A DNA stretch of 63,403 bases from a virus (IMGVR_UViG_3300026512_000012:1-63403); one strand, 5' to 3'. Positions 1 through 63,403 are shown, counted from the first letter of the stretch. The notes: generated from the letters alone by a model not told the origin. Program-made: numbers and translations.

Positions 1-1
1 A

Positions 2-313
2 TTATGGCCTGAAATCATCCAATATATTTCAACAGTAGAGGATGCTGCATATTTAGTTGATTTAATTAATTATAATGCTGATGATGATTTATTCATTGGT
101 TATTTAGTAGCTAAATTTTATGATAAGTATGTTCTAAAAGAAAGAGGACAAGCTATTACAACTGCTCAATCTATTATGATTGAAAAGTTAATTTTAGATA
201 ATTTTGATATAATAAATTATAAATTAACTACTAAAGAAAAAAAGTTAATTCAAAATATGAAACTTAAAGATCAAAATACATTTTTTGATATTGCATCAAA
301 ATTTATAAATTAA
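2..313 (+). CDS. 3' end of a gene truncated by the window edge (possibly the MoxR-type AAA+ ATPase partner of the downstream vWA protein)
   Basis: Open frame from position 2 (LWPEIIQY...ASKFIN) to TAA at 311-313. Identity inferred only from the usual AAA+/vWA gene pairing in N4-like phages. Confidence 0.55.
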   Translation, partial: LWPEIIQYISTVEDAAYLVDLINYNADDDLFIGYLVAKFYDKYVLKERGQAITTAQSIMIEKLILDNFDIINYKLTTKEKKLIQNMKLKDQNTFFDIASKFIN

Positions 314-323
314 AGGATACAAA

Positions 324-1760
324 ATGACAGAACAAGAATTTCTATCTAAAATAGAACATGAAGTATTTACTTCAATACTTACTCAAACTAATTTATTGTT
401 AGCTCAGAGTAAAACAGCATTTTTAGCTACTGGTTTATTTTTAAATTTACCAGCTGCTATTCAATTAAAACAAGTAGATACTCTTTATGATGAAGATTAT
501 CCATTACCTAAAAAATTATCTATTCAAGATTTAATAGATTCTGTTTCAACAGATATTACTGATGAAAAAGTTGTATTTACAATTTTTTATCAAGATAAAA
601 AACATCTAAAGAGATTAACTAAAGTAATTGATAAATATATTATTTATTTTTCATATAAATATTTTGCAGCTTTACAAACAATATTAAGAAAACATACCAC
701 TAATGCATATCAAGCAGCAATGTTTCGTATTGTGCAAAAGAATGAATCTCCTTTCTATCTTATACAGGTAGCATCAACATACGCTATTAATAAATTTATT
801 ATTGAAATGATAGATTTAATAAATAATACTAGTAAATGGGAAACTATTAGATCTATTATACCTGTATATACAGATCAAACTTTAGTTACAGAAGTACAAA
901 TTCTTTTAGATATGGTTAAAAATTCACCTAAGCTTAAGATTAAAAAAGTTAAAGGAAAATATGTTAAAATTTCTACCATAAATATGGAATATATTACTGA
1001 AGAAAAACAAGATGCTTTACCTAATGATTCATTTAATGGTGCTCAATCTATTGGAAAACAAGATAGATCAATAGTCACTTTGTCAAACCAATTACAACAA
1101 TCTATATCTACATCCACTAAAGGTACTGCTATTGGTACGCTTATGAATCAATTATTTGATGAAATAAAAATTGATGCTAATTGGTTTAATAAACTTAAAA
1201 AGTCATTTGAAACTACTATGTATCATAAAACTCAAGGAGGTTCAACTTCTTGGGAAAATATTTCTCAAACTTACAGACATATTTATACAGCACCTGTTAC
1301 ACAAAATACTGAATCTAAAGTTAGATTAATTATATCTATTGATACATCTGGCTCTATACATACAACAGAACTTCAAAAAGTTTTATCTATAATCAAACAA
1401 CATTCTAAAAAAATTGCAGAAGTTTATATTTATCATCATACTTCAGATATAGTTGCTCAATATCATATTGTAGATACAAACGATATTCAAAATAATTTTA
1501 AATTTAAACAAGCTTTTAGTTGTAGAATGGGTACAGGTGGTACATCACATTTTAGAGTATTTAAAGCTATTAAAAAGCTTAAAATTAAAAACCCTGAAGA
1601 ATGGGTATATATTTGTATGTCTGATATGTATTCTGATATAGAATCAGCATTACCTAAATACCCAATTATTAGTAAACTTACACCATATTGGTTAACAACT
1701 TCTGATGGTCGTAAACTTAATCCATCTATAGTAGGTGGAACTACAATTGTAATGCCGTAG
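324..1760 (+). CDS. vWA-domain protein with DUF2201/N4 gp25-like architecture; N-terminal metallopeptidase motif appears degenerate
   Basis: MIDAS DTSGS, GTGGTS and SDMY in the C-terminal half; QVASTYAIN resembles the NxAxDxxIN motif; AAGGA RBS. Confidence 0.75.
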   Translation: MTEQEFLSKIEHEVFTSILTQTNLLLAQSKTAFLATGLFLNLPAAIQLKQVDTLYDEDYPLPKKLSIQDLIDSVSTDITDEKVVFTIFYQDKKHLKRLTKVIDKYIIYFSYKYFAALQTILRKHTTNAYQAAMFRIVQKNESPFYLIQVASTYAINKFIIEMIDLINNTSKWETIRSIIPVYTDQTLVTEVQILLDMVKNSPKLKIKKVKGKYVKISTINMEYITEEKQDALPNDSFNGAQSIGKQDRSIVTLSNQLQQSISTSTKGTAIGTLMNQLFDEIKIDANWFNKLKKSFETTMYHKTQGGSTSWENISQTYRHIYTAPVTQNTESKVRLIISIDTSGSIHTTELQKVLSIIKQHSKKIAEVYIYHHTSDIVAQYHIVDTNDIQNNFKFKQAFSCRMGTGGTSHFRVFKAIKKLKIKNPEEWVYICMSDMYSDIESALPKYPIISKLTPYWLTTSDGRKLNPSIVGGTTIVMP

Positions 1761-1796
1761 AAAATTTCTACGACATTACATTCACTAAGGATTAAT

Positions 1797-2870
1797 ATGA
1801 CATTACCAACATTATACAAACGTACTAAAACTAATTCTATTCAAATATGCGATATTACTACTTCAACAGATACTTATACAGTATCTTTTGGTAAACTTAA
1901 TGGTAAAATGCAAACTAAAACAACTATTTGCTATCCTAAGAATATTAATCGTAGTAATGCCACTACAGTTGAGCAGCAAGCAGTAATAGAAGCACAAGCC
2001 AAATGGAATAAAAAGATAAAATCTGGTTATTCTACATCAAAAGAAGCACCAATTACTGTACAACTTCCTATGAAAGTTGGTAAGTATCAAGATTATGAAT
2101 CTAAAATTAAATTTCCGGCTATTGCTACTATTAAATACAATGGAGTTAATGTTATATTTCGAATTGTAGATAATATTTTAAAATGTTATTCAAGAGGTGG
2201 TGAAGAATATCAAGTACCACCTCATTTAAAGCAACCTATTTTAAATACTTTACTAGCTTATAGACAATCATCTATTAATTGTGAATTGTATTCTCATAAT
2301 GAGTACTTACAAGATATACAAGCAGCTGTTACAAAACATAATAATTTAACTTCTAAATTAATAGCTATAGCATTTGATTTTCCAGATTTAAATCTTAATT
2401 TTGAAAAGAGACATAAAGTATTACAAACTATAACAACTATGCATGTAGCATATCCTGAATTTATTAAAGTACATAATCATACAGAAATCAAATCTTATCT
2501 TTCACATGCTATGCATAATGGTTATGAGGGATTAGTTATTAAAAATTTAAATGGTATGTATAAATATAATATTCGTACATTATCTCAATTTAAATATAAA
2601 CTAACACAAGATGCAGAATTTAAAATTAAAGCTTTTTCAGTAGATAAAAATAAACATCCTGTATTCGTATTAGAATCAAAAGGTGGTGATTTTAAAGCTA
2701 AACCAAAAGGTACTAATGAGCAACGATCAGCTCTTTTACAACAAGCACCAAATTTAATTGGAAAATATGCTACAATAGAATTTGAAACTTACAGTAAATT
2801 AAATAAACCATTAAAACCTGTGTTTATTCAAGTTCGTAATTGTGATAAATCAGGAAATCCATTGGAATAA
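1797..2870 (+). CDS. ATP-dependent DNA ligase with N-terminal WGR-like domain
   Basis: Motif I KYNG (canonical KxDG), YSRGG, CELY, AFD, YEGLVIK, KYK, and a C-terminal OB fold ending PLKPVFIQVR. Confidence 0.9.
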   Translation: MTLPTLYKRTKTNSIQICDITTSTDTYTVSFGKLNGKMQTKTTICYPKNINRSNATTVEQQAVIEAQAKWNKKIKSGYSTSKEAPITVQLPMKVGKYQDYESKIKFPAIATIKYNGVNVIFRIVDNILKCYSRGGEEYQVPPHLKQPILNTLLAYRQSSINCELYSHNEYLQDIQAAVTKHNNLTSKLIAIAFDFPDLNLNFEKRHKVLQTITTMHVAYPEFIKVHNHTEIKSYLSHAMHNGYEGLVIKNLNGMYKYNIRTLSQFKYKLTQDAEFKIKAFSVDKNKHPVFVLESKGGDFKAKPKGTNEQRSALLQQAPNLIGKYATIEFETYSKLNKPLKPVFIQVRNCDKSGNPLE

Positions 2871-2872
2871 CT

Positions 2873-3154
2873 ATGCATGAATACCAAAATATTAAAAATG
2901 ATAATGAATTTTCTTTTAAATTATTTAAAAAATATTGTGAAAGAAATAAGCCAAATTCATTTGATATTAAAAAATATATAGATATTTGTTATCTTATATC
3001 AAAAAATAAATATAAACCATTACCAGAACGATTTTTAATATATTTATTAAAAAATTATTATTCCAAAAATATACTTAAACCCTATGACCCATTTTATAGA
3101 TATTTAAACATACCCTCTCATATACTAAAATTATTAAACAAGGATAGGCACTAA
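2873..3154 (+). CDS. hypothetical protein
   Basis: 93-aa ORF tightly packed in the operon; no motif recognised. Confidence 0.6.
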   Translation: MHEYQNIKNDNEFSFKLFKKYCERNKPNSFDIKKYIDICYLISKNKYKPLPERFLIYLLKNYYSKNILKPYDPFYRYLNIPSHILKLLNKDRH

Positions 3155-3155
3155 A

Positions 3156-4313
3156 ATGACAGATGAAGAGAAAAAAATTTTAAAAAATATTTTACAAGCT
3201 AAAGATATAATGAAAACAAAAACTATTTATAATAATATTATAGTTAATGGTTATACAAATTTAGAAGCATTAAGAAATAGACTATATATTGAACAAGTAT
3301 CTGAAGAAACATTTATATTTATAACAAGTTTATGTTATACATCTTTTCCTAAAAATGGAAGATATATGCCTTTATATATTCTTACATCTTTACGAAATAC
3401 TTATAAAAATTTATGTAAAAAATCTTTATATAATGTAATTATACAAACTAAAAATTTTTATTATGATTTAACAAGTGAACAAGCTGAAAAGATTTTACCA
3501 GATCTTTTATTAAAAAAGTATTATAAAAATAAAAATACTAAAATTAAACAAAATGAATTATTAAATATTACTTTAAATACTTTTGCTTTTAATATATTTA
3601 AAAACAATATAAGTAAACTAAAATATATAACAATTAAAGATTCTTTATATTATTTAAGTATATTAAGAGAATTACAAATAAAAACTATAAATAATTCAAA
3701 ACATGAAAATTATCATCGTAACGATAAAGTTAAGTTATTGTTTGAATATGCTGGACTTATTTTTAATAAAACTAGAAATCCAAATACAAAAATTTATAAT
3801 AATTTAGAAAAATTAAGTAAATGTAATAGTTTATGTAGTTCTTATCAATATTGTTTACCTAATACATGTTTAGAACGAATAACAGATTGGAATTTTTTTG
3901 AAGAAAAATTTACTGATTTGAATTTTACATTTACTTTTTCATATAATCTATTTAGTAATATTATAACACATTATGTAAAATTTGATGTACATGCAGTATT
4001 TAATACTCTAAATTATACTAGTTTTAGTAATTTAGATATTCATAGAATTGAAAGTTTAAAAAATTATTCTGATAATACACTTAATGTTTTATATTATTTG
4101 TTAAAATATACTTCTAAAATAAATAAAACTTTTGCTAAAATGAAATGGGTTAAAGAAATAGTTACATTATTAGAATCCACTACATTACCTGAATTTAGAT
4201 ATAATAACTCAAGAGAACTTTATAATTTTGAAACTTATGTCTATAAACAACTTGAAGTAATCTCAATAAATGAAAAATTCCCACAATTTCCATTAAAGAA
4301 TAATAATGATTAA
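3156..4313 (+). CDS. hypothetical protein (very AT-rich; N/K/Y/I-rich)
   Basis: 385-aa ORF with AAGGA upstream; overlaps the next start. Confidence 0.75.
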   Translation: MTDEEKKILKNILQAKDIMKTKTIYNNIIVNGYTNLEALRNRLYIEQVSEETFIFITSLCYTSFPKNGRYMPLYILTSLRNTYKNLCKKSLYNVIIQTKNFYYDLTSEQAEKILPDLLLKKYYKNKNTKIKQNELLNITLNTFAFNIFKNNISKLKYITIKDSLYYLSILRELQIKTINNSKHENYHRNDKVKLLFEYAGLIFNKTRNPNTKIYNNLEKLSKCNSLCSSYQYCLPNTCLERITDWNFFEEKFTDLNFTFTFSYNLFSNIITHYVKFDVHAVFNTLNYTSFSNLDIHRIESLKNYSDNTLNVLYYLLKYTSKINKTFAKMKWVKEIVTLLESTTLPEFRYNNSRELYNFETYVYKQLEVISINEKFPQFPLKNNND

Positions 4314-4758
4314 TTATTTTATAGCATTTGATCCAGGTGCTAATGGGGCTATGTGTATTTTAGGATCAGATAATTCAACTCAATTTTGGGATTTTAAATC
4401 ATCAAATATTTCTGGTTATACAATTGCTTTATCAACTGTTACTCCAGCTTTAGTTGCAATAGAAGCAGTATCATCTATGCCTGGGCAAGGTGTTAAATCT
4501 ATGTTTTCATTTGGACAACGATTAGGTGAACTTGAAGGTATGTTACAAACTCTTAATATTGGTTATATTAAACCAAGACCTCGTGAATGGCAAAAAGTAT
4601 GTCGTATTAAACCTAAATCAGGTAAAAAAGGAGTCTATGATGTTATCTCTAAAATTTATCCCAAAGCCATTCTCAAAGGTTCTCGTGGCGGTCTTCTTGA
4701 TGGTCGCTGTGATGCCCTTGGTATTGCTCATTATTTACGAACTATCTATAATAACTAA
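4306..4758 (+). CDS. RuvC-like Holliday junction resolvase
   Basis: IAFDPGANGA, VAIE, SMFSFG, PREWQK and DGRCDALGIA give the RuvC acidic catalytic pattern. Confidence 0.85.
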   Translation: MINYFIAFDPGANGAMCILGSDNSTQFWDFKSSNISGYTIALSTVTPALVAIEAVSSMPGQGVKSMFSFGQRLGELEGMLQTLNIGYIKPRPREWQKVCRIKPKSGKKGVYDVISKIYPKAILKGSRGGLLDGRCDALGIAHYLRTIYNN

Positions 4759-4767
4759 ATAAAAATT

Positions 4768-4947
4768 ATGAAATTAAAAAATTATAATGATTTTGAATAT
4801 AGTATTTTAAAAAAGGTTATTCATAAATTTACAAAACAAGAATTAATAAATTTAGATAACAGTATTTTTAAAATTACTGATTCACAAATATACTATAAAT
4901 TTAATGAATTATTACGATCACAATTACATAAACTGAAAAAGGAATAA
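4768..4947 (+). CDS. small hypothetical protein (59 aa, not in the ORF track)
   Basis: ATG 4768 to TAA 4945-4947 (MKLKNYNDFEY...HKLKKE) fills the resolvase-polymerase gap and contains the polymerase RBS. Confidence 0.55.
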   Translation: MKLKNYNDFEYSILKKVIHKFTKQELINLDNSIFKITDSQIYYKFNELLRSQLHKLKKE

Positions 4948-4948
4948 A

Positions 4949-7060
4949 ATGCTAACAATAGTCTATGATATTGAAACAACTGGTTTGTCTATTGATAGTA
5001 ATATTCATTGTATAGGTTTACAATGTATCCTAGATGACCAAATCCAACCTGTTAAATGTTATACATCTCTTTATACTCCTAATAGTAATGGTAACCTTAG
5101 AGGGGCTCTTAAGCTACTTAAAACAGCAGATATTCTAGTTGGACATAACTCTATTAGTTATGACACACCTTTAGTAGAACATTTCTTTAATACTAAATTT
5201 AAAGCAGAGCAATTTGATACATTATTATTATCTAAATTAATGTTTAATAAAGAACAACTTATGAATATGGATCGCGGAATACCCCTTATAGAATCAAAAG
5301 ATTGGGGTAAATACTCTTTAGATACTTTTGGTAAGCGTTTAGGAACATTTAAAGATCATTATGAAGATTGGACTAAACTAACAACAGAAATGGTTGATTA
5401 TTGTAAACAAGATGTTAAAGTAACAACAACTCTTTACAATAAACTACTATCTATGCCTAATTTTCCAACACAAAAAGTAATTGCAGTAGAAAATCAAGTA
5501 TTACAAATTATTAATCAACAAGAACAAAATGGTATTTATTTTGATAAAGAAAAAGCTAAAAAATTATCTTTAAAATTAACATTTGAAAAAATATCAATTG
5601 AAAATAAATTAGCTAAACAATTTAGACCTATGTTTCTACCAGATGGCAAACCACAAAAAACTAACCGTAAAATTAAACGAAAACTTTATATACCTAATGA
5701 TAATTATAAAAATCAATGGATAGCATATACACCTTATTATAAACCATTAAAACGATTTAAATCAGGTAAATTAAAATTACCAGCTAAAAATAAATATAAG
5801 TATTTTAATACTCCACATAAACTCATCTATATTGAAAAAGAAGGTGAATTTCAAAATATTAAACTTACTAAATTTACAGCTACTGATAATCAAATTAAAG
5901 TATGGTTAAAACGATTATATAATTTTGAATTTACTACTTATACAGATAAAGGTAATGTTAGAGTAGATCGTGACGATCTTGAAGCATTAGGAGATTACGG
6001 TAAAAATCTTAGGCGTCTCATGAAAGTAAAAAAGGATTTATCACAATTATCAGATGCTACTGGTTCGTTATTCAACAATATTCGTGAAGATTCTACCATT
6101 AGTACACATATTGATACAAATGGAACTGCTACGGGTAGGTTTACATCTAATAGCCCTAACCTTTCACAAATTCCTTCTCAACAAGAATTTAGAGAATTAT
6201 TTTGTGTTCCATCTAATGATTATGATTTTATAGGTACTGATTTTGATGGAGCAGAAAATGTAGTTCTTTCAGAACTTTTATACCCATATGATAATGGAAA
6301 TCTTGATCATATTATAAATCATGGTAATAAATCTAAACAAACTGATCTTCATTCACTTAATGCAAAAGCTATGAGTTTACCTACTCATACCATCTCAAGA
6401 GATGATGGAAAATCTATTTGGTTTGGTAAATTATATGGCTCTTCTCCAACACTTACAGGTTTTACAATTTTAGGTAATTCTGATTATACAAATTATACAA
6501 CTACTGAATTTGAAATTATGGAAAAGAAACTTAAAAAAAGAGCTGTTAATATTAAAAGTAATTCTAATTTATTTTATCCTATCAAAAAAGGACAATTAGT
6601 ATTATTTAATGAACAATTAATTAAACAAGCTTTATTTGGTAAATATGTTCAAGAGAAACTTACAGAAAATACAATAGGACTTGCTGAATTAGAAAGAGAT
6701 TTAGCTAAACAATATCATAAAACAAAATCTGTTGGAACCTTAGGTGGTAGAGTACTTCATGTTAATAGTAGTCATAAAATGCTTAATTATTCTTGTCAAG
6801 GAGCTAATGCAGAAGCTATTAAATATTATCTTATTGAATATCATAAACAATGTGAAAAATTAGGAATGGTACATGGTTATGATTATAAACAAAATTTATG
6901 TATCTATGATGAAGTAGATATAACTTGTAAAAAGAAATGGACACCATACCTTAAAGATATTCTTAAAGAAGCTTATACTACAATTTCAAGACAATTAGGT
7001 ATGCAGACCACCTTCACAGGTGAAATAAAAATAGGTGATAATTGGTGGCAAGTTCATTAA
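4949..7060 (+). CDS. family A (T7 gp5-like) DNA polymerase with 3'-5' exonuclease
   Basis: Exo I YDIETTG, Exo II GHNSISYD, Exo III YCKQDV; GTATGRFTSNSPNLSQIP; motif A GTDFDGAE; motif B RDDGKSIWFGKLYG; motif C IYDE. Confidence 0.93.
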   Translation: MLTIVYDIETTGLSIDSNIHCIGLQCILDDQIQPVKCYTSLYTPNSNGNLRGALKLLKTADILVGHNSISYDTPLVEHFFNTKFKAEQFDTLLLSKLMFNKEQLMNMDRGIPLIESKDWGKYSLDTFGKRLGTFKDHYEDWTKLTTEMVDYCKQDVKVTTTLYNKLLSMPNFPTQKVIAVENQVLQIINQQEQNGIYFDKEKAKKLSLKLTFEKISIENKLAKQFRPMFLPDGKPQKTNRKIKRKLYIPNDNYKNQWIAYTPYYKPLKRFKSGKLKLPAKNKYKYFNTPHKLIYIEKEGEFQNIKLTKFTATDNQIKVWLKRLYNFEFTTYTDKGNVRVDRDDLEALGDYGKNLRRLMKVKKDLSQLSDATGSLFNNIREDSTISTHIDTNGTATGRFTSNSPNLSQIPSQQEFRELFCVPSNDYDFIGTDFDGAENVVLSELLYPYDNGNLDHIINHGNKSKQTDLHSLNAKAMSLPTHTISRDDGKSIWFGKLYGSSPTLTGFTILGNSDYTNYTTTEFEIMEKKLKKRAVNIKSNSNLFYPIKKGQLVLFNEQLIKQALFGKYVQEKLTENTIGLAELERDLAKQYHKTKSVGTLGGRVLHVNSSHKMLNYSCQGANAEAIKYYLIEYHKQCEKLGMVHGYDYKQNLCIYDEVDITCKKKWTPYLKDILKEAYTTISRQLGMQTTFTGEIKIGDNWWQVH

Positions 7061-7084
7061 ATCAAATTGATTTAGAATTGTATA

Positions 7085-7111
7085 GGGAGTTTAAGTTCAA
7101 CTCCCGATTTT
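7085..7111 (+). terminator. probable intrinsic terminator after the DNA polymerase
   Basis: GGGAGTT-taagttc-AACTCCC stem followed by gatttt. Confidence 0.55.
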
Positions 7112-7149
7112 ATATAAAATACAATTAATTAAATAATAAAGGAAATATA

Positions 7150-7488
7150 ATGCGAAAAATAACAGCATATATTAGAGCTAGAGAATTAGCTAAGAATTTA
7201 AAAAGAAATTATTATCATCCTGAAAGATCCACTTTAAAGAGTAAAAATTATTGGGAATATAGTTCCCAAAATACTGAACAAAAGTATAATACTTTAATGG
7301 CAATTAAACTTAATAGTACATTTTCGGAATTTCCAAAAGAATTTATACCATATTGTGATGAATGTGACGCTCAAATTTTAGGTGATTACTATTTAACAAT
7401 TGGACAAGATCCTGAAATTGGAGGCCCTAGCATTTCTCCTATTTGTCCTCAATGTGTAAAAAACTTATGTAAACTTATACAAGAATAA
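7150..7488 (+). CDS. small CxxC...CxxC zinc-finger-like protein
   Basis: CDEC and CPQC; AAGGA RBS. Confidence 0.7.
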   Translation: MRKITAYIRARELAKNLKRNYYHPERSTLKSKNYWEYSSQNTEQKYNTLMAIKLNSTFSEFPKEFIPYCDECDAQILGDYYLTIGQDPEIGGPSISPICPQCVKNLCKLIQE

Positions 7489-7508
7489 CTAAATAATAAA
7501 GGAATATT

Positions 7509-9719
7509 ATGTTAGAAAAAACTAAAGAATATTTAAAAAATGCAGGTGCTCTAAACACAACAATGGCTCCTATAATTCAATTACTTATTAAAGCAATGCC
7601 TGATCCTACTATTCCTTTACGATTTAAACAAACATTAGCAGTATCAGAACTAATGTTATTTGCTTCTCATCTTCGTAGAAACATACAACATTGGGATTCT
7701 ACATCAGTACCAACTAATGCTATTACATTTATTTTATCTACATCAGGATCAGGTAAAGACTCATCTGTCAAAGCTATTCGTAAATGTTTTACAGAAGGTT
7801 ACAAGATTATTGATAATCACCGTAAATCAGTAGCTAAACAAAAAGCTATTACTAAAGCATTCGAAGCAGGTCTTGAAATGCCTTCTGAATTTGCAACTTA
7901 TAAAGATTTCTATATTAAACCAGAAGAACTATTTGCTGCTCCTGATTCTACTATTAAAGGTCTAACTAAACATTTTAATCAGCTAGAAGAATCTGGAATA
8001 GGTGCCGGCTATGTTTATTCAGGTGAATTTTCAACAGAAATGTCTAATGGTTCAGCAGGTGAACTTATGAAATTTATGTCAGAAGTTTATGATACTGGAA
8101 ATAAAGAAATTAAACTTATAGGAGCTAAAGATGAACAACTTAAGTCACTTAAATCATTACCTGTTTCAGCTTTATTTCAAGGTTCAGCAGCACCTATTCT
8201 ATATGATGAAAATATTAAAAAATTATTTAAAACTGAATTTAATAGTAAACTTGCTCGAAGATCATTCTTTTGTTTTATTAAAAAAACTATTACTCTTAAA
8301 ACTTATACAGGAAAAAATGCTGTTAAAGATATGTTACAAGATGAAATAGATCTTGAGAATCAAGCAATAGAAACTAGAAAACAAATTAATAAAGCTATAA
8401 AAGATTTAACTACAAAAGCTATTCCATTAGTTAATCAACCTTTAGAGATATCCCCTGAAGTTAGAGAAATATTCTTAGTATATAAAAGATATAATAATGA
8501 AATAGCTAAATCTTTAGAAACAACTCATCCTATTTCTGCACTAGTACGAAAACATCTACAATGGAAAGCTTTAAAATTAGCAGGTGCTTTATCCATTTAT
8601 CCAGATCATAGCCAAGTAGAATTAATAGATTATATTTATGCTATAAATTATTGTGAATTAATAACACCAGATATATTATCATTTGAAGAAGAACTTGTTA
8701 AAGAACCTTATCAATATTTTGCTGATTATATGAAGTCAATAGCCATATCTAATAAGGCTACTATTACACTTCATCAATTACGCAAACTTGGCTACATACC
8801 AACTACAGGTTCGTCTAAAAATCGTCTTATAGAGCTTACTAAATTAGCAGCTTCTTATGATCCACAAGGTGTTTACTTACCAACTGAGAATAGTATTACT
8901 TATGAACATCTTGAACCGACACCAATATCTGGTGTTTCATATGTGCCAGTATCAGGTTCTAAACAACAACGAGCTAAACAATGTGCTACTAATTTTCAAT
9001 TTCAAGAAATAACTTTTCCTCAAATTGCTAATTTACTTAAAAAAGATTTAGCATATTCCTCTTTTCAATTTAAAGATGGAATAAGAGGCAAAGATAGCAT
9101 CATTGGAGGTACTAAATGGATTATTTTAGATATAGATAATTCAGTAATAACTGCTGAAGATTGTCATTATATCCTACAGGATATTAACCATCATATTGCT
9201 TTAACATCTGATTCAAATAATGATTTTAAATTTAGAGTAATCCTAGAATTAGACTCATTTGTTGATATAGATAATAAAATTTGGAGATATTTTATAGAAT
9301 CTATTGCTTCATCATTAGCATTAACAACAGATTTCTTACCTAAATCTCAAATATTCTTTTCATATGCTGATAGAGAAGTCTTATCAATAACTGATAAAAT
9401 GCCTATCCAAGCTAGAGATCATATCTTAATAGCAACAGATAAAGCTACTGAAAAGATTAAACCTGCTAAAGCACCAACAAAAACAGAAGCTAAAGCATTA
9501 ATAGACAATCCATACTCAACATTTAATTTTGCTTTTGAGTGTCCTGAAAATGGTTCAGGTACAAGAACATTAATAGCAGCTGCATTCAAAGCTAAAGAAT
9601 TAGGTATGGATAATGATGCTATAATAGAATTACTTACTAAAATCAATGATTATTGGGCATCACCTATGCCTACACAACGATTTCAAGATACTATATTATC
9701 TGTAGTACAACGATTATAA
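7509..9719 (+). CDS. primase/helicase-like protein (N-terminal P-loop NTPase, C-terminal primase-like region); probable N4-type primase
   Basis: Walker A STSGSGKDS; C-terminal WIILDID, HHIALTS, KFRVIL and a PriCT-like helical end. Confidence 0.72.
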   Translation: MLEKTKEYLKNAGALNTTMAPIIQLLIKAMPDPTIPLRFKQTLAVSELMLFASHLRRNIQHWDSTSVPTNAITFILSTSGSGKDSSVKAIRKCFTEGYKIIDNHRKSVAKQKAITKAFEAGLEMPSEFATYKDFYIKPEELFAAPDSTIKGLTKHFNQLEESGIGAGYVYSGEFSTEMSNGSAGELMKFMSEVYDTGNKEIKLIGAKDEQLKSLKSLPVSALFQGSAAPILYDENIKKLFKTEFNSKLARRSFFCFIKKTITLKTYTGKNAVKDMLQDEIDLENQAIETRKQINKAIKDLTTKAIPLVNQPLEISPEVREIFLVYKRYNNEIAKSLETTHPISALVRKHLQWKALKLAGALSIYPDHSQVELIDYIYAINYCELITPDILSFEEELVKEPYQYFADYMKSIAISNKATITLHQLRKLGYIPTTGSSKNRLIELTKLAASYDPQGVYLPTENSITYEHLEPTPISGVSYVPVSGSKQQRAKQCATNFQFQEITFPQIANLLKKDLAYSSFQFKDGIRGKDSIIGGTKWIILDIDNSVITAEDCHYILQDINHHIALTSDSNNDFKFRVILELDSFVDIDNKIWRYFIESIASSLALTTDFLPKSQIFFSYADREVLSITDKMPIQARDHILIATDKATEKIKPAKAPTKTEAKALIDNPYSTFNFAFECPENGSGTRTLIAAAFKAKELGMDNDAIIELLTKINDYWASPMPTQRFQDTILSVVQRL

Positions 9720-9828
9720 AGTATGAAAGATTAAATATACACATTACTGTTACCTAATTAGCCCTACATTCAATTTAAATACTTAATTTGATGAATCCAT
9801 TAGACACATACACAAATAAGCTTAAAAC

Positions 9829-9866
9829 GGATTGTAGAACATATTATTAGTATTGTTCCACAATCC
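9829..9866. other. long intergenic inverted repeat
   Basis: GGATTGTAGAACA...TGTTCCACAATCC: 13-bp arms with one mismatch. Confidence 0.6.
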
Positions 9867-9896
9867 ATTTAAATACTCAAACTTAAAGGAACTATA

Positions 9897-10136
9897 ATGA
9901 AATACTTTGCTACATTTGGTAGTGATCAACTACAAAATTTTAATGTTAACCCTATGAAGGTAATGTTAACTAGTAACAATGAGCATACACTAAGAACAAG
10001 ATTGCAAAAACCACCATTCAATAATAATTATTGTACAACATATCCTATCGAAAGAGCATCAGAAATGATTAAAAAATACAATATGCAATTATATACCATA
10101 GAAGAATTATTAAAATTACAATCCAAGGAGAATTAA
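9897..10136 (+). CDS. hypothetical phage protein
   Basis: 79 aa, AAGGA RBS, N-terminal YFATFG. Confidence 0.75.
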   Translation: MKYFATFGSDQLQNFNVNPMKVMLTSNNEHTLRTRLQKPPFNNNYCTTYPIERASEMIKKYNMQLYTIEELLKLQSKEN

Positions 10137-10358
10137 ATGACAACATTTACAGTAATATACAATCCACCTTTATCAGTAGATTTTATATTTAAAGTTAAGC
10201 TTAACATAACACCAAGTATGGTTGACCTTTCAGAAGAATCTGCTCAATATCCAATTGAACACTTAATTAAAGAATACAAACATTATATAGAATTTGAAGA
10301 AGATATTAAAACATTGCAAGAATATTTAATTAAAGGTATATCCTATATAGAGATATAG
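10137..10358 (+). CDS. hypothetical protein
   Basis: 73 aa, AAGGAG RBS, abuts the previous stop. Confidence 0.7.
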   Translation: MTTFTVIYNPPLSVDFIFKVKLNITPSMVDLSEESAQYPIEHLIKEYKHYIEFEEDIKTLQEYLIKGISYIEI

Positions 10359-10489
10359 ATGTTCTAAATAACAAATTCAATACTAATATATTTTTATGTT
10401 CCCATTATTATTATATATTAATAGAAGCGTTTTTTAATATATACACTAAATACCTAAATTTAGGGAAGTACAGCCATTTTGATATGTAT

Positions 10490-10537
10490 GTGAGAGTTTA
10501 CATTTGTGATAATATGTACTAGTGAGAGTTTACATTT
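10490..10537 (+). repeat. two exact 16-bp direct repeats GTGAGAGTTTACATTT (operator/iteron-like)
   Basis: Copies at 10490-10505 and 10522-10537 (32-bp period), each preceded by ATATGTA; palindrome CCTAAATTTAGG at 10453-10464. Confidence 0.85.
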
Positions 10538-10575
10538 ATTATATTTTTCAGTAACCACATAAAAAAGGATAACAA

Positions 10576-11118
10576 ATGGTGGATACAACGCAATATACGG
10601 CAATCAAACAGAAGAGTACTTTAAAAATTGTTAAAAACAAATTTGGCGATACTATAAAAGATTCAACTGTAAAAACAATTGTATATAAAAAAAGATTAGT
10701 AAAAACAGGAGGCATGCGTAGAGTATGGATAGGAAAACTAAATACAGCTTTAGAACAAGTTATAAATTCTAATATAGATTTTAAAATTATATCTTATATA
10801 TTAGGGCATCAAAGTACTAAAAGCTTTATTAAAAATCAATACAGTAAAGCTATAGGTATTAATGAATTAGCAAATATGTTTAATGTATCCCGTGTAAAAA
10901 TTAGTAGTTTAGTTAGAAAACTTATAGAAATAGATATTATAAAGAAACATAAGCGTATTCTATATTTAAATCCATATTTAATTTTACCTTATGGTAATAG
11001 TACAGATGACAATTTTATATTACAATTAATGTGGTCACATAATTATGAAAAAACAGAGGATGAATTAAAAGAAGAATATAAAACTCTTCTAACTATTGAT
11101 AGAAAAATAGAAATTTAA
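10576..11118 (+). CDS. winged-HTH DNA-binding protein, RepL-like
   Basis: INELANMFNVSRVKISSLVRKLIEIDII followed by LYLNPY (YxxNP wing motif). Confidence 0.7.
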   Translation: MVDTTQYTAIKQKSTLKIVKNKFGDTIKDSTVKTIVYKKRLVKTGGMRRVWIGKLNTALEQVINSNIDFKIISYILGHQSTKSFIKNQYSKAIGINELANMFNVSRVKISSLVRKLIEIDIIKKHKRILYLNPYLILPYGNSTDDNFILQLMWSHNYEKTEDELKEEYKTLLTIDRKIEI

Positions 11119-11140
11119 AGCTTTATTGAAAGGAATATAA

Positions 11141-12553
11141 GTGACACAAAAAGAATTAAATAAAGAAATTATTATAGAAACCATAAAAATGAATGGTTTC
11201 AGTATAGGTAAAATCATAAAAGGTAAAGGATTAGAAATACTGTTACCTAGTTTAAAAGTATTTATTCCTTTAAGTAACTATGATTGTTCCAAACAATCTC
11301 AAATACAATTAGCAAAAGATCTGATCAAACTCGAAGGAAAAGAGTTGATTGGAGAATTTGATGATTTTGATGGTTTAACTTTTTCGAGAGGAAATCATGA
11401 TGATAATCTTTATTATGGGGATTATTCACAAATACATGGAGAAAATTACGATACTCTTGATATAGACGACTGTGAATATTTCAATGGGAGATTAGACTAT
11501 GTAAACAATAATCGTCTAACTGATTTTTGGCAATTTAATGAATTAAATGAAGATGGTTGGTTTGATGAAATTGATCCAAAAGATGGATATACAATCTTCC
11601 ATAGAAAAGGAAAAGATTTCTACATATCTCCTTCTTTAGAAGAAGAAAATATAGAAATTGCTTTTTGGGATGGAACTCTTAAAGAGTATAACGAGGAAAG
11701 AAAATACCAAGAATATGAGAATTGCTGGAATACAGAAGTATTTATAGCTATGACTTGCACAAGAAACAGTGAGATTGAAACAAAACTTTTTAATATTCTT
11801 TTAGATAAAAAAGAAAATTTAGAAAAAGAATGTTATATCTATAATGAACTAGAACTTGGTAATCCTGTTGAGGAGTGTTTCGATTATAATGATAAAGTAT
11901 TCGATACTTTTTTTCTTAATATTATTTTTGAAAAAGATATGTGGGAAGCAAAAAATTATATCCTCGAAAATCTTGATTGGAATAAAAATATAAAAGAAGC
12001 TTGTCAAGATATTAATTCTAAATTACTTCAAGAATTTGTAACTTTTAATATTGATGGAACTATGATTATTAAAAGTTATCAAAATGAAAGTATTATAAAA
12101 CTTACAAGATTAAAAAATCTAAAAAGATTACAAAATCGTTTTGGTTATAAACTTGTTTGGAGTGTAGTTAATCTTAGTGCTATTGGAGCTTATAAAACTT
12201 ATGGTTTAGCTATAAAAGTTGGCCAAGAGGAGTATCACTTTGAGATGAAAGAACTATTTGATGAAGAGATAAGAGTTGTTGATTTTATCAGTAGTATTTT
12301 ATCTTCAATTCAAAGAAGAGTTATAATGCAAAAAGCAAAAGAGAAATTAAAAACAAATGCTAATAAAGTATTTGTTGGATTTGAGGACTCTTTGCAATCA
12401 GGTAATTGTTACTTTGGTACAGAGGATTTTTGCCAAAGACATCAAATTGATACATCAAAAGTTGGTGCTATTAGAGGTGATATTCTATTGGAAATGGAAA
12501 AATCAGCATATACCGAAAGAGCAGTTATTCAAGCAATTATGGCACATATATAA
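11141..12553 (+). CDS. acidic hypothetical protein with C-terminal SxxSGNCxxGTxxF motif
   Basis: 470-aa ORF, GTG start after AAGGA. Confidence 0.8.
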   Translation: MTQKELNKEIIIETIKMNGFSIGKIIKGKGLEILLPSLKVFIPLSNYDCSKQSQIQLAKDLIKLEGKELIGEFDDFDGLTFSRGNHDDNLYYGDYSQIHGENYDTLDIDDCEYFNGRLDYVNNNRLTDFWQFNELNEDGWFDEIDPKDGYTIFHRKGKDFYISPSLEEENIEIAFWDGTLKEYNEERKYQEYENCWNTEVFIAMTCTRNSEIETKLFNILLDKKENLEKECYIYNELELGNPVEECFDYNDKVFDTFFLNIIFEKDMWEAKNYILENLDWNKNIKEACQDINSKLLQEFVTFNIDGTMIIKSYQNESIIKLTRLKNLKRLQNRFGYKLVWSVVNLSAIGAYKTYGLAIKVGQEEYHFEMKELFDEEIRVVDFISSILSSIQRRVIMQKAKEKLKTNANKVFVGFEDSLQSGNCYFGTEDFCQRHQIDTSKVGAIRGDILLEMEKSAYTERAVIQAIMAHI

Positions 12554-12576
12554 GAAATTCAATATAAAGGAAGATA

Positions 12577-14757
12577 GTGGCTCTTAATAAAAAGCAACAA
12601 CAAGTTTATAACCGAATAGCAACAGGTAAACATAAAACATTGTTAGTGGGTGAAGCAGGTTGTGTAGATGCTAAAACTGAATATCTTACACCAACTGGTT
12701 GGAAGTATATATCTGATTTTACACCAAATGATAAGATAGCTACAATAACTAAAGATAAAGAATTATTATGGGAACAACCTTTAGATTACATAAGCATACC
12801 AGGCAAACATAAAGCCTATTTAATAGCAGACAGTACAAAGCGTTCTAAAATTAATATGGTATTAACACCAAATCATCGTATGCCTTATGTATCTAAAGAA
12901 AATAGTAATGAATGGAATACAGATACTGTAGCTAATGTAATTGGTAGTTTAACCAATAAAAGAGTACTTATTGGTTTAAAAACTGTAACAACATCTATAG
13001 CTCTATCTGATTGTCAATTACAACTACTGTTAGCAATACAAGCTGATGCAAGTATAATTAAAAGAAAACATCATTTTTATGTAAGATTTAAATTAAAAAA
13101 AGAACGAAAAATACAACGATTACATAAATTATTAAAACTTAACAATATAAAATACACAGAAACATATACAGCTCATAATTATACGAATATTAGCTTTGTT
13201 TCGACGAATACTGATATTGTTTCTAAAGATTTAACAATTTTGTATAATGCTTCAGTACAACAAGCAAAATTAATAGCTGAAGAAGTAACATACTGGGATG
13301 GTTCAAAATACAATAGAACTAATAATCCAATATTTTATAGTGGTAATAAAACTAATATTGATGTTATTCAATATTGTTTTATGTTAGCTAGTAATACTAT
13401 GGCTTCTATAAAAACAAGAGATAGAATAGGTACAACAATTCTTAAAGGATCTGATTATAAAGTAAAAAATATACATTATGAAGTTGGAATGACACTTACA
13501 GAATCAGTATATATGCATAAAAAATATGTAACTGAAATTACTATAAATCATCAATATTGTTTTACAACTTCTACATCTTTTTGGTTAGCTAGGCGTAATG
13601 GATTTATATTTATAACAGGTAATAGTGGTAAATCATATACAGTTTCAGAAATTGTTAAAATATTTAATCCAGAGAATATAGCATTAACAGCTACAACTCA
13701 TAAAGCTAAAGCTGTTATTTCACAAATGACAGGTGTACAAGCAAATACTGTTCATTCATATTTTGGATTTAGAATAATTCAAGACAATTATAAACAAACA
13801 TTAGTATTTACAGGTAAACAAATTCAACCTAAAAAACTTGTTATTGTTGATGAAGTTAGTTTATTACCTCAACAAATACTAGATCATTTATTACATCTTA
13901 ATAAAAAACGTATTATCAAGCAACTTCTACTTATAGGAGATCCTGTACAATTAAAAGCTGTTTCTAACCCACCAGACTTATCACCCTTTTCTAAGCACAC
14001 TATTGAGCTCACAGAGCAAATGAGACAACAACCTGAAGTTTCACTTACTGAATACTTTACACGCCTTAGAACGGCTATAGAGACTACTAAAATGCCAGAT
14101 TTAAAAACTGTTGTTCCTAACATTACTTTTATAGCCTCACATAAAGAATTTTGTTATACTTACAATGATTGTAACACCAATAAAAAAATCTTAGCTTATC
14201 GTAATATAGTTGTTGATAAATATAACAATTATATACACGGTGCTAATATATTTAGAGAAGGTGATGATGTAATTATTGATAAACCTTTGGGTACAGCTCG
14301 TAATGGTGATGAAGTAAAAGTGCGTAAAGCAACTGAAGATGATGAAAAATTTACTGTTTTTGTACGAACTACAGATGGTATAGATTATAAAATTTATCAC
14401 TATAAATCTACTTCTGCTGTTAATAATCAACTTGAAATCTATCGTAAAGCCAATGATAAAGCTTCTTATTGGAAGCTATTTAATAGTAGTTTTAGACTTA
14501 AACATTCATATGCTTGTACAGTACATAAAGCCCAAGGTGAAACTTATGATACAGTTTTTGTAGATGTAGCAGATATTCTAACAGCTTATCAAGCTAAAAA
14601 ATCTCGTTATAATAATCCAATACCTTTAGACACATTTTTAAGACTTTATTATGTTGCTTTAAGTAGAATGAAATCTCATGCTTATGTATATACAGGTGCT
14701 GATAATAAAGGTCGTGATTATAAACAATTAAAATCAAAAGGAAAACAACTTGAGTAA
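12577..14757 (+). CDS. Dda/RecD-like SF1B helicase containing an intein
   Basis: Spliced Walker A GEAG/SGKS; ATTHKA, TVHS, IVDEVS, IGDPVQL, LTEQMRQ, TVHKAQG, YVALSR. Confidence 0.92.
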   Translation: MALNKKQQQVYNRIATGKHKTLLVGEAGCVDAKTEYLTPTGWKYISDFTPNDKIATITKDKELLWEQPLDYISIPGKHKAYLIADSTKRSKINMVLTPNHRMPYVSKENSNEWNTDTVANVIGSLTNKRVLIGLKTVTTSIALSDCQLQLLLAIQADASIIKRKHHFYVRFKLKKERKIQRLHKLLKLNNIKYTETYTAHNYTNISFVSTNTDIVSKDLTILYNASVQQAKLIAEEVTYWDGSKYNRTNNPIFYSGNKTNIDVIQYCFMLASNTMASIKTRDRIGTTILKGSDYKVKNIHYEVGMTLTESVYMHKKYVTEITINHQYCFTTSTSFWLARRNGFIFITGNSGKSYTVSEIVKIFNPENIALTATTHKAKAVISQMTGVQANTVHSYFGFRIIQDNYKQTLVFTGKQIQPKKLVIVDEVSLLPQQILDHLLHLNKKRIIKQLLLIGDPVQLKAVSNPPDLSPFSKHTIELTEQMRQQPEVSLTEYFTRLRTAIETTKMPDLKTVVPNITFIASHKEFCYTYNDCNTNKKILAYRNIVVDKYNNYIHGANIFREGDDVIIDKPLGTARNGDEVKVRKATEDDEKFTVFVRTTDGIDYKIYHYKSTSAVNNQLEIYRKANDKASYWKLFNSSFRLKHSYACTVHKAQGETYDTVFVDVADILTAYQAKKSRYNNPIPLDTFLRLYYVALSRMKSHAYVYTGADNKGRDYKQLKSKGKQLE
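12661..13623 (+). mobile_element. intein (321 aa) with LAGLIDADG-type endonuclease region, inserted in Walker A
   Basis: Starts CVDAKTEYLTPTGW; block B LTPNHRM; LLLAIQADAS and EEVTYWDGS helices; block F/G YCFTTSTSFWLARRNG..ITGN followed by Ser(+1). Confidence 0.93.
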
Positions 14758-15397
14758 TCTTAAATATTATGATATTTTATATATCGATCCACCATGGCAA
14801 TTTAATAAAAGATCTAATACCTCCACAAAATTTGGTGGAGGAGCTATGGCACACTATTCAACTATGCCGATGTCAGAAATTAAAGCATTAGATTTTTCAT
14901 TACCATTAAAACCTAATGCTTTAGTGTATTGCTGGATAACATTAGCTAAATTACAAGAATGCATTACAGCTATTCAATCTCCAACATTAAAGTTAGTAGC
15001 TACAGGATTTGTATGGATAAAAACTAATCCTAAATTATCAACATCAATAATAACAACTGATAAGCCTCAAATTTATTATCAAAATAAAGGTTATTCAAAA
15101 CCATTTTATGGTGTAGGTAATTATACAGCATCTAATGCTGAAATTTGTTTAATATTTCGTAAAGGTAAAATGCTAAAATATGAAAATAAAGTATCACAAG
15201 TTATTATATCACCACGAGATAAACATAGTAAAAAACCAATAGAAGCTTATGATAAATTAGAAACTATGTATCCTCATAGTAAATTTAGTAAACTAGAATT
15301 ATTTGCAAGAAATACAATGGCATACTTCGATACCATAGGTGATGAATTAAATAATATAAATGTTAAAGATTTTCTAAATAAATATAAGGATAAATAA
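14750..15397 (+). CDS. MT-A70 family N6-adenine methyltransferase
   Basis: YDILYIDPPW, HYSTM, FVWIK, HSKKP, LELFAR; TTG start after AAGGA. Confidence 0.9.
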   Translation: MSNLKYYDILYIDPPWQFNKRSNTSTKFGGGAMAHYSTMPMSEIKALDFSLPLKPNALVYCWITLAKLQECITAIQSPTLKLVATGFVWIKTNPKLSTSIITTDKPQIYYQNKGYSKPFYGVGNYTASNAEICLIFRKGKMLKYENKVSQVIISPRDKHSKKPIEAYDKLETMYPHSKFSKLELFARNTMAYFDTIGDELNNINVKDFLNKYKDK

Positions 15398-15675
15398 TGC
15401 TTAGTACAGAACAGTTATATGGAATATCTAAACAAGTATTAGATGAAAAGATTTATAATGCAATCAAAAAAGTTATGGATCAAAATCTCGTTAAATGCCA
15501 TATAAGAGCCTATCTAATTTCAGATGCAATAGCATCAACTAGAATAGCTATACTCAAACAGAGACGATTTGACCTAGTACAGAAAGGTTTTACAAAGATG
15601 ACTAAACAAGAAAGTTTTCGCATAGATGAAATTACAAGAGCCATATCTTTTTGGCGTAAATTAAATGAATATTAA
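15397..15675 (+). CDS. hypothetical protein
   Basis: TAATG coupling and AAGGA RBS. Confidence 0.7.
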   Translation: MLSTEQLYGISKQVLDEKIYNAIKKVMDQNLVKCHIRAYLISDAIASTRIAILKQRRFDLVQKGFTKMTKQESFRIDEITRAISFWRKLNEY

Positions 15676-15856
15676 GGGATTACAAATGAAAATAATAATG
15701 TTAGATTATTCAGATGGTACAGCTAGTATATTTTCTATACCCAATTATATATTAGAAGTAGAGAATTACTTAATAAAATATTATAATTATAAAGAATCAG
15801 AAATGAATTGGATGCAACTAAATAAATTAGAATTTAATAATCTAGGAGAAATATAA
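15665..15856 (+). CDS. small hypothetical protein (true start probably the ATG at 15686)
   Basis: AAGGG RBS precedes MKIIMLDYSDG. Confidence 0.6.
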   Translation: MNIKGLQMKIIMLDYSDGTASIFSIPNYILEVENYLIKYYNYKESEMNWMQLNKLEFNNLGEI

Positions 15857-16344
15857 TGATAGCAATTGGTTCGTATGACTATGAAGGTTTAATTAAATCT
15901 TATTTAAATCAAGATAGAAAATATGCTAAGACAGCTTCAGGTAGATTATCATATGAGGGTAATATTTTATATTCATATAATACTAGAATAGCTGAAATTT
16001 TGAATAATAATATACTTTTGATGGATAATAATGCTACAAATCATTCTGCAACTACTTCAAAACAAGTAAATAAATTAAAAAGTTTAATTACAAAACATAC
16101 TATTATAAATGTTGTGGATTTAGATACAAAAATTACAATTAATTGGTATCTTATAGATAATCTAATCCAAAAATATAAACGAGCTAGATCACAACATAAA
16201 CTAGATATGTATGCAAATCAAATTAAAGGTTATTATAATCAAATTTTATGGCAATTAAATTACTATGAAATTGATAAGCGTACTAAACAGTATAAATATA
16301 AATATAAAATATATAAACAATTATTTGAATTAAAATTGTTATAG
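15856..16344 (+). CDS. conserved-looking hypothetical phage protein
   Basis: LYSYNTRIA...HSATTSKQ motif; TAATG coupling. Confidence 0.75.
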   Translation: MIAIGSYDYEGLIKSYLNQDRKYAKTASGRLSYEGNILYSYNTRIAEILNNNILLMDNNATNHSATTSKQVNKLKSLITKHTIINVVDLDTKITINWYLIDNLIQKYKRARSQHKLDMYANQIKGYYNQILWQLNYYEIDKRTKQYKYKYKIYKQLFELKLL

Positions 16345-16380
16345 TACAAGATTTGTAAAATATAAATTAAAAGGAATTAA

Positions 16381-17295
16381 ATGAGTAAACTTAAATTACT
16401 AACAGCTCTTGATTACAATAATGGTGAAAATGTAATTAAACCCAATCAATTTAGAATATCCGCATCGGGTATATCTAGATTTTTCACTAATACTAATCAA
16501 TGGTGGAGAGAAAATTTCTTAAATGAATCAGGATTTATATCCTCAACAGCATCAGTCTTGGGTACTTGTGTACATTACTGTGCTGAATGTTATGCTAAAA
16601 ATAAGACTATTTCTAAAGAAAATCAATTAGAAATTAATAACTATATTCTTAAACATACAGAGCCTGCTTATGAAGATTACAATGAGGAAATTTCTTTAGA
16701 AGTAATTGAATCACAGTATAAAGTTATGGCTATGAACCTTATTAATAATGAGCTTCAATCACATATGCCATCATTAGTAGAACCATTTATAGCTCATGAA
16801 GTATTGCCAAATATATTTGTAGGTGGTTCTATAGATGCTCTAGAAGGTGTCATTTTAGATGATAATGGTAATTTCAAACAAATAGGGCCTGCACTTATTA
16901 ATGATTATAAAACTACATCTTTAACACCTGCTAGAATACCTAAAGTATTAAAATATGAATATAAACTCCAATTACTTACATATGCTTGGGTACTTAAACA
17001 AAAAGGCATAACTGTTGATCGTATTAAAAATACATATATTACTCGTCAAGATATAAATAGAATAGGTAAAACAGGTAGGCCTCTTAAAGATTACCCATCA
17101 GAAATTATTACAATTATTGAAAATATAACTGATGAATCTATAGAGTATATAGATGGTATAATTCGTGTTATTGCTTCTAGTGTAGATCACTGGGATAAAT
17201 ATCCAGAGCATAGATACCTACTAGCACAAGATTGGAGATTACATCCAGATTATAAACAACCTACTAAACCAACAAGTGCCGAATTATTCGGTTAA
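16381..17295 (+). CDS. PD-(D/E)XK exonuclease (recombination module)
   Basis: ISASG, LGTCVH, GGSID, DYKT, QLLTY; adjacent to the Sak4-like ATPase and SSB. Confidence 0.82.
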   Translation: MSKLKLLTALDYNNGENVIKPNQFRISASGISRFFTNTNQWWRENFLNESGFISSTASVLGTCVHYCAECYAKNKTISKENQLEINNYILKHTEPAYEDYNEEISLEVIESQYKVMAMNLINNELQSHMPSLVEPFIAHEVLPNIFVGGSIDALEGVILDDNGNFKQIGPALINDYKTTSLTPARIPKVLKYEYKLQLLTYAWVLKQKGITVDRIKNTYITRQDINRIGKTGRPLKDYPSEIITIIENITDESIEYIDGIIRVIASSVDHWDKYPEHRYLLAQDWRLHPDYKQPTKPTSAELFG

Positions 17296-17344
17296 TACAA
17301 CAACCGTAATGTTGTAAAACTAACATATTATAAAAGGATAATAT

Positions 17345-18064
17345 ATGGCAAACAAAAAACCAGGTGTTAAATTACTTTTAACAGGTCTCAGTTCAAGTGG
17401 TAAAACTAATGCTCTTAAAACATTAGACCCTAAGACATCCTTTGTTATATCAATCGATGGTAAGCATTTTCCATTTCCAATACCACACGCTAACTTCTCA
17501 ACATTTCCAGATATTAATGGTCTCATTAATGGTTATGAATCTAATGGTACTCATATTGATGGTATAATTGATAAGATTAATAAATTCAAAGAAGCTACTG
17601 GTAAATTACCAGAAACTATAGCTGTAGATACAGTATCTCGTGTATTTCAAATCATAGCTGATAATTGTAGTCAAACTTATAAAGGATTTACAATTCATTC
17701 TATGATTAGCAAGGAAATTGCTCAATTCAATCAATTTCTTGAAGTTACATTAGTAGGTAATGGTATGAATGTTATATCCACTACTCATGTAACACTTAAT
17801 CCAGATACAGGTACTTATGAGGATGCTTCATCAGGAGCTTATCGTAAATCAGGTGGAGCTATTTCTGTTCATGATCATGTAGCATTTTTTCATATTGTAA
17901 ATAAACAATATCAAGTAACACATAGATCACCAGGATTACCTTGTAGAACATTGTTACCACAAGATAAATTACCAGATACACAATCAGCAAATGATTATTC
18001 ATTGGCAGAACATATTAAATTGTTATCTGAAACAAATGGCGAAATAGAAAAGTTTGTATTTTAA
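17345..18064 (+). CDS. AAA_24/Sak4-like P-loop ATPase (N4 gp44-like)
   Basis: LLLTGLSSSGKT, IAVDT, STTH; lies between the nuclease and SSB. Confidence 0.82.
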   Translation: MANKKPGVKLLLTGLSSSGKTNALKTLDPKTSFVISIDGKHFPFPIPHANFSTFPDINGLINGYESNGTHIDGIIDKINKFKEATGKLPETIAVDTVSRVFQIIADNCSQTYKGFTIHSMISKEIAQFNQFLEVTLVGNGMNVISTTHVTLNPDTGTYEDASSGAYRKSGGAISVHDHVAFFHIVNKQYQVTHRSPGLPCRTLLPQDKLPDTQSANDYSLAEHIKLLSETNGEIEKFVF

Positions 18065-18101
18065 ATACTAAATTAATAAAAAATAATAAAAGGAAATAAA
18101 T

Positions 18102-18755
18102 ATGGCATTTATGACAATTGACAAATCAGCAGCAGGTGTTACTGAAAAAGACGGCAGTAAGTATATTAATACTTCAGGTATATATCCAGTAAAAATTAAT
18201 TTTGCTAGTGTAGTACAAGGAGATAATGGTGCAGTATCTGTAACATTTAATTTTGATTATGAAGGAGGTACATCAACACTTTATGGACTAGGTATTAAAA
18301 ACAATGATGGTTCAGATAACTTTAGAAAACCTATTCTAAATAAATTAGCTATTATAGCAGGACTTGAAGGTTCAATAGCTGATCCAGTAACTGAAACTAG
18401 AACAGTTGGTAAAGATAAAACAGCTAAAGAATTTATGGTTCTCCAAGATTTTACAGGACTTGAGTGTTTAGTTAGAGTTAAACAAACTTATTCACTTTAT
18501 AATGGTAAACTTCAAGATAGAAAGACTATTGAGGGATTTTATAGACTTGATGGTGCAACAGCAGAAGAAATTATCAATAATACTGAAATAGGTGTTAAAC
18601 TTAAGAAAGATAAAGAATATGCTGATGTAGTTATCTATGATAATGGTTTGACTGAAGAGAAAGTTAAAGAACTTAAAAAAGCTTCAGCTAATGGTACTGC
18701 AGCATCTGCTACAGCTAGTACAACTAAAGCACCTACTGCTAATCCATTTGCATAA
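18102..18755 (+). CDS. single-stranded DNA-binding protein (N4 gp45-like)
   Basis: SGIYPVKI N-terminal motif, flexible Ala/Thr tail ending NPFA, synteny. Confidence 0.72.
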   Translation: MAFMTIDKSAAGVTEKDGSKYINTSGIYPVKINFASVVQGDNGAVSVTFNFDYEGGTSTLYGLGIKNNDGSDNFRKPILNKLAIIAGLEGSIADPVTETRTVGKDKTAKEFMVLQDFTGLECLVRVKQTYSLYNGKLQDRKTIEGFYRLDGATAEEIINNTEIGVKLKKDKEYADVVIYDNGLTEEKVKELKKASANGTAASATASTTKAPTANPFA

Positions 18756-20248
18756 TGTATGATTGGACACAAGAACAGTTAAATATCTTTGAAGCAGTTG
18801 CTTCAAAGGTAGAAGGAGGTAACCTGCTACATGAGTTCATTAAGATCTCCGCTGTAGCAGGTTGACAAAGTTCATCTAAAACTACAGTATTAGTTGAAAT
18901 AGCTAAACGATTTAAACAATTTACACCATCTGGTACATTTAGATATCTTGTATTTGGTAATGCAAATGCTGCTGAAGCTAAACAGCGTTTTGGTAATACA
19001 GCTGAGTGTTCTACTTTACATTCTTTAGCATATCAAGCAGTAGTAAAACAATATAAATTAAAACTACCATTAGTTAATTTTATATCTTGGAAAAATACAT
19101 TACCTAAATTACGTCCAAAATATGAATATTTTATAAAAACCACAGAGCTTATAAATAATTTTTGTAATTCGAATAGTCTATCATTTAATGATTATTTAGA
19201 TGAAATATCTATAGATGATGATGAACCACATGCATTAGCTGCTAAAGATATTCTTACTGCAATGTATGATGGACAAATGCAAGCTACTCATAGTTTTTAT
19301 TTAAAATTATATCATATGGGTGTAATGGCTGGCAATATTAAGCCACATCCTACAGATATACTAGCAGTTGATGAGATAGGTGATGCCACTCCAATTACTA
19401 TTGATATTATTGAACAATACCCTGCTAAGCAAAAGATTATTGTAGGCGATCAAAAACAAGCTATTTTTAAGTTTATGGGATGTATAAATGGTTTTGATTA
19501 TTTCCATGATAAAGGTATTAAATTACCACTAACACAATCATTTAGAGTATCACAACCTATTGCAATTGCTATAGAAACTTTTTGTAGAGACTATATAGAC
19601 CCTGATATGGATTTTAAAGGAACCCCTAGATTGCTCCCTCCTGATACTTCAAAAGCTATTATTACTAGAACTAATACTCAACTTATAGATGAAATGATTA
19701 AATTAAATTTAGAATCTAAACCATATAAATTAACTTCTACTACTAAAATTAATCAAATCTTTAAATATCCATTATTTCTAGCATATGCTAAAGTAGGTAC
19801 AACTCAATATGATCCAGAATTAAAAGAACTTCAACAAGATGTTAATTTATGGGCTAGTATATTACCTGGACCTGATAAACCATCGCTTATGAAATTCTTA
19901 TTAGATGAAAATCAAGAGAATGAACAATTAAAAATAGCAGTAAAACTTATTCTTAAATATAGTAATAATACTGTTATAGAAACATACAAAAATGCTAATA
20001 AACATATTGGTATTGATTGTGATTTAACATTAACTACAGCTCATTCTAGTAAAGGTTTAGAGTTTTCACATGTACATATAGCTGATGATCTTAATAGGTC
20101 TATAGAACCTATTATAGAAGCTTTTAACAATGATTCTTCTTATGTACCAACCATTGAAGAACATACTGAACTTCTTTTATATTATGTTGCTGTTTCACGC
20201 AGCATATTTAAATTAACTAATGCTAAATGGCTTTTTCAAAACCTTTAA
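18755..20248 (+). CDS. UvrD/Rep-like SF1A helicase with in-frame TGA at codon 37 (18863-18865); recoded gene or pseudogene. The ORF track shows only 19262-20248.
   Basis: TAATG-coupled ATG at 18755 reads MYDWTQEQ...ISAVAG*QSSSKTT...LVFGN...STLHSLAY in frame with AVDEIGD, VGDQKQAIF, LTQSFR, TAHSSKGLEF, YVAVSR. Confidence 0.85.
18784..18866 (+). promoter_or_regulatory. tandem RNA hairpins plus SD-like spacer immediately 5' of and overlapping the internal stop
   Basis: CTTTGAAGCA (18787-18796)/TGCTTCAAAG (18799-18808); GAAGGAGG (18812-18819); AACCTGCTACA (18821-18831)/TGTAGCAGGTT (18853-18863). Confidence 0.75.
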
Positions 20249-20341
20249 ACTATTCATAAGCTTGTACACTGTACAATACAAATTCTATGGTTCAAGCGAT
20301 CGTACCATAAACGAAGTAGCCCATTCCTAAAGGAAAATTAT

Positions 20342-20632
20342 ATGAATACATTTACTAAAGCAAATTTAGTAGAAAGAATCGTAGAATCCAATGATATTGA
20401 ATCTAAAGCAGCTGCAAAGCGTGTTTTAGAACTTATTATTGAAGTAGTTAAAGAGCGTACAGCCGCAGGAGATAAAGTAGATATCTCAGGATTATGTTCT
20501 TTTAAACCGACTATTCAAGCAGCTCGCTCAGGTATTAATCAGTTAACTGGTAAGCCTTACAATAGCCCTGTTAAGAAAATTGTTAAAATTAAACCTTCGG
20601 CATCTTTTAAAAAGTTAATGGTAGACTCATAA
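20342..20632 (+). CDS. hup: HU/IHF family DNA-binding protein
   Basis: TKANLVERI, GDKVDISGLCSF, ARSGINQLTGK, KIKPSASFK. Confidence 0.92.
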   Translation: MNTFTKANLVERIVESNDIESKAAAKRVLELIIEVVKERTAAGDKVDISGLCSFKPTIQAARSGINQLTGKPYNSPVKKIVKIKPSASFKKLMVDS

Positions 20633-20973
20633 TGAGTTCTGCTGAAAGATGCATAGCAGAAGCTAAAGATGAAATACCGCAAAAGGGTATTAAATACGAT
20701 AATGATAAACTTCGTTATTCATTAATACCTCCAATTGCTCTTAGAGCTTTAGCTTCTATATTAACTTATGGTGCAAAAAAGTATACTCCTAATAATTGGA
20801 AATATCTTCCAAACGCTAAAGAGCGTTATACAGATGCTCTTTATCGTCATTTAGAAGCATACCGTAGTGGTAAAAAAGTAGATGAAGAATCAGGTAAACC
20901 TCATCTTCATCATGCATTTACTAATCTTATGTTTTTAATATGGTTTGAGGAAAATAAATGCCAATCCAGTTAG
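20632..20973 (+). CDS. DUF5664 dATP/dGTP diphosphohydrolase-like protein
   Basis: GIKYDNDKLRYSLIP, GAKKYTPNNW, ALYRHL, DEESGKPHLHHA. Confidence 0.88.
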   Translation: MSSAERCIAEAKDEIPQKGIKYDNDKLRYSLIPPIALRALASILTYGAKKYTPNNWKYLPNAKERYTDALYRHLEAYRSGKKVDEESGKPHLHHAFTNLMFLIWFEENKCQSS

Positions 20974-23231
20974 CAAAAAATAAACAACATAATGTGGTAA
21001 AGCGTAATAGTTCAATTGAACCATATTCATCTAAAAAATTAACTAAAGCTATTAATTGGTGTACTGATAATAATAAAGTATTAACTAAGACATTACTAAA
21101 TGCATTATCTATTAAAATTTATGATAAAATTAAAATTGATAAACTTTGGGATGAAGTTATAAATACTGCTTCTAATTTAGTATCAGAAATGTACCCAATT
21201 TGGGATAAAGTTGCTGAAAAAGCATATTTATTAAAAGTGTATAAAGAAACTTATAATAGTAATCCACCAAATAAATGTTATCCTAATTACTATGAAACTA
21301 TTAAAAAAGGTGTATCTGCAAATGTTTATACACCAGATCTTCTTACACACTTTACTGAAGAAGAGTTTATAACCTTAGGTGACTACATAGATGAAAGTAG
21401 GGATATAACTTTTCCTTTTATAGGTTTAATTACTTTAATGGATAAGTATGCTATTAATTATACCTTAACTAAAAAATTAGAATTACCTCAACATATTTAT
21501 ATGCGTGTGGCTATAGCACCATATTTATATGATAAATCTGAAAATAGATTAGAGAAAATAAAAAAAAGATATGATGATTTAAGTACATTCCTGTTTACAG
21601 AAGCTACTCCCAAAATGGTGAATAGTTTAACACCTAAACCACAATTAGCAAGTTGTGTATTAAATGAAGTTGATGATACAACTGAAAGTATTAATTATAC
21701 CGATACTGCATTATCAACTTTTAGTAAATATGGTGGTGGTTTAGCCTTAGATATTAGTAAATTACGATGCACATTATCACCAATAGGTAAAAATGGTGGT
21801 AGATCAGATGGTCCAATACCTTTCATAAAAAAATTTGAAGCTACCATAGGAGCATTTAATCAAAACGGTAAACGAAAAGGTGCTCTTGTTATTACATTCC
21901 CATTTTGGCATTATGATGTAAAAAATCTTCTTATGTTAAAAGATGCAGGAGGTAGTGAAGACACTAGAGCTAGAACTTTACAATATGCTATTAAATGGTA
22001 TCATATACTTACTACTCGTATTAAAGAAGATGGTTATATAACATTATTTGATCCAAAAGAAGTTCCATTATTAAATCAAACATATGGTGATAAATTTAAA
22101 AAAGCTTACTTAATGTATGAACAAAAAATAGGTATTAGAAAACAAAAAGTACCTGCTAGAGATTTAGCTTTTTTGATTAGCAAAATTAGATCAGAAACAG
22201 GAAATTTGTATATTACATTTGTTGATAATATTAATAAACAACGAATGACATATGCTCTAGTTTTTGCTTCTAATCTATGTCAAGAAGTTGTTTTACCTGT
22301 TAAAGCTAGTACAGACTTTACATCTAAAATTTTAATAAATTTTGAGACAGATAATGCATATACTATAAATACAGCTAAAACTGGTGAAATAGCTTTATGT
22401 AATTTATCATCTATAAATATTATGAAATGGATTAAGTTATCTCATATTAAAAAACAAGAATTTATACATAATTTATTAGAAGCTTCTGATAATTTAATTA
22501 CTCACCAATATTACCCTATTAAAGAGGGTGAGTATGCTAATAAACGACATAGGGCTATTGGTATAGGAGTATCAAACGAAGCTGCTTATGTGGCTAGTAA
22601 TAAATTGCTCTATACTGATAAAGAAACTGAGCTACTACTTCATGAATTATATGAAGATTTATCTTACTATATTTTAGAGGGTTCAGTAAAGTTAGCTAAA
22701 GAACGAGGTGCATATTCTACTTATAAAGATTCTTATTGGTCTCAAGGATTAATACCATTAGATTTATCATTATCTAAAATTACTTATGAGTATAAACATG
22801 ATTGGAGTTATTTACGACAACAGATAAAAAAATATGGAATTAGATTTTCATATCATATGGCTATAGCTCCTACAGCTACAAGTAGTCAGATAATCCGAGC
22901 TACAGAAGGTATAGAACCAGTTAAACAATTATCTATGATGAAAGAAGGTACTTATACTTTACCGATTTTAGTTCCTAATATTCAACAATATAGACAATGG
23001 TATCAATCAGCTTTTGATATTCCTATATCTACAACAAATACACTAAATAGTATTAGACAAAAATTTGTAGATCAATCCATATCATTTAGTCATTATTATC
23101 AAACTACTGATAGTAGTTTTGAAATAATTAATGATATTATTGATGCAGAATCAAAAGGACTAAAAACATTATATTATTTACAACCATTAAAATCAGATTT
23201 AATAAAAGGTTGTGAATCATGTTCATCTTAA
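20958..23231 (+). CDS. nrdA: class Ia ribonucleotide reductase alpha subunit with ATP cone
   Basis: VVKRN ATP-cone start, ATP..N, ASC, SNLCQE, CNLSS, IAPTATSS, KTLYY, C-terminal CESC. Confidence 0.96.
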   Translation: MPIQLAKNKQHNVVKRNSSIEPYSSKKLTKAINWCTDNNKVLTKTLLNALSIKIYDKIKIDKLWDEVINTASNLVSEMYPIWDKVAEKAYLLKVYKETYNSNPPNKCYPNYYETIKKGVSANVYTPDLLTHFTEEEFITLGDYIDESRDITFPFIGLITLMDKYAINYTLTKKLELPQHIYMRVAIAPYLYDKSENRLEKIKKRYDDLSTFLFTEATPKMVNSLTPKPQLASCVLNEVDDTTESINYTDTALSTFSKYGGGLALDISKLRCTLSPIGKNGGRSDGPIPFIKKFEATIGAFNQNGKRKGALVITFPFWHYDVKNLLMLKDAGGSEDTRARTLQYAIKWYHILTTRIKEDGYITLFDPKEVPLLNQTYGDKFKKAYLMYEQKIGIRKQKVPARDLAFLISKIRSETGNLYITFVDNINKQRMTYALVFASNLCQEVVLPVKASTDFTSKILINFETDNAYTINTAKTGEIALCNLSSINIMKWIKLSHIKKQEFIHNLLEASDNLITHQYYPIKEGEYANKRHRAIGIGVSNEAAYVASNKLLYTDKETELLLHELYEDLSYYILEGSVKLAKERGAYSTYKDSYWSQGLIPLDLSLSKITYEYKHDWSYLRQQIKKYGIRFSYHMAIAPTATSSQIIRATEGIEPVKQLSMMKEGTYTLPILVPNIQQYRQWYQSAFDIPISTTNTLNSIRQKFVDQSISFSHYYQTTDSSFEIINDIIDAESKGLKTLYYLQPLKSDLIKGCESCSS

Positions 23232-23240
23232 AGGAAATTT

Positions 23241-24335
23241 ATGGAATGTAAAAAAATCATATGTGTAAAAATAAAACCTAAAGATACAAAATTATTTTTT
23301 GGGGATTTTAATAATTATATTAGAATTAATCAGATTAAGTATCCACAATTTAAAAAATTATATGAACATTCTGAATCTAATACTTGGTTTATGAATGAAA
23401 TTGACTATACTTCAGATATAGCAGGATTTAAGACATTACCAAATCATGCTCAAAGAATGTTTAAATTAAATATTGTATATCAAACTTTAATGGACAGTGG
23501 TGTCACTAATATATTTGATTATATAGCTCAAATAACATCTGTTCCAGAATTGCAATATACTTATAAACGCATTAGTATTGAAGAATCTATTCATGCTGCT
23601 TCATATAGTAATGGTTTAGAAGTAGTTTTTGGGCAAGAAACGAATGATATTCTTGATCTTGTTTATTCAGATGAGCATATTCAAACTAGAATGATTAATG
23701 AGGTAAATGGTGCTGATAAATTTATTGATTTGTGTATCCATAAAAGTTTAATTAATGATGAAGCTAAAAAATCATTATTAACATTATTAGCAGCAACTTA
23801 TATATTAGAAGGAATTAAATTTCCATTTTCATTTTTTGTTACTTGGACTATTAATAAAGCTTATAATAATCCTATTCAAGGGTTTTCACGAGCTTTAAAA
23901 TTAATAGGCCATGATGAAATGACATTTCATACAGTAGTAGGTAAAACTGTTATTAATTTATTAAAGACAGATAAATATCAAGGATTTAAACATCTGTTTG
24001 ATAATGGTTGGTTTTCCAAAATGTTTAATTCATTACTGCAATTATCAGTACAACAAGAATTTGAATGGAACTCTTATTTACAACAAGAAGGTTCAATTCC
24101 TGGTTATACTAAGGATATTGGTAAACATTTTATTAAATATTGGGCAGATGTTCGTGCAAAAGATATTAAAGAATTACCATTATTTAATGAAAAATCTTCT
24201 GATATAATTGAATGGTATAACAAATATAGAAATCTTAATGGCACTACAACAGCATTACAAGAAGCAGATACTACTAACTATCAAAAAGGTAAATTAGTAA
24301 ATGATTTGAATAAATTTAATAAAGGAGTTAGATGA
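23241..24335 (+). CDS. nrdB: class Ia ribonucleotide reductase beta subunit
   Basis: LMDS, EESIHAASY, LEGIKF and DEMTFH ligands; C-terminal QEADTTNY. Confidence 0.95.
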   Translation: MECKKIICVKIKPKDTKLFFGDFNNYIRINQIKYPQFKKLYEHSESNTWFMNEIDYTSDIAGFKTLPNHAQRMFKLNIVYQTLMDSGVTNIFDYIAQITSVPELQYTYKRISIEESIHAASYSNGLEVVFGQETNDILDLVYSDEHIQTRMINEVNGADKFIDLCIHKSLINDEAKKSLLTLLAATYILEGIKFPFSFFVTWTINKAYNNPIQGFSRALKLIGHDEMTFHTVVGKTVINLLKTDKYQGFKHLFDNGWFSKMFNSLLQLSVQQEFEWNSYLQQEGSIPGYTKDIGKHFIKYWADVRAKDIKELPLFNEKSSDIIEWYNKYRNLNGTTTALQEADTTNYQKGKLVNDLNKFNKGVR

Positions 24336-24634
24336 AACAACTAACATTTGAAGAATACATAAAGTTTTTAGACTTTACCGATAGGGTAAATGCTCTATTT
24401 AATGAAGCAGCTATTGAAGATGCTTCAACTCATATAAATGATATTGCAGGAGAATATATGGCAATTAACCCAACAGAACCAACAAAAACAGATAAAACTA
24501 TAAATAGGATAGATACTATACTTAATAATTATACTAAGCGATTAGTAACTGATTCTAAAGACAATATAGCACGCCCCGAAGTAATTCAAACACTATTAGC
24601 ATTAGCTCAGCTTAGAACACAATTAGGAGCTTAG
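24332..24634 (+). CDS. hypothetical protein
   Basis: ATGA overlap with nrdB; AAGGAG RBS. Confidence 0.75.
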   Translation: MKQLTFEEYIKFLDFTDRVNALFNEAAIEDASTHINDIAGEYMAINPTEPTKTDKTINRIDTILNNYTKRLVTDSKDNIARPEVIQTLLALAQLRTQLGA

Positions 24635-25009
24635 GTGGAAAGTAAAAAACAATTTTACAATCAATTAGAACAGACTATTCGTTGGAACACAATCAGGGGT
24701 AACACCCCTGATACTTACTCTAAAGATTTAGAAGTATCTATGTTGCAAGAAGAGCTTAATGAATATAAAGAAGCTACAGATTTGTCTAATACTGTTAAAG
24801 AGCTTTTAGACATATTATTTGTTACTTATGGTACATTAAGTAAATTAGGTTTGCCATCTACAGCTATTGTTGAGTGCTATGGGACAGTTATTCAATCTAA
24901 CAATCAAAAGTCTAAAACAAAAAATGCTGCAGGTAAAATTACCAAATCAGTAAATTTTGTTAAAGCTGAACCACAAATAGCAAAAATACTTAAAAAGTAT
25001 TTTCTTTAA
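24635..25009 (+). CDS. MazG/HisE-like all-alpha NTP pyrophosphohydrolase
   Basis: QEELNEY...KELLDILFV...SNNQK...GKITK. Confidence 0.82.
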   Translation: MESKKQFYNQLEQTIRWNTIRGNTPDTYSKDLEVSMLQEELNEYKEATDLSNTVKELLDILFVTYGTLSKLGLPSTAIVECYGTVIQSNNQKSKTKNAAGKITKSVNFVKAEPQIAKILKKYFL

Positions 25010-28000
25010 AGTTCATGAAAAACAGGTGGTATTACCACCTGTTTTACCATTTCCATTACACCAAAATGGTGAAACATACTAAATGGTCCATTTAATACAG
25101 CACTGCTATCTACGATATCTGCTGTATCAATATTTGTAGTCATATACAATGCTTCTTGACCTAACATAACTGCTGCTGCTCGTATCGGATGTCTGTACAA
25201 TAACATCATTATTGCTTTTTGTATTCTTATTGCGTATTTACTGAATACTATCAATCCCATTTTATTCATTTTTGATAATAACGCTGAATCAGGATATGCA
25301 TAGTTAATAAATACTTCTCTAATATTATCTGTTATTTTTTTATTTGATATGACTAATTCTTTTTTAGTCATCATTCTACCATGTTCTTTATAAAATTTCT
25401 TTTGGGTTTTAACTTGCATTTGTACAAATTGATCATATCTAGCTACAAAATCACTTTTATTTACTGCACTATATATAAATTTAAATGTTTCTGTTTTATC
25501 TGTCATATAAATTTTATTACCTATAGTCTTGTATATTTCAGGAACATCTTTTGTTCTGTCTTCCATTAATTTTACTAATCTATTTCTACTAGCTGTATCA
25601 GCTTCAGCATCTTCCATTATTAGTGTAAATAATCCAGCATCTATTAAGGGTTTAATTGCCATATTATTCATATTATTATCAATTTCTTTTATTCGCATAT
25701 CATACTTGTTAGTTTGTTCACTTAATTTTCTAGCTTCTAACTGTATTCGTTCATTACGATCTGCTATATACATATTTAATTCATTCCAAGCTTTAGTATA
25801 ATTATTTATTATATGTCGTGGATTACCACCTGTCATCATACTATACAGAAAGTTACTTATTATATTATCTGCTATTACATCAAATAGTTTTATTACTACA
25901 CTTACTTTAAATAAACTTACAAATGCTTCCCACATATTCTCTAATTTTTTTAATAATAATTTTAATGGTTCTGGCAATTGTTTAACTCCAAACATATTTG
26001 TTATACTTAATTCTCTATATCCAAACATTCCTAATAATAAATTTCTTTTAACCCATAATTCTCCACTCGTTAATGCTACTGATAATTTTCCTAACTGTAA
26101 TTCTGTTAATTCATTATATTTACTACCTAATAATTCTTTTAATAAACTCTTAGATAATGGTTTTATTTCTAGTTCTTTAGCACCTTTTTCACTTTTAATT
26201 TCTACTGCTTCTTTTAGTTTTCTTAAAGTATCTTTAAATTCTGGTGGCAATATACTAGCAATATCGCTTATCATAGGATCATTACTAAATAAATCTATTT
26301 TTACATATTCATTATTTTGAATATTTCTATGTAATGGTGTCATTTCTGCCATATCTGCTAATAACTCTTGCATTACTATTTCATTTTGTTTTGCAGATTC
26401 TTCCACATCTATTTGATGTGCTACCATTCTTCCTAATGCATTAAATCCATTTACTTCCATTCCTAAATATTTTAATTTATCTTCCATACTTACATTAAAT
26501 CTGTATTCTACAATTTTTCCTTCATTATTAAATTCAGGTGTTATTACACCTTCTAAATTTACTTTTTGCCCCTTCATTATTTTTTTATTTAATACTTCTG
26601 TATATATTTTGGCATCTTGTACTCCTTTCCATGCTATTTTAGTAGCTCCATCTATTCCACTCTTTCTAGCATTTTCATACATACTTCTACCAACTTGCCT
26701 ATCTCCTACATATCTTATAGCACTTTTATTAAATGGTTGTATTAATCTATCTGTACTAACATATAGTCCCATTCTTTCACCATTATAGTCAAATTTTGTT
26801 TTTTCTAATTCCCTTACAAATTTATACCCCCGTGCTTCTAATCTTTTTTTATCTTTCATTCTTCCTACAAGACTAGTAACAAAAGCATCATATGTCTCTC
26901 TTACAGTACCTTTTTTAGCATTCAATACATCTACATCTTTCTTTCTACTCATTACATTCTTAGCGTGTGCTGTATGCATTCTACCAAAAGCTACAACGCC
27001 TTCACTATCTTCTTTAATTAATTCTGCTAGTACATTTTTTGCAACGCTATCAGTATTTTTTAATGCTTCCAAACTTACCATTTCATCTATTGCTTCTACT
27101 ATTTCTTCATTAATCGGTTTTTCACTTCCACTTCCCATCATTCTAGCTATTGCAGTTGCATTTCTTAACTGTACTTCTGTACCTTTTCCTGTTAGCATCA
27201 TTTCTGCCAACCCTTTAACTTGAAATCTATAAAACCTCATTTCTTCTTCAGATACTTTATTACTTAACCACTTATCCAATTGTTTTAGTCTATTATCAAT
27301 AGCTTTTTCACTTGTTATAAATTTTAAAGCTTTTTCTCCATATTTACTTAGCAATAGTGCTCCATCGCTCATTTGCAACACTATTTGCAATGCTGCTGAT
27401 TCCTCCTTACTCAATTTTCTTTTAAATAATTGTTTTCCTAATAATGCTAGATTATTGGCTAATGCCATTCTTTCTTCATCTATTTGTACTGACATTAATC
27501 CTAAATTTTGTGCTAGATTATCCATAGGAGTTGTTTTCTTTATTTGTCTAATAGCAGTTTGTACTATTCCTTCTGGTTTCATCTTTAGTGCTGTCATTAG
27601 AGCTTCTAATGTTCCTGACATACTAGGACTTGCTACTAAATGCCCAAACAACCCTGCATACCATCTTGCCTTCTTCCATAGTGGATCACTTATTTTTGGT
27701 TTACTGTTAATTAATCTTTCATTCATTGTTTCACCATACTTACTTAGTGTTTCATACCATTTTTCTTCTAACCCATCTACCCATTCGTTTATTTTTGTAA
27801 ATGGAGTCTCTACTACTTTTCTCTGCATTTTTGTTTGTGCTATGGCAAATGCTTCAAGTACTACCATTGCTGCTTGACTACCTTTCATATTAGGCTTTTC
27901 ACCATTCCACATTGCTATTGCTCTAGTAACTAGTTTATTTATCCAATTCATTATTTTATTAAATAGTGTTCCACCACTCTTTTCTTCTTTTTCCATAAAC

Positions 28001-29016
28001 CCATCTAGTTTTTCAATTACTCCTTCATGAGTTACTGAATATGCTAAAAATTCTTTTAAATCATTATTAACATATTCTAATCTTTCTTTAGCTATCTCTT
28101 CTTCTATTTCTCTATTTATTACTATTTTTGGCATGAAGTCTTTATATGTTAATCTCTTCATTGCTTCTTTTCTTAATTTTTTCAATCGTGTTAATGCGTG
28201 AGCTACTTGTCCTTTAGCATTTTCCATTGCAAACACGCTTACAGCGTGTACTAGTTCATGTACAAATACTGTTACAGCACTCATTTCATTTCCATATTTA
28301 ACTGCTGTTGTATTTACATTTAGATATATTCCTTTATCTTTTACTGTGTTTATATGTCCATCATTATATTCAGCATTTTCGTCTACATACACAGCCATTT
28401 CTGGTATAGCTCTTAACATTGGTCCTAGTATTACTCGTACAACATTTTCTAAATGTTTATACATTTTATCACTAATTCCTACAGCATCCATTTTTTTCAA
28501 CTTTCTCATTAATCCTAATACTGATTCTACACTATTTATTTTACTTGCTTTTAGCACTTCTTCATAGTTTTTACTATCGTTAGTTTTACCATTAGCCCCA
28601 TACCTACCTATGTCTTCTATACTACCTTTTTCAGTATCCACTAACTTAGCATTTAATGTATATCTTTTTGCACTTCTTGGAAACAGTGCCTCTACTATTA
28701 CATTCCCTTCAGTACTGGCCTTACCACCTACAATATTTATTGGTTTATTTTTATATTTTGGTTTTAGTATATTCATTTTTGCTACTTGACTTATAGTTAA
28801 ACTAACTTTAGCTTGTTTAATACCTCCTGTAGCCTCTCTAAGCCGTCCTAACTCTTCTACTACATTCAACATCTCTTGTTCTTCAGGACTCAATAGCATT
28901 CCTTGTAGGTCCATCTTTTTTACTTTTATATAATCTTCTACGGCTTTCTTTTCATCCAAACTAGCATCACTATTTTGGACTCTATTTAATACATTCTCAT
29001 AACCACATTTAGCCAT
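25006..29016 (-). CDS. large virion/ejection protein with zincin HExxH; probable equivalent of the N4 vRNAP C-terminal domain
   Basis: FVHELVHA (H..H at 28246-28260) with downstream EFLAY; 1336 aa; only Cys is residue 4; lies downstream of the polymerase gene. Confidence 0.7.
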   Translation of the reverse strand: MAKCGYENVLNRVQNSDASLDEKKAVEDYIKVKKMDLQGMLLSPEEQEMLNVVEELGRLREATGGIKQAKVSLTISQVAKMNILKPKYKNKPINIVGGKASTEGNVIVEALFPRSAKRYTLNAKLVDTEKGSIEDIGRYGANGKTNDSKNYEEVLKASKINSVESVLGLMRKLKKMDAVGISDKMYKHLENVVRVILGPMLRAIPEMAVYVDENAEYNDGHINTVKDKGIYLNVNTTAVKYGNEMSAVTVFVHELVHAVSVFAMENAKGQVAHALTRLKKLRKEAMKRLTYKDFMPKIVINREIEEEIAKERLEYVNNDLKEFLAYSVTHEGVIEKLDGFMEKEEKSGGTLFNKIMNWINKLVTRAIAMWNGEKPNMKGSQAAMVVLEAFAIAQTKMQRKVVETPFTKINEWVDGLEEKWYETLSKYGETMNERLINSKPKISDPLWKKARWYAGLFGHLVASPSMSGTLEALMTALKMKPEGIVQTAIRQIKKTTPMDNLAQNLGLMSVQIDEERMALANNLALLGKQLFKRKLSKEESAALQIVLQMSDGALLLSKYGEKALKFITSEKAIDNRLKQLDKWLSNKVSEEEMRFYRFQVKGLAEMMLTGKGTEVQLRNATAIARMMGSGSEKPINEEIVEAIDEMVSLEALKNTDSVAKNVLAELIKEDSEGVVAFGRMHTAHAKNVMSRKKDVDVLNAKKGTVRETYDAFVTSLVGRMKDKKRLEARGYKFVRELEKTKFDYNGERMGLYVSTDRLIQPFNKSAIRYVGDRQVGRSMYENARKSGIDGATKIAWKGVQDAKIYTEVLNKKIMKGQKVNLEGVITPEFNNEGKIVEYRFNVSMEDKLKYLGMEVNGFNALGRMVAHQIDVEESAKQNEIVMQELLADMAEMTPLHRNIQNNEYVKIDLFSNDPMISDIASILPPEFKDTLRKLKEAVEIKSEKGAKELEIKPLSKSLLKELLGSKYNELTELQLGKLSVALTSGELWVKRNLLLGMFGYRELSITNMFGVKQLPEPLKLLLKKLENMWEAFVSLFKVSVVIKLFDVIADNIISNFLYSMMTGGNPRHIINNYTKAWNELNMYIADRNERIQLEARKLSEQTNKYDMRIKEIDNNMNNMAIKPLIDAGLFTLIMEDAEADTASRNRLVKLMEDRTKDVPEIYKTIGNKIYMTDKTETFKFIYSAVNKSDFVARYDQFVQMQVKTQKKFYKEHGRMMTKKELVISNKKITDNIREVFINYAYPDSALLSKMNKMGLIVFSKYAIRIQKAIMMLLYRHPIRAAAVMLGQEALYMTTNIDTADIVDSSAVLNGPFSMFHHFGVMEMVKQVVIPPVFHEL

Positions 29017-32000
29017 TTAACATCCTTTTTCATTTACATTTAACAATTCTTCTGCTACATTTGTTGATATCGTATTGAATAAATCTTTAATTATATTTTT
29101 ACTAGATAAATCTTTTCTTTCTAAAAATGCATCAGTAAGTAGATTTTTTAATTCTTCTTTATCTTTGTTTGGTAATTGATTAAATAAATCTATTAACCAA
29201 TTACTAAATTTCTTCCACCAACCCCATGCTTCACCTTTTTGTCTAACAGCTTGTTCACCTATAGCTTGTACTAATGCTTCTTCACTTCCCCATTTTTTAA
29301 TAGCTTCTTGTACTATTGGGGTATTTTTAAACCAATGTATATAAAAATGTGCATATTCATGTGAAGGCGTATCAGTAGTAGCTATACTTGTGTTTATCAG
29401 TATTTTCATAGCATCTAAATCTGCCATACCTTTAATTCTATTAGTATTACTCTTTTGAAAGTATTCAAATCTGTATTCATCAGGGATTAACTCTTCATGT
29501 GGGAATGTATATACATTTGCACTAGGGGTGTCAAGTACCTCTTGAGAAACTAATTCACGATTTTCATAATGTGTGATGATATAAGGTGAAACACCATCTT
29601 CATGGTAGTCTATTGTTTTTATCCAACTACCTTCTTTATTATAATACTCTTTTCGGGATAATAAGCCATCTTCTGAGTACATTGCCCTAATACCTATTCT
29701 ACGCCCTATTTTATCTATTTCTCCTACTATTGTTTGGTAATTCCCATAATATATATTTTCTTCTAATAAAGTACCTTTACCACTTTGTAAATCTATATCT
29801 GCTTTTTTTTCAAACCATTCATCTTCATACATATTATAAACTTTGCTTATAGTAACACTATGGTTATTTGAAATATGTCTATCAACAATTTTTATATTGT
29901 TATTGTTATACTCTATATAAGGTTTAGTAATATCATTCTTATCACCTTTATATCTCATTACTATAGTTTCGGTATTAAGATTATTATTTTTTATATCATA
30001 TTTTAGTAATTCTGTCCATCCATTTAGTTTTCTTTTTATAGGAATGTACTCATCAGTACTATTGTCAGCTCTATCCCACCAGGAATATTCATCACCAAAA
30101 TTGCTAGCACTAAAAGCTATTAATTTTCCATTTTGAAATGCAATATATTTACTTCCTGCATATTTTTCGTTCCACATAGTCCAGGAATCTTTAGTAAGCT
30201 TACCATTATCATCAGTGTAAGTTAAACACCATGGATTGGCACTTTTACCCCAGTAATGGTTTATTATTTTTCTTACAGCTAATTGACCATTTTTTGTGTT
30301 ATCCACGCTGTACAACACTATTTCTCCAACATCTTTATTTTTTACTATTTTTTTATTTGTAAATTCTGGTATTGTGTCAGGATTTAACTTAGCACTTTTA
30401 TATGTATCTTGCTTTATATCTTCACCATATTTATCAAATATTTCATTAGGATTATTGAATTGCATAGGATCTATCTTTTTTGTAGCTGCTAGTCTAACTG
30501 CTCCTATCATTTTTTCACCATCTTCTGGTAGTAGTAAATTGCCGTCAATAGTCCATTTAATAGCGATATTATAATATTTGTTTTGATCTTTTTCTTTTAT
30601 GATACTATTATTATCAATGTAAGTTTCTATACTATCTAATACTTGTTCAATATTTTGTAAATCAGGTCTTTTTTTATGTAGTCTATTACTATATTCTTTT
30701 CTTTTTTTATTTCCTATTTGATATAAATTATTAACTGATTGATTACTAATAATTTCATTAGGACTCTCTATATACTCAATTTCTGGATAAAGTTTAGCTA
30801 ATCTATTCACCATTTGTTTAACTAGATCTTTATCGTATCCTATATCAGTACTACCAGTAGTTTGAAATTCTATTGTATTATCATTACTACTATTATTTAC
30901 TTCTTTTTTAATATTAGATTGGGATTTATTCATATCTACCTCACCGTTCCAACCTAATTTACTTAATATATTTTTGTCTCCTACTATGATTAATTGTTCC
31001 TTAGCTCTACTAACAGCTGTATAACCACTCATAGCCTTCTTTAATGATTTAGTATTACTATCATTATTACCACCCATTTTGACAGCAGTATCCCAAATTA
31101 CTGTATGTATAGTTTGGCCTTGTGCTTTATAAGTAGTTACTCCATATGCATATCCTATAGCAACAGCACTAGGAGTCATTTCCTGCAGTCTTGCAATAGT
31201 CTTCAGCATACCAAAATTAACTTCCTTATCATTTTCTTCTGTTATAAGTGTACTAGTTTCGGTACCGTTATCTTGTATTTCATTTTTATAAATTTCTGTA
31301 TATTCCTGCATAGCTTGTTTATACAATTCTTGTATTTCACCATTTCTGCTTTGTAATAAAGTTTGCATATCTTTGAATATACTTAAAGGAATTACTATAG
31401 TTGTTTCTATTTCTTTATCAGCTAATTTATATTTTAGAGTAACTGCAGATAATTTTACATCATTTTTATACATAACTGAGTATAATATTTTTCTACCTCT
31501 TACATAATTTGCTATAAGAGAGTTCTCAGCTATCTGTGCTGGTGTTGCATCTTCAACTTTTGTAACTTTAAAAACCATACCATTGGTATAGTTTGTATTT
31601 GTAATACCACTAGTTAAAGCACTTTCAAATAATACTACTTGATCCTTACCAGCAATTAATGGATTAGCTTCAGGTTTATTATCTTTAAATAATGCTTTTC
31701 TAATTTTATTATTAAACTCAGCAATATTTTTGTTATTAAATGCTACATAGGCTATTCGCTTACCTTGTGCAATATTTTTATTAAATAATCCTACAATTGC
31801 TTTCCATGTGGCACTTTTACTATTGTCAAAATGCTTACTTAATATAAACCCAACTTCTCCATCAGATGGCATACTGCTAACATCTAAAGACTTGTTGGCA
31901 TTTGGAATTTTAATAGCTCTATCACGCCTTTTTAGCAATGTTTCTACTAGACTTGCTACATGTGAAATTACACTAAACAACTTACTATCTACATTTTGTC

Positions 32001-35000
32001 TTTGTTGTTTTGATAGTGTCATTACCTTAATTCCGTTTAGTACTTCTATAGTATTTGAACCAAGTTTCTCCTGTTGAGACATTCCTATTACTCTTGCCAT
32101 TATAGGGCTTAAAACCTCTATGCTAGATACAGGAGGCAATTGGTGATAGTCACCTAACATCACTATACTGAACTTATGCTTAGCATTTGTCAATATATTT
32201 GATAATGCTACTAATTTTTTAGTATCATCTATTGATAGCATACTTGCTTCGTCAACAACTAACACAGCTGGTCCGAATTCTAATTGTGCTTGTAATGCTG
32301 TTAGCAGTGAAAACCTGCCATTAGGTATACTGATATTTGTCATTTCATCATATTCCATTTCTGGTTTATCAGTAGTACCAACTTTCATTCCTGCCAGTAA
32401 GGATGATATAGTTCGGATATCTTTTCTTATAGATGTCCCACTCATTGTTGTAGTCATACTTTCTAATACATTTGTAGCCTGGTGTGTAACTGCTGCCCCT
32501 ATGAATTTTATAGGTGTATTCGATGTTTCAGCAAGTAATTCAATTGCTCTCCCAATAACAGTTGATTTTCCTGTACCACCCATTCCTTGTACTATCAAGA
32601 GGCTATCTTCAACTTTATTAGATGTTCTTGTAAAAAGTTCAACAGCCTTATCCAATAATTTTTTCTGATCTTCATTAGCTTCAAACTTACCTTGCAATTT
32701 ATATCTATCTTTTTCTGCAAGTGTATTGTTACTATTATTATTACTACTATTACTATTACTATTACTACTATCAATAGATTTTAATAAATTTTCCGTAGTT
32801 AGTTCATTGTCAGTTAGATTTAATTCATATATTAAATTAATACCATCTTTTAATGAATCTAATGAACCTTCATTACTTATAGTATCATAAGCTTTTTGTT
32901 GTAGTTCTGTTAGCTTTTTACCATTAGTTTTATTTTCATAGGCTTTTTTTAATACATCCCATTTTACACCCAATGAGTTGAGAAAATCATCTACAACCTG
33001 TGTATGTAGACTATAAGCCTTTTTCCTATTATTCCTAGAAAAACTATTTCCTTTATCATCTACTTTAGTAGTTATTTCTCCAGTAACATTAGTTCTATTT
33101 TCAGTACTCATATTTTCTAATAGTGTACTTAATAATTTGTGTAAATTTTCTTTTTCAGTTATTTTATTATCGTCTATCTTTTCTTGTATAACATTCTTAT
33201 ATGCTTTTACTAGTGTCTTTATGAACAGCCCTTTACCTTTACTGCTCCATCTACCATTCCCAATATTATGTGTAGAATGCTCTAAAAATTCTACACCACC
33301 TCTTTTAGTAATTTCTTTAGTAATTTCTTTATGTGTTTTTAATTTAAGTTCTATCAACTTTTGCATTAACTCTGTATCATGTTCATCACCTTTAGCTCCT
33401 TCTGGTATCTCTCTAATTTGAGCATTATTTGCTTTATACCATGCCTCAACACTATGTCCCCATACATTCGCAGCTGTTCGTTTTTGTCCATTTTTAAACC
33501 AAACTCTACTAACTTTTTCAGGGGCTTTTAATTTCCATTCTTTGGGAGGTTCAATATCAAATTCTGATTTTGATGCACTACCTCTAGCATAACTTACATT
33601 TGTTAAAGCTACCCCTAAAGGATCTTCGGATTTAGTAGATATTTCAATACCTTGTATATTACTATTATTATTAATTGTTGTATGCTTAGTATTTATATCT
33701 TTATTCTTAAAATCTTCTGCTATCGCTATTAATGCAGTAACATGATTAATTTGTTCTCCTTTAGCTGTTCCGCTATATCGTAATTTACTAGCATTATTTA
33801 TTATATCTAAATTATTAAGAATAACATTTCGTCTTTTTTCCAACACCTTGTAATCACGATTGTAACCATCAGGTAATATATTGTATTTTAACCATTTATA
33901 ATATGCTATAGAAGCAGCATTATTGCCACCAACATAATAATCTTCAGGCTTTTTAACATAGTTTTCCTTAGTAACAAATGGATTACCAAAATTAATAGGT
34001 TTACCATTTCTCATAACCCATAAACCTTCGTCTGGATCTATTCTTGTAATAACTATCTTATTGAGTATATCTAATATGTCTTTATCAGATATTTTATCAC
34101 TAGCAGTATTTGGTTGTACTGTTTTATTATTATTACCATTTTTATTTAATCCTAATATATCTCTCATTTGCTGTTTCCAATCAGAATCCATCATATTAAC
34201 AGTTGGTATTCCTTTTCTTCTAGCCATTTCAACAGCTTGCCCAGTACCACCGTCTGGTCTTAAAGGGTTCTTAGATTCTTTTGCGTAAAAGATTACAAAA
34301 TCTACAGGTTTGTCTAAATTTTTACCAAATACTTGGAATGTATTTCTTGCATGTAAATCTAAGGAATACCCACTGAGGTTAGCACCAGCTGGATGAATTT
34401 CTTTTGCTATAGTACGAACTTTATCATTGGCATCATCTGCAGTAAAAATATTTTTATTAGTTATTTTATATTCTGGGTTATGAAATTTAAGGTTATTTTC
34501 AGGGATTACATTACCATTTTTATCTGTAGAAATCCAGTTACCATTAATCTGTTTATTCCTAACAGGTATCCCTGTTGTGGTGTCATATTTCATACGCACA
34601 CCTTCAAATGCTTTATCTGCTCCATTAGCATGTCCACTATTTAAAGAATACCCTTCAGCTTCTAACCATTTAGATATTTCATTCATTTTTTCCATTACAT
34701 CTATAGGTGTTTCTCTACTACCTACACCTGCATATACCATAGTTTTTTGCCCAGGTACATATTTAGGTAACTTATCAAATTTTGGTGTACTAGTAGGTTC
34801 TTTAATACCTTTCAGCTTATTTAGCATTTTATTAGCATAATCTCTTCGAGTTTTCCAATATGCAAAGTATCTAGTTTTCTTGTAATTATCTTTGGAAATA
34901 TCGTCATCATCAAACTCAAGTGTGTCTATAAATTTATTATAATTTTTTTCACTGTATGATTCTGCAAGCATTGTTAAAAATTTGTATCGTAGATCTTTAT

Positions 35001-35349
35001 CTTCTCTAGTAGTTAGTTTTCTACCTAATTCTTCCTCCAAATCCCCTATATAATCTTTTACTGAAAATTTACCACCATCAATATAACTAGTAATATTAAA
35101 ACTCTCATCTTCTATATTAAAATTTAACAAATCTTTTGCTTTGATTATGTTACCATCTTTATCTTTTGCTGGTAATCTATTTATTAACTCTTCATTTTTT
35201 TTTGTCGGTTTGAACTCCCCAAACTCTGTTGTATAGTCATCCATTTGTGAAATTAAATCTAGCAATTGTTTCTTTACAGCTTTTGATAATTTTTCATTAT
35301 TACTTAATTCTATAGCTCTCTCATACATTCTATTTATATTACATTTCAT
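29017..35349 (-). CDS. polyvalent virion cargo protein: DprA/SLOG-like + DUF4326-like + NADAR-like + SF1B helicase + WC-motif domain + MORN-like repeats + zincin metallopeptidase
   Basis: YAGVGSRETP/SGHANGAD/LHARN/GGTGQA; FGNPF; SVEAWY..LKLKTH; GMGGTGKST/VVDEASM/GDYHQLPPV/TTYKAQGQT/YTAVSRA; NPWCL; HEYAH. Start set to the TAATG-coupled ATG at 35349 (MKCN), not the TTG at 35355. Confidence 0.85.
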   Translation of the reverse strand: MKCNINRMYERAIELSNNEKLSKAVKKQLLDLISQMDDYTTEFGEFKPTKKNEELINRLPAKDKDGNIIKAKDLLNFNIEDESFNITSYIDGGKFSVKDYIGDLEEELGRKLTTREDKDLRYKFLTMLAESYSEKNYNKFIDTLEFDDDDISKDNYKKTRYFAYWKTRRDYANKMLNKLKGIKEPTSTPKFDKLPKYVPGQKTMVYAGVGSRETPIDVMEKMNEISKWLEAEGYSLNSGHANGADKAFEGVRMKYDTTTGIPVRNKQINGNWISTDKNGNVIPENNLKFHNPEYKITNKNIFTADDANDKVRTIAKEIHPAGANLSGYSLDLHARNTFQVFGKNLDKPVDFVIFYAKESKNPLRPDGGTGQAVEMARRKGIPTVNMMDSDWKQQMRDILGLNKNGNNNKTVQPNTASDKISDKDILDILNKIVITRIDPDEGLWVMRNGKPINFGNPFVTKENYVKKPEDYYVGGNNAASIAYYKWLKYNILPDGYNRDYKVLEKRRNVILNNLDIINNASKLRYSGTAKGEQINHVTALIAIAEDFKNKDINTKHTTINNNSNIQGIEISTKSEDPLGVALTNVSYARGSASKSEFDIEPPKEWKLKAPEKVSRVWFKNGQKRTAANVWGHSVEAWYKANNAQIREIPEGAKGDEHDTELMQKLIELKLKTHKEITKEITKRGGVEFLEHSTHNIGNGRWSSKGKGLFIKTLVKAYKNVIQEKIDDNKITEKENLHKLLSTLLENMSTENRTNVTGEITTKVDDKGNSFSRNNRKKAYSLHTQVVDDFLNSLGVKWDVLKKAYENKTNGKKLTELQQKAYDTISNEGSLDSLKDGINLIYELNLTDNELTTENLLKSIDSSNSNSNSSNNNSNNTLAEKDRYKLQGKFEANEDQKKLLDKAVELFTRTSNKVEDSLLIVQGMGGTGKSTVIGRAIELLAETSNTPIKFIGAAVTHQATNVLESMTTTMSGTSIRKDIRTISSLLAGMKVGTTDKPEMEYDEMTNISIPNGRFSLLTALQAQLEFGPAVLVVDEASMLSIDDTKKLVALSNILTNAKHKFSIVMLGDYHQLPPVSSIEVLSPIMARVIGMSQQEKLGSNTIEVLNGIKVMTLSKQQRQNVDSKLFSVISHVASLVETLLKRRDRAIKIPNANKSLDVSSMPSDGEVGFILSKHFDNSKSATWKAIVGLFNKNIAQGKRIAYVAFNNKNIAEFNNKIRKALFKDNKPEANPLIAGKDQVVLFESALTSGITNTNYTNGMVFKVTKVEDATPAQIAENSLIANYVRGRKILYSVMYKNDVKLSAVTLKYKLADKEIETTIVIPLSIFKDMQTLLQSRNGEIQELYKQAMQEYTEIYKNEIQDNGTETSTLITEENDKEVNFGMLKTIARLQEMTPSAVAIGYAYGVTTYKAQGQTIHTVIWDTAVKMGGNNDSNTKSLKKAMSGYTAVSRAKEQLIIVGDKNILSKLGWNGEVDMNKSQSNIKKEVNNSSNDNTIEFQTTGSTDIGYDKDLVKQMVNRLAKLYPEIEYIESPNEIISNQSVNNLYQIGNKKRKEYSNRLHKKRPDLQNIEQVLDSIETYIDNNSIIKEKDQNKYYNIAIKWTIDGNLLLPEDGEKMIGAVRLAATKKIDPMQFNNPNEIFDKYGEDIKQDTYKSAKLNPDTIPEFTNKKIVKNKDVGEIVLYSVDNTKNGQLAVRKIINHYWGKSANPWCLTYTDDNGKLTKDSWTMWNEKYAGSKYIAFQNGKLIAFSASNFGDEYSWWDRADNSTDEYIPIKRKLNGWTELLKYDIKNNNLNTETIVMRYKGDKNDITKPYIEYNNNNIKIVDRHISNNHSVTISKVYNMYEDEWFEKKADIDLQSGKGTLLEENIYYGNYQTIVGEIDKIGRRIGIRAMYSEDGLLSRKEYYNKEGSWIKTIDYHEDGVSPYIITHYENRELVSQEVLDTPSANVYTFPHEELIPDEYRFEYFQKSNTNRIKGMADLDAMKILINTSIATTDTPSHEYAHFYIHWFKNTPIVQEAIKKWGSEEALVQAIGEQAVRQKGEAWGWWKKFSNWLIDLFNQLPNKDKEELKNLLTDAFLERKDLSSKNIIKDLFNTISTNVAEELLNVNEKGC

Positions 35350-38300
35350 TAACAACCCTTAATGTCATCTTTAATACCGAAACTATTCCGTAGCACTAGT
35401 GGTAACTTATTATATGCCTTCATTATATCTTCTTTTATCTTATCATTCGCTTTTGCATTTGGATAATATTCATAACCAGACTCTTTCGTTAATACCATAT
35501 GCTGTATTGTTATATGCTTACTATATAATTCCTTTCTAAACTTCTCATTAGATTGTGCATATGACCACAATTCAGTTAATACCTTTTTAGGGTCATTCTC
35601 AGACTCACTTACTACCTCTTCTAATTCTTCATCAGTTAGTAAGTCTAATACTCTTTCTAGTGTTTTAGACACTTCCCCTAAATAATTCCATTTTTTACTT
35701 ACTAATATTACTCGTTTATTATATTCTCTAACTATATCTTCCACCGATGCTAATCCCATTATAATTGCATCGTGCACTTCTAGTACACCATACTTATCCG
35801 CTATTGCTCCCATTATTGCTGCATCTAGTGTATGTATTGGTATTACTCCACCAGCTGCTCCTGCTTCTGCTAACCATTTCTTTAGGGCACTGTAACTAAT
35901 TTGCTGTGGTTTACCATCTTGTATCTTAAATGCTACACCTCTACCCAATTTATCTTTACTTAGTATATCATTACCTCTGAATAGACTATCTAGCAACCTC
36001 TCTTTGAATATAGCTATTGAGTCTTCTATTCCTTCTGATAATGGTCCAGCTATCACTGGAAAATATTTCATTAATTCTTTATCTGCGAATACTTTTTCTA
36101 TCATATCTTTTGTTATTCCTACATTAGTTCCCTTTTTAGCCATTTCTTCCAATTTTTGCATAGCTTTCATATTCCATACATCATATGCTATTTTCATTGC
36201 ACTATTTACAGCTTTGTTTATCTCTATTATATGTTCAAATTTATCTTTGAGGACCTGTTCTACTACTGTACCGTAACTATCTGTAACAGTTTTTCGCATT
36301 ACTTCACCTAATGTTTTACCATTCTCTGTATCTATTACATAACCTTCCCAGTCGTTCTTCATTGCATAATTCATCAAATCTATTGCATTATCATCAACAC
36401 CAAATGCTTTTAACATTTGTTCTACATCTTCTAAACTACCACTATTAAGTACTTCTTTTTCAACTTTAGCCATTATAACATCTGTCATTTCTTTAATATT
36501 TTTTACAAACCCTGCTCCATATTGGAATGTCATAAATGGCGGTTTAAGCAGTGCCCTAGCTTCTGGCGTTACTATTGTTATGCCATCCACTACTTTACTC
36601 ATTTCTTTTAGTAACCCTTTAAACCAGTTATAACCTTCTCTTAATCCCACTCCATAGTCTGCTGCTTTATATTCTTCCTTATTATCTTCTTGTTGTGTAA
36701 TTGACTCATCTATAGCTTTGTCACTTAGTGCTACTGCTAATGTTTTATATGCATCTACTAACTTACCATTCGCCACTATATCAGGAAATGCTTCATTAGT
36801 TCCATCTACAAACATCCCAGTTTTCGCTAACCATTCCTTAACTGTTACTTCCCCTACATCTAAATCAGCAGCATATTGTAATAATTTCAACCCGAAACCA
36901 CTTGTTACTGCATCCGTTTCTATTTGAAGTGTAGTTTTTACTTGCATACTTCCATCATTGATAGCTTTATGCATTAAACTTAATGCTTCCAACCCATCAG
37001 CTACATGCCCTATATTTTTTAATCCTATTTTTGTACCATTAATATTAAATTCTGTCATTTCATTACCATTAACTAAATTTTGCCATTGCTCCATTAGATT
37101 ATTATAGTTATTATCTTTCACAAGTTCTTCTACGAACTTTAGTGAATCTTCTATACTTTCTTTATCTATGTCAAATCCAAATGATAACGCTATTGCTAAA
37201 CTGAGTAGTGTTCTATCTGTTTTATTATTTAAATTAATATTTGCTACTTTTCTATTAGCTTTTATTAACCATCTAGCTAACTTTTTACCTGTTTGTGGGT
37301 TTGCTCCAGCACTATCCAACATGTATCTTGTATTTTTTGATATAAACCATTTAAACCATATACTATTTGCTGCTCTGCCTTCTTTTATATCATCTACTAC
37401 TTTTAATACACCATCTATTTCTCTTTCTATGTCCCTATTTACGGATATGTTTGATTGTCTTAGTGTATATGTCTGCCCTTTTAATACTTCTGGATCTATG
37501 TACCCCATTGCTTTTAATAGCACATTCTTATTCATTTTTAGCAATTGTTCCATCTTTTTATTTCCATCATCTATACCTTTTACATACCATTCTATATCCA
37601 TTATTTTCTTTACATGTGCTTGAGCCATTGCTGGTGCTTTAGTTATACTATTTCTGCGTATTTCTATTTCTCCATTTATATTTGGCTTACTATATAATGG
37701 ACCTGCCACATTAGCGGGTACTATTAATTCTAATTCCAATTCTCTAAATTTCTTACCAGCATTTACAGCTACATCTTTATTCACTGTGAATGTCACTACC
37801 TTTACACCTTCTGCTCCATCCCCTAACAGTTTCGCTCTAGCCTCTCTAGCATCACTTATTTCTTTTTCACTAACCTCTGGATTTTCTGCTTTGAACAGCA
37901 TATCCCCCATATCTAATGCTCCAGTCTCTTTCACATTTATTAATCCTAATTCTCTACCTAACTCTATCACATGCGCACCCATACTTTGTTCTAGCATTGA
38001 GTATCTCTCTTTAGGATTATCTACTTTGCTATCTTTTTTTCTCTTTAGACCCATCAGCTTCAGTGTATTTTTACCGACACTATCTGATAGATATTTTATT
38101 GGTCTGCCTATTTTTCTATAGTACTCCAGCACATCTGGTGTAACATTCTCTACACCATAATCATTTGTTACATCTTCAGCAGTCATCGGTACTTCATATC
38201 CTCTACTACCTAATAGTTCTTTCAGAGCCAATACCATAGCCAGTGCTGTCTCTTTAAACACTTCACCACCATCATCATCAGTACCTTTAGGTTTTGTATA

Positions 38301-41300
38301 TATTAATGCCCTTGCAGGAGCTTTTCTATACATCATCTGCTGGTTAGCTTTTATAACCTTACCATTTTCATTTGTACCTATTTCCAAATTATCTTGCCAT
38401 ACTGGTCCTATATTTTTTAAGGCATCAGCAGCAGTTTCAGCTTCAGCTTTGGCGGCTTCACCTAAGTATTCTACGGGTACACTTGCTATTATACTTTCTG
38501 TCTTTTTATCTGCTTCAGCAATATCATTTATCTGTGTATCAAACAATCCATCTTCAACCTTACCTGTACCTTTCCTTAGTGGGGATATATAAGCATTCTT
38601 CAATCTACTCTCAATTATCTTAGCTCCTTGATACTTAGCTTTTAATACCTGTATTCTTTTACGCAGTTTAGTTGTAATTTCCTTTTGTTCATTAATAGCT
38701 CTAACTTTAGCTTTAGCTTCCAACTCTAGTTCAGTAATACCTTTCTTTTTTTCATAATTATCTATTTTCTTTTCTAAACTGTTTACTCGATTATTCCACA
38801 TATTTATAGTATTTATATGCTTTTTATATTCTTTATCTAATTTATTTTGTTTCTTTTCTAGATCCTGTAAATCTTCTTTATAACCATTCAACATCATTAT
38901 TATCTTTTTGATAATATTCTTTATGCCGTCTTTTAACTTATCTAAACTAGTTTGTAATTCTTTTCTTTTTTTAGCCAACAATGCCTTTCCACCTCGTAGT
39001 TTAGATTGGACTACTTCTATTTCTTTAGCTAGTTCTCTATGTTCAGCTTCTATTTCTTTAATTCGATTTTTAGCAATTTCTACTGCTTTCCATGGTTTAC
39101 CTTTTTTATCCATTAAACTGCTATACTGATTTCTCCAAGCATTATATTGTTTACTAAATGTTCTAGTTATACCATTAATAGTAGCTTTTAATCCTTCATG
39201 TATTTCTTTGTAATGATTAAGTCTATTTTGATGTTCTATTAGTCTCTTACTGACATTAACAGCTGCTATTCTAGACATTTTAGCATCTTGACTTCTTTCA
39301 CCTACTTCTGGTACCCAGTCTAACATTTTACGCTCATGTAGAAACTTCGGCTCTACCTTACCATTTAATTCATCTTTTATTCTACTATATACTTCTATTG
39401 CTTTGCTTTGTTGTTTTATCGTAGCTCCCTCAGCAATACCTTTCTCCCACGCTTTTAATGGCACTGCCTTTATTACTTTATTCTCTTTCAGGCTTTGCAT
39501 GTACTTATTGTTTATCACATTTATATATTTCTTTTGTAGCTTATCCACTATTTCTGGATTATTCTTAGCTAGTGCTTTAACTTCATCTGTTACTTTCTCA
39601 CCTTTAACAAACTTGATTAGGTTTTTCATTCCTTCTTCATCAACATTCTCTTGTACAGGCTCGCTATTGTTATTATTATTGGCATTAAGCTCTGTTTCTT
39701 TCTCCTCTACTAATCTTTCAATATATTTAGGATTGTTTTGTAGTAGTTGTCTTATCTTTTTATCATCTTCCTCTGGTAGTATCAATCTATTTTCTGCATC
39801 TCTAGGTAAACTGAACACTGTTTCTAGTAATGGTTTGATTACTTTATATCCTTTATCACCTTTATACTCTTTAGTTACATCTATCCCTTGATAAATGTTA
39901 TTCTCACCATCATCACTATTTTTCTTCTCTTCCCCATCTATTATAGTCTGTAATTTATTAGGGGCAGAATCCCCATTTACTAATTTAGCTACCATTGCAT
40001 TCAGTGTGTGTACTTCGCTACTGACTGTATTTACTAGTTTCAATGTACTTGATGGTTTCAACTGTTCTTTTATTTTACTATCTTCATTTAATATATCTGC
40101 TATCAACTCGTAGGCATTTACTTCAAATTTACCATCTTTACCATCCACAGCTGCTGCATATTTCACAACTTTATTTTTACTCTCTAGTGCTCTCTTATAC
40201 TTACTATCTTCTCCATACTTCTTTATTGCTTCTTTAGCAGCATCATACACAGCTTGGTTATACTCTTTGTAGTTCCAACCATTACCATTCTTATAGTCGT
40301 TTAGTTCGGGCATCTTCACACCCATCAACTTTGCAGCATTTGCTATATAATCATCTGTTAGTGCTTTTCTATCTTTTATAAGATTTTCATTATTTCCTTT
40401 GTCATATGTTGCACTTGTCAAGTATGCCATACCTTTTTTTACAGCTATAGCATCCATATCGGGATTGTCTTTGATAATCTCATTCAGATATTCTTTCACA
40501 TCATTCTCTACTTCTTCATATGTATTTAGCAGTCTATTTCTTTTTTTCTCTTCTATTCCAGCAAATCTTTGGATACTTGCAGTATCCCCTTGTTGGAATA
40601 GTTTCGCCATACCTTCATACCCTCTGAAACCTGTATCTATTATATTCTGTCGTACTGTTGACATAGTATCTGTTAGTATCTCACTTCTAGCTCTCCTATC
40701 CAATAGTGCTTGTTTCAGGTCTTCTAATTGTTCTTTACTAGCTTTCCGTTTAAACTTCTCATCATTTACTAAATTATCAATATATTTTTTAGCTATATCA
40801 TCATTATCTATCTCTGTTATAGCATCTAATAATTCTTTTACTCTTCTAGAATCCGATCCTAACACTTCATGATCTACTTTACCATTAGGCATACTTTTCT
40901 GCATTACTTCTTTTACACGCTCATTGAATGTCTCAGCATGCTTATTGAATATGTTTAACTGTTCTTGTGTAACTGTACTATTTTGAAACCTTTGCTGTAT
41001 ATATTTTAATCTTTTAGCTATTGCCCCAAGATCGTCACCAGCTGTTAATACATCTAAATCTTTTAGATGTGTGTCTAGGCTTTTTCCATCCATTTCTTGC
41101 ATTTCTTTAGATGTTTCTGGATCTATTACTTCATTGTCTGGATTTATATCCTGTTGGTTTTTAACCGTACTTTTTATAGTTTGCTTTACTACATTTGTCA
41201 TTGGTTTTATTGCATCTAGTGTATCACCAATTATACCACTTGCTGCTCTTGGACTTGCCATATGCACACCACCTGCAACACCAAACGCTGCACCTTGCAC

Positions 41301-43754
41301 AGCATCATGAAATGCTCTATTTAATGCTTCAGTAGTATTACCATCTTTATACACACTATCAAAACCTTGTATAGCACTTTGTATTGGTTCTACTACTAAT
41401 TCTGCTAAACCACCTTCAGCCAATTTAGCTCCACCACTAATCATTCCTGTTACAAATTTAGTAGCTCTCTTTTTACCTATTGCTTTTAAGAACCCAGATA
41501 AGCCTTCTTTAGTACCTAATAGTGCTATTTTATCTCCAGTTATTTCTAATTTAGCTCCAAGATAGTTTCCTGCTAGACTCAGCAATGCATGCCCTATTGA
41601 TGCTCTCTCACCATATTTATCATAATATTCGTCCATATCCTGTTCAGTCATTAATGCACCAAGGTGTAAATCATCTGCATTTTTTACTAAGAACATTTTT
41701 AATTTATCTTTAACAGGAGCCTTCATTAATGCTTCAGTACTGTTATTTATTAATAGTGAAGCCGATTTTTTAGTATCTTCACTTAATATCATTTTATTTA
41801 AACTTTGTTCCGTCTTTTCACTTATTGCTTTACCACTAGCTTTTAATGTAGCTAATTTTGCTTCAGCTTTTGCGGATTCTTTTAAAGCTTTTTCAGCTAC
41901 TTTTCTAGCAGCTTCTTTACTCATTAACTCAGCTATACCTTTCCCAGCAAGTTTAGCTGTTGCTTTCTCAGCAATACCAGTTACAAATCCTATTGTGTAA
42001 CCAAGGCTTTTAGATGACATTTCAGGGGATGCAAATGCTGCCTTAGTCATATTCCATAGTGCATGCAGATTAACATTACCATATGTGGATGGATCAGTAG
42101 CCTCAACATTTTTAAATGCTTCTTGTTGATATTTCTCTGCTTCTTCTGATTTACTCCCTAAATTTCTTAGGAATTGTGCACCATCAATGTAATTCTCTAA
42201 TTTATCCATTCTATCTTTTGTTAGCACTTTTACATTATCAGCCATTCTATTTGCAGTTTTATCATCATAACCCCATATATACTTTGCAGATCCGTAAACA
42301 CCTGCAGAGAACAAGTCATTAGCTATCTTAGCTGTATCCCCAGCTGCTCTCGCAAAACTACCTGTAAAGCCTCTTATATTAGTACCTGTCCTATCTACCC
42401 AGCCTTCTTCTTCAGGGGCTACAGTTACAGGTCTATTCAAGTAATTAATATAAGCATTCTTACCTAATTCATAATATTCTTTCCCAGTAGTATTATTGCT
42501 ATCAGTCCTATTTAAATTTTTGCTACCATTAGCACCTAATAAATGAGCAGCAAATGTTTTACCTATTAAATCTCCCATATCCTTTGAAGAACTTTTAAAT
42601 TTCTTCATGTAGTCTACGATTGATTCTAATGCTACTTTATCTTGTACACTAGGATTTTTTAAGAAATCATCTTTACTTTTAATACCGTATTTACCTGTCC
42701 AATTATCTGGATTATTTAATCCCTTACTATCTGTTCCTTTTTTAACCATTCCTAGGTCTTGTAGTCTCATTGCTCCGAACTGATAGCCACCTATATAACT
42801 ATGGCCAGGTTTCATATCTTCACTATAATTACCACTACTTTCTCTCATTTTTAATGTATTAAGCATTTGTAACAATAAGTCACTATCCATTTTCACATTC
42901 TTAGACGATGCATGGTTATATGTATCTTTAGAATCTGCTATCTTAGCTATATCAGTTAAGCTCATACCTTTTTCAGTATCACCTTCAGCATTACCCCAGA
43001 TACTACCATCTTTAACTATTTCTGTATAGCTTCTACCTGCTTTATCTTCATAGTGCTTCCTATCTCCTAATAGATATTTTCTACCATTTAAATCTTGTTG
43101 CCCACCGTGGAGATATGCTTCAAATCCTTTAGCAGTATCTACATCATTAAGCATCAATCCATTTATACCATCTCTAGCTGGTTCATAACCACCTGTCATA
43201 CCTGGCTTCTCATACTTTGCATAGTTTTGTATCAATTGTGTTTCAGGGTCTATACCGCTGTCAGCATCAACTGTAAAGTATCCTGCTTTCTCATAACCAT
43301 CTTTTAAATTTCCATGATATATACCACCTATTTTACCATGTATTATTTCGTGATTATCTACTTTTCTGAAGGTTTTATCTTTAGGTTCCCAATAATAACC
43401 ACTATCAACAAAATCACTTGTTATTTGTTGCCTATGGGCATTACTATCTTCATTATATATCTTATTTTGGTTTGAATACACATTACCATTTATTACTGAT
43501 ATACTGTCATCCATATTACCTAATTCGTTTACTTTCTGTTTTCTCCAATAATTTATTTGATTATCATTGTTACCATACTTGCCATTAAGTTGTTCTATTT
43601 TTTCTTGTTTTCTTTGCAATAAATTTTGTATTTTATCCTCAGATTTATTTTGAGATAACTCTGGTTGTGCAGATTTAATTTCAGGAGTATTTTGTTGTGT
43701 TAGTTCTGATGCAGTATCTACATCATTCTGTGCTAGTATTTCAGCGATAGTCAT
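35349..43754 (-). CDS. N4-like virion-encapsidated single-subunit RNA polymerase with N-terminal lysozyme-like domain
   Basis: RYMLDSAGANPQTGK, motif A ETDAVTSG, motif B RALLKPPFMTFQYGAG, motif C VHDA; RESSGNY..GGYQFG..AAHLLG near the N-terminus; no Cys except the last residue. Confidence 0.92.
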   Translation of the reverse strand: MTIAEILAQNDVDTASELTQQNTPEIKSAQPELSQNKSEDKIQNLLQRKQEKIEQLNGKYGNNDNQINYWRKQKVNELGNMDDSISVINGNVYSNQNKIYNEDSNAHRQQITSDFVDSGYYWEPKDKTFRKVDNHEIIHGKIGGIYHGNLKDGYEKAGYFTVDADSGIDPETQLIQNYAKYEKPGMTGGYEPARDGINGLMLNDVDTAKGFEAYLHGGQQDLNGRKYLLGDRKHYEDKAGRSYTEIVKDGSIWGNAEGDTEKGMSLTDIAKIADSKDTYNHASSKNVKMDSDLLLQMLNTLKMRESSGNYSEDMKPGHSYIGGYQFGAMRLQDLGMVKKGTDSKGLNNPDNWTGKYGIKSKDDFLKNPSVQDKVALESIVDYMKKFKSSSKDMGDLIGKTFAAHLLGANGSKNLNRTDSNNTTGKEYYELGKNAYINYLNRPVTVAPEEEGWVDRTGTNIRGFTGSFARAAGDTAKIANDLFSAGVYGSAKYIWGYDDKTANRMADNVKVLTKDRMDKLENYIDGAQFLRNLGSKSEEAEKYQQEAFKNVEATDPSTYGNVNLHALWNMTKAAFASPEMSSKSLGYTIGFVTGIAEKATAKLAGKGIAELMSKEAARKVAEKALKESAKAEAKLATLKASGKAISEKTEQSLNKMILSEDTKKSASLLINNSTEALMKAPVKDKLKMFLVKNADDLHLGALMTEQDMDEYYDKYGERASIGHALLSLAGNYLGAKLEITGDKIALLGTKEGLSGFLKAIGKKRATKFVTGMISGGAKLAEGGLAELVVEPIQSAIQGFDSVYKDGNTTEALNRAFHDAVQGAAFGVAGGVHMASPRAASGIIGDTLDAIKPMTNVVKQTIKSTVKNQQDINPDNEVIDPETSKEMQEMDGKSLDTHLKDLDVLTAGDDLGAIAKRLKYIQQRFQNSTVTQEQLNIFNKHAETFNERVKEVMQKSMPNGKVDHEVLGSDSRRVKELLDAITEIDNDDIAKKYIDNLVNDEKFKRKASKEQLEDLKQALLDRRARSEILTDTMSTVRQNIIDTGFRGYEGMAKLFQQGDTASIQRFAGIEEKKRNRLLNTYEEVENDVKEYLNEIIKDNPDMDAIAVKKGMAYLTSATYDKGNNENLIKDRKALTDDYIANAAKLMGVKMPELNDYKNGNGWNYKEYNQAVYDAAKEAIKKYGEDSKYKRALESKNKVVKYAAAVDGKDGKFEVNAYELIADILNEDSKIKEQLKPSSTLKLVNTVSSEVHTLNAMVAKLVNGDSAPNKLQTIIDGEEKKNSDDGENNIYQGIDVTKEYKGDKGYKVIKPLLETVFSLPRDAENRLILPEEDDKKIRQLLQNNPKYIERLVEEKETELNANNNNNSEPVQENVDEEGMKNLIKFVKGEKVTDEVKALAKNNPEIVDKLQKKYINVINNKYMQSLKENKVIKAVPLKAWEKGIAEGATIKQQSKAIEVYSRIKDELNGKVEPKFLHERKMLDWVPEVGERSQDAKMSRIAAVNVSKRLIEHQNRLNHYKEIHEGLKATINGITRTFSKQYNAWRNQYSSLMDKKGKPWKAVEIAKNRIKEIEAEHRELAKEIEVVQSKLRGGKALLAKKRKELQTSLDKLKDGIKNIIKKIIMMLNGYKEDLQDLEKKQNKLDKEYKKHINTINMWNNRVNSLEKKIDNYEKKKGITELELEAKAKVRAINEQKEITTKLRKRIQVLKAKYQGAKIIESRLKNAYISPLRKGTGKVEDGLFDTQINDIAEADKKTESIIASVPVEYLGEAAKAEAETAADALKNIGPVWQDNLEIGTNENGKVIKANQQMMYRKAPARALIYTKPKGTDDDGGEVFKETALAMVLALKELLGSRGYEVPMTAEDVTNDYGVENVTPDVLEYYRKIGRPIKYLSDSVGKNTLKLMGLKRKKDSKVDNPKERYSMLEQSMGAHVIELGRELGLINVKETGALDMGDMLFKAENPEVSEKEISDAREARAKLLGDGAEGVKVVTFTVNKDVAVNAGKKFRELELELIVPANVAGPLYSKPNINGEIEIRRNSITKAPAMAQAHVKKIMDIEWYVKGIDDGNKKMEQLLKMNKNVLLKAMGYIDPEVLKGQTYTLRQSNISVNRDIEREIDGVLKVVDDIKEGRAANSIWFKWFISKNTRYMLDSAGANPQTGKKLARWLIKANRKVANINLNNKTDRTLLSLAIALSFGFDIDKESIEDSLKFVEELVKDNNYNNLMEQWQNLVNGNEMTEFNINGTKIGLKNIGHVADGLEALSLMHKAINDGSMQVKTTLQIETDAVTSGFGLKLLQYAADLDVGEVTVKEWLAKTGMFVDGTNEAFPDIVANGKLVDAYKTLAVALSDKAIDESITQQEDNKEEYKAADYGVGLREGYNWFKGLLKEMSKVVDGITIVTPEARALLKPPFMTFQYGAGFVKNIKEMTDVIMAKVEKEVLNSGSLEDVEQMLKAFGVDDNAIDLMNYAMKNDWEGYVIDTENGKTLGEVMRKTVTDSYGTVVEQVLKDKFEHIIEINKAVNSAMKIAYDVWNMKAMQKLEEMAKKGTNVGITKDMIEKVFADKELMKYFPVIAGPLSEGIEDSIAIFKERLLDSLFRGNDILSKDKLGRGVAFKIQDGKPQQISYSALKKWLAEAGAAGGVIPIHTLDAAIMGAIADKYGVLEVHDAIIMGLASVEDIVREYNKRVILVSKKWNYLGEVSKTLERVLDLLTDEELEEVVSESENDPKKVLTELWSYAQSNEKFRKELYSKHITIQHMVLTKESGYEYYPNAKANDKIKEDIMKAYNKLPLVLRNSFGIKDDIKGC

Positions 43755-43782
43755 TGTGTATCCTTACAGTATAGTTAGCTTC

Positions 43783-43805
43783 ATTATAACTAACTACACT
43801 TTAAG
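43783..43805 (-). promoter_or_regulatory. putative late promoter CTTAA-N12-TATAAT upstream of vRNAP
   Basis: Minus strand ttCTTAAagtgtagttagtTATAAT; same spacing as two other sites. Confidence 0.65.
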
Positions 43806-43821
43806 AATTACTTATTTAATT

Positions 43822-46314
43822 TTACAGAGTGTCTATTAAATTTTGCAATTGTTCAGCAGGACTTATATTGTTTACAGACGTAACTTGTTTAGCTTTTTTA
43901 ATCTTTTTAGCCGCATCAGTAGCTCTTATTGTATGTATTTTTTTTAATCTTTTTACAATAGGCTCTATGTATTTAACATCTTTTTCAGACATGTTAGGAT
44001 TTTCTTTTATAAATTTTTTAATACTTCTTATTGTTTGGTATTTAAAATCTTTTGGTGCCATATAATTATAACCCATACCTGTTTTACGCATACTAGTACT
44101 TTTATTAAAATTATTTTGAAGATCTTCTATAAATTGATTAACTTTTGGTGATTTTAATTTATCAATTTTAGTCATTACATTATTAAATACTTCTGCATAT
44201 TGTTTATTTGCTTTAATTGCAAATGCTTTTTGTAATTTAGATACAGGAGTATTAGCTCCTGTTTTTTCTAAGATTCTTTTTGTTAAGTTTATACCTGGTG
44301 TGCTATTGACAAGCTTTGCTCCATACTTTCCTACTATAGGTAACTTACCAGCATACTTAACAGTTTTTAGAGCAGTCCCTGGTGTAAGTGCAAATGAGCC
44401 TATTGTAGCCATATTATTTAATGTATCTTGAGAATATATTGAATTATTTTTAGTCATTCTATTTATGGCATCATTTGATACTTTATCTAAATCTTTCCTT
44501 GTTTGATTAAATATACCATCTGTTGCTGAATTATAGCTATCTTTACCAGTAACTATATCTTTTAAATTCATAGCAGCATCTTGGGGTAGTTCAGCAAACC
44601 ATGATAAACCACTTAGTGTTTTAGCTCCTATAGACTCTGATATATTTTTTACAGCTTTTCCAGCAAATCTTAATCTATCCCCTAGACTGTTTGGCATAAA
44701 CCCATGTTTATCATAATAATTATTAGTAATATTTACTTTATCTTGGTTAGTAAGACCACTATTTTTAAGATAAATAGGGTCTTTAAATACTTCTAAAATA
44801 TCAGATGGGCCCTTCTCTAAAGCAGTTGTTATCATTTTTATAGCATTATTTCTTTTTTGTGTATTTATTAATGAATTTGGTTTTAATGTAGTTTTATCCC
44901 AATTAGAATTAATTAACATACTCTGTAACCTATTATAAGCTTCAGTATTATCATGATTTCCTACAGTACTAAGTTTTTTATTTTTATTCCAATTAGAATT
45001 AATTAACATACTTTGTAATCTATTATAAGTTTCAGTATTGTTATGATTCTCTACAACATTAAGTTTTTTATTTTTTGATTTAGTAGTTAAATCTTCACCT
45101 AATGTACTCTTATTTACTGGCTTTAATGCATTTTCAAACAACCTTGTAATAGCATCTCTTTTGGCTTCTGCAGGATTTGTATTGAGTGTAGTTAATTTCT
45201 TAAGTAATGTATTTATTTTATTTTTATTATTTATAATACTTTCAGTCATATAATCTTGATACTCATTACTACCTTTTATTAATGATACAGGTTTATAATG
45301 ATGTAGTGGATCTTCATCAGGGTGCATCCTTAAATATTCTTGATCCGCTGTATTCAATACATCTTTCCCAAGCTCTGTATTATGTAATCCAAATCCACCA
45401 GCACTTTCATCCATATCTGAATTTATTAAATATTTAATCCTGTTTTCAGAGTAATTATTATTTCTCATTGTCTGTATTAAATCTCTTAAATTACTAGCAT
45501 CTATACCTACCCCTTTAGGTGATATTTTTTTGGCAATTCTATCTTCAAAATCAGCAAATAATTCTTTATCTTTTTTATTTGTATTTTCTTTTGGCACGAA
45601 TATTGTTTTACCTGTATCTGCATCTTTATAATATATTCCTTTAGTATTACTTCTAACACTACCAGCACTCTTACTACCACTGTTAGATTTTAATAGTGCC
45701 CTCATATCAGTGCCTATGTTTTTAGTATATCCTTCTATCTGCTTAGCTAAACTATTCTTTTCATTGTTTATAGCTGTTATTTGAGCAGCTCTAGCCGCTT
45801 TTAAATTAGTGGCTATATCAGATGTGAGTTCTAATCCAGCATCTGCTACTTTCTTAGCAGCTTGTTGATTTCTTTCTAATTCAGTTAATCCATATTTAGG
45901 GTTATCTACTAATGTATTTGCTGCATTACTTATATTCAACTGAGCCTTAGCTTTAGCCATTATATCTCTTAACATATTCCCAGTAATATTAGACTTTTTT
46001 AAAGCATCATTATCAGTTATATCTACACCTTGTGTAGCTTTTACTTCCTCAGGGGTTAGTGTAGCTTTATCCCATTCACTTTGAGGCATTAAACTATTAA
46101 CATCTCTACTATCTGGATTCAAGTATGCTTTTGTAAACATATTATTAGCTTTTCTAGTATCCTGTTTATATTTATACTCTTCATCAGCTCTCTGATTAGC
46201 CCTAAACAATAATGCATTTCTCGCATTATTTTGTCCTATTTGAAGTTGTCTATCAATATTTTTTTGTCTTTGTTTGTCTAACCCATCTAAGAATTGTAAG
46301 AAAGCTGATTGCAT
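43822..46314 (-). CDS. probable ejection/internal virion protein (N4 gp51 position)
   Basis: 830 aa, Cys-free, directly upstream of vRNAP, Gly/Ala amphipathic segments. Confidence 0.65.
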   Translation of the reverse strand: MQSAFLQFLDGLDKQRQKNIDRQLQIGQNNARNALLFRANQRADEEYKYKQDTRKANNMFTKAYLNPDSRDVNSLMPQSEWDKATLTPEEVKATQGVDITDNDALKKSNITGNMLRDIMAKAKAQLNISNAANTLVDNPKYGLTELERNQQAAKKVADAGLELTSDIATNLKAARAAQITAINNEKNSLAKQIEGYTKNIGTDMRALLKSNSGSKSAGSVRSNTKGIYYKDADTGKTIFVPKENTNKKDKELFADFEDRIAKKISPKGVGIDASNLRDLIQTMRNNNYSENRIKYLINSDMDESAGGFGLHNTELGKDVLNTADQEYLRMHPDEDPLHHYKPVSLIKGSNEYQDYMTESIINNKNKINTLLKKLTTLNTNPAEAKRDAITRLFENALKPVNKSTLGEDLTTKSKNKKLNVVENHNNTETYNRLQSMLINSNWNKNKKLSTVGNHDNTEAYNRLQSMLINSNWDKTTLKPNSLINTQKRNNAIKMITTALEKGPSDILEVFKDPIYLKNSGLTNQDKVNITNNYYDKHGFMPNSLGDRLRFAGKAVKNISESIGAKTLSGLSWFAELPQDAAMNLKDIVTGKDSYNSATDGIFNQTRKDLDKVSNDAINRMTKNNSIYSQDTLNNMATIGSFALTPGTALKTVKYAGKLPIVGKYGAKLVNSTPGINLTKRILEKTGANTPVSKLQKAFAIKANKQYAEVFNNVMTKIDKLKSPKVNQFIEDLQNNFNKSTSMRKTGMGYNYMAPKDFKYQTIRSIKKFIKENPNMSEKDVKYIEPIVKRLKKIHTIRATDAAKKIKKAKQVTSVNNISPAEQLQNLIDTL
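44899..45075 (-). repeat. 90-bp (30-aa) tandem duplication inside the 830-aa gene
   Basis: KNKKLNVVENHNNTETYNRLQSMLINSNWN / KNKKLSTVGNHDNTEAYNRLQSMLINSNWD. Confidence 0.9.
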
Positions 46315-46323
46315 TATATACTC

Positions 46324-46905
46324 CTAATATGTTTCAGATACATGTTTGTATTTAGGTGCTGTTACGGTGAATCCAGATTTTGCAGCAGCTTCCATACTAG
46401 CTTCTTTACCAGCTAGTAGGTTTTCATACTGGGTAGCAGCTAAACTGTAATCTTTAGCATACTTATGTCGTGTGTCTGCTAATTGTCGGTTTAGCAATTT
46501 AGCATTTTTATTTGTGTTATGCATGCTATACCAATCCATACCTATTCCGTACAGACCTTTACCTGCTTGTACCATATCTGAGCTCATAAATCCACCGCTA
46601 ATTACTTTAGTTTCCATTTGGCCTGTCTTAGGATTAAGCTGGGTTACCGTAGTATCATTGGGCTTACGAAAATTATCCCAGAAACTACCACTTTTACCTT
46701 TATAGAATAAATCATTAGCAAATCCACTTACATGTCCATTATTAGTCATTGCTTTATTTATAATTGGGGTTACATTAGTACCTGTATTAAACAAGTTATT
46801 TACATCTACTCCGCCTATTAAATTATTAAGATATGTGTTAAAATCACTACTTGCTAGTGATACTGTATCAGGCATTGTATTAAATACAGAAGGTTTTGTT
46901 GTCAT
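46324..46905 (-). CDS. small ejection/internal virion protein (N4 gp52 position)
   Basis: 193 aa, Cys-free, GLYGIG segment followed by a coiled coil; synteny. Confidence 0.6.
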   Translation of the reverse strand: MTTKPSVFNTMPDTVSLASSDFNTYLNNLIGGVDVNNLFNTGTNVTPIINKAMTNNGHVSGFANDLFYKGKSGSFWDNFRKPNDTTVTQLNPKTGQMETKVISGGFMSSDMVQAGKGLYGIGMDWYSMHNTNKNAKLLNRQLADTRHKYAKDYSLAATQYENLLAGKEASMEAAAKSGFTVTAPKYKHVSETY

Positions 46906-46936
46906 TATATACTCCTAGTTATACTCATTACAAACA

Positions 46937-49900
46937 TTATACCATAATATTTGTATGATTTAGATTATTAACATCAAGTTTATCAGCTTGATAATCTACA
47001 CTTGAAACATACGATAACATTTTAGATCCGAAATCAACAGACATATATACATCGGACACTTCTACTTCATCATACATTTCACCTTCAACCATATCTAGCA
47101 TAGAATCTGCAAATATAGCTACGCTATCTTCTTGTACTCCAAATTCTCTCATTTTATCATCTAACTTTTTAGTAGCTTTAGATACCATATCTATGTACTT
47201 TTCTGTGTATTCCATAGCATCTTCCATTTCACCTTTCACATACTCTTGATATCCAGTAGTTACTAAATTCCCACCCATCAGTATTTTATCTAGTGTTGAC
47301 ATTTTAGTTATATATGTTTTTATATCTGCTATTATGTTATCTATTGTTATGGTCTTAGTAGCTGCTTCTGCTGTAGTAGTAGCCAAACTCTTTGCTGCTA
47401 AGTTAGCACCATGCATTATAACTATTGTTAATATCATTTGTACCCATGGTGACATATTTGGAAACATTACTGATAGTCCATAACCAACTACCATTGCCTC
47501 AGCTCCAGCAACTAGATAGCCTGCAAACCCTTTTAATGCACCTAGTGCAGGAAATGCTATCATTATTGCTATAGTTGCAATTATTAGTATAAATCCAAAG
47601 AATCCTCTTTGATACCACTTAACTTTTGTTACTTTTCTTGCATATATGAATAAAAATATATTATCATTAAATATTGCAGAATATTCTTTTATACTTAATT
47701 TTCTATTTATAACTTCTGGATATATAATTATTAGTTTTTGTAAATCTGCTGAGGGGGTACTATTATGGTTAAACCAACTATTGTTTACTTTATTTTTTGT
47801 AGTAACAGTATAACTACCATCAGCACTTGTTAATGTCATTGTTATATCATGATATTTATATCTGTAAGCAGTATTACCAACAATTCTGTAAACATATACT
47901 ATTTGACTATATACATCTACAACAACATCATAGGGTTCTTCATCATGCTCACAAGTTGTATATGAGTAGCTTTCTATTACTTCTCTTACTGTTCTCATAT
48001 AATATTTTTTTCTATGCCCTGTAATATTCAGTAACCCATATTCATCTGTATTATCAAAATTATCTATTACATTTTGTTCTATTGTATATGTATATGAAGC
48101 GTCCATACTATAACTATGTATATGGTAAGTCTTTGCTGTATCTAATACCATACCATTACCAGTTATCATATCTGCTAACATATACATTATTTTTGCTCTA
48201 GCATGCGTATCATCAGTTACTAGTGTCTTATCTTCATTGAATATTCTCAAACCACTTACAATACTAGCTGTGTACACATCTGCATTATCACTTACTGTAT
48301 CTATTAAATTATCTACACCTTCATTATCTATCCCTAAAGGATTTAGTACTTTTTTGAGTTTATCGGTCTTTTTAGCCGTATGTGTGTATAATGTTTTCTT
48401 AGCATATCTCAATGTTATAACAGGAGTTAGAACAAAACCTTGTGTGGCTTCCATTAACTGAGGTGTTTTTTGTATCTGTGCCTTAACAATTGTCCCATCT
48501 TGTTTTTTACCTGTTACAGTAACTGTATCTACTGTTAATTGCTCTAATGGACTTTTTGTAAATACCGCTGTAGCTTGGTAACTGTCTATGTATATATTAC
48601 CAACTGTACTTCTTACTACTTTTGTATTAGGATTATCTATCAGTATATTTTCATTTATTAGTACTGTTTGCAATCCAACAGTATCTTTATTCGCTATACT
48701 TATTACAGTATCTGACTGCCATCCACTACCACTAGGTATTGATAAGTATGCTGTTTTTATGAAATCATATGCACTTATTTTTTTTAAATCTAATGCTCTA
48801 TAGTTTACATAACTATCTTTAGCTATTGTTGGTTTTCTTTTAGTAGTAATCAATGGCATACAACTTATTACAGGTTGTGTGACAATTACAGTAATCTTGT
48901 ACCCTACAGGTTCATACTCTGTGACTGTTACATCTCTTACAACTTCTGTTACTGTATTTACTTCATTACCATCATCATCTATCCTGGTACCAGCTGTGTA
49001 TGTTTTTGTTTCTATAGTAGTAGTTATTGTTTTTCTATCACCTACAACACTATATACTGCTGTGTATTCCCCTACATTAGTAGTTTGTGTTATTGTAGTT
49101 TCATCTATATTATAATAATCAGTATCTGTACTTTCAGTACTACTACTAGTACTTGTATCTTCAGGGACTGTATCCGAATCAGTTGTACTTGAACTACTTG
49201 TGCTGCTATTTATTATTGATTTTGCTTTACCAGTAATTACAATATCTATACCAAATGTATTTGTAGGTTCTGATACCACCCCTACTGTTGTTATTGTGCC
49301 ATCTGTAGTAGTGATACTATCTGATATTTGCGTAGGTGCTATTACAGTTTTAGTTGCTATTAAACTACCATCTTCAATAGTTCCTATTAAATCTCTAGGT
49401 CTTTTTAACCAATACCATAGCTGATTTTGATAATCTTCCATATATTCTAATGCATCCGTAGGATGCATTATTCCTGTTATATCAGTAGCAGTTATTGTAG
49501 CCATAGCAATCGGTACAGGTTCTATCCTTGTTTCGTAATTATTACCCCATTTACTTATGACTAATACTTTATCTGTTGTTGAGTTTACACTATTTAAAGT
49601 CCGTGATGTATTACCACCATTTATTATAAACGCATAAACTCCATTAGCTCCTGCAACTTTACATTTAACATTTGTTAAATCACCTAATACATACTGCATA
49701 TCATTTATATCTGTTGATTCTTCATCAACTTTGTAACTCTCTAATACTACAGTTTGATTACCTACCATATTCCTTAACTTTTGCTCCAGCTTATCCTTAT
49801 CATATGTGTATGCTGTAAATGTATTTTCTGTGGCTACTCCAGCTTTTACCATATAATCTGTTGAGAACTTCTTACGGATTTTATGTAGCATATGCCAAGC

Positions 49901-50056
49901 AGTTTTACTATAACCCTCAATACCATTTTGTTGATAGGCTTTAAACAATTGTAATTTAGTATTTCTCCACAAGTCTCCTTGCAATGATGTAGCATCTTTC
50001 AATGCTATTACATCATAACTTCTACTTACAACTGTTTTACTGCTAAATAAGCCCAT
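46937..50056 (-). CDS. virion structural protein with hydrophobic C-terminal segments (N4 gp53-like)
   Basis: MGLFSSKT start; KVKWYQRGFFGFILIIATIAI followed by further hydrophobic helices. Confidence 0.75.
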   Translation of the reverse strand: MGLFSSKTVVSRSYDVIALKDATSLQGDLWRNTKLQLFKAYQQNGIEGYSKTAWHMLHKIRKKFSTDYMVKAGVATENTFTAYTYDKDKLEQKLRNMVGNQTVVLESYKVDEESTDINDMQYVLGDLTNVKCKVAGANGVYAFIINGGNTSRTLNSVNSTTDKVLVISKWGNNYETRIEPVPIAMATITATDITGIMHPTDALEYMEDYQNQLWYWLKRPRDLIGTIEDGSLIATKTVIAPTQISDSITTTDGTITTVGVVSEPTNTFGIDIVITGKAKSIINSSTSSSSTTDSDTVPEDTSTSSSTESTDTDYYNIDETTITQTTNVGEYTAVYSVVGDRKTITTTIETKTYTAGTRIDDDGNEVNTVTEVVRDVTVTEYEPVGYKITVIVTQPVISCMPLITTKRKPTIAKDSYVNYRALDLKKISAYDFIKTAYLSIPSGSGWQSDTVISIANKDTVGLQTVLINENILIDNPNTKVVRSTVGNIYIDSYQATAVFTKSPLEQLTVDTVTVTGKKQDGTIVKAQIQKTPQLMEATQGFVLTPVITLRYAKKTLYTHTAKKTDKLKKVLNPLGIDNEGVDNLIDTVSDNADVYTASIVSGLRIFNEDKTLVTDDTHARAKIMYMLADMITGNGMVLDTAKTYHIHSYSMDASYTYTIEQNVIDNFDNTDEYGLLNITGHRKKYYMRTVREVIESYSYTTCEHDEEPYDVVVDVYSQIVYVYRIVGNTAYRYKYHDITMTLTSADGSYTVTTKNKVNNSWFNHNSTPSADLQKLIIIYPEVINRKLSIKEYSAIFNDNIFLFIYARKVTKVKWYQRGFFGFILIIATIAIMIAFPALGALKGFAGYLVAGAEAMVVGYGLSVMFPNMSPWVQMILTIVIMHGANLAAKSLATTTAEAATKTITIDNIIADIKTYITKMSTLDKILMGGNLVTTGYQEYVKGEMEDAMEYTEKYIDMVSKATKKLDDKMREFGVQEDSVAIFADSMLDMVEGEMYDEVEVSDVYMSVDFGSKMLSYVSSVDYQADKLDVNNLNHTNIMV

Positions 50057-50067
50057 ATTCTATTCTT

Positions 50068-50970
50068 TTAATCTGTTGTTAAATCTACACTATTATCAAC
50101 TCTTTGAGCTATAATATTTGCTAATTTATCTAGTTTACTCCAATGTGTAGGTGTTACTATAGCTCCATCAGCATCTGCATACACCATTGCTGCACCACCA
50201 GATGCTTCTTTATACAGATCTTTCAACAAACTGTCATCTAACGCTGCTTTCTGTCTATCATACAGGCTAGCTTGTTTTTCTTTTACTATTACATCTTTAT
50301 CTTTTACGGCTCTAGTTGCTATTCCATTTAAGCCTGCTTCAGATTTTTGTTTATCGATTAGCTCTTTATTAGCTAATGTTTGTTGAATTTGAGCTTCTTT
50401 TAAGGCATCATTTCTAACACTTGCTGAGATAGTTTCTTGTTCTTGTGTTTGCAATAGGGATATTTCCCTATTTAGTTTATCATACTGTTTATCTTTTAGT
50501 AGCCTATCTTTAATACCATTTTCAGTTAATTCTATTCTTTGAGTACTTACATACTCAGTTTCTGCTTGTAACTTTATCACTTCTTTCGGTAATATATTCG
50601 TATATTGGTACTGCTGTGCTTTTATCTCTTCTGTAATCTTATCTTTTTGTGCTTGAATTAACAGTATATCTTCTCTTTCTTTAGCTAGTTTATAACCAGC
50701 ATCTCTATTCTCTACAGCAGTCTGTAACGCTATCGTCATTAATCTGTCTGTAGTCTGTACAGTTATATCTGTTATAAGTTTAGACAACATTTCAGTTTTT
50801 TCTCTAACTGATAATGTGTTATCTGGTTCATTAAAATAACTTAATAATGTTTCTTTAGCTCTAATATATAAACTATTCTCACCTGTAGTTTCAGCTACTA
50901 ATTGCCTATATGGAGTTACTATATCCAAATCCCCTGTTGCTTCTTTTATAAATTCTTCTGTATTTGCCAC
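50068..50970 (-). CDS. virion coiled-coil structural protein (gp54-like paralogue)
   Basis: Repeated KxQAETE/LLKDKQ heptads resembling those of 56104-56616. Confidence 0.6.
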   Translation of the reverse strand: MANTEEFIKEATGDLDIVTPYRQLVAETTGENSLYIRAKETLLSYFNEPDNTLSVREKTEMLSKLITDITVQTTDRLMTIALQTAVENRDAGYKLAKEREDILLIQAQKDKITEEIKAQQYQYTNILPKEVIKLQAETEYVSTQRIELTENGIKDRLLKDKQYDKLNREISLLQTQEQETISASVRNDALKEAQIQQTLANKELIDKQKSEAGLNGIATRAVKDKDVIVKEKQASLYDRQKAALDDSLLKDLYKEASGGAAMVYADADGAIVTPTHWSKLDKLANIIAQRVDNSVDLTTD

Positions 50971-50993
50971 TTATTATCCTTTTTAATTTTTAA

Positions 50994-53900
50994 TTACTTT
51001 AAATACCCTACATACGAAAGTTCTCGTGCAGTATAATATGTTTTATATGTACTCATTTGTTCTGGAAAAACTTTACCCATTAAATAATATGTGTAGTCTT
51101 TTTCTACTTCTAGTGTAAAACTATGAGTAGCTACACCACTAATATGAAATTGCCAATCTGGATCACCAGAACTAGGTGCAATACTTTGTCTTTTTAATAC
51201 TCCAATAAGAGGAGTAGTACATTGATTATCTTCACCATCTTTAAGAATAATATTTACTGTAATAGTTAGTGTTACTTTATCATTAACAAATGGTTTATTT
51301 GGTATTTCAATATATGCATGCATATATTTAAATTTTTCGTCATCATCTAAATACTGTTCATCAGTAAATTTTTCTGAGTCTTTTATTGTAATAGCAGGTA
51401 ATCTTGCTATATCTATAGTCCCAGTTTTTATAGAATCAGCTTCAATTGTTGCACCTTTTATACTTCCACCTTCAATACTTGTACCTTTTATATACCCACC
51501 TTGAATATTTGGATCATCAGTAGTACCTTGTGCTTCACTATTTAAAATAAAATTTTCAGTAGTATTTTTTATATACACTTTATTAGTGGTTAAATCAATG
51601 TATGTTTTATTATCCTTTGATGATAGTTTACCTGCTGCAATATTATCGGCATTTAAATTAGTCACACCTATTGCACTAGCATCAATAGTTCCTGTTGTAA
51701 TATTACTGGCATTTAAATTAGTTACAGTTACTTTATCAGCATCAATAGTCCCTGTTGTGATCCTACTACCATCTATAATAGTTTGTTCTGTTAAAGAGGC
51801 ACCTATCCACTTAGTTAATACAGTATTTCCTTCAATCAAAGTAATATCAGTTATATAAACTGACTTACCAGCAGTTTCTTTATCATTTATTTTAAACCTT
51901 AATAGTGATGTATCTATATCTTTATTTAAAAGTGCAAAGGAGAAAGTATGTGTAAAAACTTGCCAATCACTTGTAGTAGATGCTGTAAATACCTCATTAT
52001 ATTTATTAGCTTCTACATCAGTTAATTCTAATTCACAGTCAATTAAAAATGGATTATCAGATGTAGCCTCATCAGTTTTTATTTTTAAAAACATACTATA
52101 AGTAATGTTATCTTTTAATTTAACAGGTATTTCTGCTATGGTACTATCACTACTTTTAATTCCAAACCCTGAATCACCACCTATCAAAGGGTGCTGATAA
52201 TTAGTTGTTGCCTCACTAATCATGCCCTTATTGATCATATTAGCTATTCTATTATTTACAGCATTTGCAATATTACTTATTTTTATTTTATCAGTGTCTA
52301 TAGTATCTGCTTTTATATTATCACCTTCAATAGTATTGCTATGAATTTGATATGCAGTAATGCTCCCAGTAGTAATTTTACCGCCATCTATAGTTGTAGT
52401 ATTGGTATTAATAGCATTTGCTACTTCATTTGGAGCTAAACTACTAATTAATTGATATTCATGATTTGCATTTACTATTAACGGTTCTATAGAACTTTCC
52501 GTACTTGCATATACACTACCTATTTCTAAAGCTGTTTTCATATCAGCAGTTACTACACCTGCTTTAATCCCAGTACTTGAATTTATACTAAATGTTTTAC
52601 CTACACTGTCATCAGTAAATTCATAAGTATAAATATTAAATCCGTAATGTACACCCCATGTCCCTATTGTATATTGATGATTATCCTCATCTATATACAC
52701 TAATAACATTGGTCGAGTATTAGGAATTAAGTTCCAACTATAAATAGTAGCAATCCCTTTACTCTCATCTGTTATAGTAAATTCTCCTGTAATACCTGGC
52801 ATACCAGGTCCTCTAATAGTTTTAGGACCTCCTTGCACACTGCTAAATTCTACTGCACCATTGAATTTTATTTGTACATCATCACTATCACCATCCATAT
52901 CTATTGAAAATGGATTAAATACTTTATTACCAGGAACCCCTGCTTTTGTTATTGCAAAATGATCAGCACTTATATTAAATTGACTCTGAACAGCACTTCC
53001 ATCACCAAAACTCCATCCTGTGACTGAACCTGTCTCAGGATCTGTTAGTAGTTTGTTTGCACCCCCTATCCAACCATAAACAGCAGCTTTTTCTATTGGT
53101 AGTAATTCCCAACTTAAATTACCATTATTACTAACATACTTATATAGTTTATTAGTTTGTGCGTATACTCCACCATAGTTTTCATCAGTTCTTCTCCATA
53201 AATCTCCTACTGATGGTTGTACATTGTTACCATTACCAGCAGTATCTACAAAATCTGATTCACCTGGAGCAGGTGATGCACTGTTACTAGTAAATAGATG
53301 TATGTTATGAGATTCCATCGTAGTTGCTTGTACAAACTTCGACAAATCTTCTGTGTATTTTGTAGTTATTGTCCAATTACTTCCATCATATGTGTATATT
53401 TCTTTACTCTCATATGGGTATAGTTCCCAATTCGCAGTATCAGTAGCAGGTGCTTCCGTTTCAGTATCTGCTATATCGTTTTTAGCTTTATATGATTTAT
53501 ACTTTTCACTGCTATTACTCCTATATTTAACTATATCTCCAATGTCATATTCTTTTACACTCCATTCATCAGGCTCAGCAGGTATCCACATATCATTTAT
53601 TTCAGGATTAGTTGGAATATCAATTTGTACATATATTGCTTTTTTAGTATCAATCTTATCATAAACTATATCAGGTACTTCCATTTCTACCCATTTATAA
53701 TCAAATTCTGTATCGTTACTTTCATTTGGTATTTTACTATATATGTATTCAGTATTTTTACCTTGATATGTAGCTATTACATTGTCAGCATTATCTTTAA
53801 TCTTAATAGGATCAGTACTAGTATTTTTCCATAAATCACCTATATACTTATCTAAATCAGAACTATCAACAACTCCTATAGCCGTAGTATGATTTGCAGG

Positions 53901-55676
53901 AACAGTATTTTGATAAAATGTTTCAGCTTTTTTATCTACTTGTGCTTTAATATCATTAACAAATGGCATATAAGTTTTATCTTTCCATTTATCAAATTCT
54001 TGCTGTACATCAGCTATAGCATATTTATAGTTTTCAATTTTTACCCATTGTGTTGGTGTGTGCCCTTCAACATACCTATATATCTCCCCTTCTATATACT
54101 CATTTCCATTATTATCTGTAACATCACTTTCAGGTATCCATAAATCCCCTGTCTGTATAGCTATGCTATGCCCATTAATTACTCTTGATGAAGGAACACT
54201 ATCTCCACCAAATATAGTTCTTTTTCCATCTGCTGTATCTTGTGCCCTTGAAGCATCACTTAAAGCTTTTGTTATATCTACATCTGTTATATATACCCAA
54301 TAATATACAATACCTCTATCTGGGCTATCATCACTTATATCGTTATATACATACCTATAAGCTCTACCTGTCAGTCTATCGTAGTATAAATCTTTTAAAT
54401 GCCTATCTCGTTCAGTAGTAGTAACATCTTTGTCATTATCCACTCTAGGCTGAATACCATCTGTATCATACCAATAATAGCCATCATCTATTTTTACATT
54501 ATCTATTTCATACCATTCAGATTCAGCTGTATTAATTTTATATATTGATAACCATAGAGCAGTATCGGAAAAATCTGTATTCGTTAAATCTACTGTGTCA
54601 TTATCCCCTAAGTACTTATACATTTGACTATGTACTAATTCAAACACAAAATCATTTGTTACAACATCAGCAGATGTGTTGTCACTGCTATATTTAGCAT
54701 CATTCACACTAAACTCAGGAGTACCGTCTTTAAACCAAGTTGTTATTGCTTTATCTACTTGTATTTGCAAATCATTTATTTGAGTTGTTAATTCATTATT
54801 AAGAGTACTTAATCCTATATTTATTTTTTCAATAGCATCCTGATCCATTCGTACCCAACCATCACCATTAGGTCCTAGAGTACCACCCAGATACTGATAA
54901 TATATATCCCCTACTTGCTTAAATTGTCCTAATTTAGGGTCAGTACCTTCAACCCATTGTGTAAAATGCCCTGTAACCACTTCACTATGTTCTTGCAATG
55001 TTACATCTAATCCATCATACTTAGCAGTTAAATCTTGTTCAATACTCGCTCTAGCTTGATTAGCATCAGCTATTGTTTCATATGTTAATGCTAAATCTGC
55101 TATAGAGTCTTTGTTATACTTACTCTCTAATTTAGTATCTATTTCTGCAATAGCTGCATTAACATTTGCTATTGTTTTGTATGTAGTACTCAAGTTTGCT
55201 ATTGCTGTATTAGTATAATTTTTATATTCGCTTCTTAAAGCTGTAGTAGCTATTGCAATAGCCTCATCAACAGATGATGATACTTTATAGTTTATATCTA
55301 ATTCTGCTGTTATATCCCTATCTCCAGACTCTAATTCACTTCTTAATCTTGTCTCTACATCTCCAGTAACTATTGTTAAACTTTCATTTAATCCATTTAT
55401 TGATGCTGTTATACTGCTACTTAGATTATTTAATTGTTCTTCTATATTTTTAAATTTACTATTTATAGCTTGATTTATGGCTTCCTCAACCCATTGAGGC
55501 ACACCGCCTAGTAATTGTCCTTTATACATCCCAGGTGAGCTTAAAGTATATTCTGTATTTAATACTTCAATTGTCTTTTGAGCTGTTGTTGCAGTTTCAT
55601 TATTATCAACTACTGATACACTGTTTCGTTTAATTGATGTTGTCTCATCTTTAATAGCTTGTATAGTATTCGACAT
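50994..55676 (-). CDS. tail fibre / receptor-binding protein
   Basis: N-terminal coiled coil, repeated GDLW modules, CBM5/12-like YDIGDIVKY..YKA, SQFNISADHFAI, DGxxITTGxIxA beta-helix repeats. Confidence 0.78.
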   Translation of the reverse strand: MSNTIQAIKDETTSIKRNSVSVVDNNETATTAQKTIEVLNTEYTLSSPGMYKGQLLGGVPQWVEEAINQAINSKFKNIEEQLNNLSSSITASINGLNESLTIVTGDVETRLRSELESGDRDITAELDINYKVSSSVDEAIAIATTALRSEYKNYTNTAIANLSTTYKTIANVNAAIAEIDTKLESKYNKDSIADLALTYETIADANQARASIEQDLTAKYDGLDVTLQEHSEVVTGHFTQWVEGTDPKLGQFKQVGDIYYQYLGGTLGPNGDGWVRMDQDAIEKINIGLSTLNNELTTQINDLQIQVDKAITTWFKDGTPEFSVNDAKYSSDNTSADVVTNDFVFELVHSQMYKYLGDNDTVDLTNTDFSDTALWLSIYKINTAESEWYEIDNVKIDDGYYWYDTDGIQPRVDNDKDVTTTERDRHLKDLYYDRLTGRAYRYVYNDISDDSPDRGIVYYWVYITDVDITKALSDASRAQDTADGKRTIFGGDSVPSSRVINGHSIAIQTGDLWIPESDVTDNNGNEYIEGEIYRYVEGHTPTQWVKIENYKYAIADVQQEFDKWKDKTYMPFVNDIKAQVDKKAETFYQNTVPANHTTAIGVVDSSDLDKYIGDLWKNTSTDPIKIKDNADNVIATYQGKNTEYIYSKIPNESNDTEFDYKWVEMEVPDIVYDKIDTKKAIYVQIDIPTNPEINDMWIPAEPDEWSVKEYDIGDIVKYRSNSSEKYKSYKAKNDIADTETEAPATDTANWELYPYESKEIYTYDGSNWTITTKYTEDLSKFVQATTMESHNIHLFTSNSASPAPGESDFVDTAGNGNNVQPSVGDLWRRTDENYGGVYAQTNKLYKYVSNNGNLSWELLPIEKAAVYGWIGGANKLLTDPETGSVTGWSFGDGSAVQSQFNISADHFAITKAGVPGNKVFNPFSIDMDGDSDDVQIKFNGAVEFSSVQGGPKTIRGPGMPGITGEFTITDESKGIATIYSWNLIPNTRPMLLVYIDEDNHQYTIGTWGVHYGFNIYTYEFTDDSVGKTFSINSSTGIKAGVVTADMKTALEIGSVYASTESSIEPLIVNANHEYQLISSLAPNEVANAINTNTTTIDGGKITTGSITAYQIHSNTIEGDNIKADTIDTDKIKISNIANAVNNRIANMINKGMISEATTNYQHPLIGGDSGFGIKSSDSTIAEIPVKLKDNITYSMFLKIKTDEATSDNPFLIDCELELTDVEANKYNEVFTASTTSDWQVFTHTFSFALLNKDIDTSLLRFKINDKETAGKSVYITDITLIEGNTVLTKWIGASLTEQTIIDGSRITTGTIDADKVTVTNLNASNITTGTIDASAIGVTNLNADNIAAGKLSSKDNKTYIDLTTNKVYIKNTTENFILNSEAQGTTDDPNIQGGYIKGTSIEGGSIKGATIEADSIKTGTIDIARLPAITIKDSEKFTDEQYLDDDEKFKYMHAYIEIPNKPFVNDKVTLTITVNIILKDGEDNQCTTPLIGVLKRQSIAPSSGDPDWQFHISGVATHSFTLEVEKDYTYYLMGKVFPEQMSTYKTYYTARELSYVGYLK
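51648..51760 (-). repeat. 60-bp tandem repeat encoding ITTGTIDAxxxxVTNLNA beta-helix units
   Basis: GGCATTTAAATTAGT and AGCATCAATAGT recur at a 60-bp period. Confidence 0.8.
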
Positions 55677-55684
55677 AATATTCC

Positions 55685-56101
55685 TTATAATTCTTCTGTA
55701 GTAGTATCTTCTTGTACAGGAGGTGTAGTAGCATCATATACACTTATTGCTGCTATATTCTCTATTATAGAGGTTATAGCCACAGTGTTATCTGTAAAAT
55801 ATATCTGTAATATTCCTTTATATAATGGCTTACTATAATACCCATCTACTTTGTCACCTCTCTCTACTTGTAATCTTTGAGTATTCGTTGCAGTCATACG
55901 GCACATGACTATACCTTTTTGAGCATCTTGTACTATTACAGGTATTACGAACATTGTCTCCCCATCTTCAGTTTTCTTTATTACGAGACTACTATATTGC
56001 GGGTCTAGATGTGCTAAATTTTGTGGTAAAAAACTATCTCTTTGTAACACCCTGAGTGTAAAGACATACTCTAGTCCCGTAGGTATTGTAATATTAGTCA
56101 T
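55685..56101 (-). CDS. probable fibre adaptor (BppU-N-like Ig fold)
   Basis: Beta-rich; IVQDAQKGIVMCRMT; adjacent to the fibre gene. Confidence 0.5.
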   Translation of the reverse strand: MTNITIPTGLEYVFTLRVLQRDSFLPQNLAHLDPQYSSLVIKKTEDGETMFVIPVIVQDAQKGIVMCRMTATNTQRLQVERGDKVDGYYSKPLYKGILQIYFTDNTVAITSIIENIAAISVYDATTPPVQEDTTTEEL

Positions 56102-56103
56102 TA

Positions 56104-56616
56104 TTACCCTTTCACTTCATTATACATATTCTGTATAGCAATATTTGTTAACAAATCTGGTACATTATCTGCTTTACCATTATTATAAATAGTTGTCCAT
56201 GAACCTGTTTGTATTTTAAGTAATTCTATAGGTATTTCTTTTTCTAATTTAATTATTTGTTGATCTTTTAATAATAAATCTTTAGTTGATTGATTTTCAG
56301 CTATTAACTTTTTACTATCTATTTCTTCTGTTTGAGCTTTAGTCAACTCAATTTGAGCTTCAATTTGTTTCTCTTGTAGAGTATATTGAACACTTTGTGC
56401 TATTACATTTTGAATAGCTCCTAAATATACAGTAGCATACTCTTTACCAACAATTCTACCACTATCAAATTCAACTTTAATGTTACCATTAACAGCTTCC
56501 ATCAATTTATCGAATATACCTGTACCTTGCCACTTATACCCACCATCACTATTACCAACTATTGAACCATTTACTAATTCATTTATTTGTATATCTGTAT
56601 CCATTTTATACCTCAC
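56104..56616 (-). CDS. N4 gp54-like virion protein
   Basis: GTGIFDKLM...EFDSGRIVGKEYATVYLGA motif. Confidence 0.75.
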   Translation of the reverse strand: MRYKMDTDIQINELVNGSIVGNSDGGYKWQGTGIFDKLMEAVNGNIKVEFDSGRIVGKEYATVYLGAIQNVIAQSVQYTLQEKQIEAQIELTKAQTEEIDSKKLIAENQSTKDLLLKDQQIIKLEKEIPIELLKIQTGSWTTIYNNGKADNVPDLLTNIAIQNMYNEVKG

Positions 56617-56968
56617 ATATAAATATTATTGTAAATACATTTGCAGTAATACCTATATTTTTAATACTAACACCACTTGTAGTTTTTGTTACTTCTACAT
56701 TTGTAGCTAGTCCTTTTAGCTCTACTGCACCGTCTTCATCAAAATCACTTGTAGCTTTTGCATATATTTCAACATTTTTATATTTTGTAGGTTTAGGGTT
56801 ATGTTCAACTTCCCCTTCATACATAGGAGTAAAGATGGCATTATTTAATGATATAGTAACAGTATCATTTAATCCAATAGTTACATTATCTTTTTTATAG
56901 AATACTGTTCTTTTTACTGCTGTAGGAGTATATACTGTACTCTCAAAATTAATTGTACCATATGCCAT
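56606..56968 (-). CDS. hypothetical structural protein
   Basis: 120 aa, beta-rich, AAGGA RBS. Confidence 0.7.
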   Translation of the reverse strand: MAYGTINFESTVYTPTAVKRTVFYKKDNVTIGLNDTVTISLNNAIFTPMYEGEVEHNPKPTKYKNVEIYAKATSDFDEDGAVELKGLATNVEVTKTTSGVSIKNIGITANVFTIIFICEV

Positions 56969-56990
56969 ATTATATCCTTTATACTCTAAT

Positions 56991-57014
56991 TACAACCTAC
57001 CTTAGTAGGCTGTA
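56991..57014 (-). terminator. intergenic stem-loop (terminator or mRNA stability element)
   Basis: Minus strand TACAGCCTAC-taag-GTAGGTTGTA; no clear U-tract. Confidence 0.45.
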
Positions 57015-57023
57015 TTAAAGTAC

Positions 57024-57521
57024 TTATTTTATTTTTGCAAGCTCTGAATGATACTGTATAGAATATCTTTTTCTTAATACTGTATTATCAAGTCCTGTAT
57101 TTTGGTTTCTTACTGTTACTTGCATAAGTAGACTTTCTAGTACTCCTAAATGCCCTACAGTTACTTCTATTGGCTCATTTAACGGCAACAGTGCTGTTCC
57201 TAAGTCAAAGTACTCGTTACCACATGTAACTGATGCTACAGTTGTGTACATATTCTCTTTTGGATCATTATCTGTTATTGTTACTATTTTTGTTTTTCTA
57301 GCTTCTTTTTCTGCTTCTTTTATTTTTAATCTAAATTTCATTTCTGGATCATTTATATTAATACCAGTATCTCCAGCTTCTTGTTCTTTAATTTTAACTG
57401 GTACCTCTTTTGCTTTATAGGCTTCTTCAATTCTTTTTGCCAATGTTTCTTCCCCAATCTTTTCGCTGTACTTTATACCCAGCTCATCTGCTTCAGTTTT
57501 TAATTCTTCTATTTTACTCAT
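57024..57521 (-). CDS. N4 gp55-like protein
   Basis: LKTEADELGIKYSEKIGEETL N-terminal motif; ATG at 57521 after AAAGGA (the ORF track extends to 57557). Confidence 0.75.
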   Translation of the reverse strand: MSKIEELKTEADELGIKYSEKIGEETLAKRIEEAYKAKEVPVKIKEQEAGDTGININDPEMKFRLKIKEAEKEARKTKIVTITDNDPKENMYTTVASVTCGNEYFDLGTALLPLNEPIEVTVGHLGVLESLLMQVTVRNQNTGLDNTVLRKRYSIQYHSELAKIK

Positions 57522-57592
57522 TATACTAATTCCTTTATGGTTTTTTAGTCTTGTCAAAGATGTTCAAGACATCAACATATTTTCTATTTTAC

Positions 57593-57619
57593 ATTAAGGG
57601 TGCTTTAAGCACCCTTAAT
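57593..57619. terminator. perfect inverted repeat downstream of the major capsid gene
   Basis: ATTAAGGGTGCTT-T-AAGCACCCTTAAT. Confidence 0.6.
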
Positions 57620-57629
57620 ATTCTAGTAT

Positions 57630-58814
57630 CTATTTAGATACACATACACTCATTCTTAGTACTGCTTCTGGCTTCAATAGAATTGACGCATAAAAGAAGT
57701 TATAACTAAAGAATCCTTTAGTTGCATAAGGGTTGTTCAAACTTGCATCTGAAGGAGCTTTAGCATTAAACTTAATTCTATTCATACCTCTTAGTCCTAC
57801 AGTTGCGATTGCATCTTGTGATGGAAACAATATATAGTGAACATCAAAGTTACTACCATTGTTAGCCAAATCACCGACATAATTGTCACCCACAGCAGCA
57901 CCACCACCTATATTAGCTAGTGCACTTTCAGATTCAATGAATCTAGCTTCATGCATTGCACCTACTTCACCTTGAGCAGCAGTTTTTGGATTACCATACT
58001 TATGGAACGGTACATATACATACTCAGTCTCAGCACCAGAACCTCTAGTTAAGTTTTCTAGATCACCTTTTACATCTGAACCTATAATAGCATAGAAAGC
58101 TTTAGCAACAGGTTTTGTACCAATCTTAGTAGAACCTTCTACTATTGATGTATTTTTCTGTGCTCTATTTCTAACTAGACGTCTTATACCTTTTCTAATC
58201 AAGTTATAACTAACTCTCCACTTAACATCTTCTGAACCATCGTCAGCAATACCATTAGCCATACCAGCATCAGTAGTTGCAGTACCTGCAAACATTTGAG
58301 TAGGAGTATTTAGCATATCTATTTGTAGTAAATCTTCATATCTACTATTAGCTAGTGCACCTAGTTCTTCTCTATATCTAACTTGTATAGCATCTTCTGA
58401 GAATAATTCTACTTCGTCAGTATAAGGCAACATTTCACCAAATCTAGCAAATGAAGTTGAGAATGTTATTTTCTCTAGTTTTCTTTCATTAGTAGCTCCA
58501 ACACCTTCTGTCAAACTTGCACCTGTACCATCGGTAGCTAGCAATTGAGTTCTAACTGTATTTAGATCTCTACCTGTTAGAAATCCTTTTGAACCAAATT
58601 CAGGATCTGTGATTTGATTTCTATCATACATATGTAGAAATTTACTAATCTTGTATGTTTTACCCCTCTTCTTTGGTTGATATTTCTTAGTAGCAAATTG
58701 TCCATAGACATTTACTCTATTAGCCGCTTTTATCCCTGCTTTGTCATAGAAGTGCAATATAGTATTTGCTCCACTAGTACTGTTTGTTCCGTTTCCATAT
58801 ACACTTGTAGCCAT
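57630..58814 (-). CDS. major capsid protein, N4 gp56 family
   Basis: 394 aa; LTEGVGATN, GEVGAMHEARFI, NNPYATKGFFSYNFFY..LKPE; synteny. Confidence 0.92.
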   Translation of the reverse strand: MATSVYGNGTNSTSGANTILHFYDKAGIKAANRVNVYGQFATKKYQPKKRGKTYKISKFLHMYDRNQITDPEFGSKGFLTGRDLNTVRTQLLATDGTGASLTEGVGATNERKLEKITFSTSFARFGEMLPYTDEVELFSEDAIQVRYREELGALANSRYEDLLQIDMLNTPTQMFAGTATTDAGMANGIADDGSEDVKWRVSYNLIRKGIRRLVRNRAQKNTSIVEGSTKIGTKPVAKAFYAIIGSDVKGDLENLTRGSGAETEYVYVPFHKYGNPKTAAQGEVGAMHEARFIESESALANIGGGAAVGDNYVGDLANNGSNFDVHYILFPSQDAIATVGLRGMNRIKFNAKAPSDASLNNPYATKGFFSYNFFYASILLKPEAVLRMSVCVSK

Positions 58815-58844
58815 TTTATTTTCCTTGTTTATATTTTATATAAA

Positions 58845-60110
58845 CTACAAATTATCCTCTAACTTTTTATACCATTCTTCGAATGCTTCATCGCTATCTT
58901 CTAAATAATCTGTAGCTGTTTTCTTACCAGCCCTACTTCTTGTAGTACCAGCTGCCTTCCGTTTAGATGAGTTAACAGATCTTTCATTTCTTTTAACTTC
59001 TTCAGCTTTTATTTTTGCTAATCTGTTTGCCTCTATCTGAACAGCTTTTTCTTGTTGCTCTTTTTTTTGTGCAAGTGCTTGCTGAACCAACTCTTGTTGT
59101 CTTTGCTCTGTCAAATACTGTGCACCAGCTGCTTTGTAATACTCAATGTCTGATCTTTTTCCGCCATCTAGTACTTTCAATTTCATAGCTCTAGGACTTA
59201 CTATATCAAACATTCCATTTTTAATATCATTATGTAACCCTACTATATCATTAGGATTTGAAGCCATTGCTTCTTTACTGACATCATCCCATTGTTTCAC
59301 TATTACATTTTCTGTTATAGCAAATTCAGGATCTGCACTTATACTTTCTAGTACATCATCTACAGTAATCTGATCAGCTGTTCTGCCATACCTAGTAGGT
59401 ACGAACTCTTTAGCTTCTTCTAATTCTAATTCCATAGGATCCACACCAGCTCTCTTTATGATTGCTGCTACTGCTTCTGGTTTCTTTTCATTTATAGCAT
59501 CTGCTAATAAGTTTAAATCATCTACAGATAACTTAGCAGCTACTGCTGTATCTACAAGCTCTCTGTGACTTTTTATACCCTGTGTCTTTTTTGTATAGTC
59601 CACTGACTGCCCAAACACTGTTGGGTAACTATCCAACATTTCTTGAATAGTAAACTCAAAATCTTTACCAGCTGCTTTGAACTTTCTTTTTTCATCTAGG
59701 TCTATAACTAGTTTATCATTTTCAGATTTTACTTCCTCATTAGGTTTTCCGTTATTGTTAGTCTTGTCAGACTCATCTTCGGTTCCTTCTTTTTCAGTAT
59801 CTTCTGAATCTTTTTCACTGTCATTATCACCATTACTATCATCTGTTACGGAATCCTCATCAGAGTTAACATCACTATCATTCTCATCTAGTTCGTGCTC
59901 TTCTGCAGGTTGTTCCAAATCATCATCATCTTCATCACTATTATCATCTTCAATATCATTAACGCTATTCTCTTCTGAATCGTCTTGTATTGAATCATCA
60001 TCATCTATACTTGCTTGGGCTTCTTTGAAAGCTGCTTCTAGCTCTTCATCATCCATATCGAACAATTCTTCCTCACTGTATCCAGTGTTAGTTTTTTGTT
60101 CTGCACTCAT
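58845..60110 (-). CDS. N4 gp57-like protein (acidic; scaffold or so-called tape measure)
   Basis: Long D/E-rich N-terminus, KFKAAGKDFE, VDYTKKTQ, C-terminal SDEAFE. Confidence 0.8.
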   Translation of the reverse strand: MSAEQKTNTGYSEEELFDMDDEELEAAFKEAQASIDDDDSIQDDSEENSVNDIEDDNSDEDDDDLEQPAEEHELDENDSDVNSDEDSVTDDSNGDNDSEKDSEDTEKEGTEDESDKTNNNGKPNEEVKSENDKLVIDLDEKRKFKAAGKDFEFTIQEMLDSYPTVFGQSVDYTKKTQGIKSHRELVDTAVAAKLSVDDLNLLADAINEKKPEAVAAIIKRAGVDPMELELEEAKEFVPTRYGRTADQITVDDVLESISADPEFAITENVIVKQWDDVSKEAMASNPNDIVGLHNDIKNGMFDIVSPRAMKLKVLDGGKRSDIEYYKAAGAQYLTEQRQQELVQQALAQKKEQQEKAVQIEANRLAKIKAEEVKRNERSVNSSKRKAAGTTRSRAGKKTATDYLEDSDEAFEEWYKKLEDNL

Positions 60111-60430
60111 TACTTATCCTCATCTATATCTATAGTTTCATCATCTTCTTCAGCACCTATGGACTTACCTAGCTCTTTAATTGTATTGAAATGGTCTTGT
60201 AATGCACTTACAGCTATTAAACCTTCCATAACATCTGTTCTAGCATTTGCAGCTTTTACAGAATCGTGTGATAATATTCCTACACCTGTTACAGCTTTGT
60301 CTGTAAAGTACCCATCTAGTATTACTTTTTTAAAGTCTGTATTATTATACAATCTTTCTAATGCTTCTGCTTGGTCTAGCCAATACCCTGAATCTTCTCT
60401 ACTTATTGCTACTCGGTTAATCATATCCAT
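60110..60430 (-). CDS. N4 gp58-like protein
   Basis: EALERLYNNTDFKKVILDGYF motif; synteny. Confidence 0.78.
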   Translation of the reverse strand: MDMINRVAISREDSGYWLDQAEALERLYNNTDFKKVILDGYFTDKAVTGVGILSHDSVKAANARTDVMEGLIAVSALQDHFNTIKELGKSIGAEEDDETIDIDEDK

Positions 60431-60484
60431 TATGATTCCTTTGGTTTAAATTTTGATCCCTATTATAGGGCTATCAATACAAGT

Positions 60485-60507
60485 ATTATACATTGTACTC
60501 ACTTAAG
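60485..60507 (-). promoter_or_regulatory. putative late promoter CTTAA-N12-TATAAT for the capsid operon
   Basis: Minus strand aaaaCTTAAgtgagtacaatgTATAAT. Confidence 0.68.
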
Positions 60508-60521
60508 TTTTTCTTAAGGCT

Positions 60522-60788
60522 CTACATACCACTTGCTGCCAGGCTTGGTTCTCCACTAGGTTGAGGGGTTTGCTGTGATGCTTGTTGTTGTTGCTGTATC
60601 AATTGTATAGCCATATCTATAACTTCTTTAGGTACACCCATTTTTAACAACTCTTCTGGTGTTTTACCACTCATAAGTAGTTGTACAACTTTCATAACTA
60701 ATTCTTTCATTTGTGCTTGTTGATCTTCTTGAGGAGAAACTGCTTCTCCCATTCCAGCAGCTGCTAGACTTTGTCCTTGTGGTTCCAT
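60522..60788 (-). CDS. small Gln-rich hypothetical protein
   Basis: AAGGA RBS; helical core GKTPEELLKMGVP. Confidence 0.7.
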   Translation of the reverse strand: MEPQGQSLAAAGMGEAVSPQEDQQAQMKELVMKVVQLLMSGKTPEELLKMGVPKEVIDMAIQLIQQQQQASQQTPQPSGEPSLAASGM

Positions 60789-60806
60789 TTTATATCCTTT
60801 ATTCTA

Positions 60807-61214
60807 TTAATATTTAATACCATTATTAGCATTGTACATCATTTCTGCTAAAGCTGCATCACCTTGTGCATTCTGACTATCTTGTTTTCTATATCTTTCA
60901 TCTTCAGTATCATGTAATTTTCTAAATGCCATAGTGGTGTTCATATTTATCGGCCTACCTACTACATCTCCCACTGGTGTCATATCTAGTTCTCTACCAT
61001 CATTTCCTAACAGTCTTTCATACATACTTTTCACACCATGCTCGACACCTGCTTGAAATCCAGCTTTTGCTAATCCTAGATCTGCTTGCTGTTTACCAGC
61101 ATTCATTGCTTGTTGCAATGCTAAGTTTATATTGTGCTGTAATGTTTCATCTTTAGCTGCTTGGGCTATTCTAGCATTTTCATTATTTTTAGCCACTTCA
61201 CTTGTTATACTCAT
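60807..61214 (-). CDS. hypothetical protein
   Basis: ATGA overlap with the portal stop; AGGAG RBS. Confidence 0.72.
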   Translation of the reverse strand: MSITSEVAKNNENARIAQAAKDETLQHNINLALQQAMNAGKQQADLGLAKAGFQAGVEHGVKSMYERLLGNDGRELDMTPVGDVVGRPINMNTTMAFRKLHDTEDERYRKQDSQNAQGDAALAEMMYNANNGIKY

Positions 61215-63217
61215 CTCATTACTCCTATGTTTTTATCATCTGCCAGTTTCTGAAATGCCATCGATTCCATATTAGCCTTAGCAGCTTGTTCAGCTTTTTC
61301 TAGTTCCATCTGATGTTTTAATACCATCTCTTCCTGTTTTCTTTTAGTATCTACTTCTTCATCTGTTTTAACAAATTCTAAATCTAGTTTATCTTTCTCA
61401 CTCAGTATCTTTTCTTTATCTGCTAGTAATTTTTGAGTCTGTGCATCTTTATACCTAGCTTGTGCCATTTTCTCAGCTCTATCTGCATCATCTTCATGAC
61501 TAGCAGATTTTATAGCTTCAATCTCAGCTTGTAGCTTTTCAACCTGTAACTGTTTAATTTGTTGCTCTAATGGATCAGGTTCAGGTTTAAAGTTTTCTAA
61601 CTCTGCTTCTAAATCAGGCATTCTGTTTAGTTTTGCCATCTTTTTCATTAGCATTGTAACTAATTTTGGGTCACCTTTTGGTCCCATTGTTTGTAGTAAG
61701 AAACTTAACTCTTGTGCTTTACTATGATTATCCTCAGCTGTTCTTACTTCTATATCTATATCTATTCTACCTTCTAAATCATCTCTTCTTATTGTTACAA
61801 ATTGTTCATTAGTTACTCTAATAACTTCTTCATTACTTAGAAATTCACTATTATAAGCCATCCATTTTCTCATTAATGGTTTAATCAAATTCTCTGCAAT
61901 ATTTCTTACTATATCCATTCTTCTTACTGTTGTAGCATCAAGTACACCCCTTGTGGCAGTTGCACTACCACTTCCCAGACTATTACCACTGATACCCCTA
62001 CTGAAACTTTTAATTCCTGTTAAACTCTCAACTTCATTATTCATCATTTCTATCATATTAAATGCACTACCTGGTATTTGATTATAACTTCCTTGCCATA
62101 TCCCAGGTTGTGTCATATTATATTCAAAATTCTTACCTGCTAGGAATTTCTTTTTTTGTGTGCTATCTAATGCACCCTTCATTATTCCAGTCTGTCCATT
62201 AGTACTAGCAGCCATATTATTTATAATACCCCTAGTAACGGCTGTTATCACTTGCTGTTGGTCTGCTATTAAATCTAAATTGTTCTCACCGTGTATTTGA
62301 AATGGTATGCTACTAAATGGCACAACTAGAAATGGTGCTTTTTTATCTGGATATGGATTATCCTCTAATCTAATTACAATATCATCTACCCAGGCACATA
62401 CTATTTGTTCTACGATACCATCACCATTTACATCATAATTACCCCAATATTCATACACTACTATTTTCTTCCTAGGATCATCCTGAAATCTAAATTTTGT
62501 TTTATCCTCTTCTTCATAATCAGCATCATCTGCGGCATCCATCATATTTTTAGCCACTAGCTTTAAATTCTTATATCTACCATCAGCTCTTAATGTACTC
62601 AAATCTGTTTCATATCTATATATCACAAACTGTGCATTATCTAAATTATCCTGACATGTAGGATCTACAAATACATCTTCACTTCTACAGACGGTAGCTG
62701 TTGGTTGATTCTTTATAACTACAGTTTCTTCTACTATTTCAGTAGTTATAAACTCTTCACCATATTCATTTTGTTTAACTACTTCTACTTCTTTAGTTAC
62801 TTTTTTATCTTCATAGTCCCAACCTACCTGTACAAACAATGTAGCATCTACATCTAATACTTTTAATGCTTTAGTTATAAAGTTATATCTATCAAACTGC
62901 CTACAAAATTGATAGTTCAATAATGTTTCATTCTGTCTCGCAGGTTCTACATCTTCAACTGTTATTGGTGTACATTTTATTATTCTAGGAGTGCTAACAA
63001 ATGGATCTTTTAAACTGGCATGAGCCCATTCACTTTGTCTTTTAGCTACTTTCGGTACAATAGAGCTTTTATCTTTTTCTTCGTTACCATACTTATCGCC
63101 ATTATAAGTGTGTCTTCTTTGTTCTATCTTACTATCATTATCATTTTTTAAATCTTCAGCACTTTTTAAGTCAGCTTTTAAACTCTGTAATAGCGTTCTT
63201 TTATCAATTTTACCCAT
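61211..63217 (-). CDS. portal protein, N4 gp59-like
   Basis: KSSIVPKVAKRQSEW, ARQNETLLNYQF, DPTCQ, YEYWGNYD, IRLEDNPYPDKK, SLTGIKSFS. Confidence 0.92.
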   Translation of the reverse strand: MGKIDKRTLLQSLKADLKSAEDLKNDNDSKIEQRRHTYNGDKYGNEEKDKSSIVPKVAKRQSEWAHASLKDPFVSTPRIIKCTPITVEDVEPARQNETLLNYQFCRQFDRYNFITKALKVLDVDATLFVQVGWDYEDKKVTKEVEVVKQNEYGEEFITTEIVEETVVIKNQPTATVCRSEDVFVDPTCQDNLDNAQFVIYRYETDLSTLRADGRYKNLKLVAKNMMDAADDADYEEEDKTKFRFQDDPRKKIVVYEYWGNYDVNGDGIVEQIVCAWVDDIVIRLEDNPYPDKKAPFLVVPFSSIPFQIHGENNLDLIADQQQVITAVTRGIINNMAASTNGQTGIMKGALDSTQKKKFLAGKNFEYNMTQPGIWQGSYNQIPGSAFNMIEMMNNEVESLTGIKSFSRGISGNSLGSGSATATRGVLDATTVRRMDIVRNIAENLIKPLMRKWMAYNSEFLSNEEVIRVTNEQFVTIRRDDLEGRIDIDIEVRTAEDNHSKAQELSFLLQTMGPKGDPKLVTMLMKKMAKLNRMPDLEAELENFKPEPDPLEQQIKQLQVEKLQAEIEAIKSASHEDDADRAEKMAQARYKDAQTQKLLADKEKILSEKDKLDLEFVKTDEEVDTKRKQEEMVLKHQMELEKAEQAAKANMESMAFQKLADDKNIGVMR

Positions 63218-63242
63218 AAGATATCCTTAGTATTTCTGACTC

Positions 63243-63265
63243 ATTATATCATTAACTATTTTAAG
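63243..63265 (-). promoter_or_regulatory. putative late promoter CTTAA-N12-TATAAT upstream of the portal
   Basis: Minus strand aaaaCTTAAaatagttaaTGaTATAAT (extended -10). Confidence 0.68.
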
Positions 63266-63271
63266 TTTTAT

Positions 63272-63403
63272 TTAAACTCTGTCAAACCAGCCAACGAATT
63301 TTTCATTTGCTGGATGTGTTATATCTAAATTATAATACCTCATAAACTGTAAACCATTCAAGACTTTTAGTAGTCTTCGTTCTTTAACTTTATGAACTGC
63401 ATC
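63272..63403 (-). CDS. 3' end of a probable GH108-type endolysin (PG-binding C-terminus), truncated by the window edge
   Basis: Reads DAVHK...LNGLQFMRYYNL...EKFVGWFDRV*; matches the F..GWxxR terminal motif and the N4 lysin position. Confidence 0.7.
   Translation of the reverse strand, partial: DAVHKVKERRLLKVLNGLQFMRYYNLDITHPANEKFVGWFDRV

Follow-up and report, generated by a model that had tools for sequence, protein, structure and literature searches.

Paired terminal cysteines at the cut ends of a split N4-type virion RNA polymerase and its inserted cargo protein

In phage N4, the ejected virion RNA polymerase (vRNAP, gp50) is one giant polypeptide, and how such a 3,500-residue enzyme is packed, pushed, and kept in order through a tail ~35 Å wide is an open question (PMC13434306; this paper and PMC13492108, PMC11445570, and PMC3821669 are cited here from excerpts). 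The rule in the field is that these proteins are wholly Cys-free, and stray Cys have been ascribed to error or taken to speak against injection (PMC11445570, PMC3821669). The locus described here raises a related question. In the window, i.e., the whole stretch of viral DNA analyzed (63,403 nt, IMGVR_UViG_3300026512_000012:1-63403), stop and start codons at two junctions yield three ORFs of 2801, 2110, and 1336 aa rather than one polypeptide of ~3,500 aa. How could separately encoded pieces still be delivered as one? We first identify the pieces, then follow their cysteines across related phages, and finally weigh what may join them.

A polymerase divided around a cargo protein

The first and last of the three ORFs, P0001 and P0003 (Table 1), match consecutive parts of a single profile, PHROG 2206 'virion RNA polymerase'. 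Residues 1326-2765 of P0001 fall on profile positions 865-1930 of 3406 (E 6.8e-54) and P0003 on positions 2285-3044 (E 3.8e-128), with no PHROG match of P0002 to any part of it. A T7-like single-subunit polymerase domain homologous to N4 mini-vRNAP is present, as seen with PHROG 2206 and with a profile of Pol pieces (A2, first row P0001 residues 1650-2801), which finds the N4 vRNAP structures 2po4, 3c2p, and 9pnr in the PDB at E~1e-46; single-sequence phmmer gave no match for this Pol homology. The A2 match ends at about N4 residue 2110, which falls in the disordered Pol-CTD linker, residues 2102-2123 (PMC13434306), the same region as 'linker 2' of PMC13492108. P0003 aligns with N4 gp50 residues 2444-3470, matches the vRNAP CTD in 443 phage records (tblastn), and is the large C-terminal domain homologous to gp50 ~2120-3500. 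Judged by these alignments, the split of the vRNAP into P0001 and P0003 is real. Homology, together with a position in the Cys-poor virion block, suggests that the virion carries the split pieces and ejects them into the host.

Two Cys-free ORFs immediately upstream of P0001 occupy the position of gp51/gp52 in N4. Neither has a family match in Pfam or PHROG, so their gp51/gp52-like assignment is one of position only. With no Cys facing P0001, they lie outside the coupled chain.

The middle protein, P0002, sits between the Pol and CTD pieces and combines several unrelated domains in one giant chain (DprA-like, Dda-like helicase, PWC, and HExxH), as polyvalent proteins do. Its NPWCL motif aligns with SPWCI (Cys2282) of another protein, P0034 (26% identity, E 5e-13). 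The HEYAH..GSEEALVQ module is found in 295 proteins at E<=1e-3 among 1.84 billion representatives, has H34, E35, and H38 invariant, shows only a weak match to DUF5844 in Pfam, and probably represents a polyvalent-protein module of the zincin metallopeptidase type. The idea that modular cargo can be slotted into the polymerase, part of the original prediction for this DNA, is supported by P0002, which lacks vRNAP homology, and by a related locus (L099) with two cargo links between Pol and CTD.

Table 1. Features of the split polymerase locus, in window coordinates
Feature	Position	Strand	Remarks
Two Cys-free ORFs, 830 + 193 aa	43822..46905	minus	immediately upstream of P0001
P0001	35349..43754	minus	first link: NTD + polymerase piece of split N4-type vRNAP, 2801 aa
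Lysozyme-like domain in P0001 NTD, residues 296-434	42453..42869	minus	phrog_27932 'baseplate hub subunit and tail lysozyme', E 1.7e-23
P0001 Cys2801 (TGT)	35352..35354	minus	last sense codon, C-side of junction 1
P0002	29017..35349	minus	middle link: polyvalent cargo protein, 2110 aa; ATG at 35349
P0002 Cys3 (TGT)	35341..35343	minus	N-side of junction 1
DprA-like domain of P0002, residues 202-405	34135..34746	minus	phrog_768, E 2.5e-48
Dda/RecD-like helicase region of P0002, residues 714-1461	30967..33210	minus	phrog_325, E 6.3e-34; AAA_30, AAA_19
P0002 Cys1708 codon (NPWCL)	30226..30228	minus	internal; conserved within its domain
HEYAH..GSEEALVQ module of P0002, residues 1964-2083	29101..29460	minus	HExxH
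P0002 Cys2110 (TGT)	29020..29022	minus	last sense codon, C-side of junction 2
P0003	25006..29016	minus	last link: C-terminal domain (CTD) piece of split vRNAP, 1336 aa
P0003 Cys4 (TGT)	29005..29007	minus	N-side of junction 2
HELVH (HExxH) motif of P0003 CTD	28246..28260	minus	H253, E254, H257 invariant in alignment A1

Cysteines at the cut ends

The only Cys of P0001 is its final residue (..DIKGC). P0002 starts with MKC and ends with ..EKGC, having a single internal Cys, and P0003 starts with MAKC and has no Cys besides this one. The original prediction's count proved exact: the three proteins contain five Cys in 6,247 residues, four of which sit on the facing termini of the two gene junctions, a placement far beyond chance. 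No Cys occurs at the outer ends of the chain, where P0001 begins and P0003 stops. The vRNAP pieces thus lack internal Cys and carry one terminal Cys each, short of the full absence seen in N4. The remaining 14 minus-strand ORFs of the virion block hold 14 Cys in 6,233 aa (0.22%), so the Cys purge spans the entire virion module; the plus-strand ORFs of the window hold 85 in 7,618 aa (1.1%; both sums made by hand).

Related phages follow the same pattern. Complete fused vRNAPs (at least 3000 aa) contain no Cys in 33/33 cases (117,280 aa), and neither do any of 30 partial vRNAP ORFs. N4 gp50 itself, when counted, has 3,500 aa and no Cys, as had been stated at the outset. On the other hand, all 18 true split junctions, from 13 chains that include the cultured Alteromonas phage AD45-P1, bear Cys on both sides: the upstream protein has it 0-6 residues before its C-end, the downstream protein 1-5 residues past Met1. 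The outer ends of these chains have Cys in 0/26 cases, and junction Cys make up 36 of all 42 Cys across their 51,431 residues. The expectation that terminal Cys accompany the split and vanish in fused proteins is thereby borne out. For comparison, other ORFs of the related loci (n=493, 1.16% Cys) carry a Cys at residues 2-7 in 5.9% and in the last 7 residues in 10.8%.

A second census covered 63 loci and 91 distinct consecutive ORF pairs. Among its 50 adjacent Cys-purged pairs, Cys was both-sided in 34, on neither side in 16, and one-sided in none. Both censuses include related loci and were de-duplicated by junction peptide only, so the counted junctions do not each stand for a separate event. 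P0003 has 19 database homologs, 14 of them with an intact N-terminus; all 14 carry Cys at position 3-4 and 13 have no further Cys. In an alignment of 15 split CTD homologs of 21-37% identity, Cys4 never varies. In 99 module-bearing proteins of at least 1000 aa, 124 of 179 Cys are found no more than 8 residues from an end (both ends in 37 proteins, N-end only in 25, C-end only in 25, neither in 12), and internal Cys has a frequency of 0.0235%.

Could the DNA itself, chance, or annotation account for these codons? Junction 1 reads ggt tgt TAA, with the ATG overlapping on the final A, followed by aaa tgt, and junction 2 reads gga tgt TAA ATG gct aaa tgt. Both conform to AARGGNTGTTAA(A)TG, which contains a Shine-Dalgarno-like AAGG, as expected if the Cys codons were by-products of ribosome binding or translational coupling. 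Elsewhere, however, the junction DNA is unrelated: sequence, frame, spacing (-13 to +39 nt), Cys codon (TGT or TGC), distance from Cys to the end, and the split site itself vary from locus to locus, so that neither an RBS effect nor chance explains the pattern. The conservation of Cys at such low protein identity, set against the rarity in control ORFs, likewise speaks against chance, and the caveat that the terminal KG(C) might partly reflect an RBS falls away. As for annotation, Cys near truncated vRNAP ends have been dismissed as sequence errors (PMC11445570). Yet Cys is missing exactly at the frameshift-like junctions (NTD/Pol of L016, and L043), where open frames overlap with no start codon, and the stop codon dividing the vRNAP of vB_AmaP_AD45 into ORF127 and ORF126 was verified by re-sequencing (PMC3821669). 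Taken together, we give this family of explanations a negligible probability. A practical annotation rule follows from the same contrast: a Cys pair marks true gene fission, and its absence a frameshift error.

On the CTD tree, the NTD/Pol splits require four changes, at least three of which are forced by starred branches, and extra splits (L004 and L028/L037) arose within the Pol/CTD-split clade. By this phylogeny, NTD/Pol and additional splits are of independent origin; the Pol/CTD split may have only one or two origins. The both-or-none pairing of terminal Cys is strict, conserved, and of repeated origin.

What may join the pieces

Cys at each cut end, repeated in many related phages, suggests that a reducible sulfur bridge reunites the pieces. 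The reading we favor, and regard as fairly probable, is that a head-to-tail inter-chain disulfide tethers them for packaging and ejection. The gene of an N4-type vRNAP would have been cut at a flexible inter-domain linker into separate genes, and the polyvalent cargo P0002, with its DprA-like, helicase, and HExxH modules, inserted between the pieces. Each piece would then use its C-terminal Cys to form a disulfide with the N-terminal Cys of the next, giving a tethered train, P0001-S-S-P0002-S-S-P0003, which would stay almost linear because the stubs past each bridge measure at most 6 residues. Such a train could be co-packaged at fixed stoichiometry and thread the narrow tail in order, as the single 3,500-aa chain of N4 would, until the thioredoxin or glutathione of the cytoplasm takes it apart. 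Since phages assemble in a reducing cytoplasm, the bridge would need to form later, inside the capsid or following lysis. A Pfam search of Cys-rich neighboring ORFs returned no thiol oxidase, and besides the Cys, no conserved feature accounts for head-to-tail partner choice over homodimers or rings. According to published work, these proteins avoid Cys precisely so that no disulfides arise in the periplasm (PMC11445570). The disulfide nature of the pair, its formation after assembly, and its role in packaging, ejection, and release are inferences.

The thiols might instead be paired through a bridging metal (e.g., Zn or Cu, possibly with the HExxH histidines) or through a thioether or persulfide. 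The both-or-none rule demands only joint action of two Cys, and HExxH motifs lie near junction 2 (P0002 residues 1964-2083 and P0003 H253-H257). Whereas a disulfide would not easily arise while virions assemble in the reducing cytoplasm, a metal bridge could. Against this, many junctions, such as junction 1 and the NTD/Pol junctions, have no HExxH nearby, two thiolates alone make a weak metal site, and no further conserved ligand adjoins the Cys; we consider this variant unlikely. Quite improbable, to our mind, is that each terminal Cys serves a third partner (a capsid-core or portal protein, a lipid, or a cofactor) or acts as a zincin 'cysteine switch' rather than meeting the facing Cys. HExxH modules are indeed common in these proteins, and at five loci (L090, L092, L105, L132, and L141) a piece starting with MxxC has no visible upstream partner with a C-terminal Cys. 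Nonetheless, first links carry Cys at the C-end only, middle links at both ends, and last links at the N-end only, which speaks for pairing, as do the bare outer ends and the lack of one-sided pairs. The fused vRNAPs, moreover, keep HExxH yet have no Cys.

A Cys on both sides of a break, with short stubs, is also the arrangement of split inteins, and intein-free, Cys-dependent trans-splicing or a reaction akin to native chemical ligation could join the pieces into a true polypeptide with the stubs trimmed. At all 18 junctions, however, the stub after the C-side Cys is only 0-6 residues long, and 1-5 residues separate Met1 from the N-side Cys. This leaves no room for a Hint fold. A split intein proper, whose Hint-fold halves flank the break (an N-intein that starts with Cys/Ser and a C-intein that ends in Asn, with Cys/Ser/Thr next), was rejected on the same grounds. 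A conserved ligase motif is absent as well. The AD45 virion gel shows two vRNAP bands of 270 and 175 kDa, i.e., two separate polypeptides of the predicted sizes (PMC3821669). These bands argue against peptide-bond ligation, which we hold to be highly improbable, and fit a link that is lost in a standard gel; the gel is equally consistent with the absence of any covalent link.

Bacterial lipoproteins were considered separately. A lipobox Cys is preceded by a signal peptide of ~15-25 residues that ends in the lipobox; here no hydrophobic leader precedes the Cys, which comes right behind Met at position 2-7, and this candidate was rejected.

Returning to the disulfide-tethered train, a bolder and more tentative extension, which we rate somewhat below an even chance, is that tailed phages use a general, motif-free 'cysteine coupler' code of reducible trains, threading in gene order, and uncoupling by host cytoplasmic reductants. 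Under such a code, vRNAP domains and interchangeable anti-host cargo modules would each bear a single Cys a few residues from the joined end(s), and post-translational concatenation could build trains exceeding 6,000-10,000 residues. If true, inserting a gene, in some cases with a homing-endonuclease gene as the seed, would suffice to shuffle injected cargo while single-file delivery is kept.

Comparison with known systems

Our literature search found no paper describing the paired terminal-Cys pattern. The pattern reverses the field's reading of stray Cys: they occur exactly and only where the chain was cut, and they predict a covalent, reducible tether that would explain the modular exchange of very large polyvalent cargo proteins.

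In AB-type two-chain toxins, one disulfide holds two polypeptides together across a membrane and cytosolic reduction releases them. The likeness would be a functional analogy only, with no homology to the chain described here; toxin chains stem from proteolytic nicking of one precursor, and their disulfide lies away from the extreme termini. Split inteins, too, divide a protein between two genes and have Cys where it is broken, but intein sequence is absent here because so few residues lie beyond the Cys.

A cultured counterpart is AD45, an N4 relative that shares the Pol/CTD fission and the Cys pair at its junction (..HCKQ, stop, then MTIC.. in AD45-P1) but has two links only and no cargo between them. 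To the authors who described it, the cysteines indicated a non-injected protein, and their terminal, paired placement goes unremarked in the excerpted text (PMC3821669).

The polyvalent proteins of phages and conjugative elements (Iyer et al. 2017, PMC5512222) resemble P0002 and its relatives in being giant and in carrying helicase, DprA-like, and metallopeptidase-type modules. They occur in virion or late-gene contexts, N4-vRNAP-like forms included, and are treated as single polypeptides, possibly cut by their own peptidase; the main text makes no mention of cysteine, disulfide, thiol, or split. Here, on the other hand, separate gene products appear to be coupled.

Finally, N4 gp50 shares with the present system the homologous polymerase domain and CTD, the exclusion of internal Cys, and a gene downstream of two ORFs (gp52 and gp51 in N4, the Cys-free pair here). 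Flexible linkers string its NTD, Pol, and CTD together like beads (PMC13434306, PMC13492108). Whereas gp50 is one uninterrupted chain, the Pol-CTD linker is cut here, a 2,110-aa cargo is inserted, and Cys stand at the cut ends.

The window locus and its proteins

Three consecutive genes on the minus strand encode P0001, P0002 and P0003 (coordinates of these and all other features are collected in the table below). Judged from its matches, P0003 is the C-terminal domain (CTD) of an N4-type virion RNA polymerase (vRNAP): it aligns with residues 2444-3470 of N4 gp50 by BLAST and with positions 2285-3044 of the PHROG 2206 profile (E 3.8e-128), and tblastn against the phage collection matched it inside the vRNAP genes of 443 records. 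P0001 falls on positions 865-1930 of the same profile (E 6.8e-54), and a PHROG profile places a lysozyme-like domain close to its N-terminal end. As a single sequence its polymerase (Pol) region matched nothing in the PDB, and a profile was needed for detection. A Pol-piece profile with P0001 as its first row matches N4 vRNAP structures (E~1e-46) and stops at about N4 residue 2110, which the disordered Pol-CTD linker spans according to the available text of PMC13434306 and PMC13492108. P0002 carries a DprA-like domain and a Dda/RecD-like helicase, and PHROG profiles gave no vRNAP match in it. With vRNAP pieces on either side and no such match in the middle, the locus is, by profile assignment, a vRNAP that has been cut at its linker and now has a polyvalent cargo protein between its two parts. 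Pfam returned nothing useful for P0001 and P0003, and no match for the upstream ORFs of 830, 193 and 1039 aa. Near-identical relatives of the window were absent from the phage collection (megablast) and from the viral contigs (single-protein query).

The original prediction had placed nearly all cysteines of these proteins at the termini that face each other in gene order, and translation with cysteine counting agreed with it throughout. The single Cys of P0001 (2801 aa) is its C-terminal residue; P0002, counted from the ATG at 35349 (2110 aa), has three, namely Cys3, Cys1708 and, again at the very end, Cys2110; and Cys4 is the sole Cys of P0003 (1336 aa). At junction 1 the DNA reads ..ggt tgt TAA, the ATG sharing the final A, and junction 2 reads ..gga tgt TAA ATG; only the latter is in frame. 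Likewise correct was the description of N4 vRNAP as one Cys-free chain of about 3500 residues, as N4 gp50 has 3,500 aa and 0 Cys; gp51 and gp52 also have none.

Several features of the surrounding window may be added. The 830-aa and 193-aa ORFs, at the gp51/gp52 positions, contain 0 Cys. In the rest of the virion block Cys is scarce (14 in 6,233 aa, 0.22%, sums by hand), and the replication genes have about 1.1% Cys. Cys1708 lies within a conserved PWC[LI] motif also present in protein P0034 (26% identity). It seems to serve a function in a domain that has no name, and no other internal Cys is tolerated in the chain.

Features of the window and of related viral loci (L-numbers), each in the coordinates of its own sequence
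Sequence	Feature	Positions	Strand
Window	Three consecutive ORFs (P0001, P0002, P0003), filling the whole interval	25006-43754	minus
Window	HEYAHHY..GSEEALVQ..WW module of P0002, ~120 aa, in proteins P0043-P0184	29101-29460	minus
Window	Cys1708 codon of P0002	30226-30228	minus
Window	Virion block	43822-63217	minus
Window	Replication genes	324-25009	plus
L004	204-aa mini-link (MC.. ..RCNLKGAA) between NTD and Pol pieces	3644-4258	
L016	NTD/Pol junction	5427-5634	
L043	Junction inside polymerase domain	3431-3545	
L087/L088	Downstream link with non-ATG start	~5390	
L093	GIY-YIG homing-endonuclease gene	8320-9105	
L029/L069	Cys-containing ORF between or before links	2281-6555	
L105	Cys-containing ORF between or before links	11679-13838	
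L132	Cys-containing ORF between or before links	6895-8829	
L141	Cys-containing ORF between or before links	7104-8366	
L096	Cys-rich ORF directly downstream of last link	14695-15822	
L144	Cys-rich ORF directly downstream of last link	13056-13970	
L146	Cys-rich ORF directly downstream of last link	13134-14042	

Terminal cysteines in fused and split polymerases

If the C-terminal Cys of one piece bridges the N-terminal Cys of the next, terminal cysteines should accompany split genes and vanish from fused ones. This comparative part of the original prediction held in full. A profile scan of viral contigs returned 80 loci: complete fused vRNAPs of at least 3000 aa (33 loci) have 0 Cys in 33 of 33 (117,280 residues), partial ORFs (30 loci) have 0 Cys in 30 of 30, and a split piece, found in 15 loci, has its sole or nearly sole Cys at position 3-7. 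The other two loci (L043, L046) hold short Cys-free ORFs; that of L046 starts within the Pol domain, 154 nt from the contig end. P0003 has 19 database homologs, not counting the window's own protein. The N-terminus is intact in 14, and each of these carries a Cys as its third or fourth residue (13 lack any second Cys). In the alignment the C4 column is invariant, at identities of 21-37%. Of the remaining five, three are fragments truncated at the N-terminus, one is a Pol+CTD fusion and one a protein with 59% query cover; the last two have 0 Cys.

The 13 chains examined, among them those of the window and of the cultured Alteromonas phage AD45-P1, have 18 junctions, all of them paired, with one Cys 0-6 residues from the upstream C-terminal end and another 1-5 residues after the downstream Met. 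These account for 36 of the 42 Cys across 51,431 residues; of the six internal Cys, four sit in one 204-aa link, and none of the 26 outer chain ends carries any. Middle links (L004, L028, L037, P0002) have exactly one Cys per end. As a control, 493 other ORFs of the same loci (1.16% Cys) have Cys at residues 2-7 in 5.9% and in the last seven residues in 10.8%.

Junction DNA, stop-start spacing and frames vary between loci, and both TGT and TGC serve as junction codons (read by eye from the junction strings). A ribosome-binding-site artefact is ruled out by this variation, as is recoding or read-through, given also that a single window junction is in frame. Split intein and lipobox readings were rejected, and an artefact origin of the paired cysteines is excluded for practical purposes.

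Breaks occur at the two linkers, as NTD+Pol/CTD, NTD/Pol+CTD or NTD/Pol/CTD (NTD being the N-terminal domain). On a FastTree of 63 CTD sequences, a quick tree with long branches, the Pol/CTD split takes two changes and may have a single origin. NTD/Pol splits take four, at least three of them forced by starred branches, and further ones are nested inside the split clade (L004, L028/L037). Because of the quality of the tree we claim only that the splits appear to have several origins.

Cargo links, longer chains and exceptions

The homologs of P0002 have only single modules in common with it, yet their Cys placement is alike. A full HMMER scan with its 120-aa HEYAH module brought up 295 proteins (E<=1e-3). 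The module is 50-70% identical across these otherwise unrelated giant proteins, an unusually high conservation, and its position within them varies. It shows only a weak DUF5844 match in Pfam and is probably the metallopeptidase-type module of polyvalent proteins. Against cultured phages, tblastn gave a single match, to an uncultured record; thus, no isolate with a cargo link of this type was found.

The search for P0002 homologs and the module scan together yielded 99 proteins of at least 1000 aa (233,630 residues). In these, 124 of 179 Cys lie no more than eight residues from a terminus, and internally Cys has a frequency of 0.0235%. Both ends carry Cys in 37 proteins (29 of them without internal Cys), only the N-terminal end in 25, only the C-terminal end in 25 and neither in 12; in some proteins longer than 5,000 aa the single Cys is located at the C-terminal end. 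A second census covered 91 distinct consecutive plus-strand ORF pairs from 63 module-bearing loci. Among 50 adjacent Cys-purged pairs, Cys was present on both sides in 34, on neither in 16 and on one side in 0 (exact test about 2e-13 by hand, a figure inflated because related loci were de-duplicated by junction peptide only). One-sided Cys occurred only beside Cys-containing ORFs.

L099 is a four-link chain, in which the Pol piece (..GNC) is followed by a DprA-like link (MNC..ENC), another link (MEC..ECE) and the CTD (MSNC..); the insertion of cargo between these two vRNAP pieces therefore recurs. In L093 a homing-endonuclease gene (Pfam E 1.2e-13) lies exactly between the coupled links ..IKCS and MAC.., so that a mobile gene sits between the two paired Cys, which suggests endonuclease insertion as one route to these fissions. 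The L004 mini-link has four further internal Cys and no Pfam match, and could be a small metal-binding adaptor.

Some loci depart from the pattern. An N-terminal Cys has no visible partner in five second-set loci (L090, L092, L105, L132, L141), and in the last three it is a downstream MxxC piece that lacks a visible C-terminal partner. The 1424-aa intervening ORF of L029 has no Pfam match. At the L016 and L043 junctions, open frames overlap, and both start codon and Cys pair are absent; these look like frameshifts, likely sequencing errors or very recent events. Given such junctions, the Cys pair may serve as a mark separating true gene fissions from errors. Compared with L131, L129 has an in-frame deletion that runs from ~8 residues before the end of the upstream link, across the junction, through ~245 residues of the downstream one, fusing the two with both junction Cys gone. 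In L087/L088 the downstream link (MSK..NC) starts at a non-ATG codon 9 nt past the upstream stop; its database version, P0065, begins with V, which indicates a GTG start, and ATG-only ORF calling hides its N-terminal Cys.

Nature of the proposed link and relation to known systems

First links carry only a C-terminal Cys, middle links carry one at both ends and last links only an N-terminal one. Together with the both-or-none rule, this grammar says, at the level of sequence, that the Cys on the two sides of a junction work as a pair; independent anchoring or a cysteine switch is accordingly rated quite improbable. Apart from Cys, no residue near the junction is conserved, which is easier to reconcile with a simple chemical link than with a motif read by an enzyme. 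A bridged chain would be nearly linear, with stubs of at most six residues, and this matters because the N4-type protein is thought to pass unfolded through a ~35 Å channel (PMC13434306, available text). Paired action, lack of other conserved residues and short stubs favour an inter-chain disulfide, which would form after assembly and be reduced in the cytoplasm; we consider this reading rather probable. A metal or other sulfur bridge between the same terminal cysteines seems unlikely, and intein-free ligation of the pieces very improbable. Virions of AD45 contain two polypeptides, of 270 and 175 kDa, whose sizes match prediction (PMC3821669, available text), which argues against ligation and is no proof of a disulfide.

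Weak points of the disulfide reading are a reducing assembly compartment, no visible determinant of partner specificity and no oxidase found. Cys-rich ORFs next to the chains (L096, L144, L146, L141, L132) had no Pfam match and thus gave no candidate thiol oxidase; those of L096, L144 and L146 are of ~300-375 aa with 16-18 Cys. A predicted complex of the 150 C-terminal residues of the Pol piece and the 150 N-terminal ones of P0002 scored 0.14 (mark 0.32) and counts neither way.

Taken together, the terminal-Cys observation is confirmed and its interpretation as a coupled chain partly supported by the comparisons. Our literature searches turned up no account of fissioned vRNAPs with terminal Cys in pairs, a point to which the Cys tables in the supplement of PMC11445570 may be relevant. 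The Cys that this paper mentions near truncated ends may reflect the pattern described here. Already known are N4 vRNAP and its Cys-free nature: across 191 homologs a Cys frequency of 0.00075% is reported and explained as avoidance of periplasmic disulfides (PMC11445570, available text). The AD45 fission has likewise been published (PMC3821669, available text), and so have polyvalent proteins, in a paper whose main text does not contain the words cysteine, disulfide, thiol or split (PMC5512222). Such cysteines have been met in print, where the available texts take them as errors (PMC11445570) or as a sign of non-injection (PMC3821669).
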